Assembly (NCBI RefSeq): GCF_028641065.1
Contig: NC_073400.1
Location: 29,698,001-29,762,000, forward strand
Direction of reading: 5' to 3'
Source: Leucoraja erinacea
Taxonomy: Eukaryota
DNA length: 64,000 bases
Positions within the stretch are counted from its first letter, which is position 1; the number at the start of each line of letters is the position of its first letter. Of this stretch, positions 1-64,000 are shown piece by piece. Position numbers and translations under genes: made by a program. Under the pieces are notes generated by a model. That model saw only the letters and a list, made by a program, of their open reading frames with translations. It ran no database searches and was not told where the DNA came from.

Positions 1-96
1 AGAACCTCCCTGCTCCTATACTCAAATCCTTTTGCTATGAAGGTTTTGATAGGAAAGGTTTGTAGGGACAGGGGTCAAATGCAGACCTGGTTTTTA

Positions 97-395
97 TGCT
101 GGTGCAGCCATAACGTTGCTGCCTTACATGGTATAACAGCGCCAGATAACCAGGTTCGATCCTGGCTACAGGTGCTTGTCTGTACATAGTCTGTACTTTC
201 TCCCAGTGACCTGCATGGGTTTTCCCTGAGAACTTCAGTTTCCTCCCACACTCCAAAGACATACAGGTTTGTAGGTTAATTGGGTTGGTGTAAATGTAAA
301 CATTTGTGTTGCTGTGCAGGGATCACTGGACGGTGCGGACACGGTGGGCCGGATGGTTTGTTTCCCCACTGTATCTCTAAACTAAACTAAACTAA
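97..395 (+). mobile_element. tRNA-derived SINE (copies at about 18778-19078 and 54505-54800)
   Basis: Degenerate A/B boxes (GGTTCGATCC), central TTTCCTCCCACACTCCAAAGAC, (CTAAA)n tail. Confidence 0.8.
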
Positions 396-1289
396 AGAGG
401 GACCAGCGTACATGGGACATCTTGATCAGCATTGGGCAAGCTGTTTCCCTGCTGTATCACTCTATGATTTTATGAATCACATCCTCAAACTCAGCTTTAC
501 CCGGTCTCCGATGCTCAAGTATGTGAATTGTCTTTCAGGGAGTTTATCTGGTGACGCGAGTGGACTTATCTGATCGCGTTTGGCAATAGACAATAGACAA
601 TAGGTGCAGCAGTAGACCATTTGGCCCTTCGAGACAGTATCACAATTCAATGTGATCATGGCTGATCATCCACAATCAGTACCCTGTTCCTGCCTTCTCC
701 CCATATCCCTTGACTCCACTATCTTTAAGAGCCCTATCTAGCTCTCTCTTGAAAGCATCCAGAGAACCGGCCTCCACCGCTCTCTTAGGCAGAGAATTCC
801 ACAGACTCACAACTCACTGAGTGATAAAGTGTTTCCTCATCTCCATTCCGTTGGTGTCTTTTTTCTTCTGGGTATTGTTTCAACAGATGAGAAGCTGAGG
901 AAGGCTGGACAAATTAGTGACGTGCATTTTGAGGTGGGTAAACAGATCACAAGCTCGCACGTTCCAGGAGTAGAATTTGGCCATTCGGCCCATCCAGTCT
1001 ACTCTGCCATTCAAACATGGCTGGTCTCTGCCTCTTAATCCCATACAAGTTCAGACACAGTGTGCCCGCATTTGGGGGAGGGGCTTGAGGGGGTGGGCAA
1101 GGGAATGTTTGCGGTGGTGGACAGAGCGCCAGTCAAGTGGGCAAACGTCACCAGGATGAAGCAGAGCTTCGAGGAGATGCTCCAATCCAGGCAACTGGAG
1201 AGTGTTGCAGCTCACTCCTGATAGGGGCATTGTCCGTGGTGAGGAGGCTGGGGGAGGTGGTAAGTGAGTTACCAAGTTAAGTCTTGAAC

Positions 1290-1405
1290 CACTGCAAAGT
1301 CATGTCCTGTTAAACGGAAATTGACTGTTTGACTTCAGTTGTGAAGAAGGAACAGGACAACTCAAACGCAGTGCAGGGACCAAACCGATCCAACGTAGTC
1401 GAGAC
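1290..1405 (+). promoter_or_regulatory. Putative TATA-less proximal promoter / 5' UTR (copies at about 19960-20076 and 55670-55786)
   Basis: Unique sequence upstream of the leader ATG with ETS-like cores (TCCTG, AAACGGAAA). No obvious TATA box. Confidence 0.35.
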
Positions 1406-1502
1406 ATGGCGGTGGGACAGGGAGAATTCACCCACCAGAGATGGCCCAGATCCAGGGGAACAGTCGCTCTGTTGGTTCTTGTCGCTGTTGGTCTCACACC
1501 AG
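1406..1502 (+). CDS. Gene A leader (signal peptide) exon MAVGQGEFTHQRWPRSRGTVALLVLVAVGLTP
   Basis: GACATGG Kozak context, hydrophobic core VALLVLVAVGL, phase-1 donor CAG|GTAAAT. Joins in frame to GSSG-IT of the V exon. Conserved in all three units. Confidence 0.85.
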
Positions 1503-4500
1503 GTAAATCGGTGTTTTACAAAATGCTCTGTTCTTTAGAATTATTTACTAGCGCCTTGAATTATTTGTAACCACAGACCTCTCTGTACTGTGTGGGGAGC
1601 TGATGATGAATTGCTCAACACTCGTTAGTTCCTGTAGAGACTTCCATCAGCGGTTGTTGTCGTGTTGTGTGCAGCCAAGTCGGGAGATAACTATCTACAG
1701 CTTGCCTTGCCTTGTGGACCTCATTGAAACTTACTGAATAGTGAAAGGCCTGGATAGAGTGGATGGGGTGAAGATGTTTACACTAGTGGGAGACTCTAGG
1801 ACCAGAGGTCGCAGCCTCAGAATTAAAGGGCGTTGCTTTAGGAAGGAGATGAGGAGGAATTTTGTGAGACAGAAACTGTGAAATTCATTGCCACAGACTG
1901 TGGAGGCCATCAATAGGTATTTCTAAGGCTGAGATGGATAGATTCTTGATCAGTACTGGTGTCAGGAGACCTGGGGAAAAGGTAGGAGGATTTAGTTGAA
2001 TGGGAAAGATAGATCAGCCATGATTGATTGGAGGAGAGTAGACTTGATGGGCCAAATGGCCTAATTCTTCTCCTAGTACTAATGAACATGATCTGTTCTT
2101 CAGAATTATTTGCCAGCATCTTGAATTATTTTGAGCCACAGAGCAGACTACTGGGCTACGAGCTGCTAAAGATAAAATGCTTGCAGACTTGTTCTTCCCT
2201 GCACTAATGACTGTTGTGATGCTGTGTGCAGCCAAATTGTACACAGCTAACTCCCTGTAGAAAATGACCCCACAGCTGGCCTTGTTGATTATGGGTATAG
2301 GGGTAACTCTTGCCCCCAGAACCGAGAGTTTGCTCCACTATTCTGGTGCTAACTATCTCCAGGTGAACTTTCTCAGTGACTTGACAGCAGATCAGCTAAA
2401 TGCTTTACCCCTTGCATATCTCTTGACTTCCTCCCTCTCTGACTGTTGGTCTGAAGAAGTGTCTTGACCCGAAACGTCAGCCATTCCTTCTCTCCAGAGA
2501 TGCCCCCTGATCCGCTGCGTTACTCCAGCATTTAGTGTCTATCAAAGGCACACGGCACTCCCTCCACGCACTGCAATGGGAAATGTTGAACATAAACCTT
2601 AGCACATTCAAAGAAAAAACCTGTGAAAGCCAGCCAATGGGAACAGGCGAGCATCTCAAATGAGGAAGCACCAGAGTGACTGTCCAATTTAGCATCTGGA
2701 GAAGTTGTGGTAATCTCTCCCTTCTGAGAAAAACCAGCTGCCTTACAACAGACTCTGCTGCTCGAGCTGTTCTACACACTTTGCTTTCCCCAGCCTCTGA
2801 GTTCTCCTTCAAGGCATTTGTCTTGTGGCTTGTGAGCTGACCTGGACTGATGTGATGATGTGTCTCCACCTCAGCTCCTGAATCTGCAGAGTTTCACATG
2901 TGTTAGAGTCATAGAGTGATACAGTGTGGAAACAGGCCCTTCGGCCCAACTTGCCCACACCGGCCAACATGTCTCAGCAACACTAGTCCCACCTGTCCAC
3001 GTTTGGTCCAAGTCCCTTCAAACCTGTCCTATCCATGTATCCAGAGGGTCCCACCCTCTCCGGAGACTAAGAAAAGCAGGTCTCCCTACTGTTCACCTAA
3101 GGTCCTTCTACAGGGGCACCATCGAGAGTATACTGACCCACGGCATCACTTCCTGGTTTGGGAGCTGCAAGGCTTATGAACAAAAACAACTTAACAGGAT
3201 AGTGAAGACAGCCAGTAGGATCATTGGTGCTCCACTCCCTTTCCTGTTGGAGATCTATCAGAAGCGTAACATCAGCAGAGCCATCTCCATTATTAAGGAC
3301 CCCTATCATCCATCACATCACATCTTCTCCATTCTGCCACCTGGGAAGAGGTACAGGAGCATCAGCTGCAAAACCAGCAGGATGCCCCACAGCTTCTTCC
3401 CACAGGCAATAAGACTGGTTAACGGACTGTGTCCCCTCCCCATACATCATACACCAACACATCTAACCTCGCCCATACTTTGACAGCTAGGCACCTGTCA
3501 AAGCAAAGCCACTGTTCGGTCTGAATGCCTGTTTTTATTTCAATTTTTAGGCCTATTTTAGATATGTTAATTTTAATTTTAAATCTAGTTTCTTCTGTGT
3601 ATGTAAGTAGATCTACCACAGGTGGAGATAGAGTAGAGGGGTGGAGGGGGAAGAAAGGGGTAGACGGGGAGGGGGGGTGTGAGGGGGAATGGAGAAGGGG
3701 GAGAGGGGGAGGTGGGTCGTTCGCTCACGGCAGCGCTCCTGCCCCTCCAGTTGCCGTGCTTTACGCACACAGCTCGGGCTCCACCCCTCTCTCTCCCCGG
3801 GGAGAGGCGGTGAACAATACACGGAGGGCTGGGCCGGGGGTTGGGGCATCGTATACAAACATCGGCCTCAGCTCACACCCGTCTGCCCAGACCCCGGCAT
3901 CCCTCTCCCTCCCTCCCACACACACACACATAACGCACAGACAACTAACACACACAACTAAGTTAAGATGGGGTAGAAACCTTTTCACCCAGAGTTGTGA
4001 ATCTGTAGAATTCTCTGCCACAGAGGGCAGTGGAGGCCAATTCAAGAGAGAGTTCAAGAGAGAGTTAGATACAGCTCTTAGGGCTAATGGAATCATGGGA
4101 TCACGGGAGCAAGCAGAACTGGACAGTGCCGGCTCGAAGGGCCGAATCATCCCCTCCTGCGCCTATTTTCTATGTTTATATGTTTCTATGAATCGTCATC
4201 TATCCACTTTCTCCAGAGATAGTTCCTGTTTAAGGTTGTGACCTCAATAACGGGTAGGCCATTGAGGACTCAGATGAGGAAATATCTTTTCACCCAGAGA
4301 GTTCCTCTATCTCCAGAGATAGTTCCTGTCCCATTGTGTTACTCCGGCACTTTGTGTCCTTTTGTACATTAACCAGCATCTGCAGTTCCTTGTTTCTACT
4401 AGTTCAATGGGGAAGTGGGTTGTAGTGAGATTGAACACAGGGTGGGTCAGAGTGAGTGACAGGTTGGCTTCCTGTCACATGACCACCACTCATGTCAAGC

Positions 4501-7500
4501 CACGCCCACAGGGAAGGAGGATCTGGGCGCCAGGTAGATTCAGAAGCAGTGTTCAAGAAGGATCTGCAGATGCTGGAAGATAGATATCGCAGTGGAGTAG
4601 ACAAAGTGTTCAAGAAGGAACTCAGTTCTGCTTTCACTGGAACTTGGGGAAAAATCCCGGTGAAATGGGAATTAACACCAGCGGGAAAAGCATTAAAGTG
4701 CAACAGGATCTATGCAAAAGAAGAGACACAAAATGCTGGAGTAACTCAGCGGGACGGGCAGCATCTCTGGAGAGAAGGAAATGGGTGAGGAAACATCACC
4801 TGTCGGTTTCTCCAGAGATGCTGCCTGTCCCGCTGAGTTACTCCAGCTCTTTGTGTCTATCTTTGTGTCAACCAGCACCTGCAGTTCCTTGCTACACATG
4901 ATCTATGCGAAACCATGAACCTGTCTGAACAGCACAAATGACATGTTTTTTATTGTTAAACCTCAGCTTGTGTTGCTGCAGTGTGAGTGATCTTTCATCA
5001 TTAATGTGCCAACAGGGTCAAGCGGAATAACTGAACCCGAGGAGGTGAGGGGAGAGTTGGGGCAGTCGGTCACAGTGGAATGTCAGTATGGTCAGGAATA
5101 CAAGGACAACAGGAAGCTGTGGAGGAAAGGTGATTCTTACCAGAAATCTTATACTGTGGTTTCTACTGATGACCCACAACAACGGAGAACATCGATGACT
5201 GATGACAAAACACACCAGATAGTTTTAGTCACCATCGACAAGCTGGAGAAGAGTGATGAAGGACGCTACTGGTGTGTGATAGTAAAGAGAAACGATTCAC
5301 CCATTGAATTGGTCTCCATCTCATTGAAGGTTTCTGAAGGTAAGTTGACGATCTCTCCTCACTCTCCCAGATGTGAAAATTCCAGCCTGTGAATTCCCGG
5401 CCTCGGTCCTGACGGTGACTCGGTGCCACATCCCCGGGGGTCGCGGTAACGGGGCTGGGTGGATAACTCACTTACTGGGGTCCCGGCCCGTGGGGCCACA
5501 CCAAGAGCTCACTGTCGCTGGAGCAATATGGGGGGGGGGGGGGGGGGGGGGGGGGGCTGTCAGACACCAGCCCCACGGAAGGTCCCATCTACCGGCGGTT
5601 CTGTTGCTGACGGCTCATTTCCACGAAGACGATCGCTCCGGGACCAGAACCTCTGCCGCCCCCTCACTGGGGCAGGTGGTGGGAAACCCGGGTGGAGATA
5701 GGAGTCAATGGGGGAGGGGGCAGGTTAGTAGAAGATACTTAAAATTAGAGAACCAACGTTCAAACCGTTGGGTTGTAAACTACCTGAGCCCAATATGAGG
5801 TGCGGTTCCTCCAATTTGCATGTGGCTTCACTCTGGCAATGGAGGAGGCCCAGGACAGAAAGGTCAGTGTGGGAATGGGAAGGGACATGGACAGGGTTGG
5901 CAACCGGGAGATCAAGAATGGTCTGAACCCGAAAAGGACACCTATCCATTTTCTCCAGAGATTCTGCCTGATCCGCCGAGTTACTCCAGCACTTTGTGTC
6001 TATCTTTGGTTTAAACCAGCACCTGCAGTTCCTCGCTACACATGATCTATGCAAAACCATGAACCTGTCTGAACAGCGCAAATGACATGTTTTTTATTGT
6101 TAAACCTCAGCTTGTGCTGCCGGCGGTTCTGCTGCTGGCGGCTCATTTCCCCAAAGCCGATCGCTCCGGGTCCAGAACCTCTTGCTGCAGTGTGAGTGAT
6201 CTTTCATCATTAATGTGTCCACAGGGTCAAGGGGAATAACTGGACCTAAGGAGGTGAGGGGAGAGTTGGGGCAGTCGGTCACTTTGGAATGTCAGTATGG
6301 TCAGGAATACAGTGACAACAAGAAGCGATGGAGTAAAGGTTATTATTACACAAATTCTTCTACCGTGGTTTCTACTGATGACCCACAATATAGGAGAACA
6401 TCGATGAGTGATAACAAAACACAACGGATAGTTTCAGTCACCATCGACAACCTGAAGAAGAGTGATGAAGGATACTACTGGTGTGTGCTGATTGTAAAGG
6501 GAATATTTCCAATCAATAAAAGGACCTCCATCTTATTGACGGTTTCTGAAGGTACGTTGACGATCTCTCCTCACTCTCCCAGATGTGAACATTCCAGCCT
6601 GGGAATTCCCGGCCTCGGTCCTGACGGTGACTCGGTGCCACATCCCCGTGGGTCGGTGTGAAGGAGGGGGGAGCACATTTACTGGGGTCCCGGCCCATGG
6701 GGCCACACCAAGAGCCCACTGTTCCAGGAGCAGTGTGTGTGTGGGGGGGGGGGGGGGGGGGGGCTCATCAATGGGGACCGGCGGTTCTGCTGCTGGCGGC
6801 TCATTTCCCCAAAGACGATCGCTCCAGGTCCAGAACCTCTGCCGCCCCTCACTGGGGCAGGGGAACAGCCAGAACCTCTGGTGCCCCCTCACCCTCTCCC
6901 CCTGCCCGTCACTGTCACACCCACCACACACACAACATCTGTAGAAAGGTCCCAACACTAAACATTGTCAGTTCATTCCTTCCACAGATGCTGCCTGACC
7001 TGCTGAGTTACTCCAGCACTTTGTGTTTTGCTCAAGATTCCAGCACCTGCAATTCCTTGTGTCTCACAAACTTTGGTGATTCATGAGTTCAGTTTATTGT
7101 TGTTGTCTGTACTGAGGTACAGGGAAAAGCTTTTACCATGTTTCCAATGATGGCCAAATCATTGGGTATTTTTAAGATTCACAGGTTCTCGATTAGTATG
7201 AGTGTCAAGCGATATGGGGAGAAGGGAAGATAATGGGGTTGAGAGGGAGAGATAGATCAGCCATGATTGAATGGCGGAGTAGACATAAATAAGCCAAATG
7301 GCCGCATTCTGCCCCTATCACATGAACTTCATAACAAGACGATTTCAGTACAGTAGTAGAGGGGTTCTTCCGCAGTTGTATCAGGCTCTGGTAAGACCAC
7401 ATCTGGAGTATTGTGTACAGTTTTGGTCTAATTTGAGGAAGAACATCCTTGTGATTGAGGCAGTGCAGCGTAGGTTCACGAGATTGCTCCCTGGGATGGC

Positions 7501-9114
7501 GGGACTGTCATATGAGGAAAGATTGAAAAGACTAGGCTCAAAACTGGAGTTTAGAAGGATGAGTGGGTTTCTTATAGAAACTTATAAAATTATAAAAGGA
7601 CTGGACAAGCTTGATGAAGGAAAAATGTTCCCAATGTTGGGCAAGTCCAGAACCAGGGGCCACAGCCTTAGAATAAAGGGGAGGCCATTTCAGACTGCGG
7701 TGAGAAAAAACTTTTTCACCCAGAGAGTTGTGAATTTGTGGAATTCCGTGCCACAGAAGGCAGTGGAGGCCAAATCACTGGATGGATTTAAGAGAGAGTT
7801 AGATAGAGCTCCAGGGGCTAGTGGAATCAAGGGATATGGGGAGAAGGCAGGCACGGGTTATTGATTGGGGACGTTCAGCCCTGATCACAGTGAATGGCGG
7901 TGCAGGCTCGAAGGGCTGAATGGCCTCGTCTTGCACCTATTTTCTATGTTTCTATAACGTATGAACGAAGAATCCTCATGAGATGACTAGATCAAGGGGC
8001 TTGGTCCATCTATGGGGGCCTCAGAAGGATCCTTGCTCAAATCTCTGGATTGGGATTTGAACCCAGGAATCTCCCAACACGGAGCAAGAGCGCTCCCGAC
8101 TGAGGCATCTCCGACACATCACTAAAGTGGCACAGAACGTGCTTTCAGACTTTTAATGTTCAAAAACGTCATTCACTTTATCTCCACAAGGGTCTCAAAC
8201 AAGCCGCCCAGACATGGTCACCACCACCTCTACAACAATAATCCCAGTGAAATGGGAATTAACACCAGCGGGAAAAGCATTAAAGTGCACCAGGATCTAT
8301 GCAAAAGGAGAGAGACACAAAATGCTGGAGTAACTCAGCAGGAAGGGCAGCATCTCTGGAGAGAAGGAAATGGGTGAGGAAACATCACCCGTCGGTTTCT
8401 CCCGAGATGCTGCCTGTCCCGCTGAGTTACTCCGGCTCTTTGTGTCTATCTTTGGTGTAAACCAGCACCTGCAGTTCCTTGTTACACATGATCTATGCGA
8501 AACCATGAACCTGTCTGAACAGCACAAATGACATGTTTTTTATTGTTAAACCACAGCTTGTGTTGCTGCAGTGTGAGTGATCTTTCATCATTAATGTGCC
8601 CACAGGGTCAAGGGGAATAACTGGACCCGAGGAGGTGAGGGGAGAGGTGGGGCAGTCGGTCACTGTGGAATGTCGGTACGATCGGAAATACAAAGACAAC
8701 GACAAGCTATGGAGTAAAGGTGATTATTACCTGTCATCTCCTACCGTGGTTTCTACTGATCACCCACAACAAGGGAGAACATCGATGACTGATGACAAAA
8801 AACAACGGATAGTTTCAGTCACCATCGACAACCTGGAGAAGAGTGATGAAGGATACTACTGGTGTGTGATAGTAAAGGGAATATTTTCAAGCGATGAAAG
8901 GACCTCCATCTCATTGACGGTTTCTGAAGGTACGTTGACGATCTCTCCTCACTCTCCCAGATGTGAACATTCCAGCCTGGGAATTCCCGGCCTCGGTCCT
9001 GACGGTGACTCGGTGCCACATCCCCGGGGGTCGGGGTGAAGGAGGGGGGAGCACATTTACTGGGGTCCCGGCCCATGGGGCCACACCAAGAGCCCACTGT
9101 CCCAGGAGCAGTGT

Positions 9115-9145
<31 letters not shown>

Positions 9146-12100
9146 GGGGGGGGGGCTCATCAATGGGGACCGGCGGTTCTGCTGCTGGCGGCGCATTTCC
9201 CCAAAGACGATCGCTCCGGGTCCAGAACCCCTGCCGCCCCTCACTGGAGCAGGGGAACAGCCAGAACCTCTGGTGCCCCCTCACCCTCTCCCCCTGCCCA
9301 TCACTGTCACACCCACCACGCACACAACATCTGAAGAAGGGACCCAACCTTAAACATTGTCAGTTCATTCCTTCCACGGATGCTGCCTGACCTGCTGAGT
9401 TACTCCAGCACTTTGTGTTTTGCTCAAGATTCCAGCACCTGCAATTCCTTGTGTCTCACAAACTTTGGTGATTCATGAGCTCAGTTTATTGTTGTGGTCT
9501 GTACTGAGGTACAGGGAAAAGCTTTTACCATGTTTCCAATGAGGGCCAAGTCATTGGGTATTTTCAGGTGGAGATTGACAGGTTCTCCATTAGTACGGGT
9601 GTCAAGCGATATGGGGAGAAGGCAGGAGAATGGGGTTGAGAGGGAGAGATAGATCAGCCATGATTGAAAGGTGGAATAGACTCAATGGGCCAAATGGCCT
9701 CAATCTGCCCCTATCACTTATGAACTAATGAACTAAGAATCCTCAAGAGATGAGTGATATAGACTTTACACTGAGCCACACAAACTGTACAAGATGAGAC
9801 ACTCAACGGGTCGGGCAGCTTCTGTGGAGAGAGAATGAGAGTTAATGTTTCAGGTAAATACCTCCAACCAAATTGCATTATTTCCAATTCAGTCCGCGTG
9901 ATGAAAATAGTCCATGGATCCTCCCGCTCCCAAGTTCTTCTCCATTGTAGAAAAGATGTGCCTAACTCTAGCAGCAGGCAGATAACACAGCCTGTGGGAC
10001 TCTGAAGGGCATGAAAGAAGTCTCTGAATGCTTGTGACCATCTGGTGGCATCTTAATGGGTGAGTCTCCGGTCTAGATCAAGAGGCTTGGTCCATCTATG
10101 GTGGCCTCAGAAGGATCTTTGCTCAAATCTCTGGATTGGGATTTGAACCCAGGAATCTCCCCACACGGAGCAAGAGCGCTCCCGACTGAGGCATCTCCCA
10201 CACATCACTAAAGTGGCACAGAACGTACTTTCAGACATTTAATGTTCAAAAACGTCATTCCCTTTATCTCCACAAGGATCTCAAACAAGCCACCCAGACA
10301 TGGTCAGCACCACCTCTGCAACAATAAGCACAAAGGCTTCCACCACAACCATTCTGACCACCATGCCTCAAGATGCACCAACCACCAAGGCAGCAAGTTC
10401 CACAGAGTCTCCTGGTTCAACACCTACAAACAGGTTAGTAACTCGAAGAGCCAACTCAGCCTCACCTGAGAACCAATTAGTTCAGTTCAATTCAGCTCAG
10501 TTTAAAGATACAGCATGGAAATGGGCCCTTTGGCCCACCGAGTCCGCTCTGAGCAGCGATCACCCCATACACCAGTTCTGTTCTACACACTAGGGGCAAC
10601 TTACTACAAACCCGCACGTCTTTGGAATGTGGGAGGAAACTGGAGAACCCAGAGTAAACTCTTGCGATCACATGGAGAACGTACAGACTCTGCACTGACA
10701 GCACCGGTATCAGGATCGACCCCGCGTCTACTGTGCTGTGAGGCAGCAACTCTACCGCTGAGCTGACATCTCAATGGGCGAGCCTCATGTCTAGATCAAG
10801 GGGCTTGGTCCATCTATGGTGGTTTAGGAAGGATCCTTGCTCAAATCTCAGGTTTCGGATTCGAATCAAAAATCTCCCCACACAGAGCAAGATCGCCCCC
10901 AACTGCAGCATCTCCCACACGTCACTAAAGTGGCACAGAACGTGATTATAAACATTTAATGTTCAAAGACTTCATTCACTTTATCTTCACAAGGGTCTCA
11001 AACATATCACCCAGATATCCTCACCACTTTGGTGTGTGTGTGTGTGTGGGGGGGGGGGGGTTGCACGGTGGCGCAGCGGTAGAGTTGCTGCCTTACAACG
11101 CTTGTAGCGCCAGAGACCCAGGTTCGATCCCGACTACAGGTGCTGCCTGTACGGGGTTTGTACGTTATCCCCACGACCGCATGGGTTTTCTCTGAGATCT
11201 TTGATTTCCTCCAACACTCTAAAGACATACAGGTATGTAAGTAGATTGGCTTGGCGTATGTGTCAATTGACCCTAGTGTGTGTGTAGCCTAGTGTTAGTG
11301 TGCGAGGATCGATGGTCGGTGTGGACTCCATGGGCCGTCGGGCCTGTTTCCGCGCTATATCTCAAAATTAAACTAAACTGGATTAAAATATGGTCACCAC
11401 CACCTCAGGAACCACCACACCCACTCTGCCTCCGGAAGCATCGACCACCAGGAGCTCCTGGTTCATCGCCTCGACACAGGTCAGTGACTCAAAGTCCCAG
11501 TACTTTGAGAAAGCGTGGCTGATCATATTCCAGTCCATTGATAAATACTCCTTGGCCCTGACTAAAGTCCATCTGTCCTTAGTACACCCAGTGGCCCTAC
11601 CATTGTGAATGTCTACCCTTACATGATGCCAAAAACAAATAACGTCACACTTATCATGGTTCAATACCTGCTGGCATTGCTCTGCCCAACATACCAGTTG
11701 CTTCTTATCCCTCTGTGGTCTATGATTATCGTACTATCCAAAATGAGACAATGTTGATGTAATCTGTAAACTCGTAAATCATACTTCCAACATTAACATC
11801 TAAGGCCGGCAGATGGGACTAGTGTAGATAAGGACATCTTGGTCGGCAATGGGGAAATTGGGTCAAAGGACATGTTTTCGTGATCTATGTCTGACCATCA
11901 AAATGAACATCTAAGTTGTTAATGTAGTCATGGAACACCTCCAAGGAATGGGTGCATGTTGCGATATTAACATCTCACCAATGTCCACGCCAAAATCTTG
12001 GATCACACTGAATGATTCCGTGTGCAATATGATGAAAGAAAATTACCAGCGTTGATCTGTGGTAACTCTGTGTGGAAGTAATAATATTTCATTGGATTTC

Positions 12101-13617
12101 CAGGGACATCGTGCTGAATGTTCGCCGTGTTTGGGGTGTGTTACGCTGGGTACTCTTTGGAATTCTGCTTCTCTTCCCGGTTTCCATCAGCTGTGTGACA
12201 ACTTTGAAAAGGTGAAAGTTTGCAATCTCTTTACTCTGATGTTCACATTAAATTCAACTGGAAATGATGGGAATTTACTTTCGATTTGTAGAGATAAAGT
12301 GTGGACATACAGCGCCCTCCATAATGTTTGGGACAAAGACCCTTCATTTATTTATTTGCCTCTGTATTCCACAATTTGAGATTTGTAATTGAAAAAATCA
12401 CACGTGGTTAAAGTGCACATTGTCAGATATTATTAAAGGGTATACAGCCAATCAAGTCCGCGCCGACCAATGATCACCCCGTACACTCGCACTATCCTAC
12501 ACACGAGGGACAATTTACAATTATACAGAGGCCAATTAACCTACAAAACTACACGTCTTTGGATTGTGGTAAGAAACCGGAGCACCTGGATAAAACCCAC
12601 GCTGTCAGAGGCAGAACATACAAACTCCGTACAGACAGCACCCGTAGTCATGATCAAACCCGGGTCTCTGGCGCTGTAAGGCAGCAACTCTACCGCTGCG
12701 CCACTGTGCCGCCCTGGGTCATTTCCTCGGGTAAAATTTGATGGTGGAGATTATAAACTGTGTTTTAATTGTTATTCAAGGAAAAAAACAGCCAAGACCT
12801 TGGAGATGAGGTCGGCAGTGGTGGAGGAAGGAGAGGAACAGCGCCGGTGAGCTGGCTGGGTGAGGCCTCACCTCGCATGGAGACGGCCGTGGGAGGCGAG
12901 GGGAAAAGGGTGCGTTGGTGGGTCGAGGTGTGGGCGGAGTGCGAGTGGGCTGCTGGAGGCCCTGCAGCAGCCGGTGGATCGGGTGCCGCTGGAGGTCCTG
13001 CAGAGGTCGGGGATGAGCGTACGGTTCGGACACGGCCTGCAGCGGCACGGAGCGGTGGTGGAGGCACCGACAACATCGCCAGGCCAGGCCGACCCCTGCA
13101 ACTCCCACCCAGTGCCGTCTCCATGACAATGGGCCTTTAAGCCCAAAATAAAATGGGCCTTTAAGCCCAGTTTGATGTTTAAGAATATAAGATACTGCCA
13201 GTAATGTGGCAACTCTTGTGTACTGCATCATATAATCTGCTATTAATACTCTTGTTCTTAGCTTCAGCTGTGCTTATATCAAGTAAGATTTTTACTGAAT
13301 TCTATACAAAAGAAATGTCACTGTACCCATGTGCATGAGACAATAAAGTATCATTGAACCATTGAACAATGGGGATATAAAAACGGTTAAATGATTACAA
13401 GTATTGAACTGTGGACACGCGTTAGAAGAATAAGATAAAAATGAAGGGTAATCGTTATATCAATATTGTTATTCTGACGGAATGACGCCCAATAATCATC
13501 GTTTAGCTTTTCAGGGCCAGAGAGGGTGTTCACCAGTTGGAGATGTACAAATCTCATCACCTTGACCCTACAGCATCACCACACCACACCTATGTCCAAT
13601 CTACCTTGACCACTTGA
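1406..13617 (+). CDS. Gene A: CD300/pIgR-like (MDIR-like) 3-Ig-V type I receptor, spliced CDS join(1406-1502,5016-5339,6225-6551,8606-8929,10277-10433,12104-12211,13515-13617), 479 aa; or 446 aa if the TM exon reads through to TGA at 12213-12215
   Basis: Exons joined by hand using GT-AG sites with compatible phases (1,1,1,1,2,2). No internal stops. Signal peptide + V domains + mucin stalk + TM architecture. Confidence 0.8.
3040..3610 (+). mobile_element. Rex-Babar-like LINE 3' fragment (unit A copy)
   Basis: LRRLRKAGLPTVHLRSFYRGTIESILTHGITSWFGSC...HSFFPQAIRLVN is typical of the Rex1/Babar RT C-terminus. Confidence 0.75.
4409..4507 (+). promoter_or_regulatory. Candidate intronic myeloid enhancer (copies at 24150-24248 and 60582-60680)
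   Basis: GGGGAAGTG (PU.1-type), CTTCCTG (ETS) abutting GTCACATGAC (MiT/TFE/USF E-box), and GCCACGCCC (KLF/SP) within 100 bp of non-repeat sequence. Confidence 0.45.
4724..4858. repeat. Inverted repeat (about 50-bp arms) of a Penelope-associated repeat upstream of A1; also upstream of A3, B1 and C1
   Basis: AGACACAAAATGCTGGAGTAACTCAGCGGGACGGGCAGCATCTCTGGAGA pairs with TCTCCAGAGATGCTGCCTGTCCCGCTGAGTTACTCCAGC...TGTGTCT. Confidence 0.75.
5016..5339 (+). CDS. Gene A Ig V exon A1
   Basis: Acceptor AACAG|GG and donor GAAG|GTAAGT, 324 nt. Motifs GQSVTVEC-Y, KLW, VTIDKLEKSDEGRYWC of a CD300/pIgR-type V-set domain. Confidence 0.93.
5725..6040 (-). mobile_element. Penelope-like element remnant (copies at about 25462, 61895 and 63039)
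   Basis: Minus-strand translation HCQSEATCKLEEPHLILGSGSLQPNGLNV resembles the C-terminus of the Penelope GIY-YIG endonuclease. Confidence 0.65.
6225..6551 (+). CDS. Gene A Ig V exon A2
   Basis: CACAG|GG ... GAAG|GTACGT, 327 nt, open frame, DEGYYWC motif. Confidence 0.92.
7330..7955 (+). mobile_element. 5'-truncated CR1 LINE
   Basis: LYQALVRPHLEYCVQFWS...NFFTQRVVNLWNS peptide and (TTTCTATG)n tail. Confidence 0.88.
8191..8241 (+). pseudogene. Truncated copy of the mucin-stalk exon fused to an intron-1-like sequence (duplication breakpoint)
   Basis: Same acceptor and 5' sequence as 10277 (GSQTSRPDMVTTTSTT). Then switches at AATAA|TCCCAGTGAAATGGG to sequence matching about 4655 onward. Confidence 0.8.
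8606..8929 (+). CDS. Gene A Ig V exon A3
   Basis: CACAG|GG ... GAAG|GTACGT, 324 nt, open frame, V-set motifs. Confidence 0.92.
10277..10433 (+). CDS. Gene A Ser/Thr-rich mucin-like stalk exon (GSQTSHPDMVSTTSATISTKASTTTILTTMPQDAPTTKAASSTESPGSTPTN)
   Basis: Acceptor CTCCACAAG|GA (phase 1) and donor ACAG|GTTAGT (phase 2). S/T/P-rich translation. Confidence 0.85.
10490..10762 (-). mobile_element. tRNA-derived SINE (copy at about 27655-27935)
   Basis: Reverse complement of the same SINE family. Confidence 0.75.
10994..11479 (+). pseudogene. Second stalk exon copy, disrupted by a SINE (gene A)
   Basis: Homologous acceptor and 5' end, then (GT)n/G-run + SINE, then resumes MVTTTSGTTTPTLPPEAST. Donor CAG|GTCAGT is out of frame relative to the first copy. 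Confidence 0.7.
11063..11388 (+). mobile_element. tRNA-derived SINE inside the second stalk exon (copy at about 28236-28558)
   Basis: GCACGGTGGCGCAGCGGTAGAG...GGTTCGATCCC and TAAAC tail. Confidence 0.85.
12104..12215 (+). CDS. Gene A transmembrane exon RDIVLNVRRVWGVLRWVLFGILLLFPVSISCVTTLKR(*)
   Basis: Acceptor TTTCCAG|G, phase 2, matching the stalk donor. Hydrophobic helix containing Arg. Ends either at donor AG|GTGAAA (12211) or at in-frame TGA (12213-12215). Confidence 0.85.
12310..12440 (+). mobile_element. Tc1/mariner TIR remnant (copy at 29488-29618)
   Basis: TA|CAG(C/T)GCCCTCCATAATGTTTGGGACAAAGAC, a Tc1-type terminus after TA. Confidence 0.6.
12445..12712 (-). mobile_element. tRNA-derived SINE (copy at about 29623-29890)
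   Basis: Ends CTACCGCTGCGCCACTGTGCCGCC, the reverse complement of the SINE head. Confidence 0.78.
13515..13617 (+). CDS. Gene A putative terminal cytoplasmic exon (R)AREGVHQLEMYKSHHLDPTASPHHTYVQSTLTT*
   Basis: Acceptor TTTAGCTTTTCAG|G, phase 2, compatible with the TM donor. Non-repeat sequence conserved in unit B. AATAAA downstream at 14011. Confidence 0.5.
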
Positions 13618-14010
13618 GGAGGAATTTCTTTAGCCAGAGGGTGATGAATCTGTGGAATTCATTGCCACAGGCGGCTGTGGAGGTCAAGTCAATGGATATT
13701 TTTAAATTGGAGATTGACAGGTTTACTCAGGGTGTCAAAGGTTGAGGGGAGAAGGCAGGAGAATGGGATGGAGGGGGAAAGATAGATCATCCATGATTGA
13801 ATGGCGGAGTAGACTCGATGGAGCAAATGGCCGAATTCTGTACCTATGTTTGCAGACACGTCTGTACATCCTGACATTCACCCAAAAGACAGCAGAACAT
13901 AGACTAGAACTCAAAGCTGGCTTTCCAGAATGTGAACTTTTAACTTTACTACCAATTGAATTGCTGTGTGAAACCCTGCACATTGAATAATGATTAAAAT
14001 AATCCAATGT

Positions 14011-14016
14011 AATAAA
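14011..14016 (+). terminator. Candidate polyadenylation signal, gene A (alternative AATAAA at 13342)
   Basis: AATAAA about 400 nt after the putative stop. Conserved at 31189 in unit B. Confidence 0.35.
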
Positions 14017-14760
14017 AGATGGCTGAATTTTTGTCATAAAGTCATAAGTGATAAGAGTAGAATTAGTTTGGTTTAGAGATAGCGCATGGAAACAGGCCCA
14101 TTGATCCACCGAGTCCATGCCGACCACTGATCACCTGTACACACTATGTTTAAGAAGGAACAGCAGATGCTGGAAAAGCGAAGGTAGACAAAAACGCTGA
14201 GTTTCTCCAGCATTGTTGTCTACCTGTACACACACTAGTTCTGTTATCCCACTTTCTCACCCATTCCCTACAGATTTGCGACAATCTTCCAGAGGTATTT
14301 AACCTACAAACTCGCATGGATTAGGGATGTGGGAGGAAGCCGGAGCACCTGGAGGAAACCCATGAGGTCACAGGGAGAACATTCAAACTCCACACAGACA
14401 GCACCCGTAGAGAGGATCGAACCCGGGTCTCTGGCGCTGTGAGGCAGCAGCAAACCGCTGCACCACCGTGCCGCCCTGAAGAGAGAGAGCAGGCTTGTGA
14501 GAGCAGACAGCACAGCAGCAGGCCAGCTAAATGCCTCATCAGAGTGACAGCACCTCCAGCAACTTTAGACACAGTGCTTAGAACAAACGGAATCAAGGGA
14601 TATGGGGAGAGAGAAGGAACTGGGTACTGATTTAGGTTGATCTGCCACGATCATATTGAATGGCGGTGCTGGTTCGAAGGGCCGAATGGCATACTCCAGC
14701 GCCTATTTTCTATGCTTCTATGTTTCCATTGCGGAGCTCCCTCAGTACAACTCAGTACAA

Positions 14761-15197
14761 CAGTTACAGAGATAGGTTGAATAAGTTAGGCCTTTATTCT
14801 CTGGAGCGCAGAAGGTTAAGGGGGGACTTGATAGAGGTCTTTAAAATGACGAGAGGGATAGATTCTCAAAGCTTTTCCCTTTGAGAATAGGGAAGATTCA
14901 AACAAGAGGACATGACTTCAGAATTAAGGGACAGAAGTTTAGGGGTAATATGAGGGGGAACTTCTTTACTCAGAGAGTGGTAGCGGTGTGGAATGAGCTT
15001 CCAGTGGAAGTGGTGGAGGCAGGTTCATTGATATCATTTAAAAATAAATTGGATAGGCATATGGATGAGAAGGGAATGGAGGGTTATGGTATGAGTGCAG
15101 GCAGGTGGGACTAAGGGGAAAAAAAGTTGTTCGGCATGGACTTGTAGGGCCGAGATGGCCTGTTTCCGTGCTGTAATTGTTATATGGTTATATGGTT
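14761..15197 (+). mobile_element. 5'-truncated CR1 LINE specific to unit A
   Basis: LYSLERRRLRGDLIEVFK peptide and (TATATGGT)n tail. TSD AACTC at 14749-14753 and 15198-15202. Empty site at about 31930. Confidence 0.88.
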
Positions 15198-17281
15198 AAC
15201 TCTCCCTCCGTGCTCGGCATTCTGGAGTGGGAACTGAACCAACATCTCTCTAACTCACTCAATAGTTTTCACCCACTGAGTTTGCACTGCAGGACCCAAC
15301 ACTGGGCCTTGGTGTGGCTCGGTTAGCATGGTAAAGTCCCACAGGACTCCTGCTAGAAACAGCGTGGGAAATGTTGAACCTAGACCACAGGTCACTCATT
15401 GAAAAACCATGTGAAACCCAACCCATTCTGAAAGTCTCAATGACTTCATTTTTGCATTCAAGGAATCTATGGCAACCTCTTTAGTTTAGCCAATTATAGT
15501 CACGTGTACCGAGGTGGAGTGAAAAGCTTTTCTGTGTGTATGCTATCCAGTCAGTGAAAACACTGTATATGATTACAATCGAGCCGTCCGCAGGTACAGG
15601 ATAAAGGGAATAATGTTCAATGCAAGATACAGTCTAGTAAAATCCGATTAAAGATAGTTCCAAGGTCTCGAACGAGGTAGTTGGGAGGTCAGGACCACTC
15701 TGAAGGGTCCCATCGAGAAATGTTACCCATCCTTTTTGTCCAGAGAAGCTGCTTGACCCGCTGAGATGCTCCAACATTTTCTGCCTATCTGTGGTATAAA
15801 CCAGCATCTGCAGTTCCTTGTTTCTACATTCCACCCTTGTAGTCTTGTGTGCATCTAATTTGGACACAACAAGTTCCCTTTAAAAAACAACAACTATCCT
15901 ACAGATGACTTTGGTGTCCTTGGTTGATGGGATACCTCTTGCCCCAGAACAAGGAGATCCTCCACTATTCTGGTGCGAACCATTACAAAATGCTCTGTTC
16001 TTTAGAATTATTTACTCAGCGCCTTGAATGATGTTTAGCCACGGGCCTCACTGTACTGGGTGAGGTGCTAATGATAAACTGCTCAACACTCGATCGTTCC
16101 ATCAACGGTTGTCGTCGTGTTGTGTGCAACCAAATTGCACACAGCTAGCTCCCTGTAGAGAAGGGAGACAACTACCTACAGCTTGCCTTGTTGATCTTGG
16201 TTTGTAGGGAGAACTCTTGCCCCCAGAACAAGGAGTCTCTCCCCTATTCTGGTGCGAACTATCTCCAGGTGACCTTTCTCAGTGACTTGAGACAGAGCAG
16301 ACAGCAGATCAGCTAAATGCCTCGGCAAAATGACTTCACCTCCAGCAGTGGCGAGCTCCCTCAGTACTGCACCCCCTCAGTCCTCGGGCTTCAGGAGTGG
16401 GAGTTGAACCAATAAATCTCTGACTCAGATTTTTTTTTAAATTTCAAAATATACTTTATTCAAAAAATAAATATATGCAATACATGATCCTTACAAAACT
16501 CCATTCAACATTCTCGGTTGCTATGTGTACATGCAATACTGTTTACACAAATTAACCCCACACCTCGCCACTCGTGGACCACTGGCGTGGGATACCTTCC
16601 CTTATTTTGAGGTGCATCTCCACCACACCCTGCCACAAGTTGACCATTCGCTGGATGTCTACACTGGCCCATGGTGTGGCTCAGTTAGCCTGTGAAAGTC
16701 ACCCAAGACACCTCGAGAGAGAGTGATGAATCTGTGCCCTAGCCTCAGAATAAAAGGACATTCTTTGAGAAAGGAGATGAGAAGGAATGTCTTTAGTCAG
16801 AGGGTGGTGAATCTGTGGAAATCATTGCGATAGAAGGATGTGGAGGTCAAGTCAATGGATATTTTGAAGGCTGAGATTGATAGATTCTTGATTAGTACGG
16901 ATCAGGGGTTACGGGGAGAAGGCAGGAGAATGGGGTCAAGAGGGAAAGATAGATCAGCCATGATTGATTGAATGGCGAAGTGGACTTGATGGGCCGAATG
17001 TCCTAATTCTGCTCTTATAACTTATGAACATGACCTGGATTGATCCGCTCATCTATATTCACACAGAGGTTCCTTGATCGTCAGTGGGGAGGCTGTGCTG
17101 CCTGTCCTATACCACTGTAGGACATAGGCCATTCGGTCCATCAAGTCTACTCCGCCATTCAATCATGGCCGATCTATCTCTCCCTCCTAACCCAATTTTC
17201 CTGCCTCTCCCCGTAACCTCTGACACCTGTACTAATTAAATTCAGACTAATTAATCCGAAAGAATCCATCTATGCGCCGAT

Positions 17282-18000
17282 AAAGGTGAATTTATTATGG
17301 GGAACAAGGAAATGGCAGATGAGATGAACAGATACTTTGTATCTGTCTTCACTAAGGAGGACACAAACAATCTTCATGTAGTGGCCAGAGGATCTGGGGG
17401 TGACAGAGGAACTGAAGGAAATCCACAATAGAAAGGATAGACTGATGGGACTGAAGGCTGCTAAATCCCCAGGGCCTGATGGTCTGCATCCCAGGGTACT
17501 TAAGGAAGTGACTCTAGAAATCGTGGATGCATTGGTGATAATTTTCTATAGACTCAAGATCCGTTCCTGTGGATTGGAGGGTAGCTAATGTTATCAAACT
17601 TTTTAAGAAATGCGGGAGAGAGAAAACGGGGAATTATAGACCAATTAGCCTGACATCGGTGGTGGGGAAGATGCTGGAGTCAATTATAAAATGAAATAGC
17701 CGAATTGATTGGGGATGATCAGCCATGATCACATTGAATGGCGGTGCTAGCTAGAAGGGCCAAATGGCCTACTCCTGCACCTATTGTATATGTCTCCCGT
17801 AAAAATATCCACAGATGTTCTCGTGATACTTTCAAGAGAGAGCTAGATAGGCCTCTTGAAGATAGCAGAGTCAGGGGATCTGGGGAAAGGGCAGGAACGG
17901 GGTACTGATTGGGGATGATCAGCCATGATCATATTGAATGGTGGTGTTGGCTCGAGGGGCCGGATGGCCTACTCCTGCACCTGTTGTCTATTGTCTATTG
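17282..18000 (+). mobile_element. Degenerate CR1 fragments
   Basis: KSPGPDGLHPRVLKEV motif with frameshifts and CR1 3' ends. Confidence 0.8.
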
Positions 18001-18074
18001 AGTTCCACAGATTCATCACCCTCTGACTAAAGGTTTATTGAGCAATTCTTTGAGCAAACTGCCCACCTGCACTA

Positions 18075-18380
18075 GTTTAGTATAGAGGTACAGCGTGGGA
18101 AACTGGCCCTTCGGCCCACCGAGTCCGCACCAAACAGCAATCCCCACACATTAACACTATCCTACACGCACTAGGGACTATTTACACTTATTCCAAACCA
18201 ACTAACCTACAAACCTATACGTTTTTGGAGTGTGGAAGGAAACTGAAGATCTCGGAGAAAACCCAGGCAGTCACATGGAGAACGTACAAACTCCATACAG
18301 ACAGCACCCGTAGTCGGGATCAAACCCGACTGTAAGCGCTGTAAGTCAGCAGCTCTACCACTGTTCCATCGTGCCGCCCT
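18075..18380 (-). mobile_element. tRNA-derived SINE (copy at about 53806-54110)
   Basis: Reverse complement of the SINE consensus. Confidence 0.75.
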
Positions 18381-20076
18381 AGTCCGCTAGTCCCACTTGC
18401 CCCCATTTGACCCATCTCCTCTTATATCGATAAATATCCTGTTTTTACCCTCAGTCCCGAGGTAGTGTCTCGGCCGGAATACAAACATACACTTTTTGTC
18501 TCCACAGATGCTGCTTGACCCGTTGAGGTTTTTCAGGTGTTCTGCCTATTGTTCCAGATTCTAGTATATGCAATCTCCTTTATCTTCTCCCTTCACACAC
18601 AACCCTAATCCTACCTCAACAATATTATCTCACAGAAGCTGATGGGTACATGGAAGGAACATGTCCAGAGGAGCTAGTGGAGACTGGTACTGGTAACAAC
18701 ATTGAAAAGCATTAGGACAAGGTACGTGGATAGGAAAGGTTTGTAAGGACAGGGGTCAAATGCAGGCCTGGTTTTTACGGTGGCACAGCAGTAGAGTTGC
18801 TGCCTTTACATTGTATAACAGCGCCAGATACCCGGATTCAATCCTGGCTACAGGTGCTTGTCTGTACATAGTCTGTACTTTCTCCTAGTGACCTGCGTGG
18901 GTTTTCGCCGAGAACTTCAGTTTCCTCCCACACTCCAAAGACGTACAGGTTTGTAGGTTAATTGGGTTGGTGTAAATGTAAACATTTGTGTTAATGTGCA
19001 GGGATCACTGGACGGTGCAGACACAGTGGGCCGGAGGGTTTGTTTCCCCACTGTATCTCTAAACTAAACTAAACTAAAGAGGGACCAGCGTACATGGGAC
19101 ATCTTGATCAGCATTGGGCAAGCTGTTTCCCTGCTGTATCACTCTATGATTTTATGAATCACATCCCAAACTCAGCTTTACCCGGTCTCCGATGCTCAAG
19201 TATTTGAATACTTCAAGGAGTTTATCTGGTGACGTGAGTTGACATCAGTTCGCATTTGACAATAGACAACAGACAATAGGTGCAGGAGTAGGCCATTCGC
19301 CCTTCGAGCCAGCATCACCATTCAATGTGATCATGGCTGATCATCCACAATCCCCGTTCCTGCCTTCTCCCCTTATACCCTGACTCTGCTATCTTTAAGA
19401 GCCCTATCTAGCTCACTCTTGAAAGTGTCCAGAGAACCGGCCTCCACCGCTCTCTGTGGCAGAGAATTCCACAGACTCACAACTCACTGGGTGATAAAGT
19501 GTTTCCTCATCTCCGTTCAGTTGGTGTCTTATTTCTTCTGGGTAACGTTTCACCAGATGAGAAGCTGAGGAAGGCAGGACAAATTAGTGACGCGCATTTT
19601 GAGGTGGATAAACAGATCACAAGTTCACACATTCCAGGAGTAGAATTTGGCCATTCGGCCCATCCAGTATACTCTGCCATTCAAACATGGCTGATCTCTA
19701 CCTCCTAATCCCATACAAGTTCAGACACAGTGTGCCCGCATTTGGGGGAGGGGGTTGAGGGGGTGGGCAAGGGAATGTTTGCGGTGGTGGACAGAGCCCC
19801 AGTCAAGTGGGCAAACGTCACCAGGATGAAGCAGAGCTTCGAGGAGATGCTCCAATCCAGGCAACTGGAGAGTGTTGTAGCTCACTCCTGATAGGGGCAT
19901 TGTCCGTGGTGAGGAGGCTGGGGGAGGTGACAAGTGAGTCACCAAATTAAGTCTTGAACCACTGCAAAGTCGTTTCCTGTGTAAACGGAAATTGACTGTT
20001 TGACTTCAGTTGTGAATGAGGAAGAGGACAACTCAAACGCAGTGCAGGGACCAAACCGATCCAACGTAGCCGAGAC

Positions 20077-20173
20077 ATGGCGGTGGGACAGGGAGAATTC
20101 ACCCACCAGAGACGGCCCAGATCCAGGGGAACAGTCGCTCTGTTGGTTCTTGTCGCTGTTGGTCTCACACCAG
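20077..20173 (+). CDS. Gene B leader exon MAVGQGEFTHQRRPRSRGTVALLVLVAVGLTP
   Basis: Near-identical to 1406-1502. Donor CAG|GTAAAT. Confidence 0.85.
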
Positions 20174-23100
20174 GTAAATCGGTGTTTTACAAAATGCTCT
20201 GTTCTTTAGAATTATTTACTAGCGCCTTGAATTATTTGTAACCACAGACCTCTCTGTACTGTGTGGGGAGCTGATGATAAATTGCTCAACACTCGTTAGT
20301 TCCTGTAGAGACTTCCATCAGCGGTTGTTGTCGTGTTGTGTGCAGCCAAGTCGGGAGATAACTATCTACAGCTTGCCTTGCCTTGTGGACCTCATTGAAA
20401 CTTACTGAATAGTGAAAGGCCTGGATAGAGTGGATGGGGTGAGGATGTTTACACTAGTGGGAGAGTCTAGGACCAGAGGTCGCAGCCTCAGAATTAAAGG
20501 GCGTTGCTTTAGGAAGGAGATGAGGAGGAATTTTGTGAGACAGAAACTGTGGAATTCATTGCCACAGACTGTGGAGGCCATCAATAGGTATTTCTAAGGC
20601 CGAGATGGATAGATTCTTGATCAGTACTGGTGTCAGGAGTCCTGGGGAAAAGGCAGGAGGATTTAGTTGAGAGGGAAAGATAGATCAGCCATAATTGAAT
20701 GGAGGAGAGTAGACTTGATGGGCCAAATGTCCTAATTCTGCTCCTAGTACTAATGAACTTATGATCTGTTCTTCAGAATTATTTGCCAGCACCTTGAATT
20801 ATTTTGAGCCACAGAGCAGACTACTGGGCTACGAGCTGCTAAAGATAAAATGCTTGCAGACTTGTTCTTCCCTGCACTAATGACTGTTGTGATGCTGTGT
20901 GCTCAGTGACTTGACTGCAGATCAGCTAAATGCTTTACCCCTTCCATATCGCTTGACTTCCTCCCTCTCTGACTGTGGGTCTGAAGAAAGGTCTCGACCC
21001 GAAACGTCACCCATTCCTTCTCTCCAGAGATGCCCCCTGATCCGCTGCGTTACTCCAGCATTTAGTGTCTATCAAAGACACACGGCACTCCCTCCACGCA
21101 CTGCAATGGGAAATGTTGAACATAAACCTTAGCACATTCAAAGAAAAAACCTGTGAAAGCCAGCCATTGGGAACAGGCGTCATCTCAAATGAGGAAGCAC
21201 CAGAGTGACTGTCCAATTTAGCATTTGGAGAAGTTGTGGTAATCTCTCCCTTCTCAGAAAAACCAGCTGCCTTACAACAGACTCTGCTGCTCGAGCTGTT
21301 CTACACACTTTGCTTTCCCCAGCCTCTGAGTTCTCCTTCAAAGCATTTGTCTTGTGGCTTGTGAGCTGACCTGGACTGATGTGATGATGTGTCTCCACCC
21401 CAGCTCCTGAATCTGCAGAGTTTCACATGTGTTAGAGTCATAGAGTGGCGGACTGCGGGGGTGATGCGCTGTTGTGTATGGCTGCTCCTCCTGCAGTCCG
21501 TCCTTTTCTCCCTTTTTTATTTTTATTTTTAGTCCTGTCTGTGGGAACTTTTAATTGGAAGTCTTCTTTTCTGTGGTGGGTGGGGGGTGGGGGGGAAGGG
21601 GGAAACTGTTTTAATCCCAGTCCTACCTGGTCGGAGATGCGGTTTTCTTCCGAACCGCTTCTTCGTCCTCTCTGTGCGGCCTACCATCGAGCTGGAGCAG
21701 CGCTGGAGCGACGATTTCCTGCCGGGACCACAGCTTCGCCGGCGGTGCAGATGCTGGGACACCAACACCAGCACGGAGCGGGCGATGGCTTACCGGATCG
21801 CCTTCGGGTAAGCTCCGGGGCACTGCGAACGCCGACTGCAACATTGCTGAGCTGCGGCTGCAGAGCGTCCAGCCGCGGGCGGGCGGCCCAGGATTTCAAC
21901 ACCGCGGGGCCTGGTGTCCGAGTTCGCCAGTGTCAGAGGTCCGGCCAGCGCGGCCTGAGAACTTTGGACATTGCAGTCTTCAGGGAGGAGGCGGCTGCTT
22001 CAGTCCTGGCCGCTGAAGAATGTTCACCCGACGCCGATGATCCAGCTTCGCGGCAGAGGGCCTGAGAACATCGAGTTGGCTAAGGAGGCCACATATAGAC
22101 CCCGACCTCGGGTGGACTATGAGGGGGAGAACTGGATATTTTTAGTGCCTTCCCTCACAGTGAATTCTGCTGTGGGGGGACGTTTCATGTTGATTTCTAT
22201 AGTGTACTGTTCTGTGTCTTTTTTTCTTTTTTCTCTTTTTTCTTTTTGTATGGATATATTGACATTTGGTCTGTTCTATTAATTTAATCAAACTCTGTAA
22301 AGCACTTCGGTTCAAATACTGGTTTTGTTGAAAAGTGCTATATAAATAAAGATTATTATTATTATTATTATTATAGAGTGATACAGTGCGGAAACAGGCC
22401 CTTCGGCCCAACTTGCCCACACCGGCCAACATGTCTCAGCAACACTAGTCCCACCTGTCCATGTTTGGCCCAAGTCCCTTCAAACCTGTCCTATCCATGT
22501 ATCCAGAGGGTCCCACCCTCTCCGGAGACTAAGAAAAGCAGGTCTCCCTACTGTTCACCTAAGGTCCTTCTACAGGGGCACCATCGAGAGTATACTGACC
22601 CACGGCATCACTTCCTGGTTTGGGAGCTGCAAGGCTTATGAACAAAAACAACTTAACAGGATAGTGAAGACAGCCAGTAGGATCATTGGTGCTCCACTCC
22701 CTTTCCTGTTGGAGATCTATCAGAAACGTAACATCAGCAGAGCCATCTCCATTATTAAGGACCCCTATCATCCATCACATCACATCTTCTCCATTCTGCC
22801 ACCTGGGAAGAGGTACAGGAGCATCAGCTGCAAAACCAGCAGGATGCTACACAGCTTCTTCCCACAGGCAATAAGACTGGTTAACGGACTGTGTCCCCTC
22901 CACATACATCATACACCAACACGTCTAACCTCGCCTATACTTTGACAGCTAGGCATCTGTCAAAGCAAAGCCACTGTTTGGTCTGAATGTCTGTTTTATT
23001 TCAATTTTTAGGCCTATTTTAGATATGTTAATTTTAATTTTAAATCTATATGTATTTATTCTGTTTTTATTAACTGCACTGACGGGAACTGATTGAGAAA

Positions 23101-26100
23101 CAATTTTTAGTTTCTTCTGTGTATGTAAGTTAAAATGACATTAAAGTAAATACTGAATACTGAATACCCAGGGCCGGCCTTAAGCCGGTTGGACCGTTTG
23201 CTCCCAATTGGGCCCCGCGAGTAAGGGGGCCCCGCGCCAGTGTAATCTACTCTCGACGGGTAGATCTACCCCGGGTGGAGAGAGAGTAGAGGGGTGGAGG
23301 GGGAAGAAAGGGGTAGACGGGGAGGGGGGTGTGAGGGGGAATGGAGAAGGGGGAGAGGGGGAGGTGGGTCGTTCGCTCACGGCAGCGCTCCTGCCCCTCC
23401 AGTCGCCGTGCTTCACGCACACAGACCCGGTTCCACGCCTCTCTCTCCCCGGGGAGAGGCAGTGAACAATACACGGAGGGCTGGGCCGGGGGTTGGGGCA
23501 TCGTATACAAACATTGGCCTCAACTCACACCTGTCTGCCTGTACCCCGGCATCCCTCTCCCTCCCTTCTCTCCTTCCCTCCCTCCTTCCGCTCTTTTCCT
23601 TTCTCTCATTCGCTCCATCCCGTCTTTCTCGACTTCCCTCCCTCCCTCCCACACACACACACACATGATGCACAGACAACTAACACACACAACTAAGTTA
23701 AGATGGGGTAGAAAGCTTTTCACCCAGAGTTGTGAATCTGTAGAATTCTCTGCCACAGAGGGCAGTGGAGGCCAATTCACTGGATGTATTCAAGAGAGAG
23801 TTAGATTTAGCTCTTAGGGCCAATGGAATCATGGGATCACGGGAGCAAGCAGAACTGGGCAGTGCCGGCTCGAAGGGCCGAATCGTCTCCTCCTGCGCCT
23901 ATTTTCTATGTTTATATGTTTCTATGAATCGTCACCTATCCACTTTCTCCAGAGATAGTTCCTGTCCAGTTTAAGGTTGTGACCTCAATAACGGGTAGGC
24001 CATTGAGGACTCAGATGAAGAAATATCTTTTCACCCAGAGAGTTCCTCTTTCTCCAGAGATAGTTCCTGTCCCATTGTGTTACTCCGGCACTTTGTGTCC
24101 TTTTGTACATTAACCAGCATCTGCAGTTCCTTGTTTCTACTAGTTCAATGGGGAAGTGGGTTGTAGTGAGATTGAACACAGGGTGGGTCAGAGTGAGTGA
24201 CAGGTTGGCTTCCTGTCACATGACCACCACTCAGGTCAAGCCACGCCCACAGGGAAGGAGGATCTGGGCGCCAGGTAGATTCAGAAGCAGTGTTCAAGAA
24301 GGAACTGCAGATGCTGGAAGATAGATATCGCAGTGGAGTAGACAAAGTGTTCAAGAAGGAACTCAGTTCTGCTTTCACTGGAACTTGGGGAACAATCCCG
24401 GTGAAATGGGAATTAACACCAGCGGGAAAAGCATGAAAGTGCAACAGGATCTATGCAAAAGAAGAGAGACACAAAATGCTGGAGTAACTCAGCGGGACGG
24501 GCAGCATCTCTGGAGAGAAGGAAATGGGTGAGGAATCATCACCCGTCGGTTTCTCCAGAGATGCTGCCTGTCCCGCTGAGTTACTCCAGCTCTTTGTGTC
24601 TATCTTTGGTGTAAACCAGCACCTGCAGTTCCTTGCTACACATGATCTATGCGAAACCATGAACCTGTCTGAACAGCACAAATGACATGTTTTTTATTGT
24701 TAAATCTCAGCTTGTGTTGCTGCAGTGTGAGTGATCTTTCATCATTAATGTGCCAACAGGGTCAAGGGGAATAACTGAACCCGAGGAGGTGAGGGGAGAG
24801 TTGGGGCAGTCGGTCACTGTGGAATGTCCGTATGATCGGAAATACAAAGACAAGGACAAGCTATGGAGTAAAGGTGATTCTTACCAGAAATCTTCTACCG
24901 TGGTTTCTACTGATCACCCACGACAAGGGAGAACATCGATGACTGATGACAAAACACAACGGATAGTTTCAGTCACCATCGACAACCTGGAGAAGAGTGA
25001 TGAAGGACTCTACTGGTGTGTGATAGTAAAGAGAAACGATTCACTCATTGAATCGACCTCCATCTCATTGACGGTTTCTGAAGGTAAGTTGACGATCTCT
25101 CCTCACTCTCCCAGATGTGAAAATTCCAGCCTGTGAATTCCCGGCCTCGGTCCTGACGGTGACTCGGTGCCACATCCCCGGGGGTCGCGGTAAGGGGGTT
25201 GGGTGGATAACTCACTTACTGGGGTCCCGGCCCGTGGGGCCACACCAAGAGCTCACTGTCGCTGGAGCAGTGTGTGGGGGGGGGGGGGGGGGGCTGTCAG
25301 ACACCAGCCCCACGGAAGGTCCCATCTACCGGCGGTTCTGTTGCTGACGGCTCATTTCCACGAAGACGATCGCTCCGGGACCAGAACCTCTGCCGCCCCC
25401 TCACTGGGGCAGGTGGTGGGAAACCCGGGTGGAGATAGGAGTCAATGGGGGAGGGGGCAGGTTAGTAGAAGATACTTAAAATTAGAGAACCAACGTTCAA
25501 ACCGTTGGGTTGTAAACTACCTGAGCCCAATATGAGGTGCGGTTTCTCCAATTTGCATGTGGCCTCACTCTGGCAATGGAGGAGGCCCAGGACAGAAAGG
25601 TCAGTGTGGGAATGGGAAGGGACATGGACAGGGTTGGCAACCGGGAGATCAAGAAGGGTCCCGACCCGAAAAGGACACCTATCCATTTTCTCCAGAGATG
25701 CTGCCCGTCCCGCTGAGTTACTCCAGTTCTTTGTGTCTATCTTTGGTGTAAACCAGCACCTGCAGTTCCTTGCTACACATGATCTATGCAAAACCATGAA
25801 CCTGTCTGAACAGCACAAATGACATGTTTTTTTATTGTTAAACCTCAGCTTGTGTTGCTGCAGTGTGAGTGATCTTTCATCATTAATTTGCCCACAGGGT
25901 CAAGCGGAATAACTGGACCCAAGGAGGTGAGTAGAGAGGTGGGGCAGTCGGTCACTGTGGAATGTCGGTATGGTCAGGAATACACTGACAACAAGAAGCT
26001 ATGGAAGAAAGGTTATTTTTACACACTATCTTCTACCGTGGTTTCTACTGATGACCCACAACAAGAGAGAACATCGATGAGTGATAACAAAACACAACAG

Positions 26101-29100
26101 ATAGTTTCAGTCACCATCGACAACCTGGAGAAGAGTGATGAAGGACACTACTGGTGTGTCATAGACGTACGATGGAACTTCAGTGAAAGGACCTCCATCT
26201 CATTGACGGTTTCTGAAGGTACGTTGACGATCTCTCCTCACTCTCCCAGAGGTGAACATTCCAGCCTGGGAATTCCCGGCCTCGGTCGTGAGGGTGACTC
26301 GGTGCCTCATCCCCGGCGCTCGTGCGGGGGGGGGGGGGGGGAGCTCATCAATGGGGACCGGCGGTCCTGCTGCTGACGGCTCATTTCCCCAAACACGATC
26401 GCTCCAGGACCAGAACCTCTGGTGCCCCCTCACTGAGACGTGGGGGGTGGGGGGGAAGAGATCTGCTCCCTCACCCTCTCCCCCTGCCCGTCACTGTGAC
26501 ACCCACCACACACACAACATCTGAAGAAGGGTCCCAACCTTAAACATTGTCAGTTCATTCCTTCCACAGATGCTGCCTGACCTGCTGAGTTACTCCAGCA
26601 CTTTGTGTTTTGCTCAAGATTCCAGCACCTGCAATTCCTTGTGTCTCACAAACTTTGGTGAATCATGAGCTCAGTTTATTGTAGTCGTCTGTACTGAGGT
26701 ACAGGGAAAAGCTTTTACCATGTTTCCAATGATGGCCAAGTCATTGGGTATTTTCAGGTGGAGATTGACAGGTTCTCCATTAGTACGGGTGTCAAGTGAT
26801 ATGGGGAGAAGGAAGAGAATGGGGTTGAGAGGGAGAGATAGATCAGCCATGATTGAAAGGTGGAATAGACTCAATGGGCCAAATGGCCTCAATCTGCCCC
26901 TATCACTTATGAACTAATGAACTTAGAATCCTCATGAGATGAGTGATATCGACTTTACACTGAGTCACACAAACTGTACAAGATGAGATACTCAACGGAT
27001 CGGGCAGCTTCTGTGGAGAGAGAACGAGAGTTGATGTTTCAGGTAGATACCCCCAACCAAATTGCATTATTTCCAATTCAGTCCGCGTAATGAAAATAGT
27101 CCATGGATCCTCCCGCTCCCAAGTTCTTCTCCAATGTAGAAGACATGGGCCTAACTCTAGCAGCAGGCAGATAACACAACCTGTGGGACTATGAAGGGCA
27201 TGAAAGAAGTCTCTGAATGCTTGCGACCATCTGGTGGCATCTTAATGGGTGAGCCTCCGGTCTAGATCAAGAGGCTTGGTCCATCTATGGTGGCCTCAGA
27301 AGGATCTTTGCTCAAATGTATGGATTGGGATTTGAATCCAGGAGTCTCCCCACACAGAGCAAGAGCGCTCCCGACTGAATCATCTCCCACACATCACTAA
27401 AGTGGCACAGAACGTGCTTTCACACATTTAATGTTCAAAAACGTCATTCACTTTATCTCCACAAGGATCTCAAACAAGCCACCCAGACATGGTCACCACC
27501 ACCTCTGCAACAATAAACAGAAGGGCTCGGACCACCCGGCCTCAAGATGCACCAACCACCCGGACGGCAAGTTCCACTGAGTCTCATGGTTCAACACTTC
27601 CAAACAGGTTAGTAACTCGAAGAACCAACTCAGCCTCACCTGAGAACAAATTAGTTCAGTTCAATTCAGCTCAGTTTAAAGATACAGCGTGGAAATGGAC
27701 CCCTTGGCCCACCGAGTCCGCTCTGAGCAGCGATCACCCCATACACCAGTTCTGTTCTACACACTAGGGGCAACTTACTACAAACCCGCACGTCTTTGGA
27801 ATGTGGGAGGAAACTGGAGAACCCTGAGTAAACTCTTGCGATCACAGGGAGAACGTACAGACTCTGCACTGACAGCACCGGTATCAGGTTCGACCCCGCG
27901 TCTACTGTGCTGTGAGGCAGCAACTCTACCGCTGATCTGACATCTCAATGGGCGAGCCTCATGTCTACATCAAGCGGCTTGGTCCATCTATGGTGGCCTA
28001 GGAAGGATCCTTGCTCAAATATCTGGATTGGGATTCGAATCAAGAATCTCCCCACACAGAGCAAGATCGCCCCCAACTGAAGCATCTCCCACACGTCACT
28101 AAAGTGGCACAGAACGTGATTATAAACATTTAATGTTCAAAGACTTCATTCACTTTATCTTCACAAGGGTCTCAAACATATCACCCAGATATCCTCATCA
28201 CTTTGGTGCGTGTGTGTGTGTGTGTGGGGGGGGTTGCACGGTGGCGCAGCGGTAGAGTTGCTGCCTTACAACGCATGTAGCGCTGGAGACCCAGGTTCGA
28301 TCCCGACTACAGGTGCTGCCTGTATGGGGTTTGTACGTTATCCCCACGACCGCATGGGTTTTCTCTGAGATCTTTGATTTCTTCCAACACTCTAAAGACA
28401 TACAAGTATGTAAGTAGATTGGCTTGGCGTATGTGTCAATTGCCCCTAGTGTGTGTAGCCTAGTGTTAGTGTGCGAGGAGCGCTGGTCGGTGTGGACTCC
28501 ATGGGCCGTCGGGCCTGTTTCCGCGCTATATCTCAAAATTAAACTAAACTGGATTAAAATATGGTCACCACCACCTCAGGAACCACCACACCCACTCTGC
28601 CTCCGGAAGCATCGACCACCAGGGACTCCTGGTTCATCGCCTCGACACAGGTCAGTGACTCAAAGTCCCAGTACTTTGAGAAAGCGTGGCTGATCACATT
28701 CCAGTCCATTGATAAATACTCCTTGGCCCTGACTAAAGTCCCTCTGTCCTTAGTACACCCAGTGGCCCTACCATTGTGAATGTCTACCCTTACATGATGC
28801 CAAAAACAAATAACGTCACACTTATCACGGTTCAATACCTGCTGGCATTGCTCTGCCCAACATACCAGTTGCTTCTTATCCCTCTGTGGTCTATGATTAT
28901 CGTACTATCCAAAATGATACAATGTTGGTGTAATCTGTAAACTCGTAAATCATACTTCCAACATTAACATCTAAGGCTGGCAGATGGGACTAGTGTAGAT
29001 AAGGACATAATGGTCGGCAATGGGGAAATTGGGTCAAAGGACATGTTTTCGTGCTCTATGTCTGACCATCAAAATGAACATCTAAGTTGTTAATGCATGT

Positions 29101-30795
29101 AGTCATGGAACACCTCTAAGGAATGGGTGCATGTTGCGATATCAACATCTCACCAATGTCCACGCCAAAACCTTGGAGCACACTGAATGATTCCGTGTGC
29201 AATATGATGAAAGAAAATTGCCAGCGTTGATCTGTGGTAACTCTGTGTGGAAGTAATAATATTTCCTTGGATTTCCAGGGACACCATGCTGAACATCGTT
29301 TGCCGTGTTTGGGGTGTGTTACGCTGGGTACTCTTTGGAATTCTGCTTCTCTTCCCGGTTTCCATCAGCTGTGTGACAACTTTGAAAAGGTGAAAGTTTG
29401 CAATCTCTTCACTCTGATGTTCACATTAAATTCAACTGGAAATGATGGGAATTTACTTTCGATTTGTAGAGATAAACTGTGGACATACAGTGCCCTCCAT
29501 AATGTTTGGGACAAAGACCCTTCATTTATTTATTTGCCTCTGTATTCCACAATTTGAGATTTGTAGTTGAAAAAATCACATGTGGTTAAAGTGCACATTG
29601 TCAGATTTTATTAAAGGGTATACAGCCAATCAAGTCCGCGCCGACCAATGATCACCCCGTACACGCGCACTATCCCACACACGAGGGACAATTTACAGTT
29701 ATACAGAGGCCAATTAACCTACAAAACTACACGTCTTTGGATTGTGGTAAGAAACCGGAGCACCCGGATAAAACCCACGCTGTCACAGGCAGAACATACA
29801 AACTCCGTACAGACAGCACCCGTAGTCATGATCAAACCCGGGTCTCTGGCGCTGTAAGGCAGCAACTCTACCGCTGCGCCACTGTGCCGCCCTGGGTCAT
29901 TTCCTCAGGTAAAATTTGATGGTGGAGATTATAAACTGTGTTTTAATTGTTATTCAAGGAAAAAAACAGCCAAGACCTTGGAGATGGGGTCGGCAGTGGT
30001 GGAGGAAGGAGAGGAACAGCGCCGGTGAGCTGGCTGGGTGAGGCCTCACCTCGCATGGAGACGGCCATGGGAGGCGAGGGGAAAAGGGTGCGTTGGTGGG
30101 TCGAGGTGTGGGCGGAGTGCGAGTGGGCTGCTGGAGGCCCTGCAGCAGCCGGTGGATCGGGTGCCGCTGGAGGCCCCACAGAGGTCGGGGACGTGCGCAC
30201 GGATCGGACACGGCCTGCAGCGGCACGGAGCGGTGGTGGAGGCACCGACAACATCGCCAGGCCAGGCCGACCCCTGCAACTCCCACCCAGTGCCGTCTCC
30301 ATGACAACGGGCCTTTAAGCCCAAAATAAGACAATACTTTTTTACCAATTTGATCTATAAGAATATAAAATACTGCCAGAAATGTGGCAACTCTTGTGTA
30401 CTGTATCATATAATCTGCCATTAATACTCTTGTTCTTAGCTTCAGCTGTGCTTATATCAAGTAAGATTTTTACTGAATTCTATAGAAAAGAAATGTCACA
30501 GTACGCATGTGCATGAGACAATAAAGTACCATTGAACCATTGAACAATGGGGATATAAAAACGGTTAAATGATTACAAGTATTGAACTGTGGACACGCGT
30601 TAGAAGAATAAGATAAAAATGAAGGGTAATCGTTATATCAATATTGTTATTCTGACAGAATGACGCCCAATAATCATCGTTTAGCTTTTCAGGGCCAGAG
30701 AGGGTGTTCACCAGTTGGAGATGTACAAATCTCATCACCTTGACCCTACAGCATCACCACACCACACCTATGTCCAATCTACCTTGACCACTTGA
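20077..30795 (+). CDS. Gene B: CD300/pIgR-like 2-Ig-V receptor, join(20077-20173,24760-25083,25898-26218,27466-27607,29279-29389,30693-30795), 365 aa; or 332 aa with TM read-through stop at 29391-29393
   Basis: Paralogous exons with intact splice sites and open frames. Confidence 0.8.
21448..22372 (+). mobile_element. Unit-B-specific non-autonomous retroposon with L2-like 3' end
   Basis: 8-bp TSD ATAGAGTG (21440-21447, 22373-22380). Ends TATAAATAAAG(ATT)n. Absent at the orthologous sites near 2912 and 57353. Confidence 0.8.
22502..23167 (+). mobile_element. Rex-Babar-like LINE 3' fragment with intact 3' tail (unit B copy)
   Basis: Same peptide as the unit A copy, ending in ATTAAAGTAAA(TACTGAA)n. 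Confidence 0.72.
23169..23690 (+). mobile_element. GC-rich putative hAT-type non-autonomous element (partly deleted in units A and C)
   Basis: Begins CAGGGCCGGCCTTAAG, a TIR-like start common to vertebrate hAT MITEs. The other end was not identified. Confidence 0.4.
24760..25083 (+). CDS. Gene B Ig V exon B1
   Basis: AACAG|GG ... GAAG|GTAAGT, 324 nt, DEGLYWC motif. Confidence 0.93.
25898..26218 (+). CDS. Gene B Ig V exon B2
   Basis: CACAG|GG ... GAAG|GTACGT, 321 nt, DEGHYWC motif, distinct FG loop IDVRWNFSE. Confidence 0.92.
27466..27607 (+). CDS. Gene B mucin stalk exon (GSQTSHPDMVTTTSATINRRARTTRPQDAPTTRTASSTESHGSTLPN)
   Basis: Paralogue of 10277-10433, 15 nt shorter in frame, same splice sites. 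Confidence 0.85.
28168..28650 (+). pseudogene. SINE-disrupted second stalk exon (gene B)
   Basis: Paralogous to 10994-11479. Confidence 0.7.
29279..29393 (+). CDS. Gene B TM exon RDTMLNIVCRVWGVLRWVLFGILLLFPVSISCVTTLKR(*)
   Basis: Paralogue of 12104-12215 with an in-frame 3-nt indel. TM segment identical. Confidence 0.85.
30693..30795 (+). CDS. Gene B putative terminal cytoplasmic exon
   Basis: Matches 13515-13617. Confidence 0.5.
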
Positions 30796-33700
30796 GGAGG
30801 AATTTCTTTAGCCAGAGGGTGATGAACCTGTGGAATTCATTGCCACAGGCGGCTGTAGAGGTCAAGTCAATGGATATTTTTAAATTGGAGATTGACAGGT
30901 TCACTCAGGGTGACAAAAGTTGTGGGAAGAAGGCAGGAGAATGGGATGGAGTGGGAAAGATAGATCATCCATGATTGAATGGCGGAGTAGACTCGATGGT
31001 GCAAATGGCCGAATTCTGTACCTATGTTTGCAGACACGTCTGTACATCCTGACATTCACCCAAAAGACAGCAGAACATAGACTAGAACTCAAAGCTGGCT
31101 TTCCAGAATGTGAACTTTTAACTTTACTACCAATTGAATTGCTGTGTGAAACCCTGCACATTGAATAATGATTAAAATAATCCAATGTAATAAAAGATGG
31201 CTGAATTTTTGTCATAAAGTCATAAGTGATAAGAGTAGAATTAGTTTGGTTTAGAGATAGCGCATGGAAACAGGCCCATTGATCCACCGAGTCCATGCCG
31301 ACCACTGATCACCTGTACACACTATGTTTAAGAAGGAACAGCAGATGCTGGAAAAGCGAAGGTAGACAAAAACGCTGAGTTTCTCCAGCATTGTTGTCTA
31401 CCTGTACACACGCTAATTCTGTTATCCCACTTTCTCATCCATTCCCTACAGATTTGCGACAATCTTGCAGAGGTATTTAACCTACAAACTCGCATGGATT
31501 AGGGATGTGGGAGGAAGCCGGGAGCACCTGGAGGAAACCCATGAGGTCACAGGTAGAACATTCAAACTCCACACAGACAGCACCCGTAGAGAGGATCGAA
31601 CCCGGGTCTCTGGCGCTGTGAGGCAGCAGCAAACCGCTGCACCACCGTGCTGCTCCGAAGAGAGAGAGCAGGCTTGTGAGAGCAGACAGCAGAGCAGCAG
31701 GCCAGCTAAATGCCTCATCAGAGTGACAGCACCTCCAGCAACTTTAGACACAGTGCTTAGAACAAACGGAATCAAGGGATATGGGGAGAGAGCAGGAACT
31801 GGGTACTGATTTATGTTGATCTGCCACTATCATATTGAATGGCGGTGCTGGTTCGAAGGGCCGAATGGCCTACTCCAGCACCTATTTTCTATGCTTCTAT
31901 GTTTCCATAGCAGAGCTCCCTCAGTACAACTCTCACTCCGTGCTCGGCATTCTGGAGTGGGAACTGAACCAACATCTCTCTAACTCACTCAATAGTTTTC
32001 ACCCACTGAGTTTGCACTGCAGGACCCAACACTGGGCCTTGGTGTGGCTCGGTTAGCGTGGTAAAGTCACACAGGACTCCTGCTAGAAACAGCGTGGGAA
32101 ATGTTGAACCTAGACCACAGGTCTCACATTGAAAAACCATGTGAAACCCAACCCATTCTGAAAGTCTCAATGACTTCATTTTTGCATTCAAGGAATCTAT
32201 GGCAACCTCTTTAGTTTAGCCAATTATAGTCACGTGTACCGAGGTGCAGTGAAAAGCTTTTCCGTGTGTATGCTATCCAGTCAGTGAAAACACTGTATAT
32301 GATTACAATCGAGCCGTCCACAGGTACAGGATAAAGGGAATAATGTTCAATGCAAGATACAGTCTAGTAAAATCCGATTAAAGATAGTTCCAAGGTCTCG
32401 AATGAGGTAGTTGGGAGGTCAGGACCACTCTGAAGGGTCCCATCGAGAAATGTTACCCATCCTTTTTGTCCAGAGAAGCTGTTTGACTCGCTGAGATGCT
32501 CCAACACTTTGTGCCTATCTGTGGTATAAACCAGCATCTGAAGTTCCTTGTTTCTACATTCCGCCCTTGTAGACTTGTGTGCATCTAATCTGGACACAAC
32601 AAGTTCCCTTTAAAAAACAACAACTATCCTACAGATTACTTTGGTGTCCTTGGTTGATGGGATACCACTTGCCCCAGAACAAGGAGATCCTCCACTATTC
32701 TGGTGCGAACCATTACAAAATGCTCTGTTCTTTAGAATTATTTACTCAGCGCCTTGAATTATGTTTAGCCACGGGCCTCATTGTACTGGGTGATGTGCTA
32801 ATGATAAACTGCTCAACACTCCATCGTTCCATCAACGGTTGTCGTCGTGTTGTGTGCAACCAAATTGCACACAGCTAGCTCCCTGTAGAGAAGGGAGATA
32901 ACTACCTACAGCTTGCCTTGTTGATCTTGGTTTGTAGGGAGAACTCTTGCCCCCAGAACAAGGAGTCTCCCCACTATTCTGGTGCGAACTATCTCCAGGT
33001 GACCTTTCTCAGTGACTTGAGACAGAGCAGACAGCAGATCAGCTAAATGCCTCGGCAAAGTGACTTCACCTCCAGCAGTGGCGAGCTCCCTCAGTACTGC
33101 ACTCCCTCAGTCCTCGGGCTTCAGGAGTGGGAGTTGAACCAACAACTCTCTGACTCAGATTTTTTTTTAAATTTCAAAATATACTTTATTCAAAAAATAA
33201 ATATATGCAATACATGATCCTTACAAAACTCCATTCAACATTCTCGGTTGCTATGCGTACATGCAATACTGTTTACACAAATTAACCCCACACCTCGCCA
33301 CTCGTGGACCACTGGCATGGGATACCTTCCCTTATTTTGAGGTGCATCTCCACCACACCCTGCCACAAGCTGACCTTTCGCTAGATGTCTACACTGGCCC
33401 ATGGTGTGGCTCAGTTAGCCTGTGAAAGTCACCCAAGCCACCCTCGAGAGAGAGGGTGATGAATCTGTGCCCTAGCCTCAGAATAAAAGGACATTCTTTG
33501 AGAAAGGAGATGAGAAGGAATGTCTTTAGTCAGAGGGTGGTGAATCTGTGGAAATCATTGCGATAGAAGGATGTGGAGGTCAAGTCTATGGATATTTTGA
33601 AGGCAGAGATTGATAGATTCTAGATTAGTACGGGTGTCAGGGGTTACGGGGAGAAGGCAGGAGAATGGGGTCAAGAGGGAAAGATAGATGGGCCGAATGT

Positions 33701-33979
33701 CCTAATTCTGCTCTTATAACTTATGAAAATGACCTGGATTGATCTGCTCATCTATATTCACACAGAGGTTCCTTGATCGTCAGTGGGGAGGGTGTGCTGC
33801 CTGTCCTATACCACTGTAGGACATAGGCTATTCGGTCCGTCAAGTCTACTCCGCCATTCAATCATGGCCGATCCATCTCTCCCTCCTAACCCAATTTTCC
33901 TGCCTCTCCCCGTAACCTCTGACACCTGTACTAATTAAATTCAGACTAATTAATCCAAAAGAATCCATCTATCCACCGA

Positions 33980-35030
33980 TAAAGGTGAATTTATTATGGG
34001 GAACAAGGAAATGGCAGAAGAGATGAACAGATACATTGGATCTGTCTTCACTAAGGAGGACACAAACAATCTTCATGATATAGAAGTGGCCAGAGGATCT
34101 GGGGGTGACAGAGGAACTGAAGGAAATCCACAATAGGCAGGAAATGGTGTTGGATAGACTGATGGGACTGAAGGCTGCTAAATCCCCAGGGCCTGATGGT
34201 CTGCATCCCAGGGTACTTAAGGAAGTGACTCTAGAAATCTTGGATGCATTGGTGATAATTTTCTATAGACTCAGGATCCGTTCCTGTGGATTGGAGGGTA
34301 GCTAATGTTATCACCCTTTTTAAGAAAGGCGGGAGAGAGAAAACGGGGAATTATAGACCAGTTAGCCTGACATCGGTGTTGGGGAAGATGCTGGAGTCAA
34401 TTATAAAAGATGAAATAGCCGAACATTTGGATAGCAGTAACAGGATGCTGGTACAGCAGGCAGGGAAGAAAGCGAATGGCATGTTGGCCTTTATAACAAG
34501 AGGAATCGAAAATAGGAGGAAAGAGGTCCTTCTGCAGTTGTACAGAGCCCTAGTGAGACCAGACCTGGAGTATTATGTGCAGCTTTGGTCCCCTAATTTG
34601 AGGAAGAGCATTCTTGCTATTGAGGGAGTGCAGCGTAGGTTTACAAGGTTAATTCCTGGGATGGCGGGACTGTCATATGCTGAGACAACGGAGCAGCCGG
34701 GCTTGTACACTCTGGAGTTTAGAAGGTTGAGAGGAGATCACATTGAAACATATGATTGTTAAGGGCTTGGACACGTTAGAGGCAGGAAACATGTTCCCGA
34801 TGTTGGGGGAGTCCGGAACCAGGGGCCATAATTCAAGAATAAGGAGTAAGCCATTTAGAACGGAGACGAGGAAACACTTTTTGTCACAGAGAGTGGTGAG
34901 TCTGTGGAATTCTCTGCCGCACGGGGCGGTGGATGCAGGTTCTCTGGATGCTTTCAAGAGAGAGCTAGATAGGGCTCTTAAACATAGTGGAGTTAGGGGA
35001 TATGGGGAGAAGGCAGGAACGGGGTACTGA
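33980..35030 (+). mobile_element. Degenerate internally deleted CR1 LINE
   Basis: DWRVANVITLFKKGGREKTGNYRPVSLTS and RT C-terminal peptides, with frameshifts. Confidence 0.85.
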
Positions 35031-35032
35031 TT

Positions 35033-35706
35033 ACATAGAAACATAGAAATTAGGTGCAGGAGTAGGCCATTCGGCCCTTCGAGCCTGCACCGCCATTCAA
35101 TATGATCATGGCTGATCATCCAACTCAGTATCCCGTATCTGCCTTCTCTCCATACCCCCTGATCCCCTTAGCCACAAGGGCCACATCTAACTCCCTCTTA
35201 AATATAGCCAATGAACTGGCCTCAACTACCCTCTGTGGCAGAGAGTTCCAGAGATTCACCACTCTCTGTGTGAAAAAATTTCTTCTCATCTCGGTTTTAA
35301 AGGATTTTCCCCCTTATCCTTAAGCTGTGACCCCTTGTCCTGGACTTCCCTAACATCGGGAACAATCTTCCTGCATCTAGCCTGTCCAACCCCTTAAGAA
35401 TTTTGTAAGTTTCTATAAGATCCCCTCTCAATCTCCTAAATTCTAGAGAGTATAAACCAAGTCTATCCAGTCTTTCTTCATAAGACAGTCCTGACATCCC
35501 AGGAATCAGTCTGGTGAACCGTCTCTGCACTCCCTCTATGGCAATAATGTCCTTCCTCAGATTTGGAGACCAAAACTGTACACAATACTCCAGGTGTGGT
35601 CTCACCAAGACCCTGTACAACTGCACTAGAACCTCCCTGCTCCTATACTCAAATCCTTTTGCAATGAAAGCTAACATACCATTCGCTGCAATGAAAGCTA
35701 ACATAC
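35033..35706 (-). mobile_element. Young 5'-truncated CR1 LINE
   Basis: Minus-strand ORF GMLAFIAKGFEYRSREVL...; (ACATAGAA)n tail at 35033. Nearly identical to the 3' part of the element at 57672. Confidence 0.88.
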
Positions 35707-35938
35707 CATACCATTGGTTAGATATACAGCATGGAAACAGACCCTTCGGCCCACCAAGTCCATGCTGACCATCGATCACCCGTTCACACTAGTCCCACGT
35801 TACACCACGTTTGCATGCACTCCCTACACATTGAGTGCAATTCGACAAGAGGGCCAATTAACCTACAGAGCCACACGTCTTTGGGATGTGGGAGGAAGCC
35901 GGTGCACCCAGAGGAGACCCACGCTGTCACAAGATCTG

Positions 35939-47900: not shown

Positions 47901-50900
47901 GGTTGGGGGCTGGGGTGTGTGTGGGTGGGGTGGTGTTTGGTGATTGGGATTGTGAAGTGTGGGGGTGTGTTGGGGGTGTTTGCAGGAGAGCAGTTGTTGG
48001 GTGGTGGGTTTGGGTTGTGGGGGGGGGGGCTGGTTGTGAGGATGTGGGGGTGTGCTGGGGTTGGGTGTGGGTGATTGGTTGGGGGGGTGGGGGGGGGGGT
48101 GTGCGTGTGTCGTTGTTGTTGAGATTTGAGGGTTTGTGGGTGGTTTTGTGGTGTTGGTGTTTTGGTGTGGGGGGTGGAGCTTGGTTGGGTGGTGGGGGGG
48201 GGGGGGTGGGATTGGGGGGGGTGGGGGTATGGGGGGGGTGGTGTGGGGTGGGGGTGGGTGGGGGTGTGGGTAGTTGTGTGGGTTGTTTTGTGTGGTTTTG
48301 GTGGGCTGTTGGTTGGTTGTGTGGTGATGGGGGGGGGGGAGGTCTTGTGGGTTTGGTGACATAATGGGGGGTTGTGGGGTTGTATGTTGGGGGGGGGGGG
48401 ATTTGGTGGGGGGTGTGTGTGTGTCGTTGTTGGGGGGGTGGGTGTGTTGGGTGGGTTGGGTGAGGGGTTATGGGGGGGTGTGGGTGTGTAGGGTGGTGTT
48501 GGTTTGCTTGTGTTTGGGGGGGAAGCTTTTTTTGTTTGTTGGGGTGGGGTCGATTTGTGGGTTTTGTGGGGGTGGGGGGGGTGCTGTGGTTTTGGGGGTG
48601 GGTGTGTTGCTTGGGCTGTGGGTTGTGGGTGGGTTTTTGGTGTGTTTGCTTGTGGGGTGATGTGTTTTGTGGGGGGCTGGATTTGGTGGTGTGTGGTGTG
48701 TGGGCTTGTGGGTGGTGTTGGGTTGGGTTTTCTGGGGGGGTGTGTGTGGGGTGTGTGGTGGGGGGGGGTTTGGTTGTGGATTTTGGGGTGCTGTGGGTGT
48801 GATGGGGGGGTCGGGATTTGTGGCGTGGGGGTGTGGGGGGGGGGGATTTTGGTGTGGGGTGTGTTGGGGTGTTGTGTCTCTGGGGTTTGGGTGTGGGGGG
48901 TGTGGGTGGTGTCTGAGGGTGTGGGTGGTGTTGGGGTTGTTGTGTGGTGGGTGGGGGGGGGGGTGGGCTTGTTGTTGGGATGTGGGTGTGGGTGTGGGTT
49001 GGGTTGTGGCTTGTGGGTTGTGTGTGTTTGGTGTTCGGGAGGGTGTGGGGGGGGGTTGTGGGGGGGGGGGGGTGTGTTTTGGGTTGGGGGGGTGGGGGTG
49101 TTGGGGGGGGGGGGAGTGTGGGGTTGGGGGGTTTGGGGGGGGGGGGGGGTGTGTTGGGTTGTTTGTGGTTTTTGTTATTTGGGTGGTTGGTGGGTTGTGT
49201 GGTGGGGTGGATTTCGGGGGTGGTATGGGGTTTGGGGTTGGATTTGTGGTTGGGTTGACACGGTGGGGGGTTTGTGGGGGGGGGTTGGGGGTGGGGGTGG
49301 GTTTGTGGGGGTGGTGCTTGTGGGTTGGCGTGGGGTGTGTGCTGGGCGGGTGGGTTGACGGTGTGTTTCCTGGGGGGTGTGGGGGGTTTTTGTGTTGTTG
49401 GGGGGGATTTTTTGCTGGGTTTGGGGTGATGTGTGGGTGTGTTGGGGGGTTGGTGATGGGGGGTGGGTGATGGGGGGTGGGGGGGTGGATTTTGTGGTGT
49501 TGGGGGGGGTTGGTGTTTGTGGTTGGGGGGGGTTGTGTGGTGGGGTGTGGGGGGGTTGGGGGGGGATGTTTGGGGGGGTGTGGGGTGGTGTGTGGGGGGG
49601 CTTGTTGCTGGGATGGTGGGGGGGTGGGGTTGGGGGGTGTTGGGCTTTGTGGCTTTGGGGGGGGGGTGTGGTTTGTTGGGATGGGGGGATTTGGGGGGAT
49701 TGGTGTGGGGGGGGGGGTTGGGGGGGGGGTGGGGGTGATTGCTTGGTGTGGTGGGGGGGGTTTGGGGGGGGGGATGTGGTGTGTGGTTGTGGATGTTGGG
49801 TTGGTGTTGTGGGGGGTTGGGGTGGGGGGGGGGGGGTTGTGTTGGTTGGGTGGGGGGGGGGGGTTTGGTTGGGTTGGTGTGCTTTGAGGTGGGATGATTT
49901 TGTGTGTCGGGCTGGTGGGGTGGTGGTGGGTTGGCTGGGGGGGGGGGGTTCGTAGTGGGGGGTTGGATTGGGGGGGGTTTGGGTAGTTGGGGGGGTTGTG
50001 TTGGGGTGTGGTGTTGGGGGGGTTGCGATTGGGGTGGGGGGGTGGGGGGGTGTGGGGGGGGGTGGTGGGGGGTGTGTGGGGGGGGGTGTGTGTGGGGGTG
50101 GGGGGGGGGGTGGTGGATTGGTGGTGGGGGGGGGGGGGGTGGCCAGTGGGTGGTGGGGGTGTGGGTGTGGTGTGGTGCCTTGGTGTTGGGCGTGGCTGTG
50201 GTGTTGTGGGCGGGATTGGGAGGGGGTGTGGTTCGTTGTGTGTGGTGTGTGGNNNNNNNNNNNNNNNNNNNNNNNNNNNNNNNNNNNNNNNNNNNNNNNN
50301 NNNNNNNNNNNNNNNNNNNNNNNNNNNNNNNNNNNNNNNNNNNNNNNNNNNNNNNNNNNNNNNNNNNNNNNNNNNNNNNNNNNNNNNNNNNNNNNNNNNN
50401 NNNNNNNNNNNNNNNNNNNNNNNNNNNNNNNNNNNNNNNNNNNNNNNNNNNNNNNNNNNNNNNNNNNNNNNNNNNNNNNNNNNNNNNNNNNNNNNNNNNN
50501 NNNNNNNNNNNNNNNNNNNNNNNNNNNNNNNNNNNNNNNNNNNNNNNNNNNNNNNNNNNNNNNNNNNNNNNNNNNNNNNNNNNNNNNNNNNNNNNNNNNN
50601 NNNNNNNNNNNNNNNNNNNNNNNNNNNNNNNNNNNNNNNNNNNNNNNNNNNNNNNNNNNNNNNNNNNNNNNNNNNNNNNNNNNNNNNNNNNNNNNNNNNN
50701 NNNNNNNNNNNNNNNNNGTTGTGGTGTTTTGTGTGTGTTGTGTGTGTGTGGTGTGGTGTGGGTGTTGGTTTGTGGTGTGTGTGTGTGTGTGGTGGTGTGT
50801 GTGGTGTTTGTGTGTTTTGTGTGGTCTGTTGGGGTGTTGTGTGTGTGTGTGGTTGTGGGTGTGTGGTGTGGTGGTGGTGTGTGTGTGTGTTGTGTGTGTG

Positions 50901-52853
50901 TTTGTGGTGGTGTGTGTTTGGTGTGGGTGTGTGTGTGGTTTGGGTTTGGGTTGTGTGTGTGTTGTGTGGTGTGTGGGGTTGTGATGTGTGTGTGTGGTGT
51001 GTTGTGTGTGCTGTGTTGTGTGTTGGGTGTGTTGTGTGTGTGTGGTGTGTGTGTGTTGTGTTTGGTGTTTGTGTGTGTGGTGTGTGGTGTGTGGTGTGTG
51101 TTGTGGTGTGTGGGTGTGTGTTTGGTGGTGTGATGGTGGGGCTGTGTATGTGTTGTGTGTGTGTTTGTGGGGTGTGTGTGNNNNNNNNNNNNNNNNNNNN
51201 NNNNNNNNNNNNNNNNNNNNNNNNNNNNNNNNNNNNNNNNNNNNNNNNNNNNNNNNNNNNNNNNNNNNNNNNNNNNNNNNNNNNNNNNNNNNNNNNNNNN
51301 NNNNNNNNNNNNNNNNNNNNNNNNNNNNNNNNNNNNNNNNNNNNNNNNNNNNNNNNNNNNNNNNNNNNNNNNNNNNNNNNNNNNNNNNNNNNNNNNNNNN
51401 NNNNNNNNNNNNNNNNNNNNNNNNNNNNNTGTGTGTGGTGTTTTTGTGTGCTTGTGTGTGGTGGGTGTGTGTGTTGTTGGGTGGGTGTGTTGTGTGTGTG
51501 TGTGTGTGCTTGTGTGTTTGTTGTGTGCGTGTGTTGTGTGGTNNNNNNNNNNNNNNNNNNNNNNNNNNNNNNNNNNNNNNNNNNNNNNNNNNNNNNNNNN
51601 NNNNNNNNNNNNNNNNNNNNNNNNNNNNNNNNNNNNNNNNNNNNNNNNNNNNNNNNNNNNNNNNNNNNNNNNNNNNNNNNNNNNNNNNNNNNNNNNNNNN
51701 NNNNNNNNNNNNNNNNNGTGGGTGTTGTGTGTTGTTGTGTGTGTTGTGGGTGTGTTGTTGGGCTGGGGTGTTGCTGTGTGTGTTGGTTGTGTTTTGTGTG
51801 TGTGTGTGTTGTTTGTGGTTGGGTTGTGGTGTGGGTGGTGTGGTGTTTTGTTGTGTTTGTGTGTGTTGTTTTGTGTTGTGGTGTGTGTGTTGTGTTGTGT
51901 TGTGTGGTGTTTTGTTTGGGTTGTGGTGGTGGTGTGGTGTTTGTGGTGGGTGTTGTTGGGGGTTGGTGTGGCTTGGTGTGTTGTGGTGTGTTGTTTTGGT
52001 TTTTTGCTTGTAGTGGTGTGTGGGTTGGGTTTGTGTTGTTGTGTTGCTTGTGTGTGGTGTGTGTGTGGTGTGGTGTGTGTGTTGGTGCTGTTTGGGGGGT
52101 GTTTTTTCTGTTGGTGTTTGTGTTTGTGTGTGGGTGTGTTGTGGTGTTTGCTGTGGTGTGTGTGTGTGTTGGGTGTTTTTGTGTGTTGGGGCTGGGGTTG
52201 CTGGTGTGTGGTGTGTGGGTTTGGGTGTGTGTGGGGGTTGTGGTTGGGGTGTGGTGTTTGTTTCACTTGGGTGTGTGGTGTGGGTGTTGGGTTTGGGGGT
52301 GTGGGGTGGTCTATGTGGGTGTGTGTTGTGTGGTCTTTGGTTGTGGGTGGTGTTGTGGTTTTGGTGTGGGGGGGTTGGTTGTGGGTGTGTGGTGTTGGTG
52401 TTGTGTGGGTGTGGGTGTCTGGGTTGTGTGTGTGGGTGTGTTGGGGGTGGCGTGGTGTGTGGGTGTGTGTGTGGGGTGTGGTGGGTGGGTGCTGGTGTTG
52501 TTGTGTGTGGTGAGTGACTTGGTGTGTAAATTGGTATTGGTGTGTGTGGTGTGGGTTTGTGTGGTTCGTGGTGTGTGTGTGGGTGGTGTGGGGTGGTGGG
52601 CGTTTGGTTTGTTTTGTGCTNNNNNNNNNNNNNNNNNNNNNNNNNNNNNNNNNNNNNNNNNNNNNNNNNNNNNNNNNNNNNNNNNNNNNNNNNNNNNNNN
52701 NNNNNNNNNNNNNNNNNNNNNNNNNNNNNNNNNNNNNNNNNNNNNNNNNNNNNNNNNNNNNNNNNNNNNNNNNNNNNNNNNNNNNNNNNNNNNNNNNNNN
52801 NNNNNNNNNNNNNNNNNNNNNNNNNTGGTGAGGTGTGTGGTGTGTGGTGGCGT
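35939..52853. other. Assembly gap or low-quality fill: N runs interleaved with aperiodic G/T-only sequence
   Basis: Almost no A or C on the + strand, no stable period, dozens of N blocks. It splits a single SINE. Confidence 0.85.
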
Positions 52854-55786
52854 GAGACCCACGCTGTCACAGGGAGAACGTGCAAACTCCTTACTGATAG
52901 CGCCGGAGGTCAGAATCGAACCGGGGTCTCTGGGGGCGGTTGCAGTTCCACCTACAGCTAACCCAACCCCACAAATATCACCCAGAACGAGCCTCTCCAT
53001 CTCCAGTGTAGCAGTGTTACAACACAATGTGAGCAACTCACGTCAAAATAGGTTGAGAAACAGGAAGCCACAAGGAAGTACAGATGCAGTAATATCTGAT
53101 AGTCTGCTCGGGTAGCTTGCAACCCAATGGTGGGAACATTGAATTTTCTAGTTTTAAGTAACTAACCCACAACAATCCTTTCCACTAACCTCCGTCCCTT
53201 TCCACATATATATATCCTTTCTTCCAGCTTCACATTCCATGCCTCTTCTCTCCATATCTCACAGCCTTTTATCTTCTTTCCATCACTGGCCTTCATCCAC
53301 CCATCAGCCAATAACCCTCCCTCCCTCACCTGTATCCATCTACCACTTGCCAGGCATCATCCTCCCCCCACCTCTCTCCCAGCTCTCTCCCCCCTACCAC
53401 AATCAGCCTGAAGAAGGGTCCCAACCCAAAACGTCACCTATCCATGTTCTCTGGAGATGCTGCCTGGCCCATTTACTCCAGCATTACATGTCTGTTTTTG
53501 AGAAATAGGAAGTTGTGAAGTTGATAAGAAGATTTGAACACCAGTGTAAATATTTTGAAACCAAGTCATTGGTTCTACGGGTTAGGGTTGGTATGACTAT
53601 ACAGGGTGGGTTATCAGGTCTGTGAGGTGTGGAGAACTATGGTCAAGTCCAAATCCACCCACATGTCACATTGCCAGGGTAAAGGGTGAGTGGGGCAGAG
53701 CAGGGCGGGGCACTGGCACCAGCGTTAAACTCATAGAGTCATATAGCACAGAAACAGGCCCTTCTTCCCAACTTGACCATGCTGACCAAACTGCCCACCT
53801 GCACTAGTTTAGTATAGAGGTACAGCATGGAAACTGGCCCTTCGGCCCACCGAGTCCGCACCAAACAGCAATCCCCACACATTAACACTATCCTACACGC
53901 ACTAGGGACTATTTACACTTATTCCAAGCCAACTAACCTACAAACCTATACGTTCTTGGAGTGTGGAAGGAAACTGAAGATCTCGGAGAAAACCCAGGCG
54001 GTCACGTGGAGAACGTACAAACTCCATACAGACAGCACACGTAGTCGGGATCAAACCCGACTGTAAGCGCTGTAAGTCAGCAGCTCTACCACTGTTCCAC
54101 CGTGCAGCCCTGGTCCACTAGTCCCACTTGCCCCCGTTTGACCCATCTCCTCTTATATCAGTAAAGATCCAGTTTTTACCTTCAGTCCCGAGGTAGTATC
54201 TCGGCCGGAATACAAACATACACTTTTTGTCTCCACAGATGCTGCTTGACCCGTTGAGTTTTTCAGGTGTTCTGCCTATTGTTCCAGATTCTAGTATATG
54301 CAATCTCCTTTATCTTCTCCCCTCACACAACCCTAATCCTACCTCAACAATATTATCTCACAGAAGCTGATGCGTACATGGAAGGAACATGTCCAGAGGA
54401 GCTAGTGGAGACTGGTACTAGTAACAACATTGAAAAGCATTAGGACAAGGTACGTGGATAGGAAAGGTTTGTAGGGACAGGGGTCAAATGCAGGCCTGGT
54501 TTTTACGGTGGCACAGCAGTAGAGTTGCTGCCTTACATGGTATAACAGCACCAGATACCCGGGTTCAATCCTGGCTACAGGTGCTTGTCTGTACATAGTC
54601 TGTACTTTCTCCTAGTGACCTGCGTGGGTTTTCTACGAGAACTTCAGTTTCCTCCCACACTCCAAAGACGTACAGGTTTGTAGGTTAATTGGGTTGGTGT
54701 AAATGTAAACATTTGTGTTAATGTGCGGGGATCGCTGGACGGTGCGGACACAGTGGGCTGGAGGGTTTGTTTCCCCACTGTATCTCTAAACTAAACTAAA
54801 GAGGGACCAGCGTACATGGGACATCTTGATCAGCATTGGGCAAGCTGTTTCCCTGCTGTATCACTCTATGATTTTATGAATCACATCCTCAAACTCAGCT
54901 TTACCCGGTCTCCGATGCTCAAGTATTTGAATACTTCAAGGAGTTTATCTGGTGACGTGAGTTGACATCAGTTCGCATGTGACGATAGACAACAGACAAT
55001 AGGTGCAGGAGTAGGTCATTCGGCCCTTCGAGCCAGCATCACCATTCAATGTGATCATGGCTGATCATCCACAATCCCCGTTCCTGACTTCTCCCCATAT
55101 CCCCTGACTCCACTATCTTTAAGAGCCCTATCTAGCTCACTCTTGAAAGTGTCCAGAGAACCGGCATCCACCGCTCTCTGAGGAAGAGAATTCCACAGAC
55201 TCACAACTCACTGGGTGATAAAGTGTTTCCTCATCTCCGTTCCGTTGGTGTCTTATTTCTCCTGGGTAACGTTTCAACAGATGAGAAGATGAGGAAGGCT
55301 GGACAAATTAGTGACGTGCATTTTGTGGTGGGTAAACAGATCACAAGTTCACACGTTCCAGGAGTAGAATTTGGCCATTCGGCCCATCGAGTCTACTCCG
55401 CCATTCAAACATGGCTGATCCCATACAAGTTCAGACACAGTGTGCCCGCATTTGGGGGAGGGGGTTGAGGGGGTGGGCAAGGGAATGTTTGCGGTGGTGG
55501 ACAGAGCACCAGTCAAGTGGGCAAACGTCACCAGGATGAAGCAGAGCTTCGAGGAGATGCTCCAATCCAGGCAACTGGAGAGTGTTGTAGCCCACTCCTG
55601 ATAGGGGCATTGTCCGTGGTGAGGAGGCTGGGGGAGGTGACAAGTGAGTCACCAAGTTAAGTCTTGAACCACTGCAAAGTCGTTTCCTGTGTAAACGGAA
55701 ATTGACTGTTTGACTTCAGTTGTGAATGAGGAAGAGGACAACTCAGACGCAGTGCACGGACCAAACCGATCCAACGTAGCCGAGAC

Positions 55787-55883
55787 ATGGCGGTGGGACA
55801 GGGAGAATTCACCCTCCAGAGACGGCCCAGATCCAGGGGAACAGTCGCTCTGTTGGTTCTTGTCGCTGTTGGTCTCACACCAG
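55787..55883 (+). CDS. Gene C leader exon MAVGQGEFTLQRRPRSRGTVALLVLVAVGLTP (gene C runs off the window end)
   Basis: Paralogue of the A and B leaders with the same donor. Confidence 0.85.
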
Positions 55884-57671
55884 GTAAATCGGTGTTTTAC
55901 AAAATGCTCTGTTCTTTAGAATTATTTACCAACGCCTTGAATTATTTGTAACCACAGACCTCTCTGTACTGTGTGGGGAGCTGATGATAAATTGCTCAAC
56001 ACTCGTTAGTTCCTGTAGAGACTTCCATCAGCGGTTGTTGTCGTGTTGTGTGCAGCCAAGTCGCACACAGCTAGCTCCCTGTGGAGAAGGGAGATAACTA
56101 TCTACAGCTTGCCTTGCCTTGTGGACCTCATTGAAACTTACTGAATAGTGAAAGGCCTGGATAGAGTGGATGGGGGCTGGGGAAAGCAAAGTGTGCAGAA
56201 CAGCTCGAGCAGCAGAGTTTACACTAGTGGGAGAGTCTAGGACCAGAGGTCGCTGCTTCAGAATTAAAGGGTGTTGCTTTAGGAAGGAGATGAGGAGGAA
56301 TTTCTTGAGACAGAAACTGTGGAATTCATTGCCACAGATTGTGGAGGCCATCAATAGGTATTTCTAAGGCCGAGATGGATAGATTCTTGATCAGTACTGG
56401 TGTCAGAAGTCCTGGGGAAAAGGTAGGAGGATTTAGTTGAGAGGGAAAGATAGATCAGCCATAATTGAATGGAGGAGAGTAGACCTGACGGGCCAAATGT
56501 CCTAATTCTGCTCCTAGTACTAATGAACTTGTGATCTGTTCTTCAGAATTATTTGCCGCACCTTGAATTATTTTGAGCCACAGAGCAGACTACTGGGCTA
56601 CGAACTGCTAAAGATAAAATGCTTGCACACTTGTTCTTCCCTGCACTAATGACTGTTGTGATGCTGTGTGCAGCCAAATTGTACACAGCTAACTCCCTGT
56701 AGAAAATGACCCCACAGCTGGCCTTGTTGATTATGGGTGTAGGGGTAACTCTTGCCCCCAGAACAGAGAGTTTGCTCCACTATTCTGGTGCAAACTATCT
56801 CCAGGTGAACTTTCTCAGTGACTTGACAGCAGATCAGCTAAATGCTTTACCCCTTGCATATCGCTTGACTTCCTCCCTCTCTGACTGTGGGTCTGAAGAA
56901 GTGTCTTGACCCGAAACGTCACCCATTCCTTCTATCCAGAGATGCCCCCTGATCCGCTGCGTTACTCCAGCATTTAGTGTCTATCAAAGACACACGGCAC
57001 TCCCTCCACGCACTGCAATGGGAAATGTTGAACCTAAACCTTAGCACATTCAAAGAAAAAACCTGTGAAAGCCAGCCATTGGGAACAGGCGTCATCTCAA
57101 ATGAGGAAGCACCAGAGTGACTGTCCAATTTAGCATTTGGAGAAGTTGTGGTAATCTCTCCCTTCTGAGAAAAACCAGCTGCCTTACAACAGACTCTGCT
57201 GCTCGAGCTGTTCTACACACTTTGCTTTCCCCAGCCTCTGAGTTCTCCTTCAAAGCATTTGTCTTGTGGCTTGTGAGCCGACCTGGACTGATGTGATGAT
57301 GTGTCTCCACCCCAGCTCCTGAATCTGCAGAGTTTCACATGTGTTAGAGTCATAGAGTGATACAGTGTGGAAACAGGCCCTTCGGCCCAACTTGCCCACA
57401 CCGCCCAACATGTCTCAGCAACTCTAGTCCCACCTGTCCACGTTTGGTCCATGTACCTTCAAACCTGTCCTATCCATGTATCCAGAGGGCCCCACCCTCT
57501 CCGGAGACTAAGAAAATCAGGTCTCCCTACTGTTCACCTAAGGTCCTTCTACAGGGGCACCATCGAGAGTATACTGACCCACGGCATCACTTCCTGGTTT
57601 GGGAGCTGCAAGGCTTATGAACAAAAACAACTTAACAGGATAGTGAAGACAGCCAGTAGGATCAGTAGGAT

Positions 57672-59518
57672 TGAGATATGTGAAAAGAAAGAGATTAGTT
57701 AAAACAAATGTAGGTCCCTTGCAGTCAGAAACAGGGGAGTTGATCATGGGGAACAAGGATATGGCGGACCAATTGAAAAACTACTTTGGTTCCGTCTTCA
57801 CTAAGGAAGACATAAATAATTTGCCGGATATAGCAGGGGACCGCGGGTCAAAGGAGTTGGAGGAATTGAGTGAAATCCAGGTTAGCCGGGAAGTGGTGTT
57901 GGGTAAATTGAATGGATTAAAGGCCGATAAATCCCCAAGGCCAGATAGGCTGCATCCCAGAGTACTTAAGGAAGTAGCTCCAGAAATAGTGGATGCATTA
58001 GTAATAATCTTTCAAAACTCTTTAGATTCTGGAGTAGTTCCTGAAGATTGGCGGGTAGCAAACGTAACCCCACTTTTTAAGAAGGGAGGGAGAGAGAAAA
58101 TGGGGAATTACAGGCCAGTTAGTCTAACATCGGTAGTGGGGAAACTGCTAGAGTCAGTTATTAAAGATGGGATAGCAGCACATTTGGAAAGTGGTGAAAT
58201 CATTGGACAAAGTCAGCATGGATTTACGAAAGGTAAATCATGTCTGACGAATCTTATAGAATTTTTCGAGGATGTAACTAGTAGCGTGGATAGGGGAGAA
58301 CCAGTGGATGTGGTGTATCTGGACTTCCAGAAGGCTTTCGACAAGGTCCCACATAAGAAATTAGTATACAAACTTAAAGCACAAGGCATTGGGGGTTCAG
58401 TATTGATGTGGATAGAGAACTGGCTGGCAAACAGGAAGCAAAGAGTAGGAGTAAACGGGTCCTTTTCACAATGGCAGGCAGTGACTAGTGGGGTACCCCA
58501 AGGCTCAGTACTGGGACCCCAGCTATTTACAATATATATTAATGATCTGGATGAGGGAATTGAAGGCAATATCTCCAAGTTTGCGGATGACACTAAGCTG
58601 GGGGGCAGTGTTAGCTGTGAGGAGGATGCTAGGAGACTGCAGGGTGACTTGGATAGGCTGGGTGAGTGGGCAAATGTTTGGCAGATGCAGTATAATGTGG
58701 ATAAATGTGAGGTTATCCATTTTGGTGGCAAAAACAGGAAAGCAGACTATTATCTAAATGGTGGCCGATTGGGAAAGGGGGAGATGCAGCGAGACCTGGG
58801 TGTCATGGTACACCAGTCATTGAAGGTAGGCATGCAGGTGCAGCAGGCAGTAAAGAAAGCGAATGGTATGTTAGCTTTCATTGCAAAAGGATTTGAGTAT
58901 AGGAGCAGAGAGGTTCTACTGCAGTTGTACAGGGTCTTGGTGAGACCCACACCTGGAGTATTGCGTACAGTTTTGGTCTCCAAATCTGAGGAAGGACATT
59001 ATTGCCATAGAGGGAGTGCAGAGACGGTTCACCAGACTGATTCCTGGGATGTCAGGACTGTCTTATGAAGAAAGACTGGATAGACTTGGTTTTATACTCT
59101 CTAGAATTTAGAAGATTGAGAGGGGATCTTATAGAAACTTACAAAATTCTTAAGGGGTTGGACAGGCTAGATGCAGGAAGATTGTTCCCGATGTTAGGGA
59201 AGTCCAGGACAAGGGGTCACAGCTTAAGGATAAAGGGGAAATCCTTTAAAACCGAGATGAGAAGAACTTTTTTTCACGCAGAGAGTGGTGAATCTCTGGA
59301 ACTCTCTGCCACAGAGGGTAGTTGAGGCCACTTCATTGGCTATATTTAAGAGGGAGTTAGATGTGGCCCTTGTGGCTAAGGGGATCAGGGGGTATGGAGA
59401 GAAGGCAGGTACGGGATACTGAGTTGGATGATCAGCCATGATCATATTGAATGGCGGTGCAGGCTCGAAGGGCCGAATGGCCTACTCCTGCACCTAATTT
59501 CTATGTTTCTATGTTTCT
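57672..59518 (+). mobile_element. Young 1.85-kb CR1 LINE (RT domain) in intron 1 of gene C
   Basis: 465-aa ORF with YLDFQKAFDKVPH, GVPQGSVLGP and FADDTKL. Small frameshifts near 58947 and 59088. (TTTCTATG)n tail. TSD ATCA. Interrupts the Rex element. Confidence 0.93.
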
Positions 59519-61191
59519 ATCATTGGTGCTCCACTCCCTTTCCTGTTGGAGATCTATCAGAAGCGTAACATCAGCAGAGCCATCTCCATTATTAAGGACC
59601 CCTATCATCCATCACACCACATCTCCCTCACTCCCAAATGGGCCCCGCGAGTAAGGGGGCCCCGCGCCAGTGTAATCTACTCTCGGCTCAGGTAGATCTA
59701 CCCCGGGTGAAGAGAGAGTAGAGGGGTGGAGGGGGAAGAAGGGGGTAGACGGGGAGGGGGGTGTGAGGGGGAATGGAGAAGGGGGAGAGGGGGAGGTGGG
59801 TCGTTCGCTCACGGCAGCGCTCCTGCCCCTCCAGTCGCCGTGCTTCACGCACACAGCTCGGGCTCCACCCCTCTCTCTCCCCGGGGAGAGGCGGTGAACA
59901 ATACACGGAGGGCTGGGCCGGGGGTTGGGGCATCGTATACAAACATCGGCCTCAGCTCACACCCGTCTGCCCGGACCCCAGCATCCCTCTCCCTCCCTTC
60001 TCTCCTTCCCTCCCTCCTTCCGCTCTTTTCCTTTCTCTCATTCGCTCCATCGCGTCTTTCTCTACTTCCCTCCCTCCCTCCCACACACACACACATGACG
60101 CACAGACAACTAACACACACAACTAAGTTAAGATGGGGTAGAAACCTTTTCACCCAGAGAGTTGTGAATCTGTAGAATTCTCTGCCACAGAGGGCAGTGG
60201 AGGCCAATTCACTGGATGTATTCAAGAGAGAATTAGATTTAGCTCTTAGGGCTAATGGAATCATGGGATTACGGGAGCAAGCAGAACTGGGCAGTGCCGG
60301 CTCGAAGGGCCGAATCGTCTCCTCCTGCGCCTATTTTCTATGTTTATATGTTTCTATGAATCGTCACCTATCCACTTTCTCCAGAGATAGTTCCTGTCCA
60401 GTTTAAGGTTGTGACCTCAATAACGGGTAGGCCATTGAGGACTCAGATGAAGAAATATCTTTTCACCCAGAGAGTTCCTCTTTCTCCAGAGATAGTTCCT
60501 GTCCTGTTGTGTTACTCCGGCACTTTGTGTCCTTTTGTACATTAACCAGCATCTGCAGTTCCTTGTTTCTACTAGTTCAATGGGGAAGTGGGTTGTAGTG
60601 AGATTGAACACAGGGTGGGTCAGAGTGAGTGACAGGTTGGCTTCCTGTCACATGACCACCACTCATGTCAAGCCACGCCCACAGGGAAGGAGGATCTGGG
60701 CGCCAGGTAGATTCAGAAGCAGTGTTCAAGAAGGAACTGCAGATGCTGGAAGATAGATATCGCAGTGGAGTAGACAAAGTGTTCAAGAAGGAACTCAGTT
60801 CTGCTTTCACTGGAACTTGGGGAAAAATCCCGGTGAAATGGGAATTATCACCAGCGGGAAAACCATTAAAGTGCAACAGGATCTATGCAGAAGAAGAGAG
60901 ACACAAAATGCTGGAGTAACTCAGCGGGACGGGCAGCATCTCTGGAGAGAAGGAAATGGGTGAGGAAACATCACCCTTCGGTTTCTCCAGAGATGCTGCC
61001 TGTCCCGCTGAGTTACTCCAGCACTTTGTGTCTATCTTTGGTGTAAACCAGCACCTGCAGTTCCTTGCTACACATGATCTATGCGAAACCATGAACCTGC
61101 CTGAACAGCACAAATGACATGTTTTTTATTGTTAAACCACAGCTTGTGTTACTGCAGTGTGAGTGATCTTTCATCATTAATGTGCCCACAG

Positions 61192-61515
61192 GGTCAAGGG
61201 GAATAACTGAACCCGAGGAGGTGAGGGGAGAGTTGGGGCAGTCGGTCACTGTGGAATGTCAGTATGGTCGGAAATACAAAGACAACGACAAGCTATGGAG
61301 TAAAGGTGATTATTTCTTTCCATCTTCTACCGTGGTTTCTACTGATGACCCACAACGAGGGAGAACATCGATGACTGATTTCAAAGAACAACGGATAGTT
61401 TCAGTCACCATCGACAAGCTGGAGAAGAGTGATGAAGGACTCTACTGGTGTGTGATTGTAAAGGGAAACGATTCACCCATTGTATCGGCCTCCATCTCAT
61501 TGACGGTTTCTGAAG
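61192..61515 (+). CDS. Gene C Ig V exon C1
   Basis: CACAG|GG ... GAAG|GTAAGT, 324 nt, open frame. Confidence 0.93.
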
Positions 61516-62329
61516 GTAAGTTGACGATCTCTCCTCACTCTCCCAGATGTGAAAATTCCAGCCTGTGAATTCCCGGCCTCGGTCCTGACGGTGACTCGGT
61601 GCCACATCCCCGGGGGGTCGCGGTAAGGGGGTTGGGTGGATAACTCACTTACTGGGGTCCCGGCCCGTGGGGCCACACCAAGAGCTCACTGTCGCTGGAG
61701 CAGTATGGGGGGGGGGGGGGGGGGGGCTGTCAGACACCAGCCCCACGGAAGGTCCCATCTACCGGCGGTTCTGTTGCTGACGGCTCATTTCCACGAAGAC
61801 GATCGCTCCGGGACCAGAACCTCTGCCGCCCCCTCACTGGGGCAGGTGGCGGGAAACCCGGGTGGAGATAGGTGTCAATGGGGGAGGGGGCAGGTTAGTA
61901 GAAGATACTTAAAATTAGAGAACCAACGTTCAAACCGTTGGGTTGTAAACTACCTGAGCCCAATATGAGGTGCGGTTCCTCCAATTTGCATGTGGCCTCA
62001 CTCTGGCAATGGAGGAGGCCCAGGACAGAAAGGTCAGTGTGGGAATGGGAAGGGACATGGACAGGGTTGGCAACCGGGAGATCAAGAATGGTCCCGACCC
62101 GAAAAGGACACCTATCCATTTTCTCCAGAGATTCTGCCTGATCCGCCGAGTTACTCCAGCACTTTGTGTCTATCTTTGGTGTAAACCAGCACCTGCAGTT
62201 CCTTGCTACACATGATCTATGCGAAACCATGAACCTGTCTGAACAGCGCAAATGACATGTTTTTTATTGTTAAACCTCAGCTTGTGTTACTGCAGTGTGA
62301 GTGATCTTTCATCATTAATGTGTCCACAG

Positions 62330-62653
62330 GGTCAAGGGGAATAACTGGACCCGAGGAGGTGAGGGGACAGTTGGGGCAGTCGGTCACTGTGGAATGTCAG
62401 TATGGTCAGGAATACACTGACAACAAGAAGCTGTGGAGTAAAGGTGATTCTTACCGGAATTCTTATACTGTGTTTTCTACTGATGACCAACGACGAGGGA
62501 GAACATCGATGACTGATGACAAAGAACAACAGATAGTTTTAGTCACCATCGACAAGCTGAAGAAGAGTGATGAAGGACTCTACTGGTGTGTGATAGTAAA
62601 GGGAAACGATTCACTCATTGAATCGACCTCCATCTCATTGACGGTTTCTGAAG
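62330..62653 (+). CDS. Gene C Ig V exon C2
   Basis: CACAG|GG ... GAAG|GTAAGT, 324 nt, open frame. Confidence 0.92.
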
Positions 62654-63473
62654 GTAAGTTGACGATCTCTCCTCACTCTCCCAGATGTGAAAATTCCAGC
62701 CTGTGAATTCCCGGCCTCGGTCCTGATGGTGACTCGGTGCCACATCCCCGGGGGGGGGGGTCGCGGTAAGGGGGTTGGGTGGATAACTCACTTACTGGGG
62801 TCCCGGCCCGTGGGGCCACACCAAGAGCTCACTGTCGCTGGAGCAGTATGGGGGGGGGGGGGGGGGGGGACTGTCAGACACCAGCCCCACGGAAGGTCCC
62901 ATCTACCGGCGGTTCTGTTGCTGACGGCTCATTTCCACGAAGACGATCGCTCCGGGACCAGAACCTCTGCCGCCCCCTCACTGGGGCAGGTGGTGGGAAA
63001 CCCGGGTGGAGATAGGAGTCAATGGGGGAGGGGGCAGGTTAGTAGAAGATACTTAAAATTAGAGAACCAACGTTCAAACCGTTGGGTTGGAAACTACCTG
63101 AGCCCAATATGAGGTGCGGTTCCTCCAATTTGCATGTGGCCTCACTCTGGCAATGGAGGATGCCCAGGACAGAAAGGTCAGTGTGGGAATGGGAAGGGAC
63201 ATGGACAGGGTTGGCAACCGGGAGATCAAGAATGGTCCCGACCCGAAAAAGACACCTATCCATTTTCTCCAGAGATTCTGCCTGATCCGCCGGGTTACTC
63301 CAGCACTTTGTGTCTATCTTTGGTGTAAACCAGCACCTGCAGTTCCTTGCTACACATGATCTATGCGAAACCATGAACCTGTCTGAACAGCGCAAATGAC
63401 ATGTTTTTTATTGTTAAACCTCAGCTTGTGTTGCTGCAGTGTGAGTGATCGTTCATCATTAATGTGTCCACAG

Positions 63474-63797
63474 GGTCAAGGGGAATAACTGGACCCAAGG
63501 AGGTGAGGGGAGAGTTGGGGCAGTCGGTCACTGTGGAATGTCGGTATGGTCAGGAATACACTGACAACAAGAAGCTATGGAGTAAAGGTTATTATTACAC
63601 ACTATCTGATACCGTGGTTTCTACTGATGACTCACAACAAGGGAGAACATCGATGACTGATAACGAAACAAAACGGATAGTTTCAGTCACCATCGGCAAC
63701 CTGAAGAAGAGTGATGAAGGATACTACTGGTGTGTGATTGGAAAGGGAATATTTTCAAGCAATGAAAAGACCTCCATCTCATTGACGGTTTCTGAAG
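63474..63797 (+). CDS. Gene C Ig V exon C3
   Basis: CACAG|GG ... GAAG|GTACGT, 324 nt, open frame. Confidence 0.92.
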
Positions 63798-64000
63798 GTA
63801 CGTTGACGATCTCTCCTCACTCTCCCAGATGTGAACATTCCAGCCTGGGAATTCCCGGCCTCGGTCCTGACGGTGACTCGGTGCCACATCCCCAGGGGTC
63901 GGGGTGAAGGAGGGGGGAGCACATGAGCAGTGTGTGTGTGTGTGTGAGTGTGTGTGTGTGGGGGGGGGCTCATCAATGGGGACCGGCGGTTCTGCTGCTG

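What the first reader, a model, noticed from the sequence alone, without database searches (positions are those of the whole stretch)
1406..63797. Tandem array of modular CD300/pIgR-like receptors with variable V-domain number
Seen: three paralogous genes share a near-identical leader, and A and B share the stalk and an identical TM segment. They carry 3 (A), 2 (B) and at least 3 (C) open V exons. Established: CD300/pIgR/TREM-like multigene receptors, including the skate MDIRs, have this V + mucin + TM layout. Inference: this is a recently expanding, lineage-specific innate receptor family that diversifies in the germline by gaining, losing and recombining V cassettes. It may be undescribed.
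Basis: partly seen in the sequence, partly recalled or inferred. Interest (0 to 1): 0.8.

Follow-up and report, generated by a model that had tools for sequence, protein, structure and literature searches.

The report
Skate paired CD300/pIgR-like receptor gene cluster
This stretch of little-skate DNA holds three tandem copies of an innate immune receptor gene whose antibody-like (V) exons vary in number and evolve unusually fast; it is a well-marked example of a known kind of receptor family, not a new system.

Summary
Three roughly 17-kb tandem units, about 95% alike, each carry a near-identical leader exon and 3 (A), 2 (B) or 3 (C) open V-set exons. Every V exon is a phase 1-1 cassette in a 1.14-kb repeat. 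A and B continue into a mucin stalk, a membrane anchor with a conserved arginine, and a short tail without tyrosine. All N runs lie between B and C and touch no exon.

The genome is little skate. Gene A is RefSeq XP_055510911.1, exon for exon. Gene C is XP_055510917.1, and its tail, beyond the window, carries ITIMs. RefSeq has no separate gene B. Its isoform X1 joins B's leader and first V exon to C.

- V exons are 3-6 times more diverged than their introns.
- Mean dN/dS is 1.97.
- The exons are mosaic (PHI p=0.0014).
- A relic stalk exon between A's V2 and V3 marks how A gained a V.

Relatives with 1-5 V domains are annotated across skates and rays. "Undescribed" is not supported. Identity with the published MDIRs could not be tested. 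RNA runs gave no coverage, so the number of V exons per transcript is unknown. The scan noted similar clusters 127-247 kb upstream in this genome.

The parts
1406..1502 (+). Gene A exon 1: start codon and leader, ends in phase 1
   Evidence: exact match to residues 1-32 of XP_055510911.1
5016..5339 (+). Gene A V1 exon (alpha type, donor gtaagt), 324 nt, phase 1-1
6225..6551 (+). Gene A V2 exon (beta type, donor gtacgt), 327 nt
7328..7955 (.). Retroelement fragment inserted in the intron after A V2
   Evidence: 78% match to 58877-59512 and 35668-35035
7987..8241 (+). Relic of a stalk exon (acceptor plus first 51 nt) with its upstream intron. It is joined at about 8237-8241 to the last 369 nt of a leader intron, and is the scar of the event that added V3.
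   Evidence: its 17 residues are identical to the start of gene C's stalk
8606..8929 (+). Gene A V3 exon, a mosaic: alpha-like to about nt 189, beta-like from about nt 250
10277..10433 (+). Gene A Ser/Thr/Pro-rich stalk exon, phase 1 to 2
10966..11028 (+). Second, older stalk-exon relic, cut short by (TG)n and a tRNA-like SINE; its twin in B is at 28140-28202
12104..12211 (+). Gene A TM exon with the conserved Arg (GVLRWVLFG...)
12781..12850 (+). Gene A last coding exon: tail KKTAKTLEMRSAVVEEGEEQRR, no tyrosine, stop at 12848-12850
20077..20173 (+). Gene B leader exon (used by RefSeq as exon 1 of isoform X1 of gene C)
24760..25083 (+). Gene B V1 exon (alpha type)
25898..26218 (+). Gene B V2 exon (321 nt, RWNFS-type FG loop); found in no RefSeq protein retrieved
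27466..27607 (+). Gene B stalk exon (142 nt)
29279..29389 (+). Gene B TM exon (111 nt, same Arg-bearing span as A)
29959..30028 (+). Gene B last coding exon, stop at 30026-30028
35939..52825 (.). Intergenic tract of almost only G and T on the + strand, broken by 26 N runs; not part of any gene model except as an intron of RefSeq isoform X1
55787..55883 (+). Gene C leader exon
61192..61515 (+). Gene C V1 exon (alpha type)
62330..62653 (+). Gene C V2 exon (alpha type, with a CDR1-like patch shared with beta exons)
63474..63797 (+). Gene C V3 exon (beta type). The stalk, TM and ITIM-tail exons lie beyond the window.

Best explanation
The window is part of the little skate's cluster of CD300/pIgR-like innate immune receptor genes, of the kind published for skates as MDIR. 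A segmental duplication of about 17 kb produced three tandem genes with almost the same promoter region, leader and V cassettes.

Genes A (3 V) and B (2 V) end in a membrane span with a conserved arginine and a 24-residue tail without tyrosine. I infer that they signal through an ITAM adaptor of the FcR-gamma/DAP12 kind. Gene C (3 V) ends, outside the window, in a tail with two ITIMs and a YMNL motif. I infer that it recruits SH2 phosphatases and inhibits. Together they form a paired activating/inhibitory set that looks at the same or similar ligands.

Each V exon is a symmetric phase 1-1 cassette inside a 1.14-kb repeat. Unequal crossing-over and gene fusion can therefore add or remove domains without breaking the frame. 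Gene A gained its third V by a join between a stalk exon and a leader intron. The V exons, above all their loop regions, are kept diverse by selection and by exchange of segments among cassettes, while the introns stay nearly identical.

Shown here: the gene structures, the RefSeq identities, the duplication, the fusion scar, the mosaicism, and the excess of exon and nonsynonymous change. Inferred: adaptor pairing, inhibitory signalling, the ligand-driven cause of the selection, and that all V exons enter one transcript.
For: - Self-alignment shows three units 92-98% alike.
- All exons are open with GT-AG sites and consistent phases: A has 1407 nt of CDS, B 1065 nt.
- Gene A's seven exons each match XP_055510911.1 exactly, and C's four match XP_055510917.1.
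- C's tail carries VIYTTV, YMNL and VVYATI.
- The Arg-bearing span (LRW/TRW ... VS(I/T)(S/K)C) is conserved in Amblyraja, Narcine and Hemitrygon. The ITIM tail is conserved from sawshark to skates.
- All eight V exons pass the Pfam V-set cut-off. The best solved relatives are pIgR (E 1e-31) and CLM-1/CD300 (E 7e-15).
- V exons differ at 7-11% of sites against 1.5-3.7% in about 800 nt of flanking intron (Fisher p 2e-4 to 1e-9 in 7 of 8 pairs).
- dN/dS is 1.0-7.9 in all 28 pairs. The mean is 1.97, with a bootstrap 95% range of 1.20-3.53.
- The variable codons cluster at residues 23-36, 39-45, 52-56, 61-67 and 88-99.
- PHI gives p=0.0014 and A3 shows a single alpha-to-beta switch.
- A stalk relic is joined to leader-intron sequence.
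Against: - There is no RNA support. In three RNA runs (5-25% of each read), B's V exons had depth about 0 and no exon-exon joint was listed. The few reads on the stalk exon carry the letters of another paralog. Tissues are unknown.
- RefSeq does not model B as a gene of its own.
- Synonymous divergence (mean 0.075) also exceeds intron divergence. Part of the exon excess is therefore imported or retained old variation, not new point mutation.
- The arginine lies near the outer edge of the predicted span, so adaptor pairing is not certain.
- The B-C join runs through a poorly assembled tract.
Confidence: 0.75

Rival explanations
1. The multi-V proteins are annotation constructs. Each transcript would use only one (or fewer than all) of the interchangeable V cassettes, so every gene would give a small repertoire of single-V receptors by alternative splicing.
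For: All V exons share phase 1-1 and near-identical splice sites. Thorny skate has single-V models with the same leader, stalk and TM.
Against: No transcript data of either kind were obtained here. Multi-V models are predicted in seven batoid species. All cassettes in the window stay open and under selection, which either reading would allow.
Confidence: 0.25
2. Part of the array is an assembly artefact. A and B (or B and C) would be diverged haplotypes or misplaced copies, and the true locus would hold fewer genes.
For: Immune loci are prone to false duplication. The B-C interval holds 26 N runs in a G/T-only tract of doubtful quality. RefSeq merges B with C.
Against: The A-to-B junction is unbroken sequence without N. 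The units differ by 4-5%, by a whole V cassette, by retroelement insertions and, for C, by tail type. The flanks of the tract are the two halves of one repeat copy.
Confidence: 0.1
3. These are the cartilaginous-fish counterparts of the polymeric immunoglobulin receptor and transport polymeric IgM across epithelia.
For: RefSeq names them pIgR-like. The best solved match is pIgR, all five domains summed. They carry several tandem V domains of the same type.
Against: The tails are either ITIM-bearing or 24 residues long with a charged membrane span. They are not the long sorting tail of pIgR (own knowledge). Both cysteines of the C-C' disulfide are gone. They form a multigene paired family under diversifying selection, unlike a single conserved transporter.
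Confidence: 0.05

Closest known systems
MDIR (modular domain immune-type receptors) of the clearnose skate, Cannon et al. 2006, Immunogenetics 58:362 (cited in PMC3031540; the paper itself is not held)
   Same: A skate multigene family of activating/inhibitory Ig receptors with structural similarity to CD300, TREM, FCAR and pIgR (PMC3031540). From my own memory of the abstract: one to six Ig domains, one form with a positively charged TM residue, and others with ITIMs.
   Different: Sequence identity to MDIR1-5 could not be tested. No Raja eglanteria protein surfaced in three word searches covering 89-644 aa. From memory, MDIR domains were called I- or C2-set in four subfamilies. Here all domains belong to one V-set subtype.
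Mammalian CD300 / CMRF35-like molecules
   Same: The V domain type matches (CLM-1 E 7e-15). Both have a mucin-like stalk, and both are paired ITIM and charged-TM members in a tandem cluster.
   Different: CD300 proteins have one V domain; these have 2-3. The CX7C disulfide is replaced by SX7S. The charged residue here is an Arg near the outer end of the span.
Polymeric immunoglobulin receptor
   Same: Tandem V domains of the same subtype; the best single-domain match is to D5.
   Different: The tail and signalling logic differ. This is a multigene family that evolves fast, and the C-C' disulfide is absent.
Primate KIR/LILR and other paired receptor families (own knowledge)
   Same: Tandem young duplicates. 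Domain number changes by unequal crossing-over. Activating forms have an Arg/Lys in the TM and a short tail, beside ITIM forms. The ligand-binding exons show positive selection and segment exchange.
   Different: The domain type is unrelated (C2/I-set), as is the lineage. Here the cassettes are V-set and all of one phase class.
RefSeq models XP_055510911.1, XP_055510917.1 and XP_055510916.1 (Leucoraja erinacea) and batoid 'CMRF35-like molecule' / 'pIgR-like' models
   Same: Gene A and gene C match their models exon for exon. Thorny skate relatives are 71-80% identical with the same leader, stalk and both TM types.
   Different: Gene B has no model of its own. Isoform X1 joins B's leader and V1 to C's V1-V3 across the N-riddled tract.

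Membership tests
CD300/pIgR-type V domain clan | V-set Ig domain whose closest solved relatives are pIgR, CD300, TREM and NKp44 | tested here: met
   Pfam V-set E 1e-10 to 1e-15. The PDB ranking runs pIgR, CLM-1/CD300f, CD300a, TREM-1/2, NKp44.
CD300/pIgR-type V domain clan | Second disulfide between the C and C' strands (W-C-x7-C) | tested here: not met
   All eight V exons have W-(S/R/K)-x7-S at that place. Stingray relatives (Hemitrygon, Mobula) keep CX7C. Narcine and Pristiophorus keep only the first Cys. This is a secondary loss within a homologous family.
CD300 (CMRF35-like) family | Single V domain, stalk, TM; paired ITIM and charged-TM members | tested here: inconclusive
   The stalk, the TM and both signalling types are present. 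The genes carry 2-3 V exons, not one. Orthology or synteny with the mammalian CD300 locus was not tested.
pIgR | Single-copy gene with a long cytoplasmic sorting tail, no ITIM and no charged TM | tested here: not met
   The tails are 24 aa without Tyr, or ITIM-bearing. There are at least three tandem paralogs.
pIgR | Binds J-chain-containing polymeric Ig | not testable with these tools
   Needs binding assays.
MDIR | Skate multigene family with a modular, variable number of Ig ectodomains | tested here: met
   There are 3, 2 and 3 V exons in three tandem paralogs, and 1-5 in batoid relatives.
MDIR | Forms with a positively charged TM residue beside ITIM forms | tested here: met
   A and B have an Arg in GVLRWVLFG. 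C has VIYTTV and VVYATI.
MDIR | Sequence relationship to published MDIR1-5 (e.g. ABC86796, ABC86797, ABC86799) | not testable with these tools
   These sequences could not be fetched and none appeared. The paper (PMC3701310) is not held.
Paired activating/inhibitory receptors | Near-identical ectodomain modules on opposite signalling tails, encoded side by side | tested here: met
   Leaders are 98-99% alike and V exons 84-93% alike, with the same cassette types in A, B and C. The tails are of the two types. The signalling itself was not tested.

The most novel reading that the evidence does not exclude
The cassettes may be used combinatorially. Because all V exons of A, B and C share phase and splice sites, read-through and alternative splicing could place different V combinations on either an activating or an inhibitory tail. 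This would include joins across gene borders, such as the one RefSeq isoform X1 draws from B's leader and V1 to C's V1-V3. Together with exon-limited segment exchange and selection (exons 3-6 times more diverged than introns), three germline genes would then yield a sizeable receptor repertoire.
Probability: 0.1. Interest if true: 0.7.

Novelty: new member of a known kind. Interest (0 to 1): 0.4.

Why it matters
The locus shows, in one cartilaginous fish, each step by which paired innate receptors diversify.
- A young segmental duplication.
- Symmetric V cassettes that can be gained or lost in frame.
- A preserved scar of a gene fusion that added a domain.
- V exons that change several times faster than their own introns.

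It also flags a probable RefSeq mis-merge of two genes. For comparative immunology it is a clean test bed for how activating and inhibitory partners keep or swap their binding modules. It does not reveal a new kind of system.

Tried and rejected
- RNA test. One stretch, gene B from V1 to its last exon, was laid with three RNA runs and one contig run. The V exons had no coverage, and the deep signal came only from intronic repeats and poly-G reads. The stalk, TM and tail exons each had about one read, and the reads on the stalk exon carried another paralog's letters. This leaves expression and junctions untested; it is not evidence of silence.
- AlphaFold on the eight-V alignment gave a poor model (pLDDT 59). 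I did no fold search and used only its rough strand order.
- The MDIR paper is not held. Literature searches found only one paper that mentions MDIRs.
- The large all-against-all protein search was not used. The word searches had already found named relatives, and that search carries no names.
- I looked for inhibitory-type TM or tail exons in units A and B and found none.
- I looked for further V exons or V pseudo-exons and found none.
- I rejected relaxed constraint or pseudogene decay as the cause of exon divergence. It cannot push exon divergence above intron divergence or dN above dS.
Full report
**What is there.** Self-alignment of the window shows three tandem units: A at 48-17704, B at 18051-34423, and C from 53783 to the window's end. 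They are 92-98% identical.

Each unit starts a gene with a 97-nt leader exon (1406, 20077, 55787). It encodes MAVGQGEFT(H/L)QR(W/R)PRSRGTVALLVLVAVGLTP and ends in phase 1 at cag|gtaaat. The three leaders differ at 1-2 bases.

Eight V exons follow: three in A, two in B, three in C.
- They are 321-327 nt long, so all are multiples of three and phase 1-1.
- Their acceptors are almost identical (catcattaatgtg(c/t)c(c/a)acag).
- They have one of two donors. A1, B1, C1 and C2 end in gtaagt ("alpha"). A2, A3, B2 and C3 end in gtacgt ("beta").
- All pass the Pfam V-set threshold.

A and B continue with a Ser/Thr/Pro-rich stalk exon, a TM exon and a last exon that encodes KKTAKTLEM(R/G)SAVVEEGEEQRR followed by a stop. 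Every exon is open and has GT-AG borders. The coding length is 1407 nt for A and 1065 nt for B.

**The gaps.** The 26 N runs lie between 35939 and 52825. That is 5.9 kb after B's stop codon and 3 kb before C's start codon, so no exon or frame depends on them. The letters between the N runs are almost only G and T on the + strand, degenerate (TG)n and G-rich, without a clean repeat unit.

The sequence just left of the tract matches 29705-29787 of an interspersed-repeat copy elsewhere in the window. The sequence just right of it matches 29773-29849 of the same copy. The two flanks therefore look like the two halves of one repeat element with a 15-nt overlap. This favours B and C being true neighbours. 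The length of the tract, and whether anything is hidden in it, remains open. I did not try to fill any N.

**Whose genes.** Word searches found thorny-skate "CMRF35-like molecule 3" proteins 71-80% identical. Using the 2-V thorny-skate protein as query, they then found little-skate RefSeq proteins.

I checked exon by exon, without building a joined model.
- All seven exons of A are exact substrings of XP_055510911.1, "polymeric immunoglobulin receptor-like", 468 aa.
- C's leader and three V exons are exact substrings of XP_055510917.1 (isoform X2, 514 aa).

The window is therefore Leucoraja erinacea. XP_055510917.1 continues into a different membrane span and a tail with VIYTTV, YMNL and VVYATI, that is, two ITIM-type motifs. 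Those exons lie beyond the window, and no copy of them exists inside it.

Isoform X1 (XP_055510916.1, 622 aa) starts with B's leader and B's V1 and then runs into C's V1-V3. B's V2, stalk, TM and tail exons are in none of the retrieved proteins. RefSeq therefore treats B as an upstream first-exon pair of gene C. Yet the sequence shows a complete, open, six-exon gene B of the same type as A. I regard X1 as probably a mis-merge, but I could not test it.

**What kind of receptor.** By sequence, the V domains are closest to pIgR (E 1e-31 over five domains, best to D5) and to CLM-1/CD300f, CD300a, TREM and NKp44. All eight lack both cysteines of the C-C' disulfide typical of this clan, with W-(S/R/K)-x7-S in place of W-C-x7-C. 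The stingray members of the same family keep CX7C. Narcine and a sawshark keep the first Cys only. The motif was thus lost secondarily.

Across batoids the family has two conserved back ends.
- One is a span with an invariant arginine: GVLRWVLFG in skates, AVLRWLLFK in Narcine, ALTRWILFG in Hemitrygon. It is followed by VS(I/T)(S/K)C and a short tail.
- The other is an ordinary span followed by KxRQ(R/K)KKTG and an ITIM / YMNL / ITIM tail.

Conservation of the Arg span over the whole of Batoidea argues that it has a partner. An arginine in the outer third of the span is the pattern of FcR-gamma-coupled receptors. That comparison comes from my own knowledge and is an inference. A and B therefore look like the activating partners and C like the inhibitory partner of one paired set.

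**How the array changes.** The interval between A's V2 and V3 is built from four pieces.
- The normal last-V-to-stalk intron (6552-7328).
- A retroelement fragment (7328-7955).
- The 3' end of that intron with the acceptor and first 51 nt of a stalk exon (7987-8241; 95% identical to 10073-10327).
- Directly after it, the last 369 nt of a leader intron (8237-8605; 96% identical to 24391-24759), followed by V3.

This is the scar of a non-homologous join between a stalk exon and a leader intron. It arose either as a tandem duplication inside one gene or as a fusion of a two-V gene with a downstream one-V gene. Thorny skate has such a one-V Arg-TM gene, and its V groups with A3. The relic's 17 residues equal the start of gene C's stalk. 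An older stalk relic, cut by (TG)n and a SINE, lies downstream of the working stalk exon in both A and B.

Exon A3 is a clean mosaic. Five alpha-diagnostic sites up to nt 189 are followed by eight beta-diagnostic sites from nt 250. A CDR1-like patch is shared by C2 (alpha) with C3 and B2 (beta). Of the pairs of informative sites, 43% are incompatible, and the PHI test gives p=0.0014.

**Fast exons, quiet introns.** Among cassettes the 200 nt before each exon are 94-99% identical. The 600 nt after each exon are 97-99.5% identical within a type. The exons themselves are only 84-93% identical. In seven of eight comparable pairs, exon divergence is 3-6 times intron divergence (Fisher p 2e-4 to 1e-9).

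Nei-Gojobori dN/dS is at or above 1 in all 28 pairs, up to 7.9. The mean dN is 0.147 and the mean dS 0.075, a ratio of 1.97. The codon bootstrap gives a 95% range of 1.20-3.53, with 3 of 1000 replicates at or below 1. The variable codons fall in five patches: 23-36, 39-45, 52-56, 61-67 and 88-99. On the rough strand order of the model these are loop regions, including the CDR1- and CDR3-like loops.

In contrast, the leader (1-2%), TM (3.7%) and tail (1.4%) exons are as quiet as the introns. The stalk exon is not: A and B differ there at about 10% of bases. Because dS in the exons is itself above intron divergence, the pattern is not pure point-mutation selection. Old or imported variation is being retained and shuffled in the exons while the surrounding DNA is homogenised. 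Either way, selection favours diversity of the binding domains.

**Age and spread.** In a tree of 47 V domains, all skate domains form one clade (100/98). Stingray and manta domains form another, and Narcine a third. Multi-V arrays therefore arose or were homogenised separately in each order.

Within skates the alpha type, the B2 type, the A2 type and the A3 type each pair with a thorny-skate domain. The V types thus predate the Leucoraja/Amblyraja split, while the arrangement of cassettes per gene differs. For example, the B-like V1+V2 pair sits on an inhibitory-type span in thorny skate. "Recently expanding" is right for the gene copies and cassette counts, but not for the V types.

**RNA.** No indexed RNA run held the stretch. 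I laid gene B's V1-to-tail region (24700-30100) with three raw RNA runs of the same species label and one contig run, at 97% likeness.
- B's V exons had depth 0-0.2.
- The stalk, TM and tail exons had about one read each.
- The reads on the stalk exon carry G at 27481, which gives SRPD as in C's stalk and the relic, not B's SHPD. They come from a paralog.
- No exon-exon joint was listed.
- Only 5-25% of each run was read, and the tissues are unknown.

Expression, the number of V exons per transcript and the X1 join all remain untested. This is the main weakness of every functional reading here.

**Comparison and verdict.** The locus works like the paired receptor families KIR/LILR, CD300, and the skate MDIRs described in 2006. 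The MDIRs are cited in PMC3031540, but the original paper is not held. I could not fetch MDIR sequences, and none surfaced in the three word searches. Membership in MDIR proper is therefore likely but untested.

The genes are not pIgR orthologues in any functional sense. Two of the three genes are already RefSeq models, and the family is annotated across batoids.

- the activating/inhibitory pairing of A/B with C;
- an intact gene B that RefSeq merges into C;
- the fusion scar that explains A's third V;
- the quantified excess of exon and nonsynonymous change, with mosaicism;
- the stepwise loss of the CX7C disulfide.

Earlier notes of this scan describe similar clusters 127-247 kb upstream in the same genome.

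Noticed in passing
window 35939-52825: A 16.9-kb tract consists almost only of G and T on the + strand: degenerate (TG)n, then G-rich from about 45100 to 50250. It is broken by 26 N runs. Its two flanks are adjoining halves, with a 15-nt overlap, of one interspersed-repeat copy. It could be a real strand-asymmetric low-complexity expansion or poor long-read consensus.
   Followed up: partly
window 20077-25083 joined to 61192-63797: RefSeq isoform X1 (XP_055510916.1) uses gene B's leader and V1 and then gene C's V1-V3 and tail. It skips B's V2, stalk, TM and tail exons, the N-riddled tract and C's own leader. This is probably a mis-merge of two genes.
   Followed up: partly
window 57671-59068: An open 465-aa ORF with a reverse-transcriptase domain (Pfam RVT_1, E 2e-33) lies inside gene C's leader intron. 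The matching introns of A and B lack it. A 98% identical inverted fragment of the same element lies at 35033-35687, next to the G/T tract.
   Followed up: partly
window 10966-11150 and 28140-28324: A second, older relic of the stalk exon (acceptor plus about 33 nt) lies in both A and B. It is cut short by (TG)n and a tRNA-like SINE, which points to an earlier rearrangement with a breakpoint in the same exon.
   Followed up: partly
window 27466-27607 (RNA runs X12, X16): The few RNA reads on B's stalk exon read G at 27481, and some also G at 27496 or at 27564. They stem from a paralog with an SRPD-type stalk such as gene C. A family member is therefore expressed at low level in those samples.
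   Followed up: no
window 25276-25293 and 26324-26343: Thousands of RNA reads, especially in run X16, end in long poly-G at G-runs in the introns after B's V1 and V2. This is most likely a sequencing-chemistry artefact, not transcription.
   Followed up: no
proteins P0002, P0005, P0011 (thorny skate, stingray, electric ray): The C-C' disulfide (CX7C) is kept in stingrays and mantas, half kept in Narcine, a sawshark and one thorny-skate gene, and fully lost in all little-skate V exons here. The loss was stepwise within one receptor family.
   Followed up: partly
protein P0003 (Amblyraja radiata, 368 aa): The thorny-skate protein with a B-like V1+V2 pair has the inhibitory-type membrane span, but its tail ends early without ITIMs (...SFKAFAFRSHQEQCMVI). 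It may be a truncated or mis-predicted tail.
   Followed up: no

What the first reader, a model, noticed from the sequence alone, without database searches (positions are those of the whole stretch)
5016..63797. Three hypervariable loops occur in shuffled combinations across the eight V exons
Frameworks and flanking introns are near-identical, but three loops come in discrete alleles that assort independently. BC loop: YGQEY (A1, A2, B2, C2, C3), YDRKY (A3, B1), hybrid YGRKY (C1). CC' loop: GDSY(Q/R) (A1, B1, C2), GY(Y/F)YT (A2, B2, C3), GDY(Y/F) (A3, C1). FG loop: (R/G)NDS(P/L)I (A1, B1, C1, C2), GIF (A2, A3, C3), DVRWNF (B2). These partitions do not fit a single tree (for example A1/C2 versus B1 versus A3/C1). 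This implies segmental gene conversion or unequal crossover plus diversifying selection on a ligand-binding surface, giving a germline CDR-like repertoire.
Basis: partly seen in the sequence, partly recalled or inferred. Interest (0 to 1): 0.8.

Follow-up and report, generated by a model that had tools for sequence, protein, structure and literature searches.

The report
Mosaic V exons in skate receptors
Three neighbouring little-skate immune-receptor genes of the CD300/pIgR type carry eight antibody-like V exons whose binding loops were reshuffled by gene conversion and unequal crossover and kept different by selection, which is a clear but expected example of how paired innate receptor families evolve.

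Summary
The window is little skate (Leucoraja erinacea). It has three tandem paralogous CD300/pIgR-like genes: A (3 V exons, charged transmembrane segment), B (2 V exons) and C (3 V exons, ITIM tail).

All eight exons are intact, phase 1-1, and carry the stated loop motifs. No exon lies near an N gap.

- **Divergence:** exons differ by 11.8% on average, against 3-4% in adjacent intron and about 2.6% over 3.6 kb of intron between genes.
- **Recombination:** PHI p = 0.001, and p = 0.01 after collapsing linked sites. Segment trees reject each other (AU 1e-3 to 1e-87). The two flanking introns alone give conflicting trees (AU 2e-30 and 3e-58).
- **Selection:** dN exceeds dS in all 28 pairs. Omega is 3.1 (p = 1.4e-5).

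Three qualifications apply.
- 35 of 55 variable positions lie outside the three loops. The strongest omega is in codons 39-73. BC and FG also have high dS, so they look like old cassettes.
- Five of the eight loop combinations already exist in Amblyraja radiata. Only A1, C1 and C2 are new mosaics, and a few events explain them.
- Eight domains sit in tandem in three proteins, so "repertoire" is generous.

This is a new member of a known kind, of moderate interest.

The parts
1406..1502 (+). Gene A leader exon (phase 1 donor)
   Evidence: tblastn with P0002. The translation and GT donor were read.
5016..5339 (+). V exon A1. Mostly V1-type, with a V2-type patch over the BC loop.
6225..6551 (+). 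V exon A2. Its loop combination matches the Amblyraja P0175 domain.
8190..8240 (+). Remnant of the 5' end of a stalk exon, lying between A2 and A3. It marks gene A as a fusion of two genes.
   Evidence: tblastn gives 17/17 residues identical to the start of the gene C stalk. 7987-8241 is 95% identical to 10073-10327.
8606..8929 (+). V exon A3. Its 5' flank is V1-type and its 3' flank V2-type. Its loop combination matches the Amblyraja P0176 domain.
10277..10433 (+). Gene A stalk exon (approximate ends)
12104..12215 (+). Gene A transmembrane exon with an arginine in the membrane span (approximate ends)
   Evidence: P0002 sequence
12761..12850 (+). Gene A short cytoplasmic exon with the stop codon (approximate start)
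20077..20173 (+). Gene B leader exon
24760..25083 (+). V exon B1. V1-type, with the same loop combination as Amblyraja P0157 domain 1.
25898..26218 (+). V exon B2. V2-type, with the same loop combination as Amblyraja P0157 domain 2.
27465..30028 (+). Gene B stalk, transmembrane (arginine) and cytoplasmic exons, all with open frames
35939..52825 (.). G/T-only low-complexity stretch with 26 N runs, lying between genes. It is not part of any exon.
55787..55883 (+). Gene C leader exon
61192..61515 (+). V exon C1. Mosaic: P0176-like BC, V1-type FG.
62330..62653 (+). V exon C2. It is a hybrid. The far upstream flank (about 210-220 nt before the exon) and the BC block are V2-type, and everything 3' of them is V1-type. 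The few sites between those two 5' blocks are mostly V1-like. This is the expected product of one unequal crossover.
   Evidence: (runs test p = 5e-5)
63474..63797 (+). V exon C3. Its loop combination matches Amblyraja P0175/P0176. Gene C continues beyond the window into an ITIM tail.

Best explanation
The window holds three tandem paralogues of a CD300/pIgR-like (CMRF35-like) paired receptor family of the little skate. Genes A and B are activating-type, with an arginine in the membrane span and a short tail. Gene C is inhibitory-type, with an ITIM-like tail.

Their ectodomains are built from V exons that are phase 1-1 and sit in roughly 1.14-kb repeat units. Each unit is flanked by a shared element of about 170 nt. 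Because the units are so alike, they misalign and recombine.

- **Unequal crossover inside an exon.** This made the hybrid C2 and turned a two-domain gene into the three-domain gene C.
- **Short gene-conversion tract.** This put a V2-type BC loop into the otherwise V1-type A1.
- **Gene fusion.** An illegitimate join between two genes, marked by a stalk-exon remnant, brought A3 into gene A.

Repeated conversion keeps introns and much of the framework alike. Selection for different binding surfaces keeps or adds amino-acid differences in the BC, CC', C'C''-D, DE and FG regions.

Several loop cassettes are older than the Leucoraja-Amblyraja split.

Shown here: the exon anatomy, the recombination signal, dN > dS and the shared loop types across species. 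Inferred: the order of events, that the loops bind ligand, and that all exons are spliced in tandem.
For: Identity:
- P0002 (XP_055510911.1, L. erinacea) is leader + A1 + A2 + A3 + stalk + transmembrane segment.
- P0155 is C1-C3 plus an ITIM-like tail.
- The segmental duplication A~B~C is about 95% identical.
- The fold matches mouse CD300lf at TM 0.89. The best PDB sequence hits are pIgR and CLM-1.

Exon more divergent than intron:
- 11.8% against 3.1% and 3.8% between units.
- V1 exons differ by 7.1-10.8%, against 2.5-2.7% over about 3.6 kb of intron. Fisher p = 3e-5 to 2e-10.

Recombination:
- PHI p = 0.001, NSS p = 0.004, Rmin = 13. PHI p = 0.01 after collapsing linked sites and p = 0.0002 for the whole unit.
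- AICc falls from 3616 to 3441 with three breakpoints. Log-likelihood gains 57 units over a single topology with free branch lengths. AU tests reject the other segments' trees.
- With introns only, the upstream flank groups A2, B2, C2, C3 (97% bootstrap). The downstream flank groups A2, A3, B2, C3 (100%). Each data set rejects the other tree at AU 2e-30 and 3e-58.
- Painting against B1/B2 shows blocks. Runs-test p: A1 0.0045, C2 5e-5, A3 0.0013, A2 0.003, C3 0.002.

Selection:
- dN/dS exceeds 1 in 28 of 28 pairs. Bootstrap p = 0.0008.
- GY94 omega is 3.1 (p = 1.4e-5). With separate trees per segment, p = 1.2e-4.

Old cassettes:
- Loop pS is 0.18 against 0.044 elsewhere.
- Amblyraja domains carry the same BC, CC' and FG types and five of the eight combinations.

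Reads: contigs from two studies cover all three A exons at 97% likeness or better. Only one difference was seen.
Against: - A GENECONV-style longest-fragment test did not survive correction. The best result was Bonferroni p = 0.095.
- Breakpoints were chosen from the same data, so the AU p-values are too optimistic. The intron-only test uses a split fixed in advance at the exon ends.
- Omega for the BC and FG segments is not significantly above 1.
- With only eight sequences, site-level inference is weak.
Concerted evolution of the introns is therefore inferred from protein comparisons only.
- No RNA was seen on the exons, so tandem splicing rests on RefSeq models.
- The contigs are 70-150 nt long and cannot link the BC and FG loops of one exon.
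Confidence: 0.8

Rival explanations
1. The mosaics are assembly artefacts. Near-identical 1.14-kb units and two haplotypes were stitched together wrongly, creating false loop combinations.
For: - The units are 96-99% alike in their flanks.
- The same contig holds a badly resolved stretch with 26 gaps.
- Poly-G and GT tracts sit in the introns.
- Only short contigs were available as a check.
Against: - Contigs from two studies cover all three gene A exons at 97% or better, with a single difference.
- One 121-nt contig spans both the BC and CC' loops of A2 with no mismatch.
- Five of eight combinations recur in an independently assembled Amblyraja genome.
- The hybrids fit simple crossover products together with their introns.
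Confidence: 0.05
2. There was no recombination. The same loop residues arose repeatedly by point mutation under similar selection in different exons.
For: Positive selection is present. Selection can produce homoplasy that mimics recombination at coding sites.
Against: - Shared blocks involve several adjacent nucleotides, including synonymous ones.
- Compatible sites cluster along the sequence (PHI).
- Non-coding flanks alone give strongly conflicting trees.
Confidence: 0.03
3. The copies are young and drifting under relaxed constraint, so the exon differences are neutral decay.
For: - The duplications are recent, with introns 2.5-2.7% apart.
- No protein for gene B alone was found in the searches.
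Against: - Omega = 1 is rejected (p = 1.4e-5).
- Exon divergence is 3-4 times intron divergence.
- All eight frames, both cysteines, the tryptophan and all splice sites are intact.
Confidence: 0.03
4. The exons serve as alternative or combinatorial cassettes rather than fixed tandem domains, so the mosaics form an expressed choice of binding domains. The mechanism would be alternative or cross-gene splicing, or somatic conversion.
For: - All exons are phase 1-1 with near-identical splice sites.
- RefSeq isoform X1 (P0177) joins the gene B leader and B1 to C1-C3.
Against: - RefSeq models string the exons in tandem.
- There is no RNA evidence either way here.
- No RSS flanks the exons.
- Tandem domains are the rule in pIgR-type proteins.
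Confidence: 0.08

Closest known systems
Mammalian CD300 (CMRF35-like) receptors, e.g. mouse CD300lf/CLM-1
   Same: - It is the closest solved fold, at TM 0.89 and 38% identity.
- It has paired activating forms (charged membrane residue) and inhibitory forms (ITIM).
- Ligands bind between the CC' and FG loops, with BC nearby (PMC6166816). These are the loops that vary here.
   Different: - CD300 proteins have one V domain. These have two to four in tandem.
- The second (C-C') disulfide that floors the CD300lf ligand cleft is absent from all eight skate domains.
Polymeric immunoglobulin receptor (pIgR)
   Same: The best PDB sequence hits are pIgR D5/D4 and fish pIgR. Both have tandem V domains of this type. 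NCBI names these proteins 'pIgR-like'.
   Different: The tails are a short charged-membrane tail or an ITIM tail, not a long sorting and transcytosis tail. A 2014 survey found no pIgR in shark genomes (PMC4016189). No evidence of Ig binding is available.
[quoted passage not shown]
   Same: MDIRs are described as a multigene family of activating and inhibitory receptors in a skate, related to CD300, TREM and pIgR (PMC3031540). From my own memory of Cannon et al. 2006 (not held in the library), they have one to six domains in varied arrangements.
   Different: Membership could not be tested. No MDIR sequence was at hand, and no protein of that name appeared in two homologue searches.
Paired receptor families shaped by unequal crossover, conversion and positive selection (primate KIR/LILR, teleost NITR/DICP)
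   Same: From general knowledge, they share the same evolutionary mode. Tandem clusters show domain gain and loss by unequal crossover, activating forms derive from inhibitory ones, and binding surfaces evolve fast.
   Different: The domain type and lineage differ. Here the recombining units are single exons within and between genes, with breakpoints inside the exon.

Membership tests
CD300 / CMRF35-like | V-set Ig domain with the canonical B-F disulfide and a CD300-like fold | tested here: met
   Pfam V-set, E = 1e-11 to 1e-13. C22, W35 and C86 are invariant. Foldseek best hit is CD300lf at TM 0.89.
CD300 / CMRF35-like | Second disulfide joining the C and C' strands (the CX7C pair) | tested here: not met
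   All eight domains have W-S/R/K-K-G and no cysteine in the CC' region. Homologues from Narcine, Hemitrygon and Mobula keep both cysteines.
CD300 / CMRF35-like | A single extracellular V domain | tested here: not met
   Gene A has three V exons, gene B two and gene C three in the window. RefSeq models have three or four domains.
CD300 / CMRF35-like | Paired signalling: a charged membrane residue with a short tail, or ITIM motifs | tested here: met
   Genes A and B have an arginine in the membrane span. The gene C tail has V-I-Y-T-T-V and V-V-Y-A-T-I. The motifs were read by eye. No signalling was tested.
pIgR | Several tandem pIgR-type V domains | tested here: met
pIgR | Long cytoplasmic tail with sorting and transcytosis signals, and binding of polymeric Ig | tested here: not met
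   The tails are about 30 residues with a charged membrane span, or are ITIM-type. Ig binding cannot be tested with these tools.
MDIR (skate) | Sequence relationship to the published MDIR1-5 of Raja eglanteria | not testable with these tools
   The original paper is not held. No MDIR-named protein appeared.
Rearranging antigen-receptor V genes | A recombination signal sequence at the 3' end of the V exon | tested here: not met
   Every exon ends in a GT splice donor. The only RSS-like matches are weak and lie inside the coding sequence of A3, B1 and C1.

The most novel reading that the evidence does not exclude
The symmetric V exons may be used as alternative or combinatorial cassettes. This could be by exon skipping, by splicing across genes (as in RefSeq isoform X1, which joins the gene B leader and B1 to C1-C3), or by somatic conversion between units in leukocytes. 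The loop mosaics would then feed an expressed, germline-encoded choice of binding domains in a cartilaginous fish.
Probability: 0.08. Interest if true: 0.75.

Novelty: new member of a known kind. Interest (0 to 1): 0.35.

Why it matters
Cartilaginous fish are the oldest living lineage with antibody-type immunity, and their innate paired receptors are poorly described. This locus shows, at nucleotide resolution, the same evolutionary mode known from KIR, LILR and CD300 in mammals.
- Exon-sized units recombine within and between genes.
- Domain number changes through unequal crossover.
- An activating gene was assembled by fusion with part of a gene whose stalk remnant matches the stalk of the inhibitory gene C.
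- Selection keeps the binding loops apart while conversion erases differences around them.

It also gives a concrete set of loop variants to test for ligand specificity. The variants sit on a CD300-like fold that has lost the disulfide under the ligand cleft. None of this overturns current views.

Tried and rejected
- **Longest-fragment test.** The GENECONV-style pairwise test was not significant after correction, so I did not lean on it.
- **Codon-model script.** The first run failed on output parsing. It was repeated.
- **Outgroup DNA.** The exon-versus-intron comparison across species could not be made, and only proteins were compared.
- **MDIR literature.** The original paper and a review are not held. 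One broad paper search was wasted on skateboarding papers.
- **RNA evidence.** The two RNA-like runs laid had no contigs on the exons, and one of them is probably DNA. Expression and splicing remain untested.
- I recomputed the strings from files instead.
- **Spliced models.** Whole proteins came from RefSeq entries returned by the tools.
- **RSS scan.** It found only weak matches inside coding sequence, which I treat as chance.
- **Structure mapping.** Variable sites were mapped on secondary structure only, not on a 3-D surface.


Full report
**What is there.** The window contains three tandem paralogous genes.
- A protein search with exon A3 returned XP_055510911.1 (P0002, 'polymeric immunoglobulin receptor-like', Leucoraja erinacea). 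This protein is leader + A1 + A2 + A3 + stalk + transmembrane segment + short tail. The window is therefore little skate.
- tblastn with P0002 places gene A at 1406-12850, gene B at 20077-30028 and the start of gene C at 55787.
- The three regions are about 95% identical segmental copies.
- Gene C is P0155. Its tail carries ITIM-like motifs. Genes A and B have an arginine in the membrane span and a short tail. This is a paired activating/inhibitory cluster.

**Gaps.** All N runs lie at 35939-45091 and 50253-52825, in a G/T-only low-complexity stretch between genes B and C. No V exon or adjacent intron touches one. I filled in nothing.

**The observation.**
- Eight V exons lie at the coordinates listed under 'parts'. 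Each has AG/GT splice sites, is phase 1-1 and has an open frame. All are Pfam V-set.
- An AlphaFold model of A3 (pLDDT 94.5) places the three variable stretches in the BC, CC' and FG loops.
- Variation is enriched there: 20 of 24 positions against 35 of 84 elsewhere (p = 0.0004).
- Even so, most variable positions lie elsewhere, notably residues 53-56, 63-66, 83 and 97-100.

**Exon against intron.**
- Mean pairwise difference is 11.8% in the exon, 3.1% in the 155 nt upstream and 3.8% in the 104 nt downstream.
- Between the positional homologues A1, B1 and C1 the exon differs by 7.1-10.8%. About 3.6 kb of intron differs by 2.5-2.7% (Fisher p = 3e-5 to 2e-10).
- Further downstream there are two intron types. 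A1, B1, C1 and C2 share one. A2, A3, B2 and C3 share the other. The types differ by 13-17%.

**Recombination.**
- Of 46 informative exon sites, 44% of pairs are incompatible. PHI p = 0.001, NSS p = 0.004 and Rmin = 13.
- PHI stays at p = 0.01 after collapsing neighbouring sites with the same pattern. It is p = 0.0002 for the whole unit.
- A GARD-like search with IQ-TREE lowers AICc from 3616 to 3441 with three breakpoints. Separate topologies gain 57 log-likelihood units over one topology with free branch lengths. Each segment rejects the other segments' trees at AU 1e-3 to 1e-87. These p-values are optimistic because the breakpoints were fitted to the same data.
- The cleanest test uses no coding sites. 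The upstream intron groups A2, B2, C2 and C3 (97% bootstrap). The downstream intron groups A2, A3, B2 and C3 (100%). Each rejects the other tree at AU 2e-30 and 3e-58. C2 and A3 therefore change partners across their exons, and selection on loops cannot explain that.
- A longest-shared-fragment test was weak, with a best corrected p of 0.095.

**What the events were.**
- *Reference types.* Gene B has the same two loop combinations as the two-domain Amblyraja protein P0157. I therefore painted the other six units by whether they match B1 or B2. The matches form blocks. Runs-test p: A1 0.0045, C2 5e-5, A3 0.0013, A2 0.003, C3 0.002.
- *C2.* Its far upstream flank and its BC block are V2-type, and everything 3' of the BC block is V1-type. 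A few sites near the exon start are mostly V1-like. This is close to the middle exon expected when a V2 unit misaligns with a V1 unit and a single crossover falls inside the exon. It also explains why gene C has three domains.
- *A1.* It is V1-type on both sides of a V2-type patch of about 25-40 nt over the BC loop. That is a short conversion tract.
- *A3.* A 50-nt remnant of a stalk exon lies just upstream at 8190-8240. It is identical in protein to the start of the gene C stalk. The stretch 7987-8241 copies 10073-10327 at 95% identity. Gene A is thus a fusion. Its 5' part is a two-domain gene whose stalk remnant matches the gene C stalk. Its 3' part is a single-domain activating gene. The A3 loop combination and tail match the single-domain Amblyraja protein P0176.

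**Age of the loop types.**
- Against four Amblyraja domains, A2 and C3 follow P0175/P0176, A3 follows P0176, and B1 and B2 follow the two domains of P0157.
- A1, C1 and C2 take their BC, CC' and FG regions from different types. Five of eight combinations are therefore old, and three are new mosaics.
- The two BC types (G-Q-E-Y against x-x-K-Y) also occur in Rhinoraja. Its frameworks are otherwise homogenised within that species.
- Synonymous difference is 0.18 in the three loops against 0.044 elsewhere. This fits old cassettes kept while conversion smooths the rest.

**Selection.**
- dN/dS exceeds 1 in all 28 pairs.
- Across the exon pN is 0.133 against pS 0.070 (bootstrap p = 0.0008). In the three loops it is 0.273 against 0.179 (p = 0.04). 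Elsewhere it is 0.092 against 0.044 (p = 0.01).
- A GY94 model gives omega 3.1 (LRT p = 1.4e-5).
- With separate trees per segment, omega is 1.7 for codons 1-38 (not significant), 14.1 for codons 39-73 (p = 3e-5) and 1.7 for codons 74-108 (not significant). The combined p is 1.2e-4.
- Neutral decay is rejected. The signal is not confined to the three loops.

**Function by homology.**
- The closest solved fold is mouse CD300lf (TM 0.89).
- In CD300lf, a phosphocholine head group and the norovirus capsid both bind the cleft between the CC' and CDR3 (FG) loops, above a C-C' disulfide. A CDR1 swap halves binding (PMC6166816).
- The skate domains vary in those loops and lack that disulfide. That these loops bind ligand in the skate is inference.

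**Independent checks.**
- Contigs from two studies cover all three gene A exons at 97% likeness or better.
- The one difference is 8684 G>A, an arginine-to-glutamine change in the A3 BC loop.
- One 121-nt contig links the BC and CC' loops of A2.
- The two RNA-like runs showed nothing on the exons.
- The contigs are too short to link BC with FG, so long reads are still needed.
- No RSS flanks any exon.

**Comparison with known families.**
- The genes work like CD300-type paired receptors with pIgR-like tandem domains.
- They fail two CD300 criteria (single domain, second disulfide) and the pIgR tail criterion, so I do not file them as members of either.
- They may belong to the skate MDIR family (PMC3031540), but I could not test that.
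- From general knowledge, the evolutionary mode is the one known for KIR, LILR and NITR.

**Verdict.** 'Independent assortment' and 'repertoire' are overstated. This is a new member of a known kind, with interest 0.35.

I did not test that. It keeps the cassette-choice reading open at low probability.

Noticed in passing
window 8190-8240 (with 7987-8241): The 5' end of a stalk exon, with its acceptor, sits between A2 and A3. It is identical in protein to the start of the gene C stalk, then breaks off. 7987-8241 copies 10073-10327 at 95% identity. This marks gene A as a fusion of two genes.
   Followed up: partly
window 20077-25083 joined to 61192 onward: RefSeq isoform X1 (P0177, 622 aa) joins the gene B leader and B1 directly to C1-C2-C3 and the inhibitory tail. 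It skips B2, the rest of gene B and the gap-filled stretch. Gene B has its own open stalk, transmembrane and tail exons, yet no separate gene B protein turned up.
   Followed up: partly
window 35939-52825: About 17 kb consist almost entirely of G and T, as imperfect TG and G-rich repeats, broken by 26 N runs. It may be a real microsatellite block or poorly resolved sequence.
   Followed up: no
window 4700-4853, 5778-6085, 6856-7933, 8242-8549: These intron stretches have contig depths of 1e5 to 1e6 in all four runs laid. They are high-copy interspersed repeats. The 2.4-kb spacing between A2 and A3 is largely such an insertion.
   Followed up: no
window 8684: One run shows G>A in part of its depth. 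This changes arginine to glutamine in the A3 BC loop, towards the residue of the other BC type. It may be an allele or a paralogue.
   Followed up: no
window about 6140-6205 (upstream of A2): A 65-nt insertion unique to the A2 unit repeats a piece of the inter-exon intron. It looks like a footprint of the junction between repeat units.
   Followed up: no
about 200 nt downstream of each V exon, e.g. window 5540-5570, 6750-6775, 9100-9165: Poly-G and GT tracts of variable length lie in every unit's downstream intron. The reads tool also reported reads cut at three of these places.
   Followed up: no
window 8661, 24815, 61247: A weak RSS-like match (heptamer with one mismatch, 22-nt spacer, nonamer with two mismatches) lies inside the coding sequence of A3, B1 and C1, from the B strand into the BC loop. 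It is probably chance.
   Followed up: partly
about 100 to 35 nt upstream of every V exon, e.g. window 4940-4982: A conserved short open frame starts with ATG and ends at a GT-A-A/G-G-T-like donor 33 nt before the V acceptor. It does not resemble the real leader at 1406-1502.
   Followed up: no
proteins P0157, P0175, P0176, P0153, P0154: All skate (Rajiformes) domains seen lack the C-C' cysteine pair that other batoids keep. The one exception is the Amblyraja P0176 domain, which keeps one cysteine. Rhinoraja domains are strongly homogenised within the species.
   Followed up: partly
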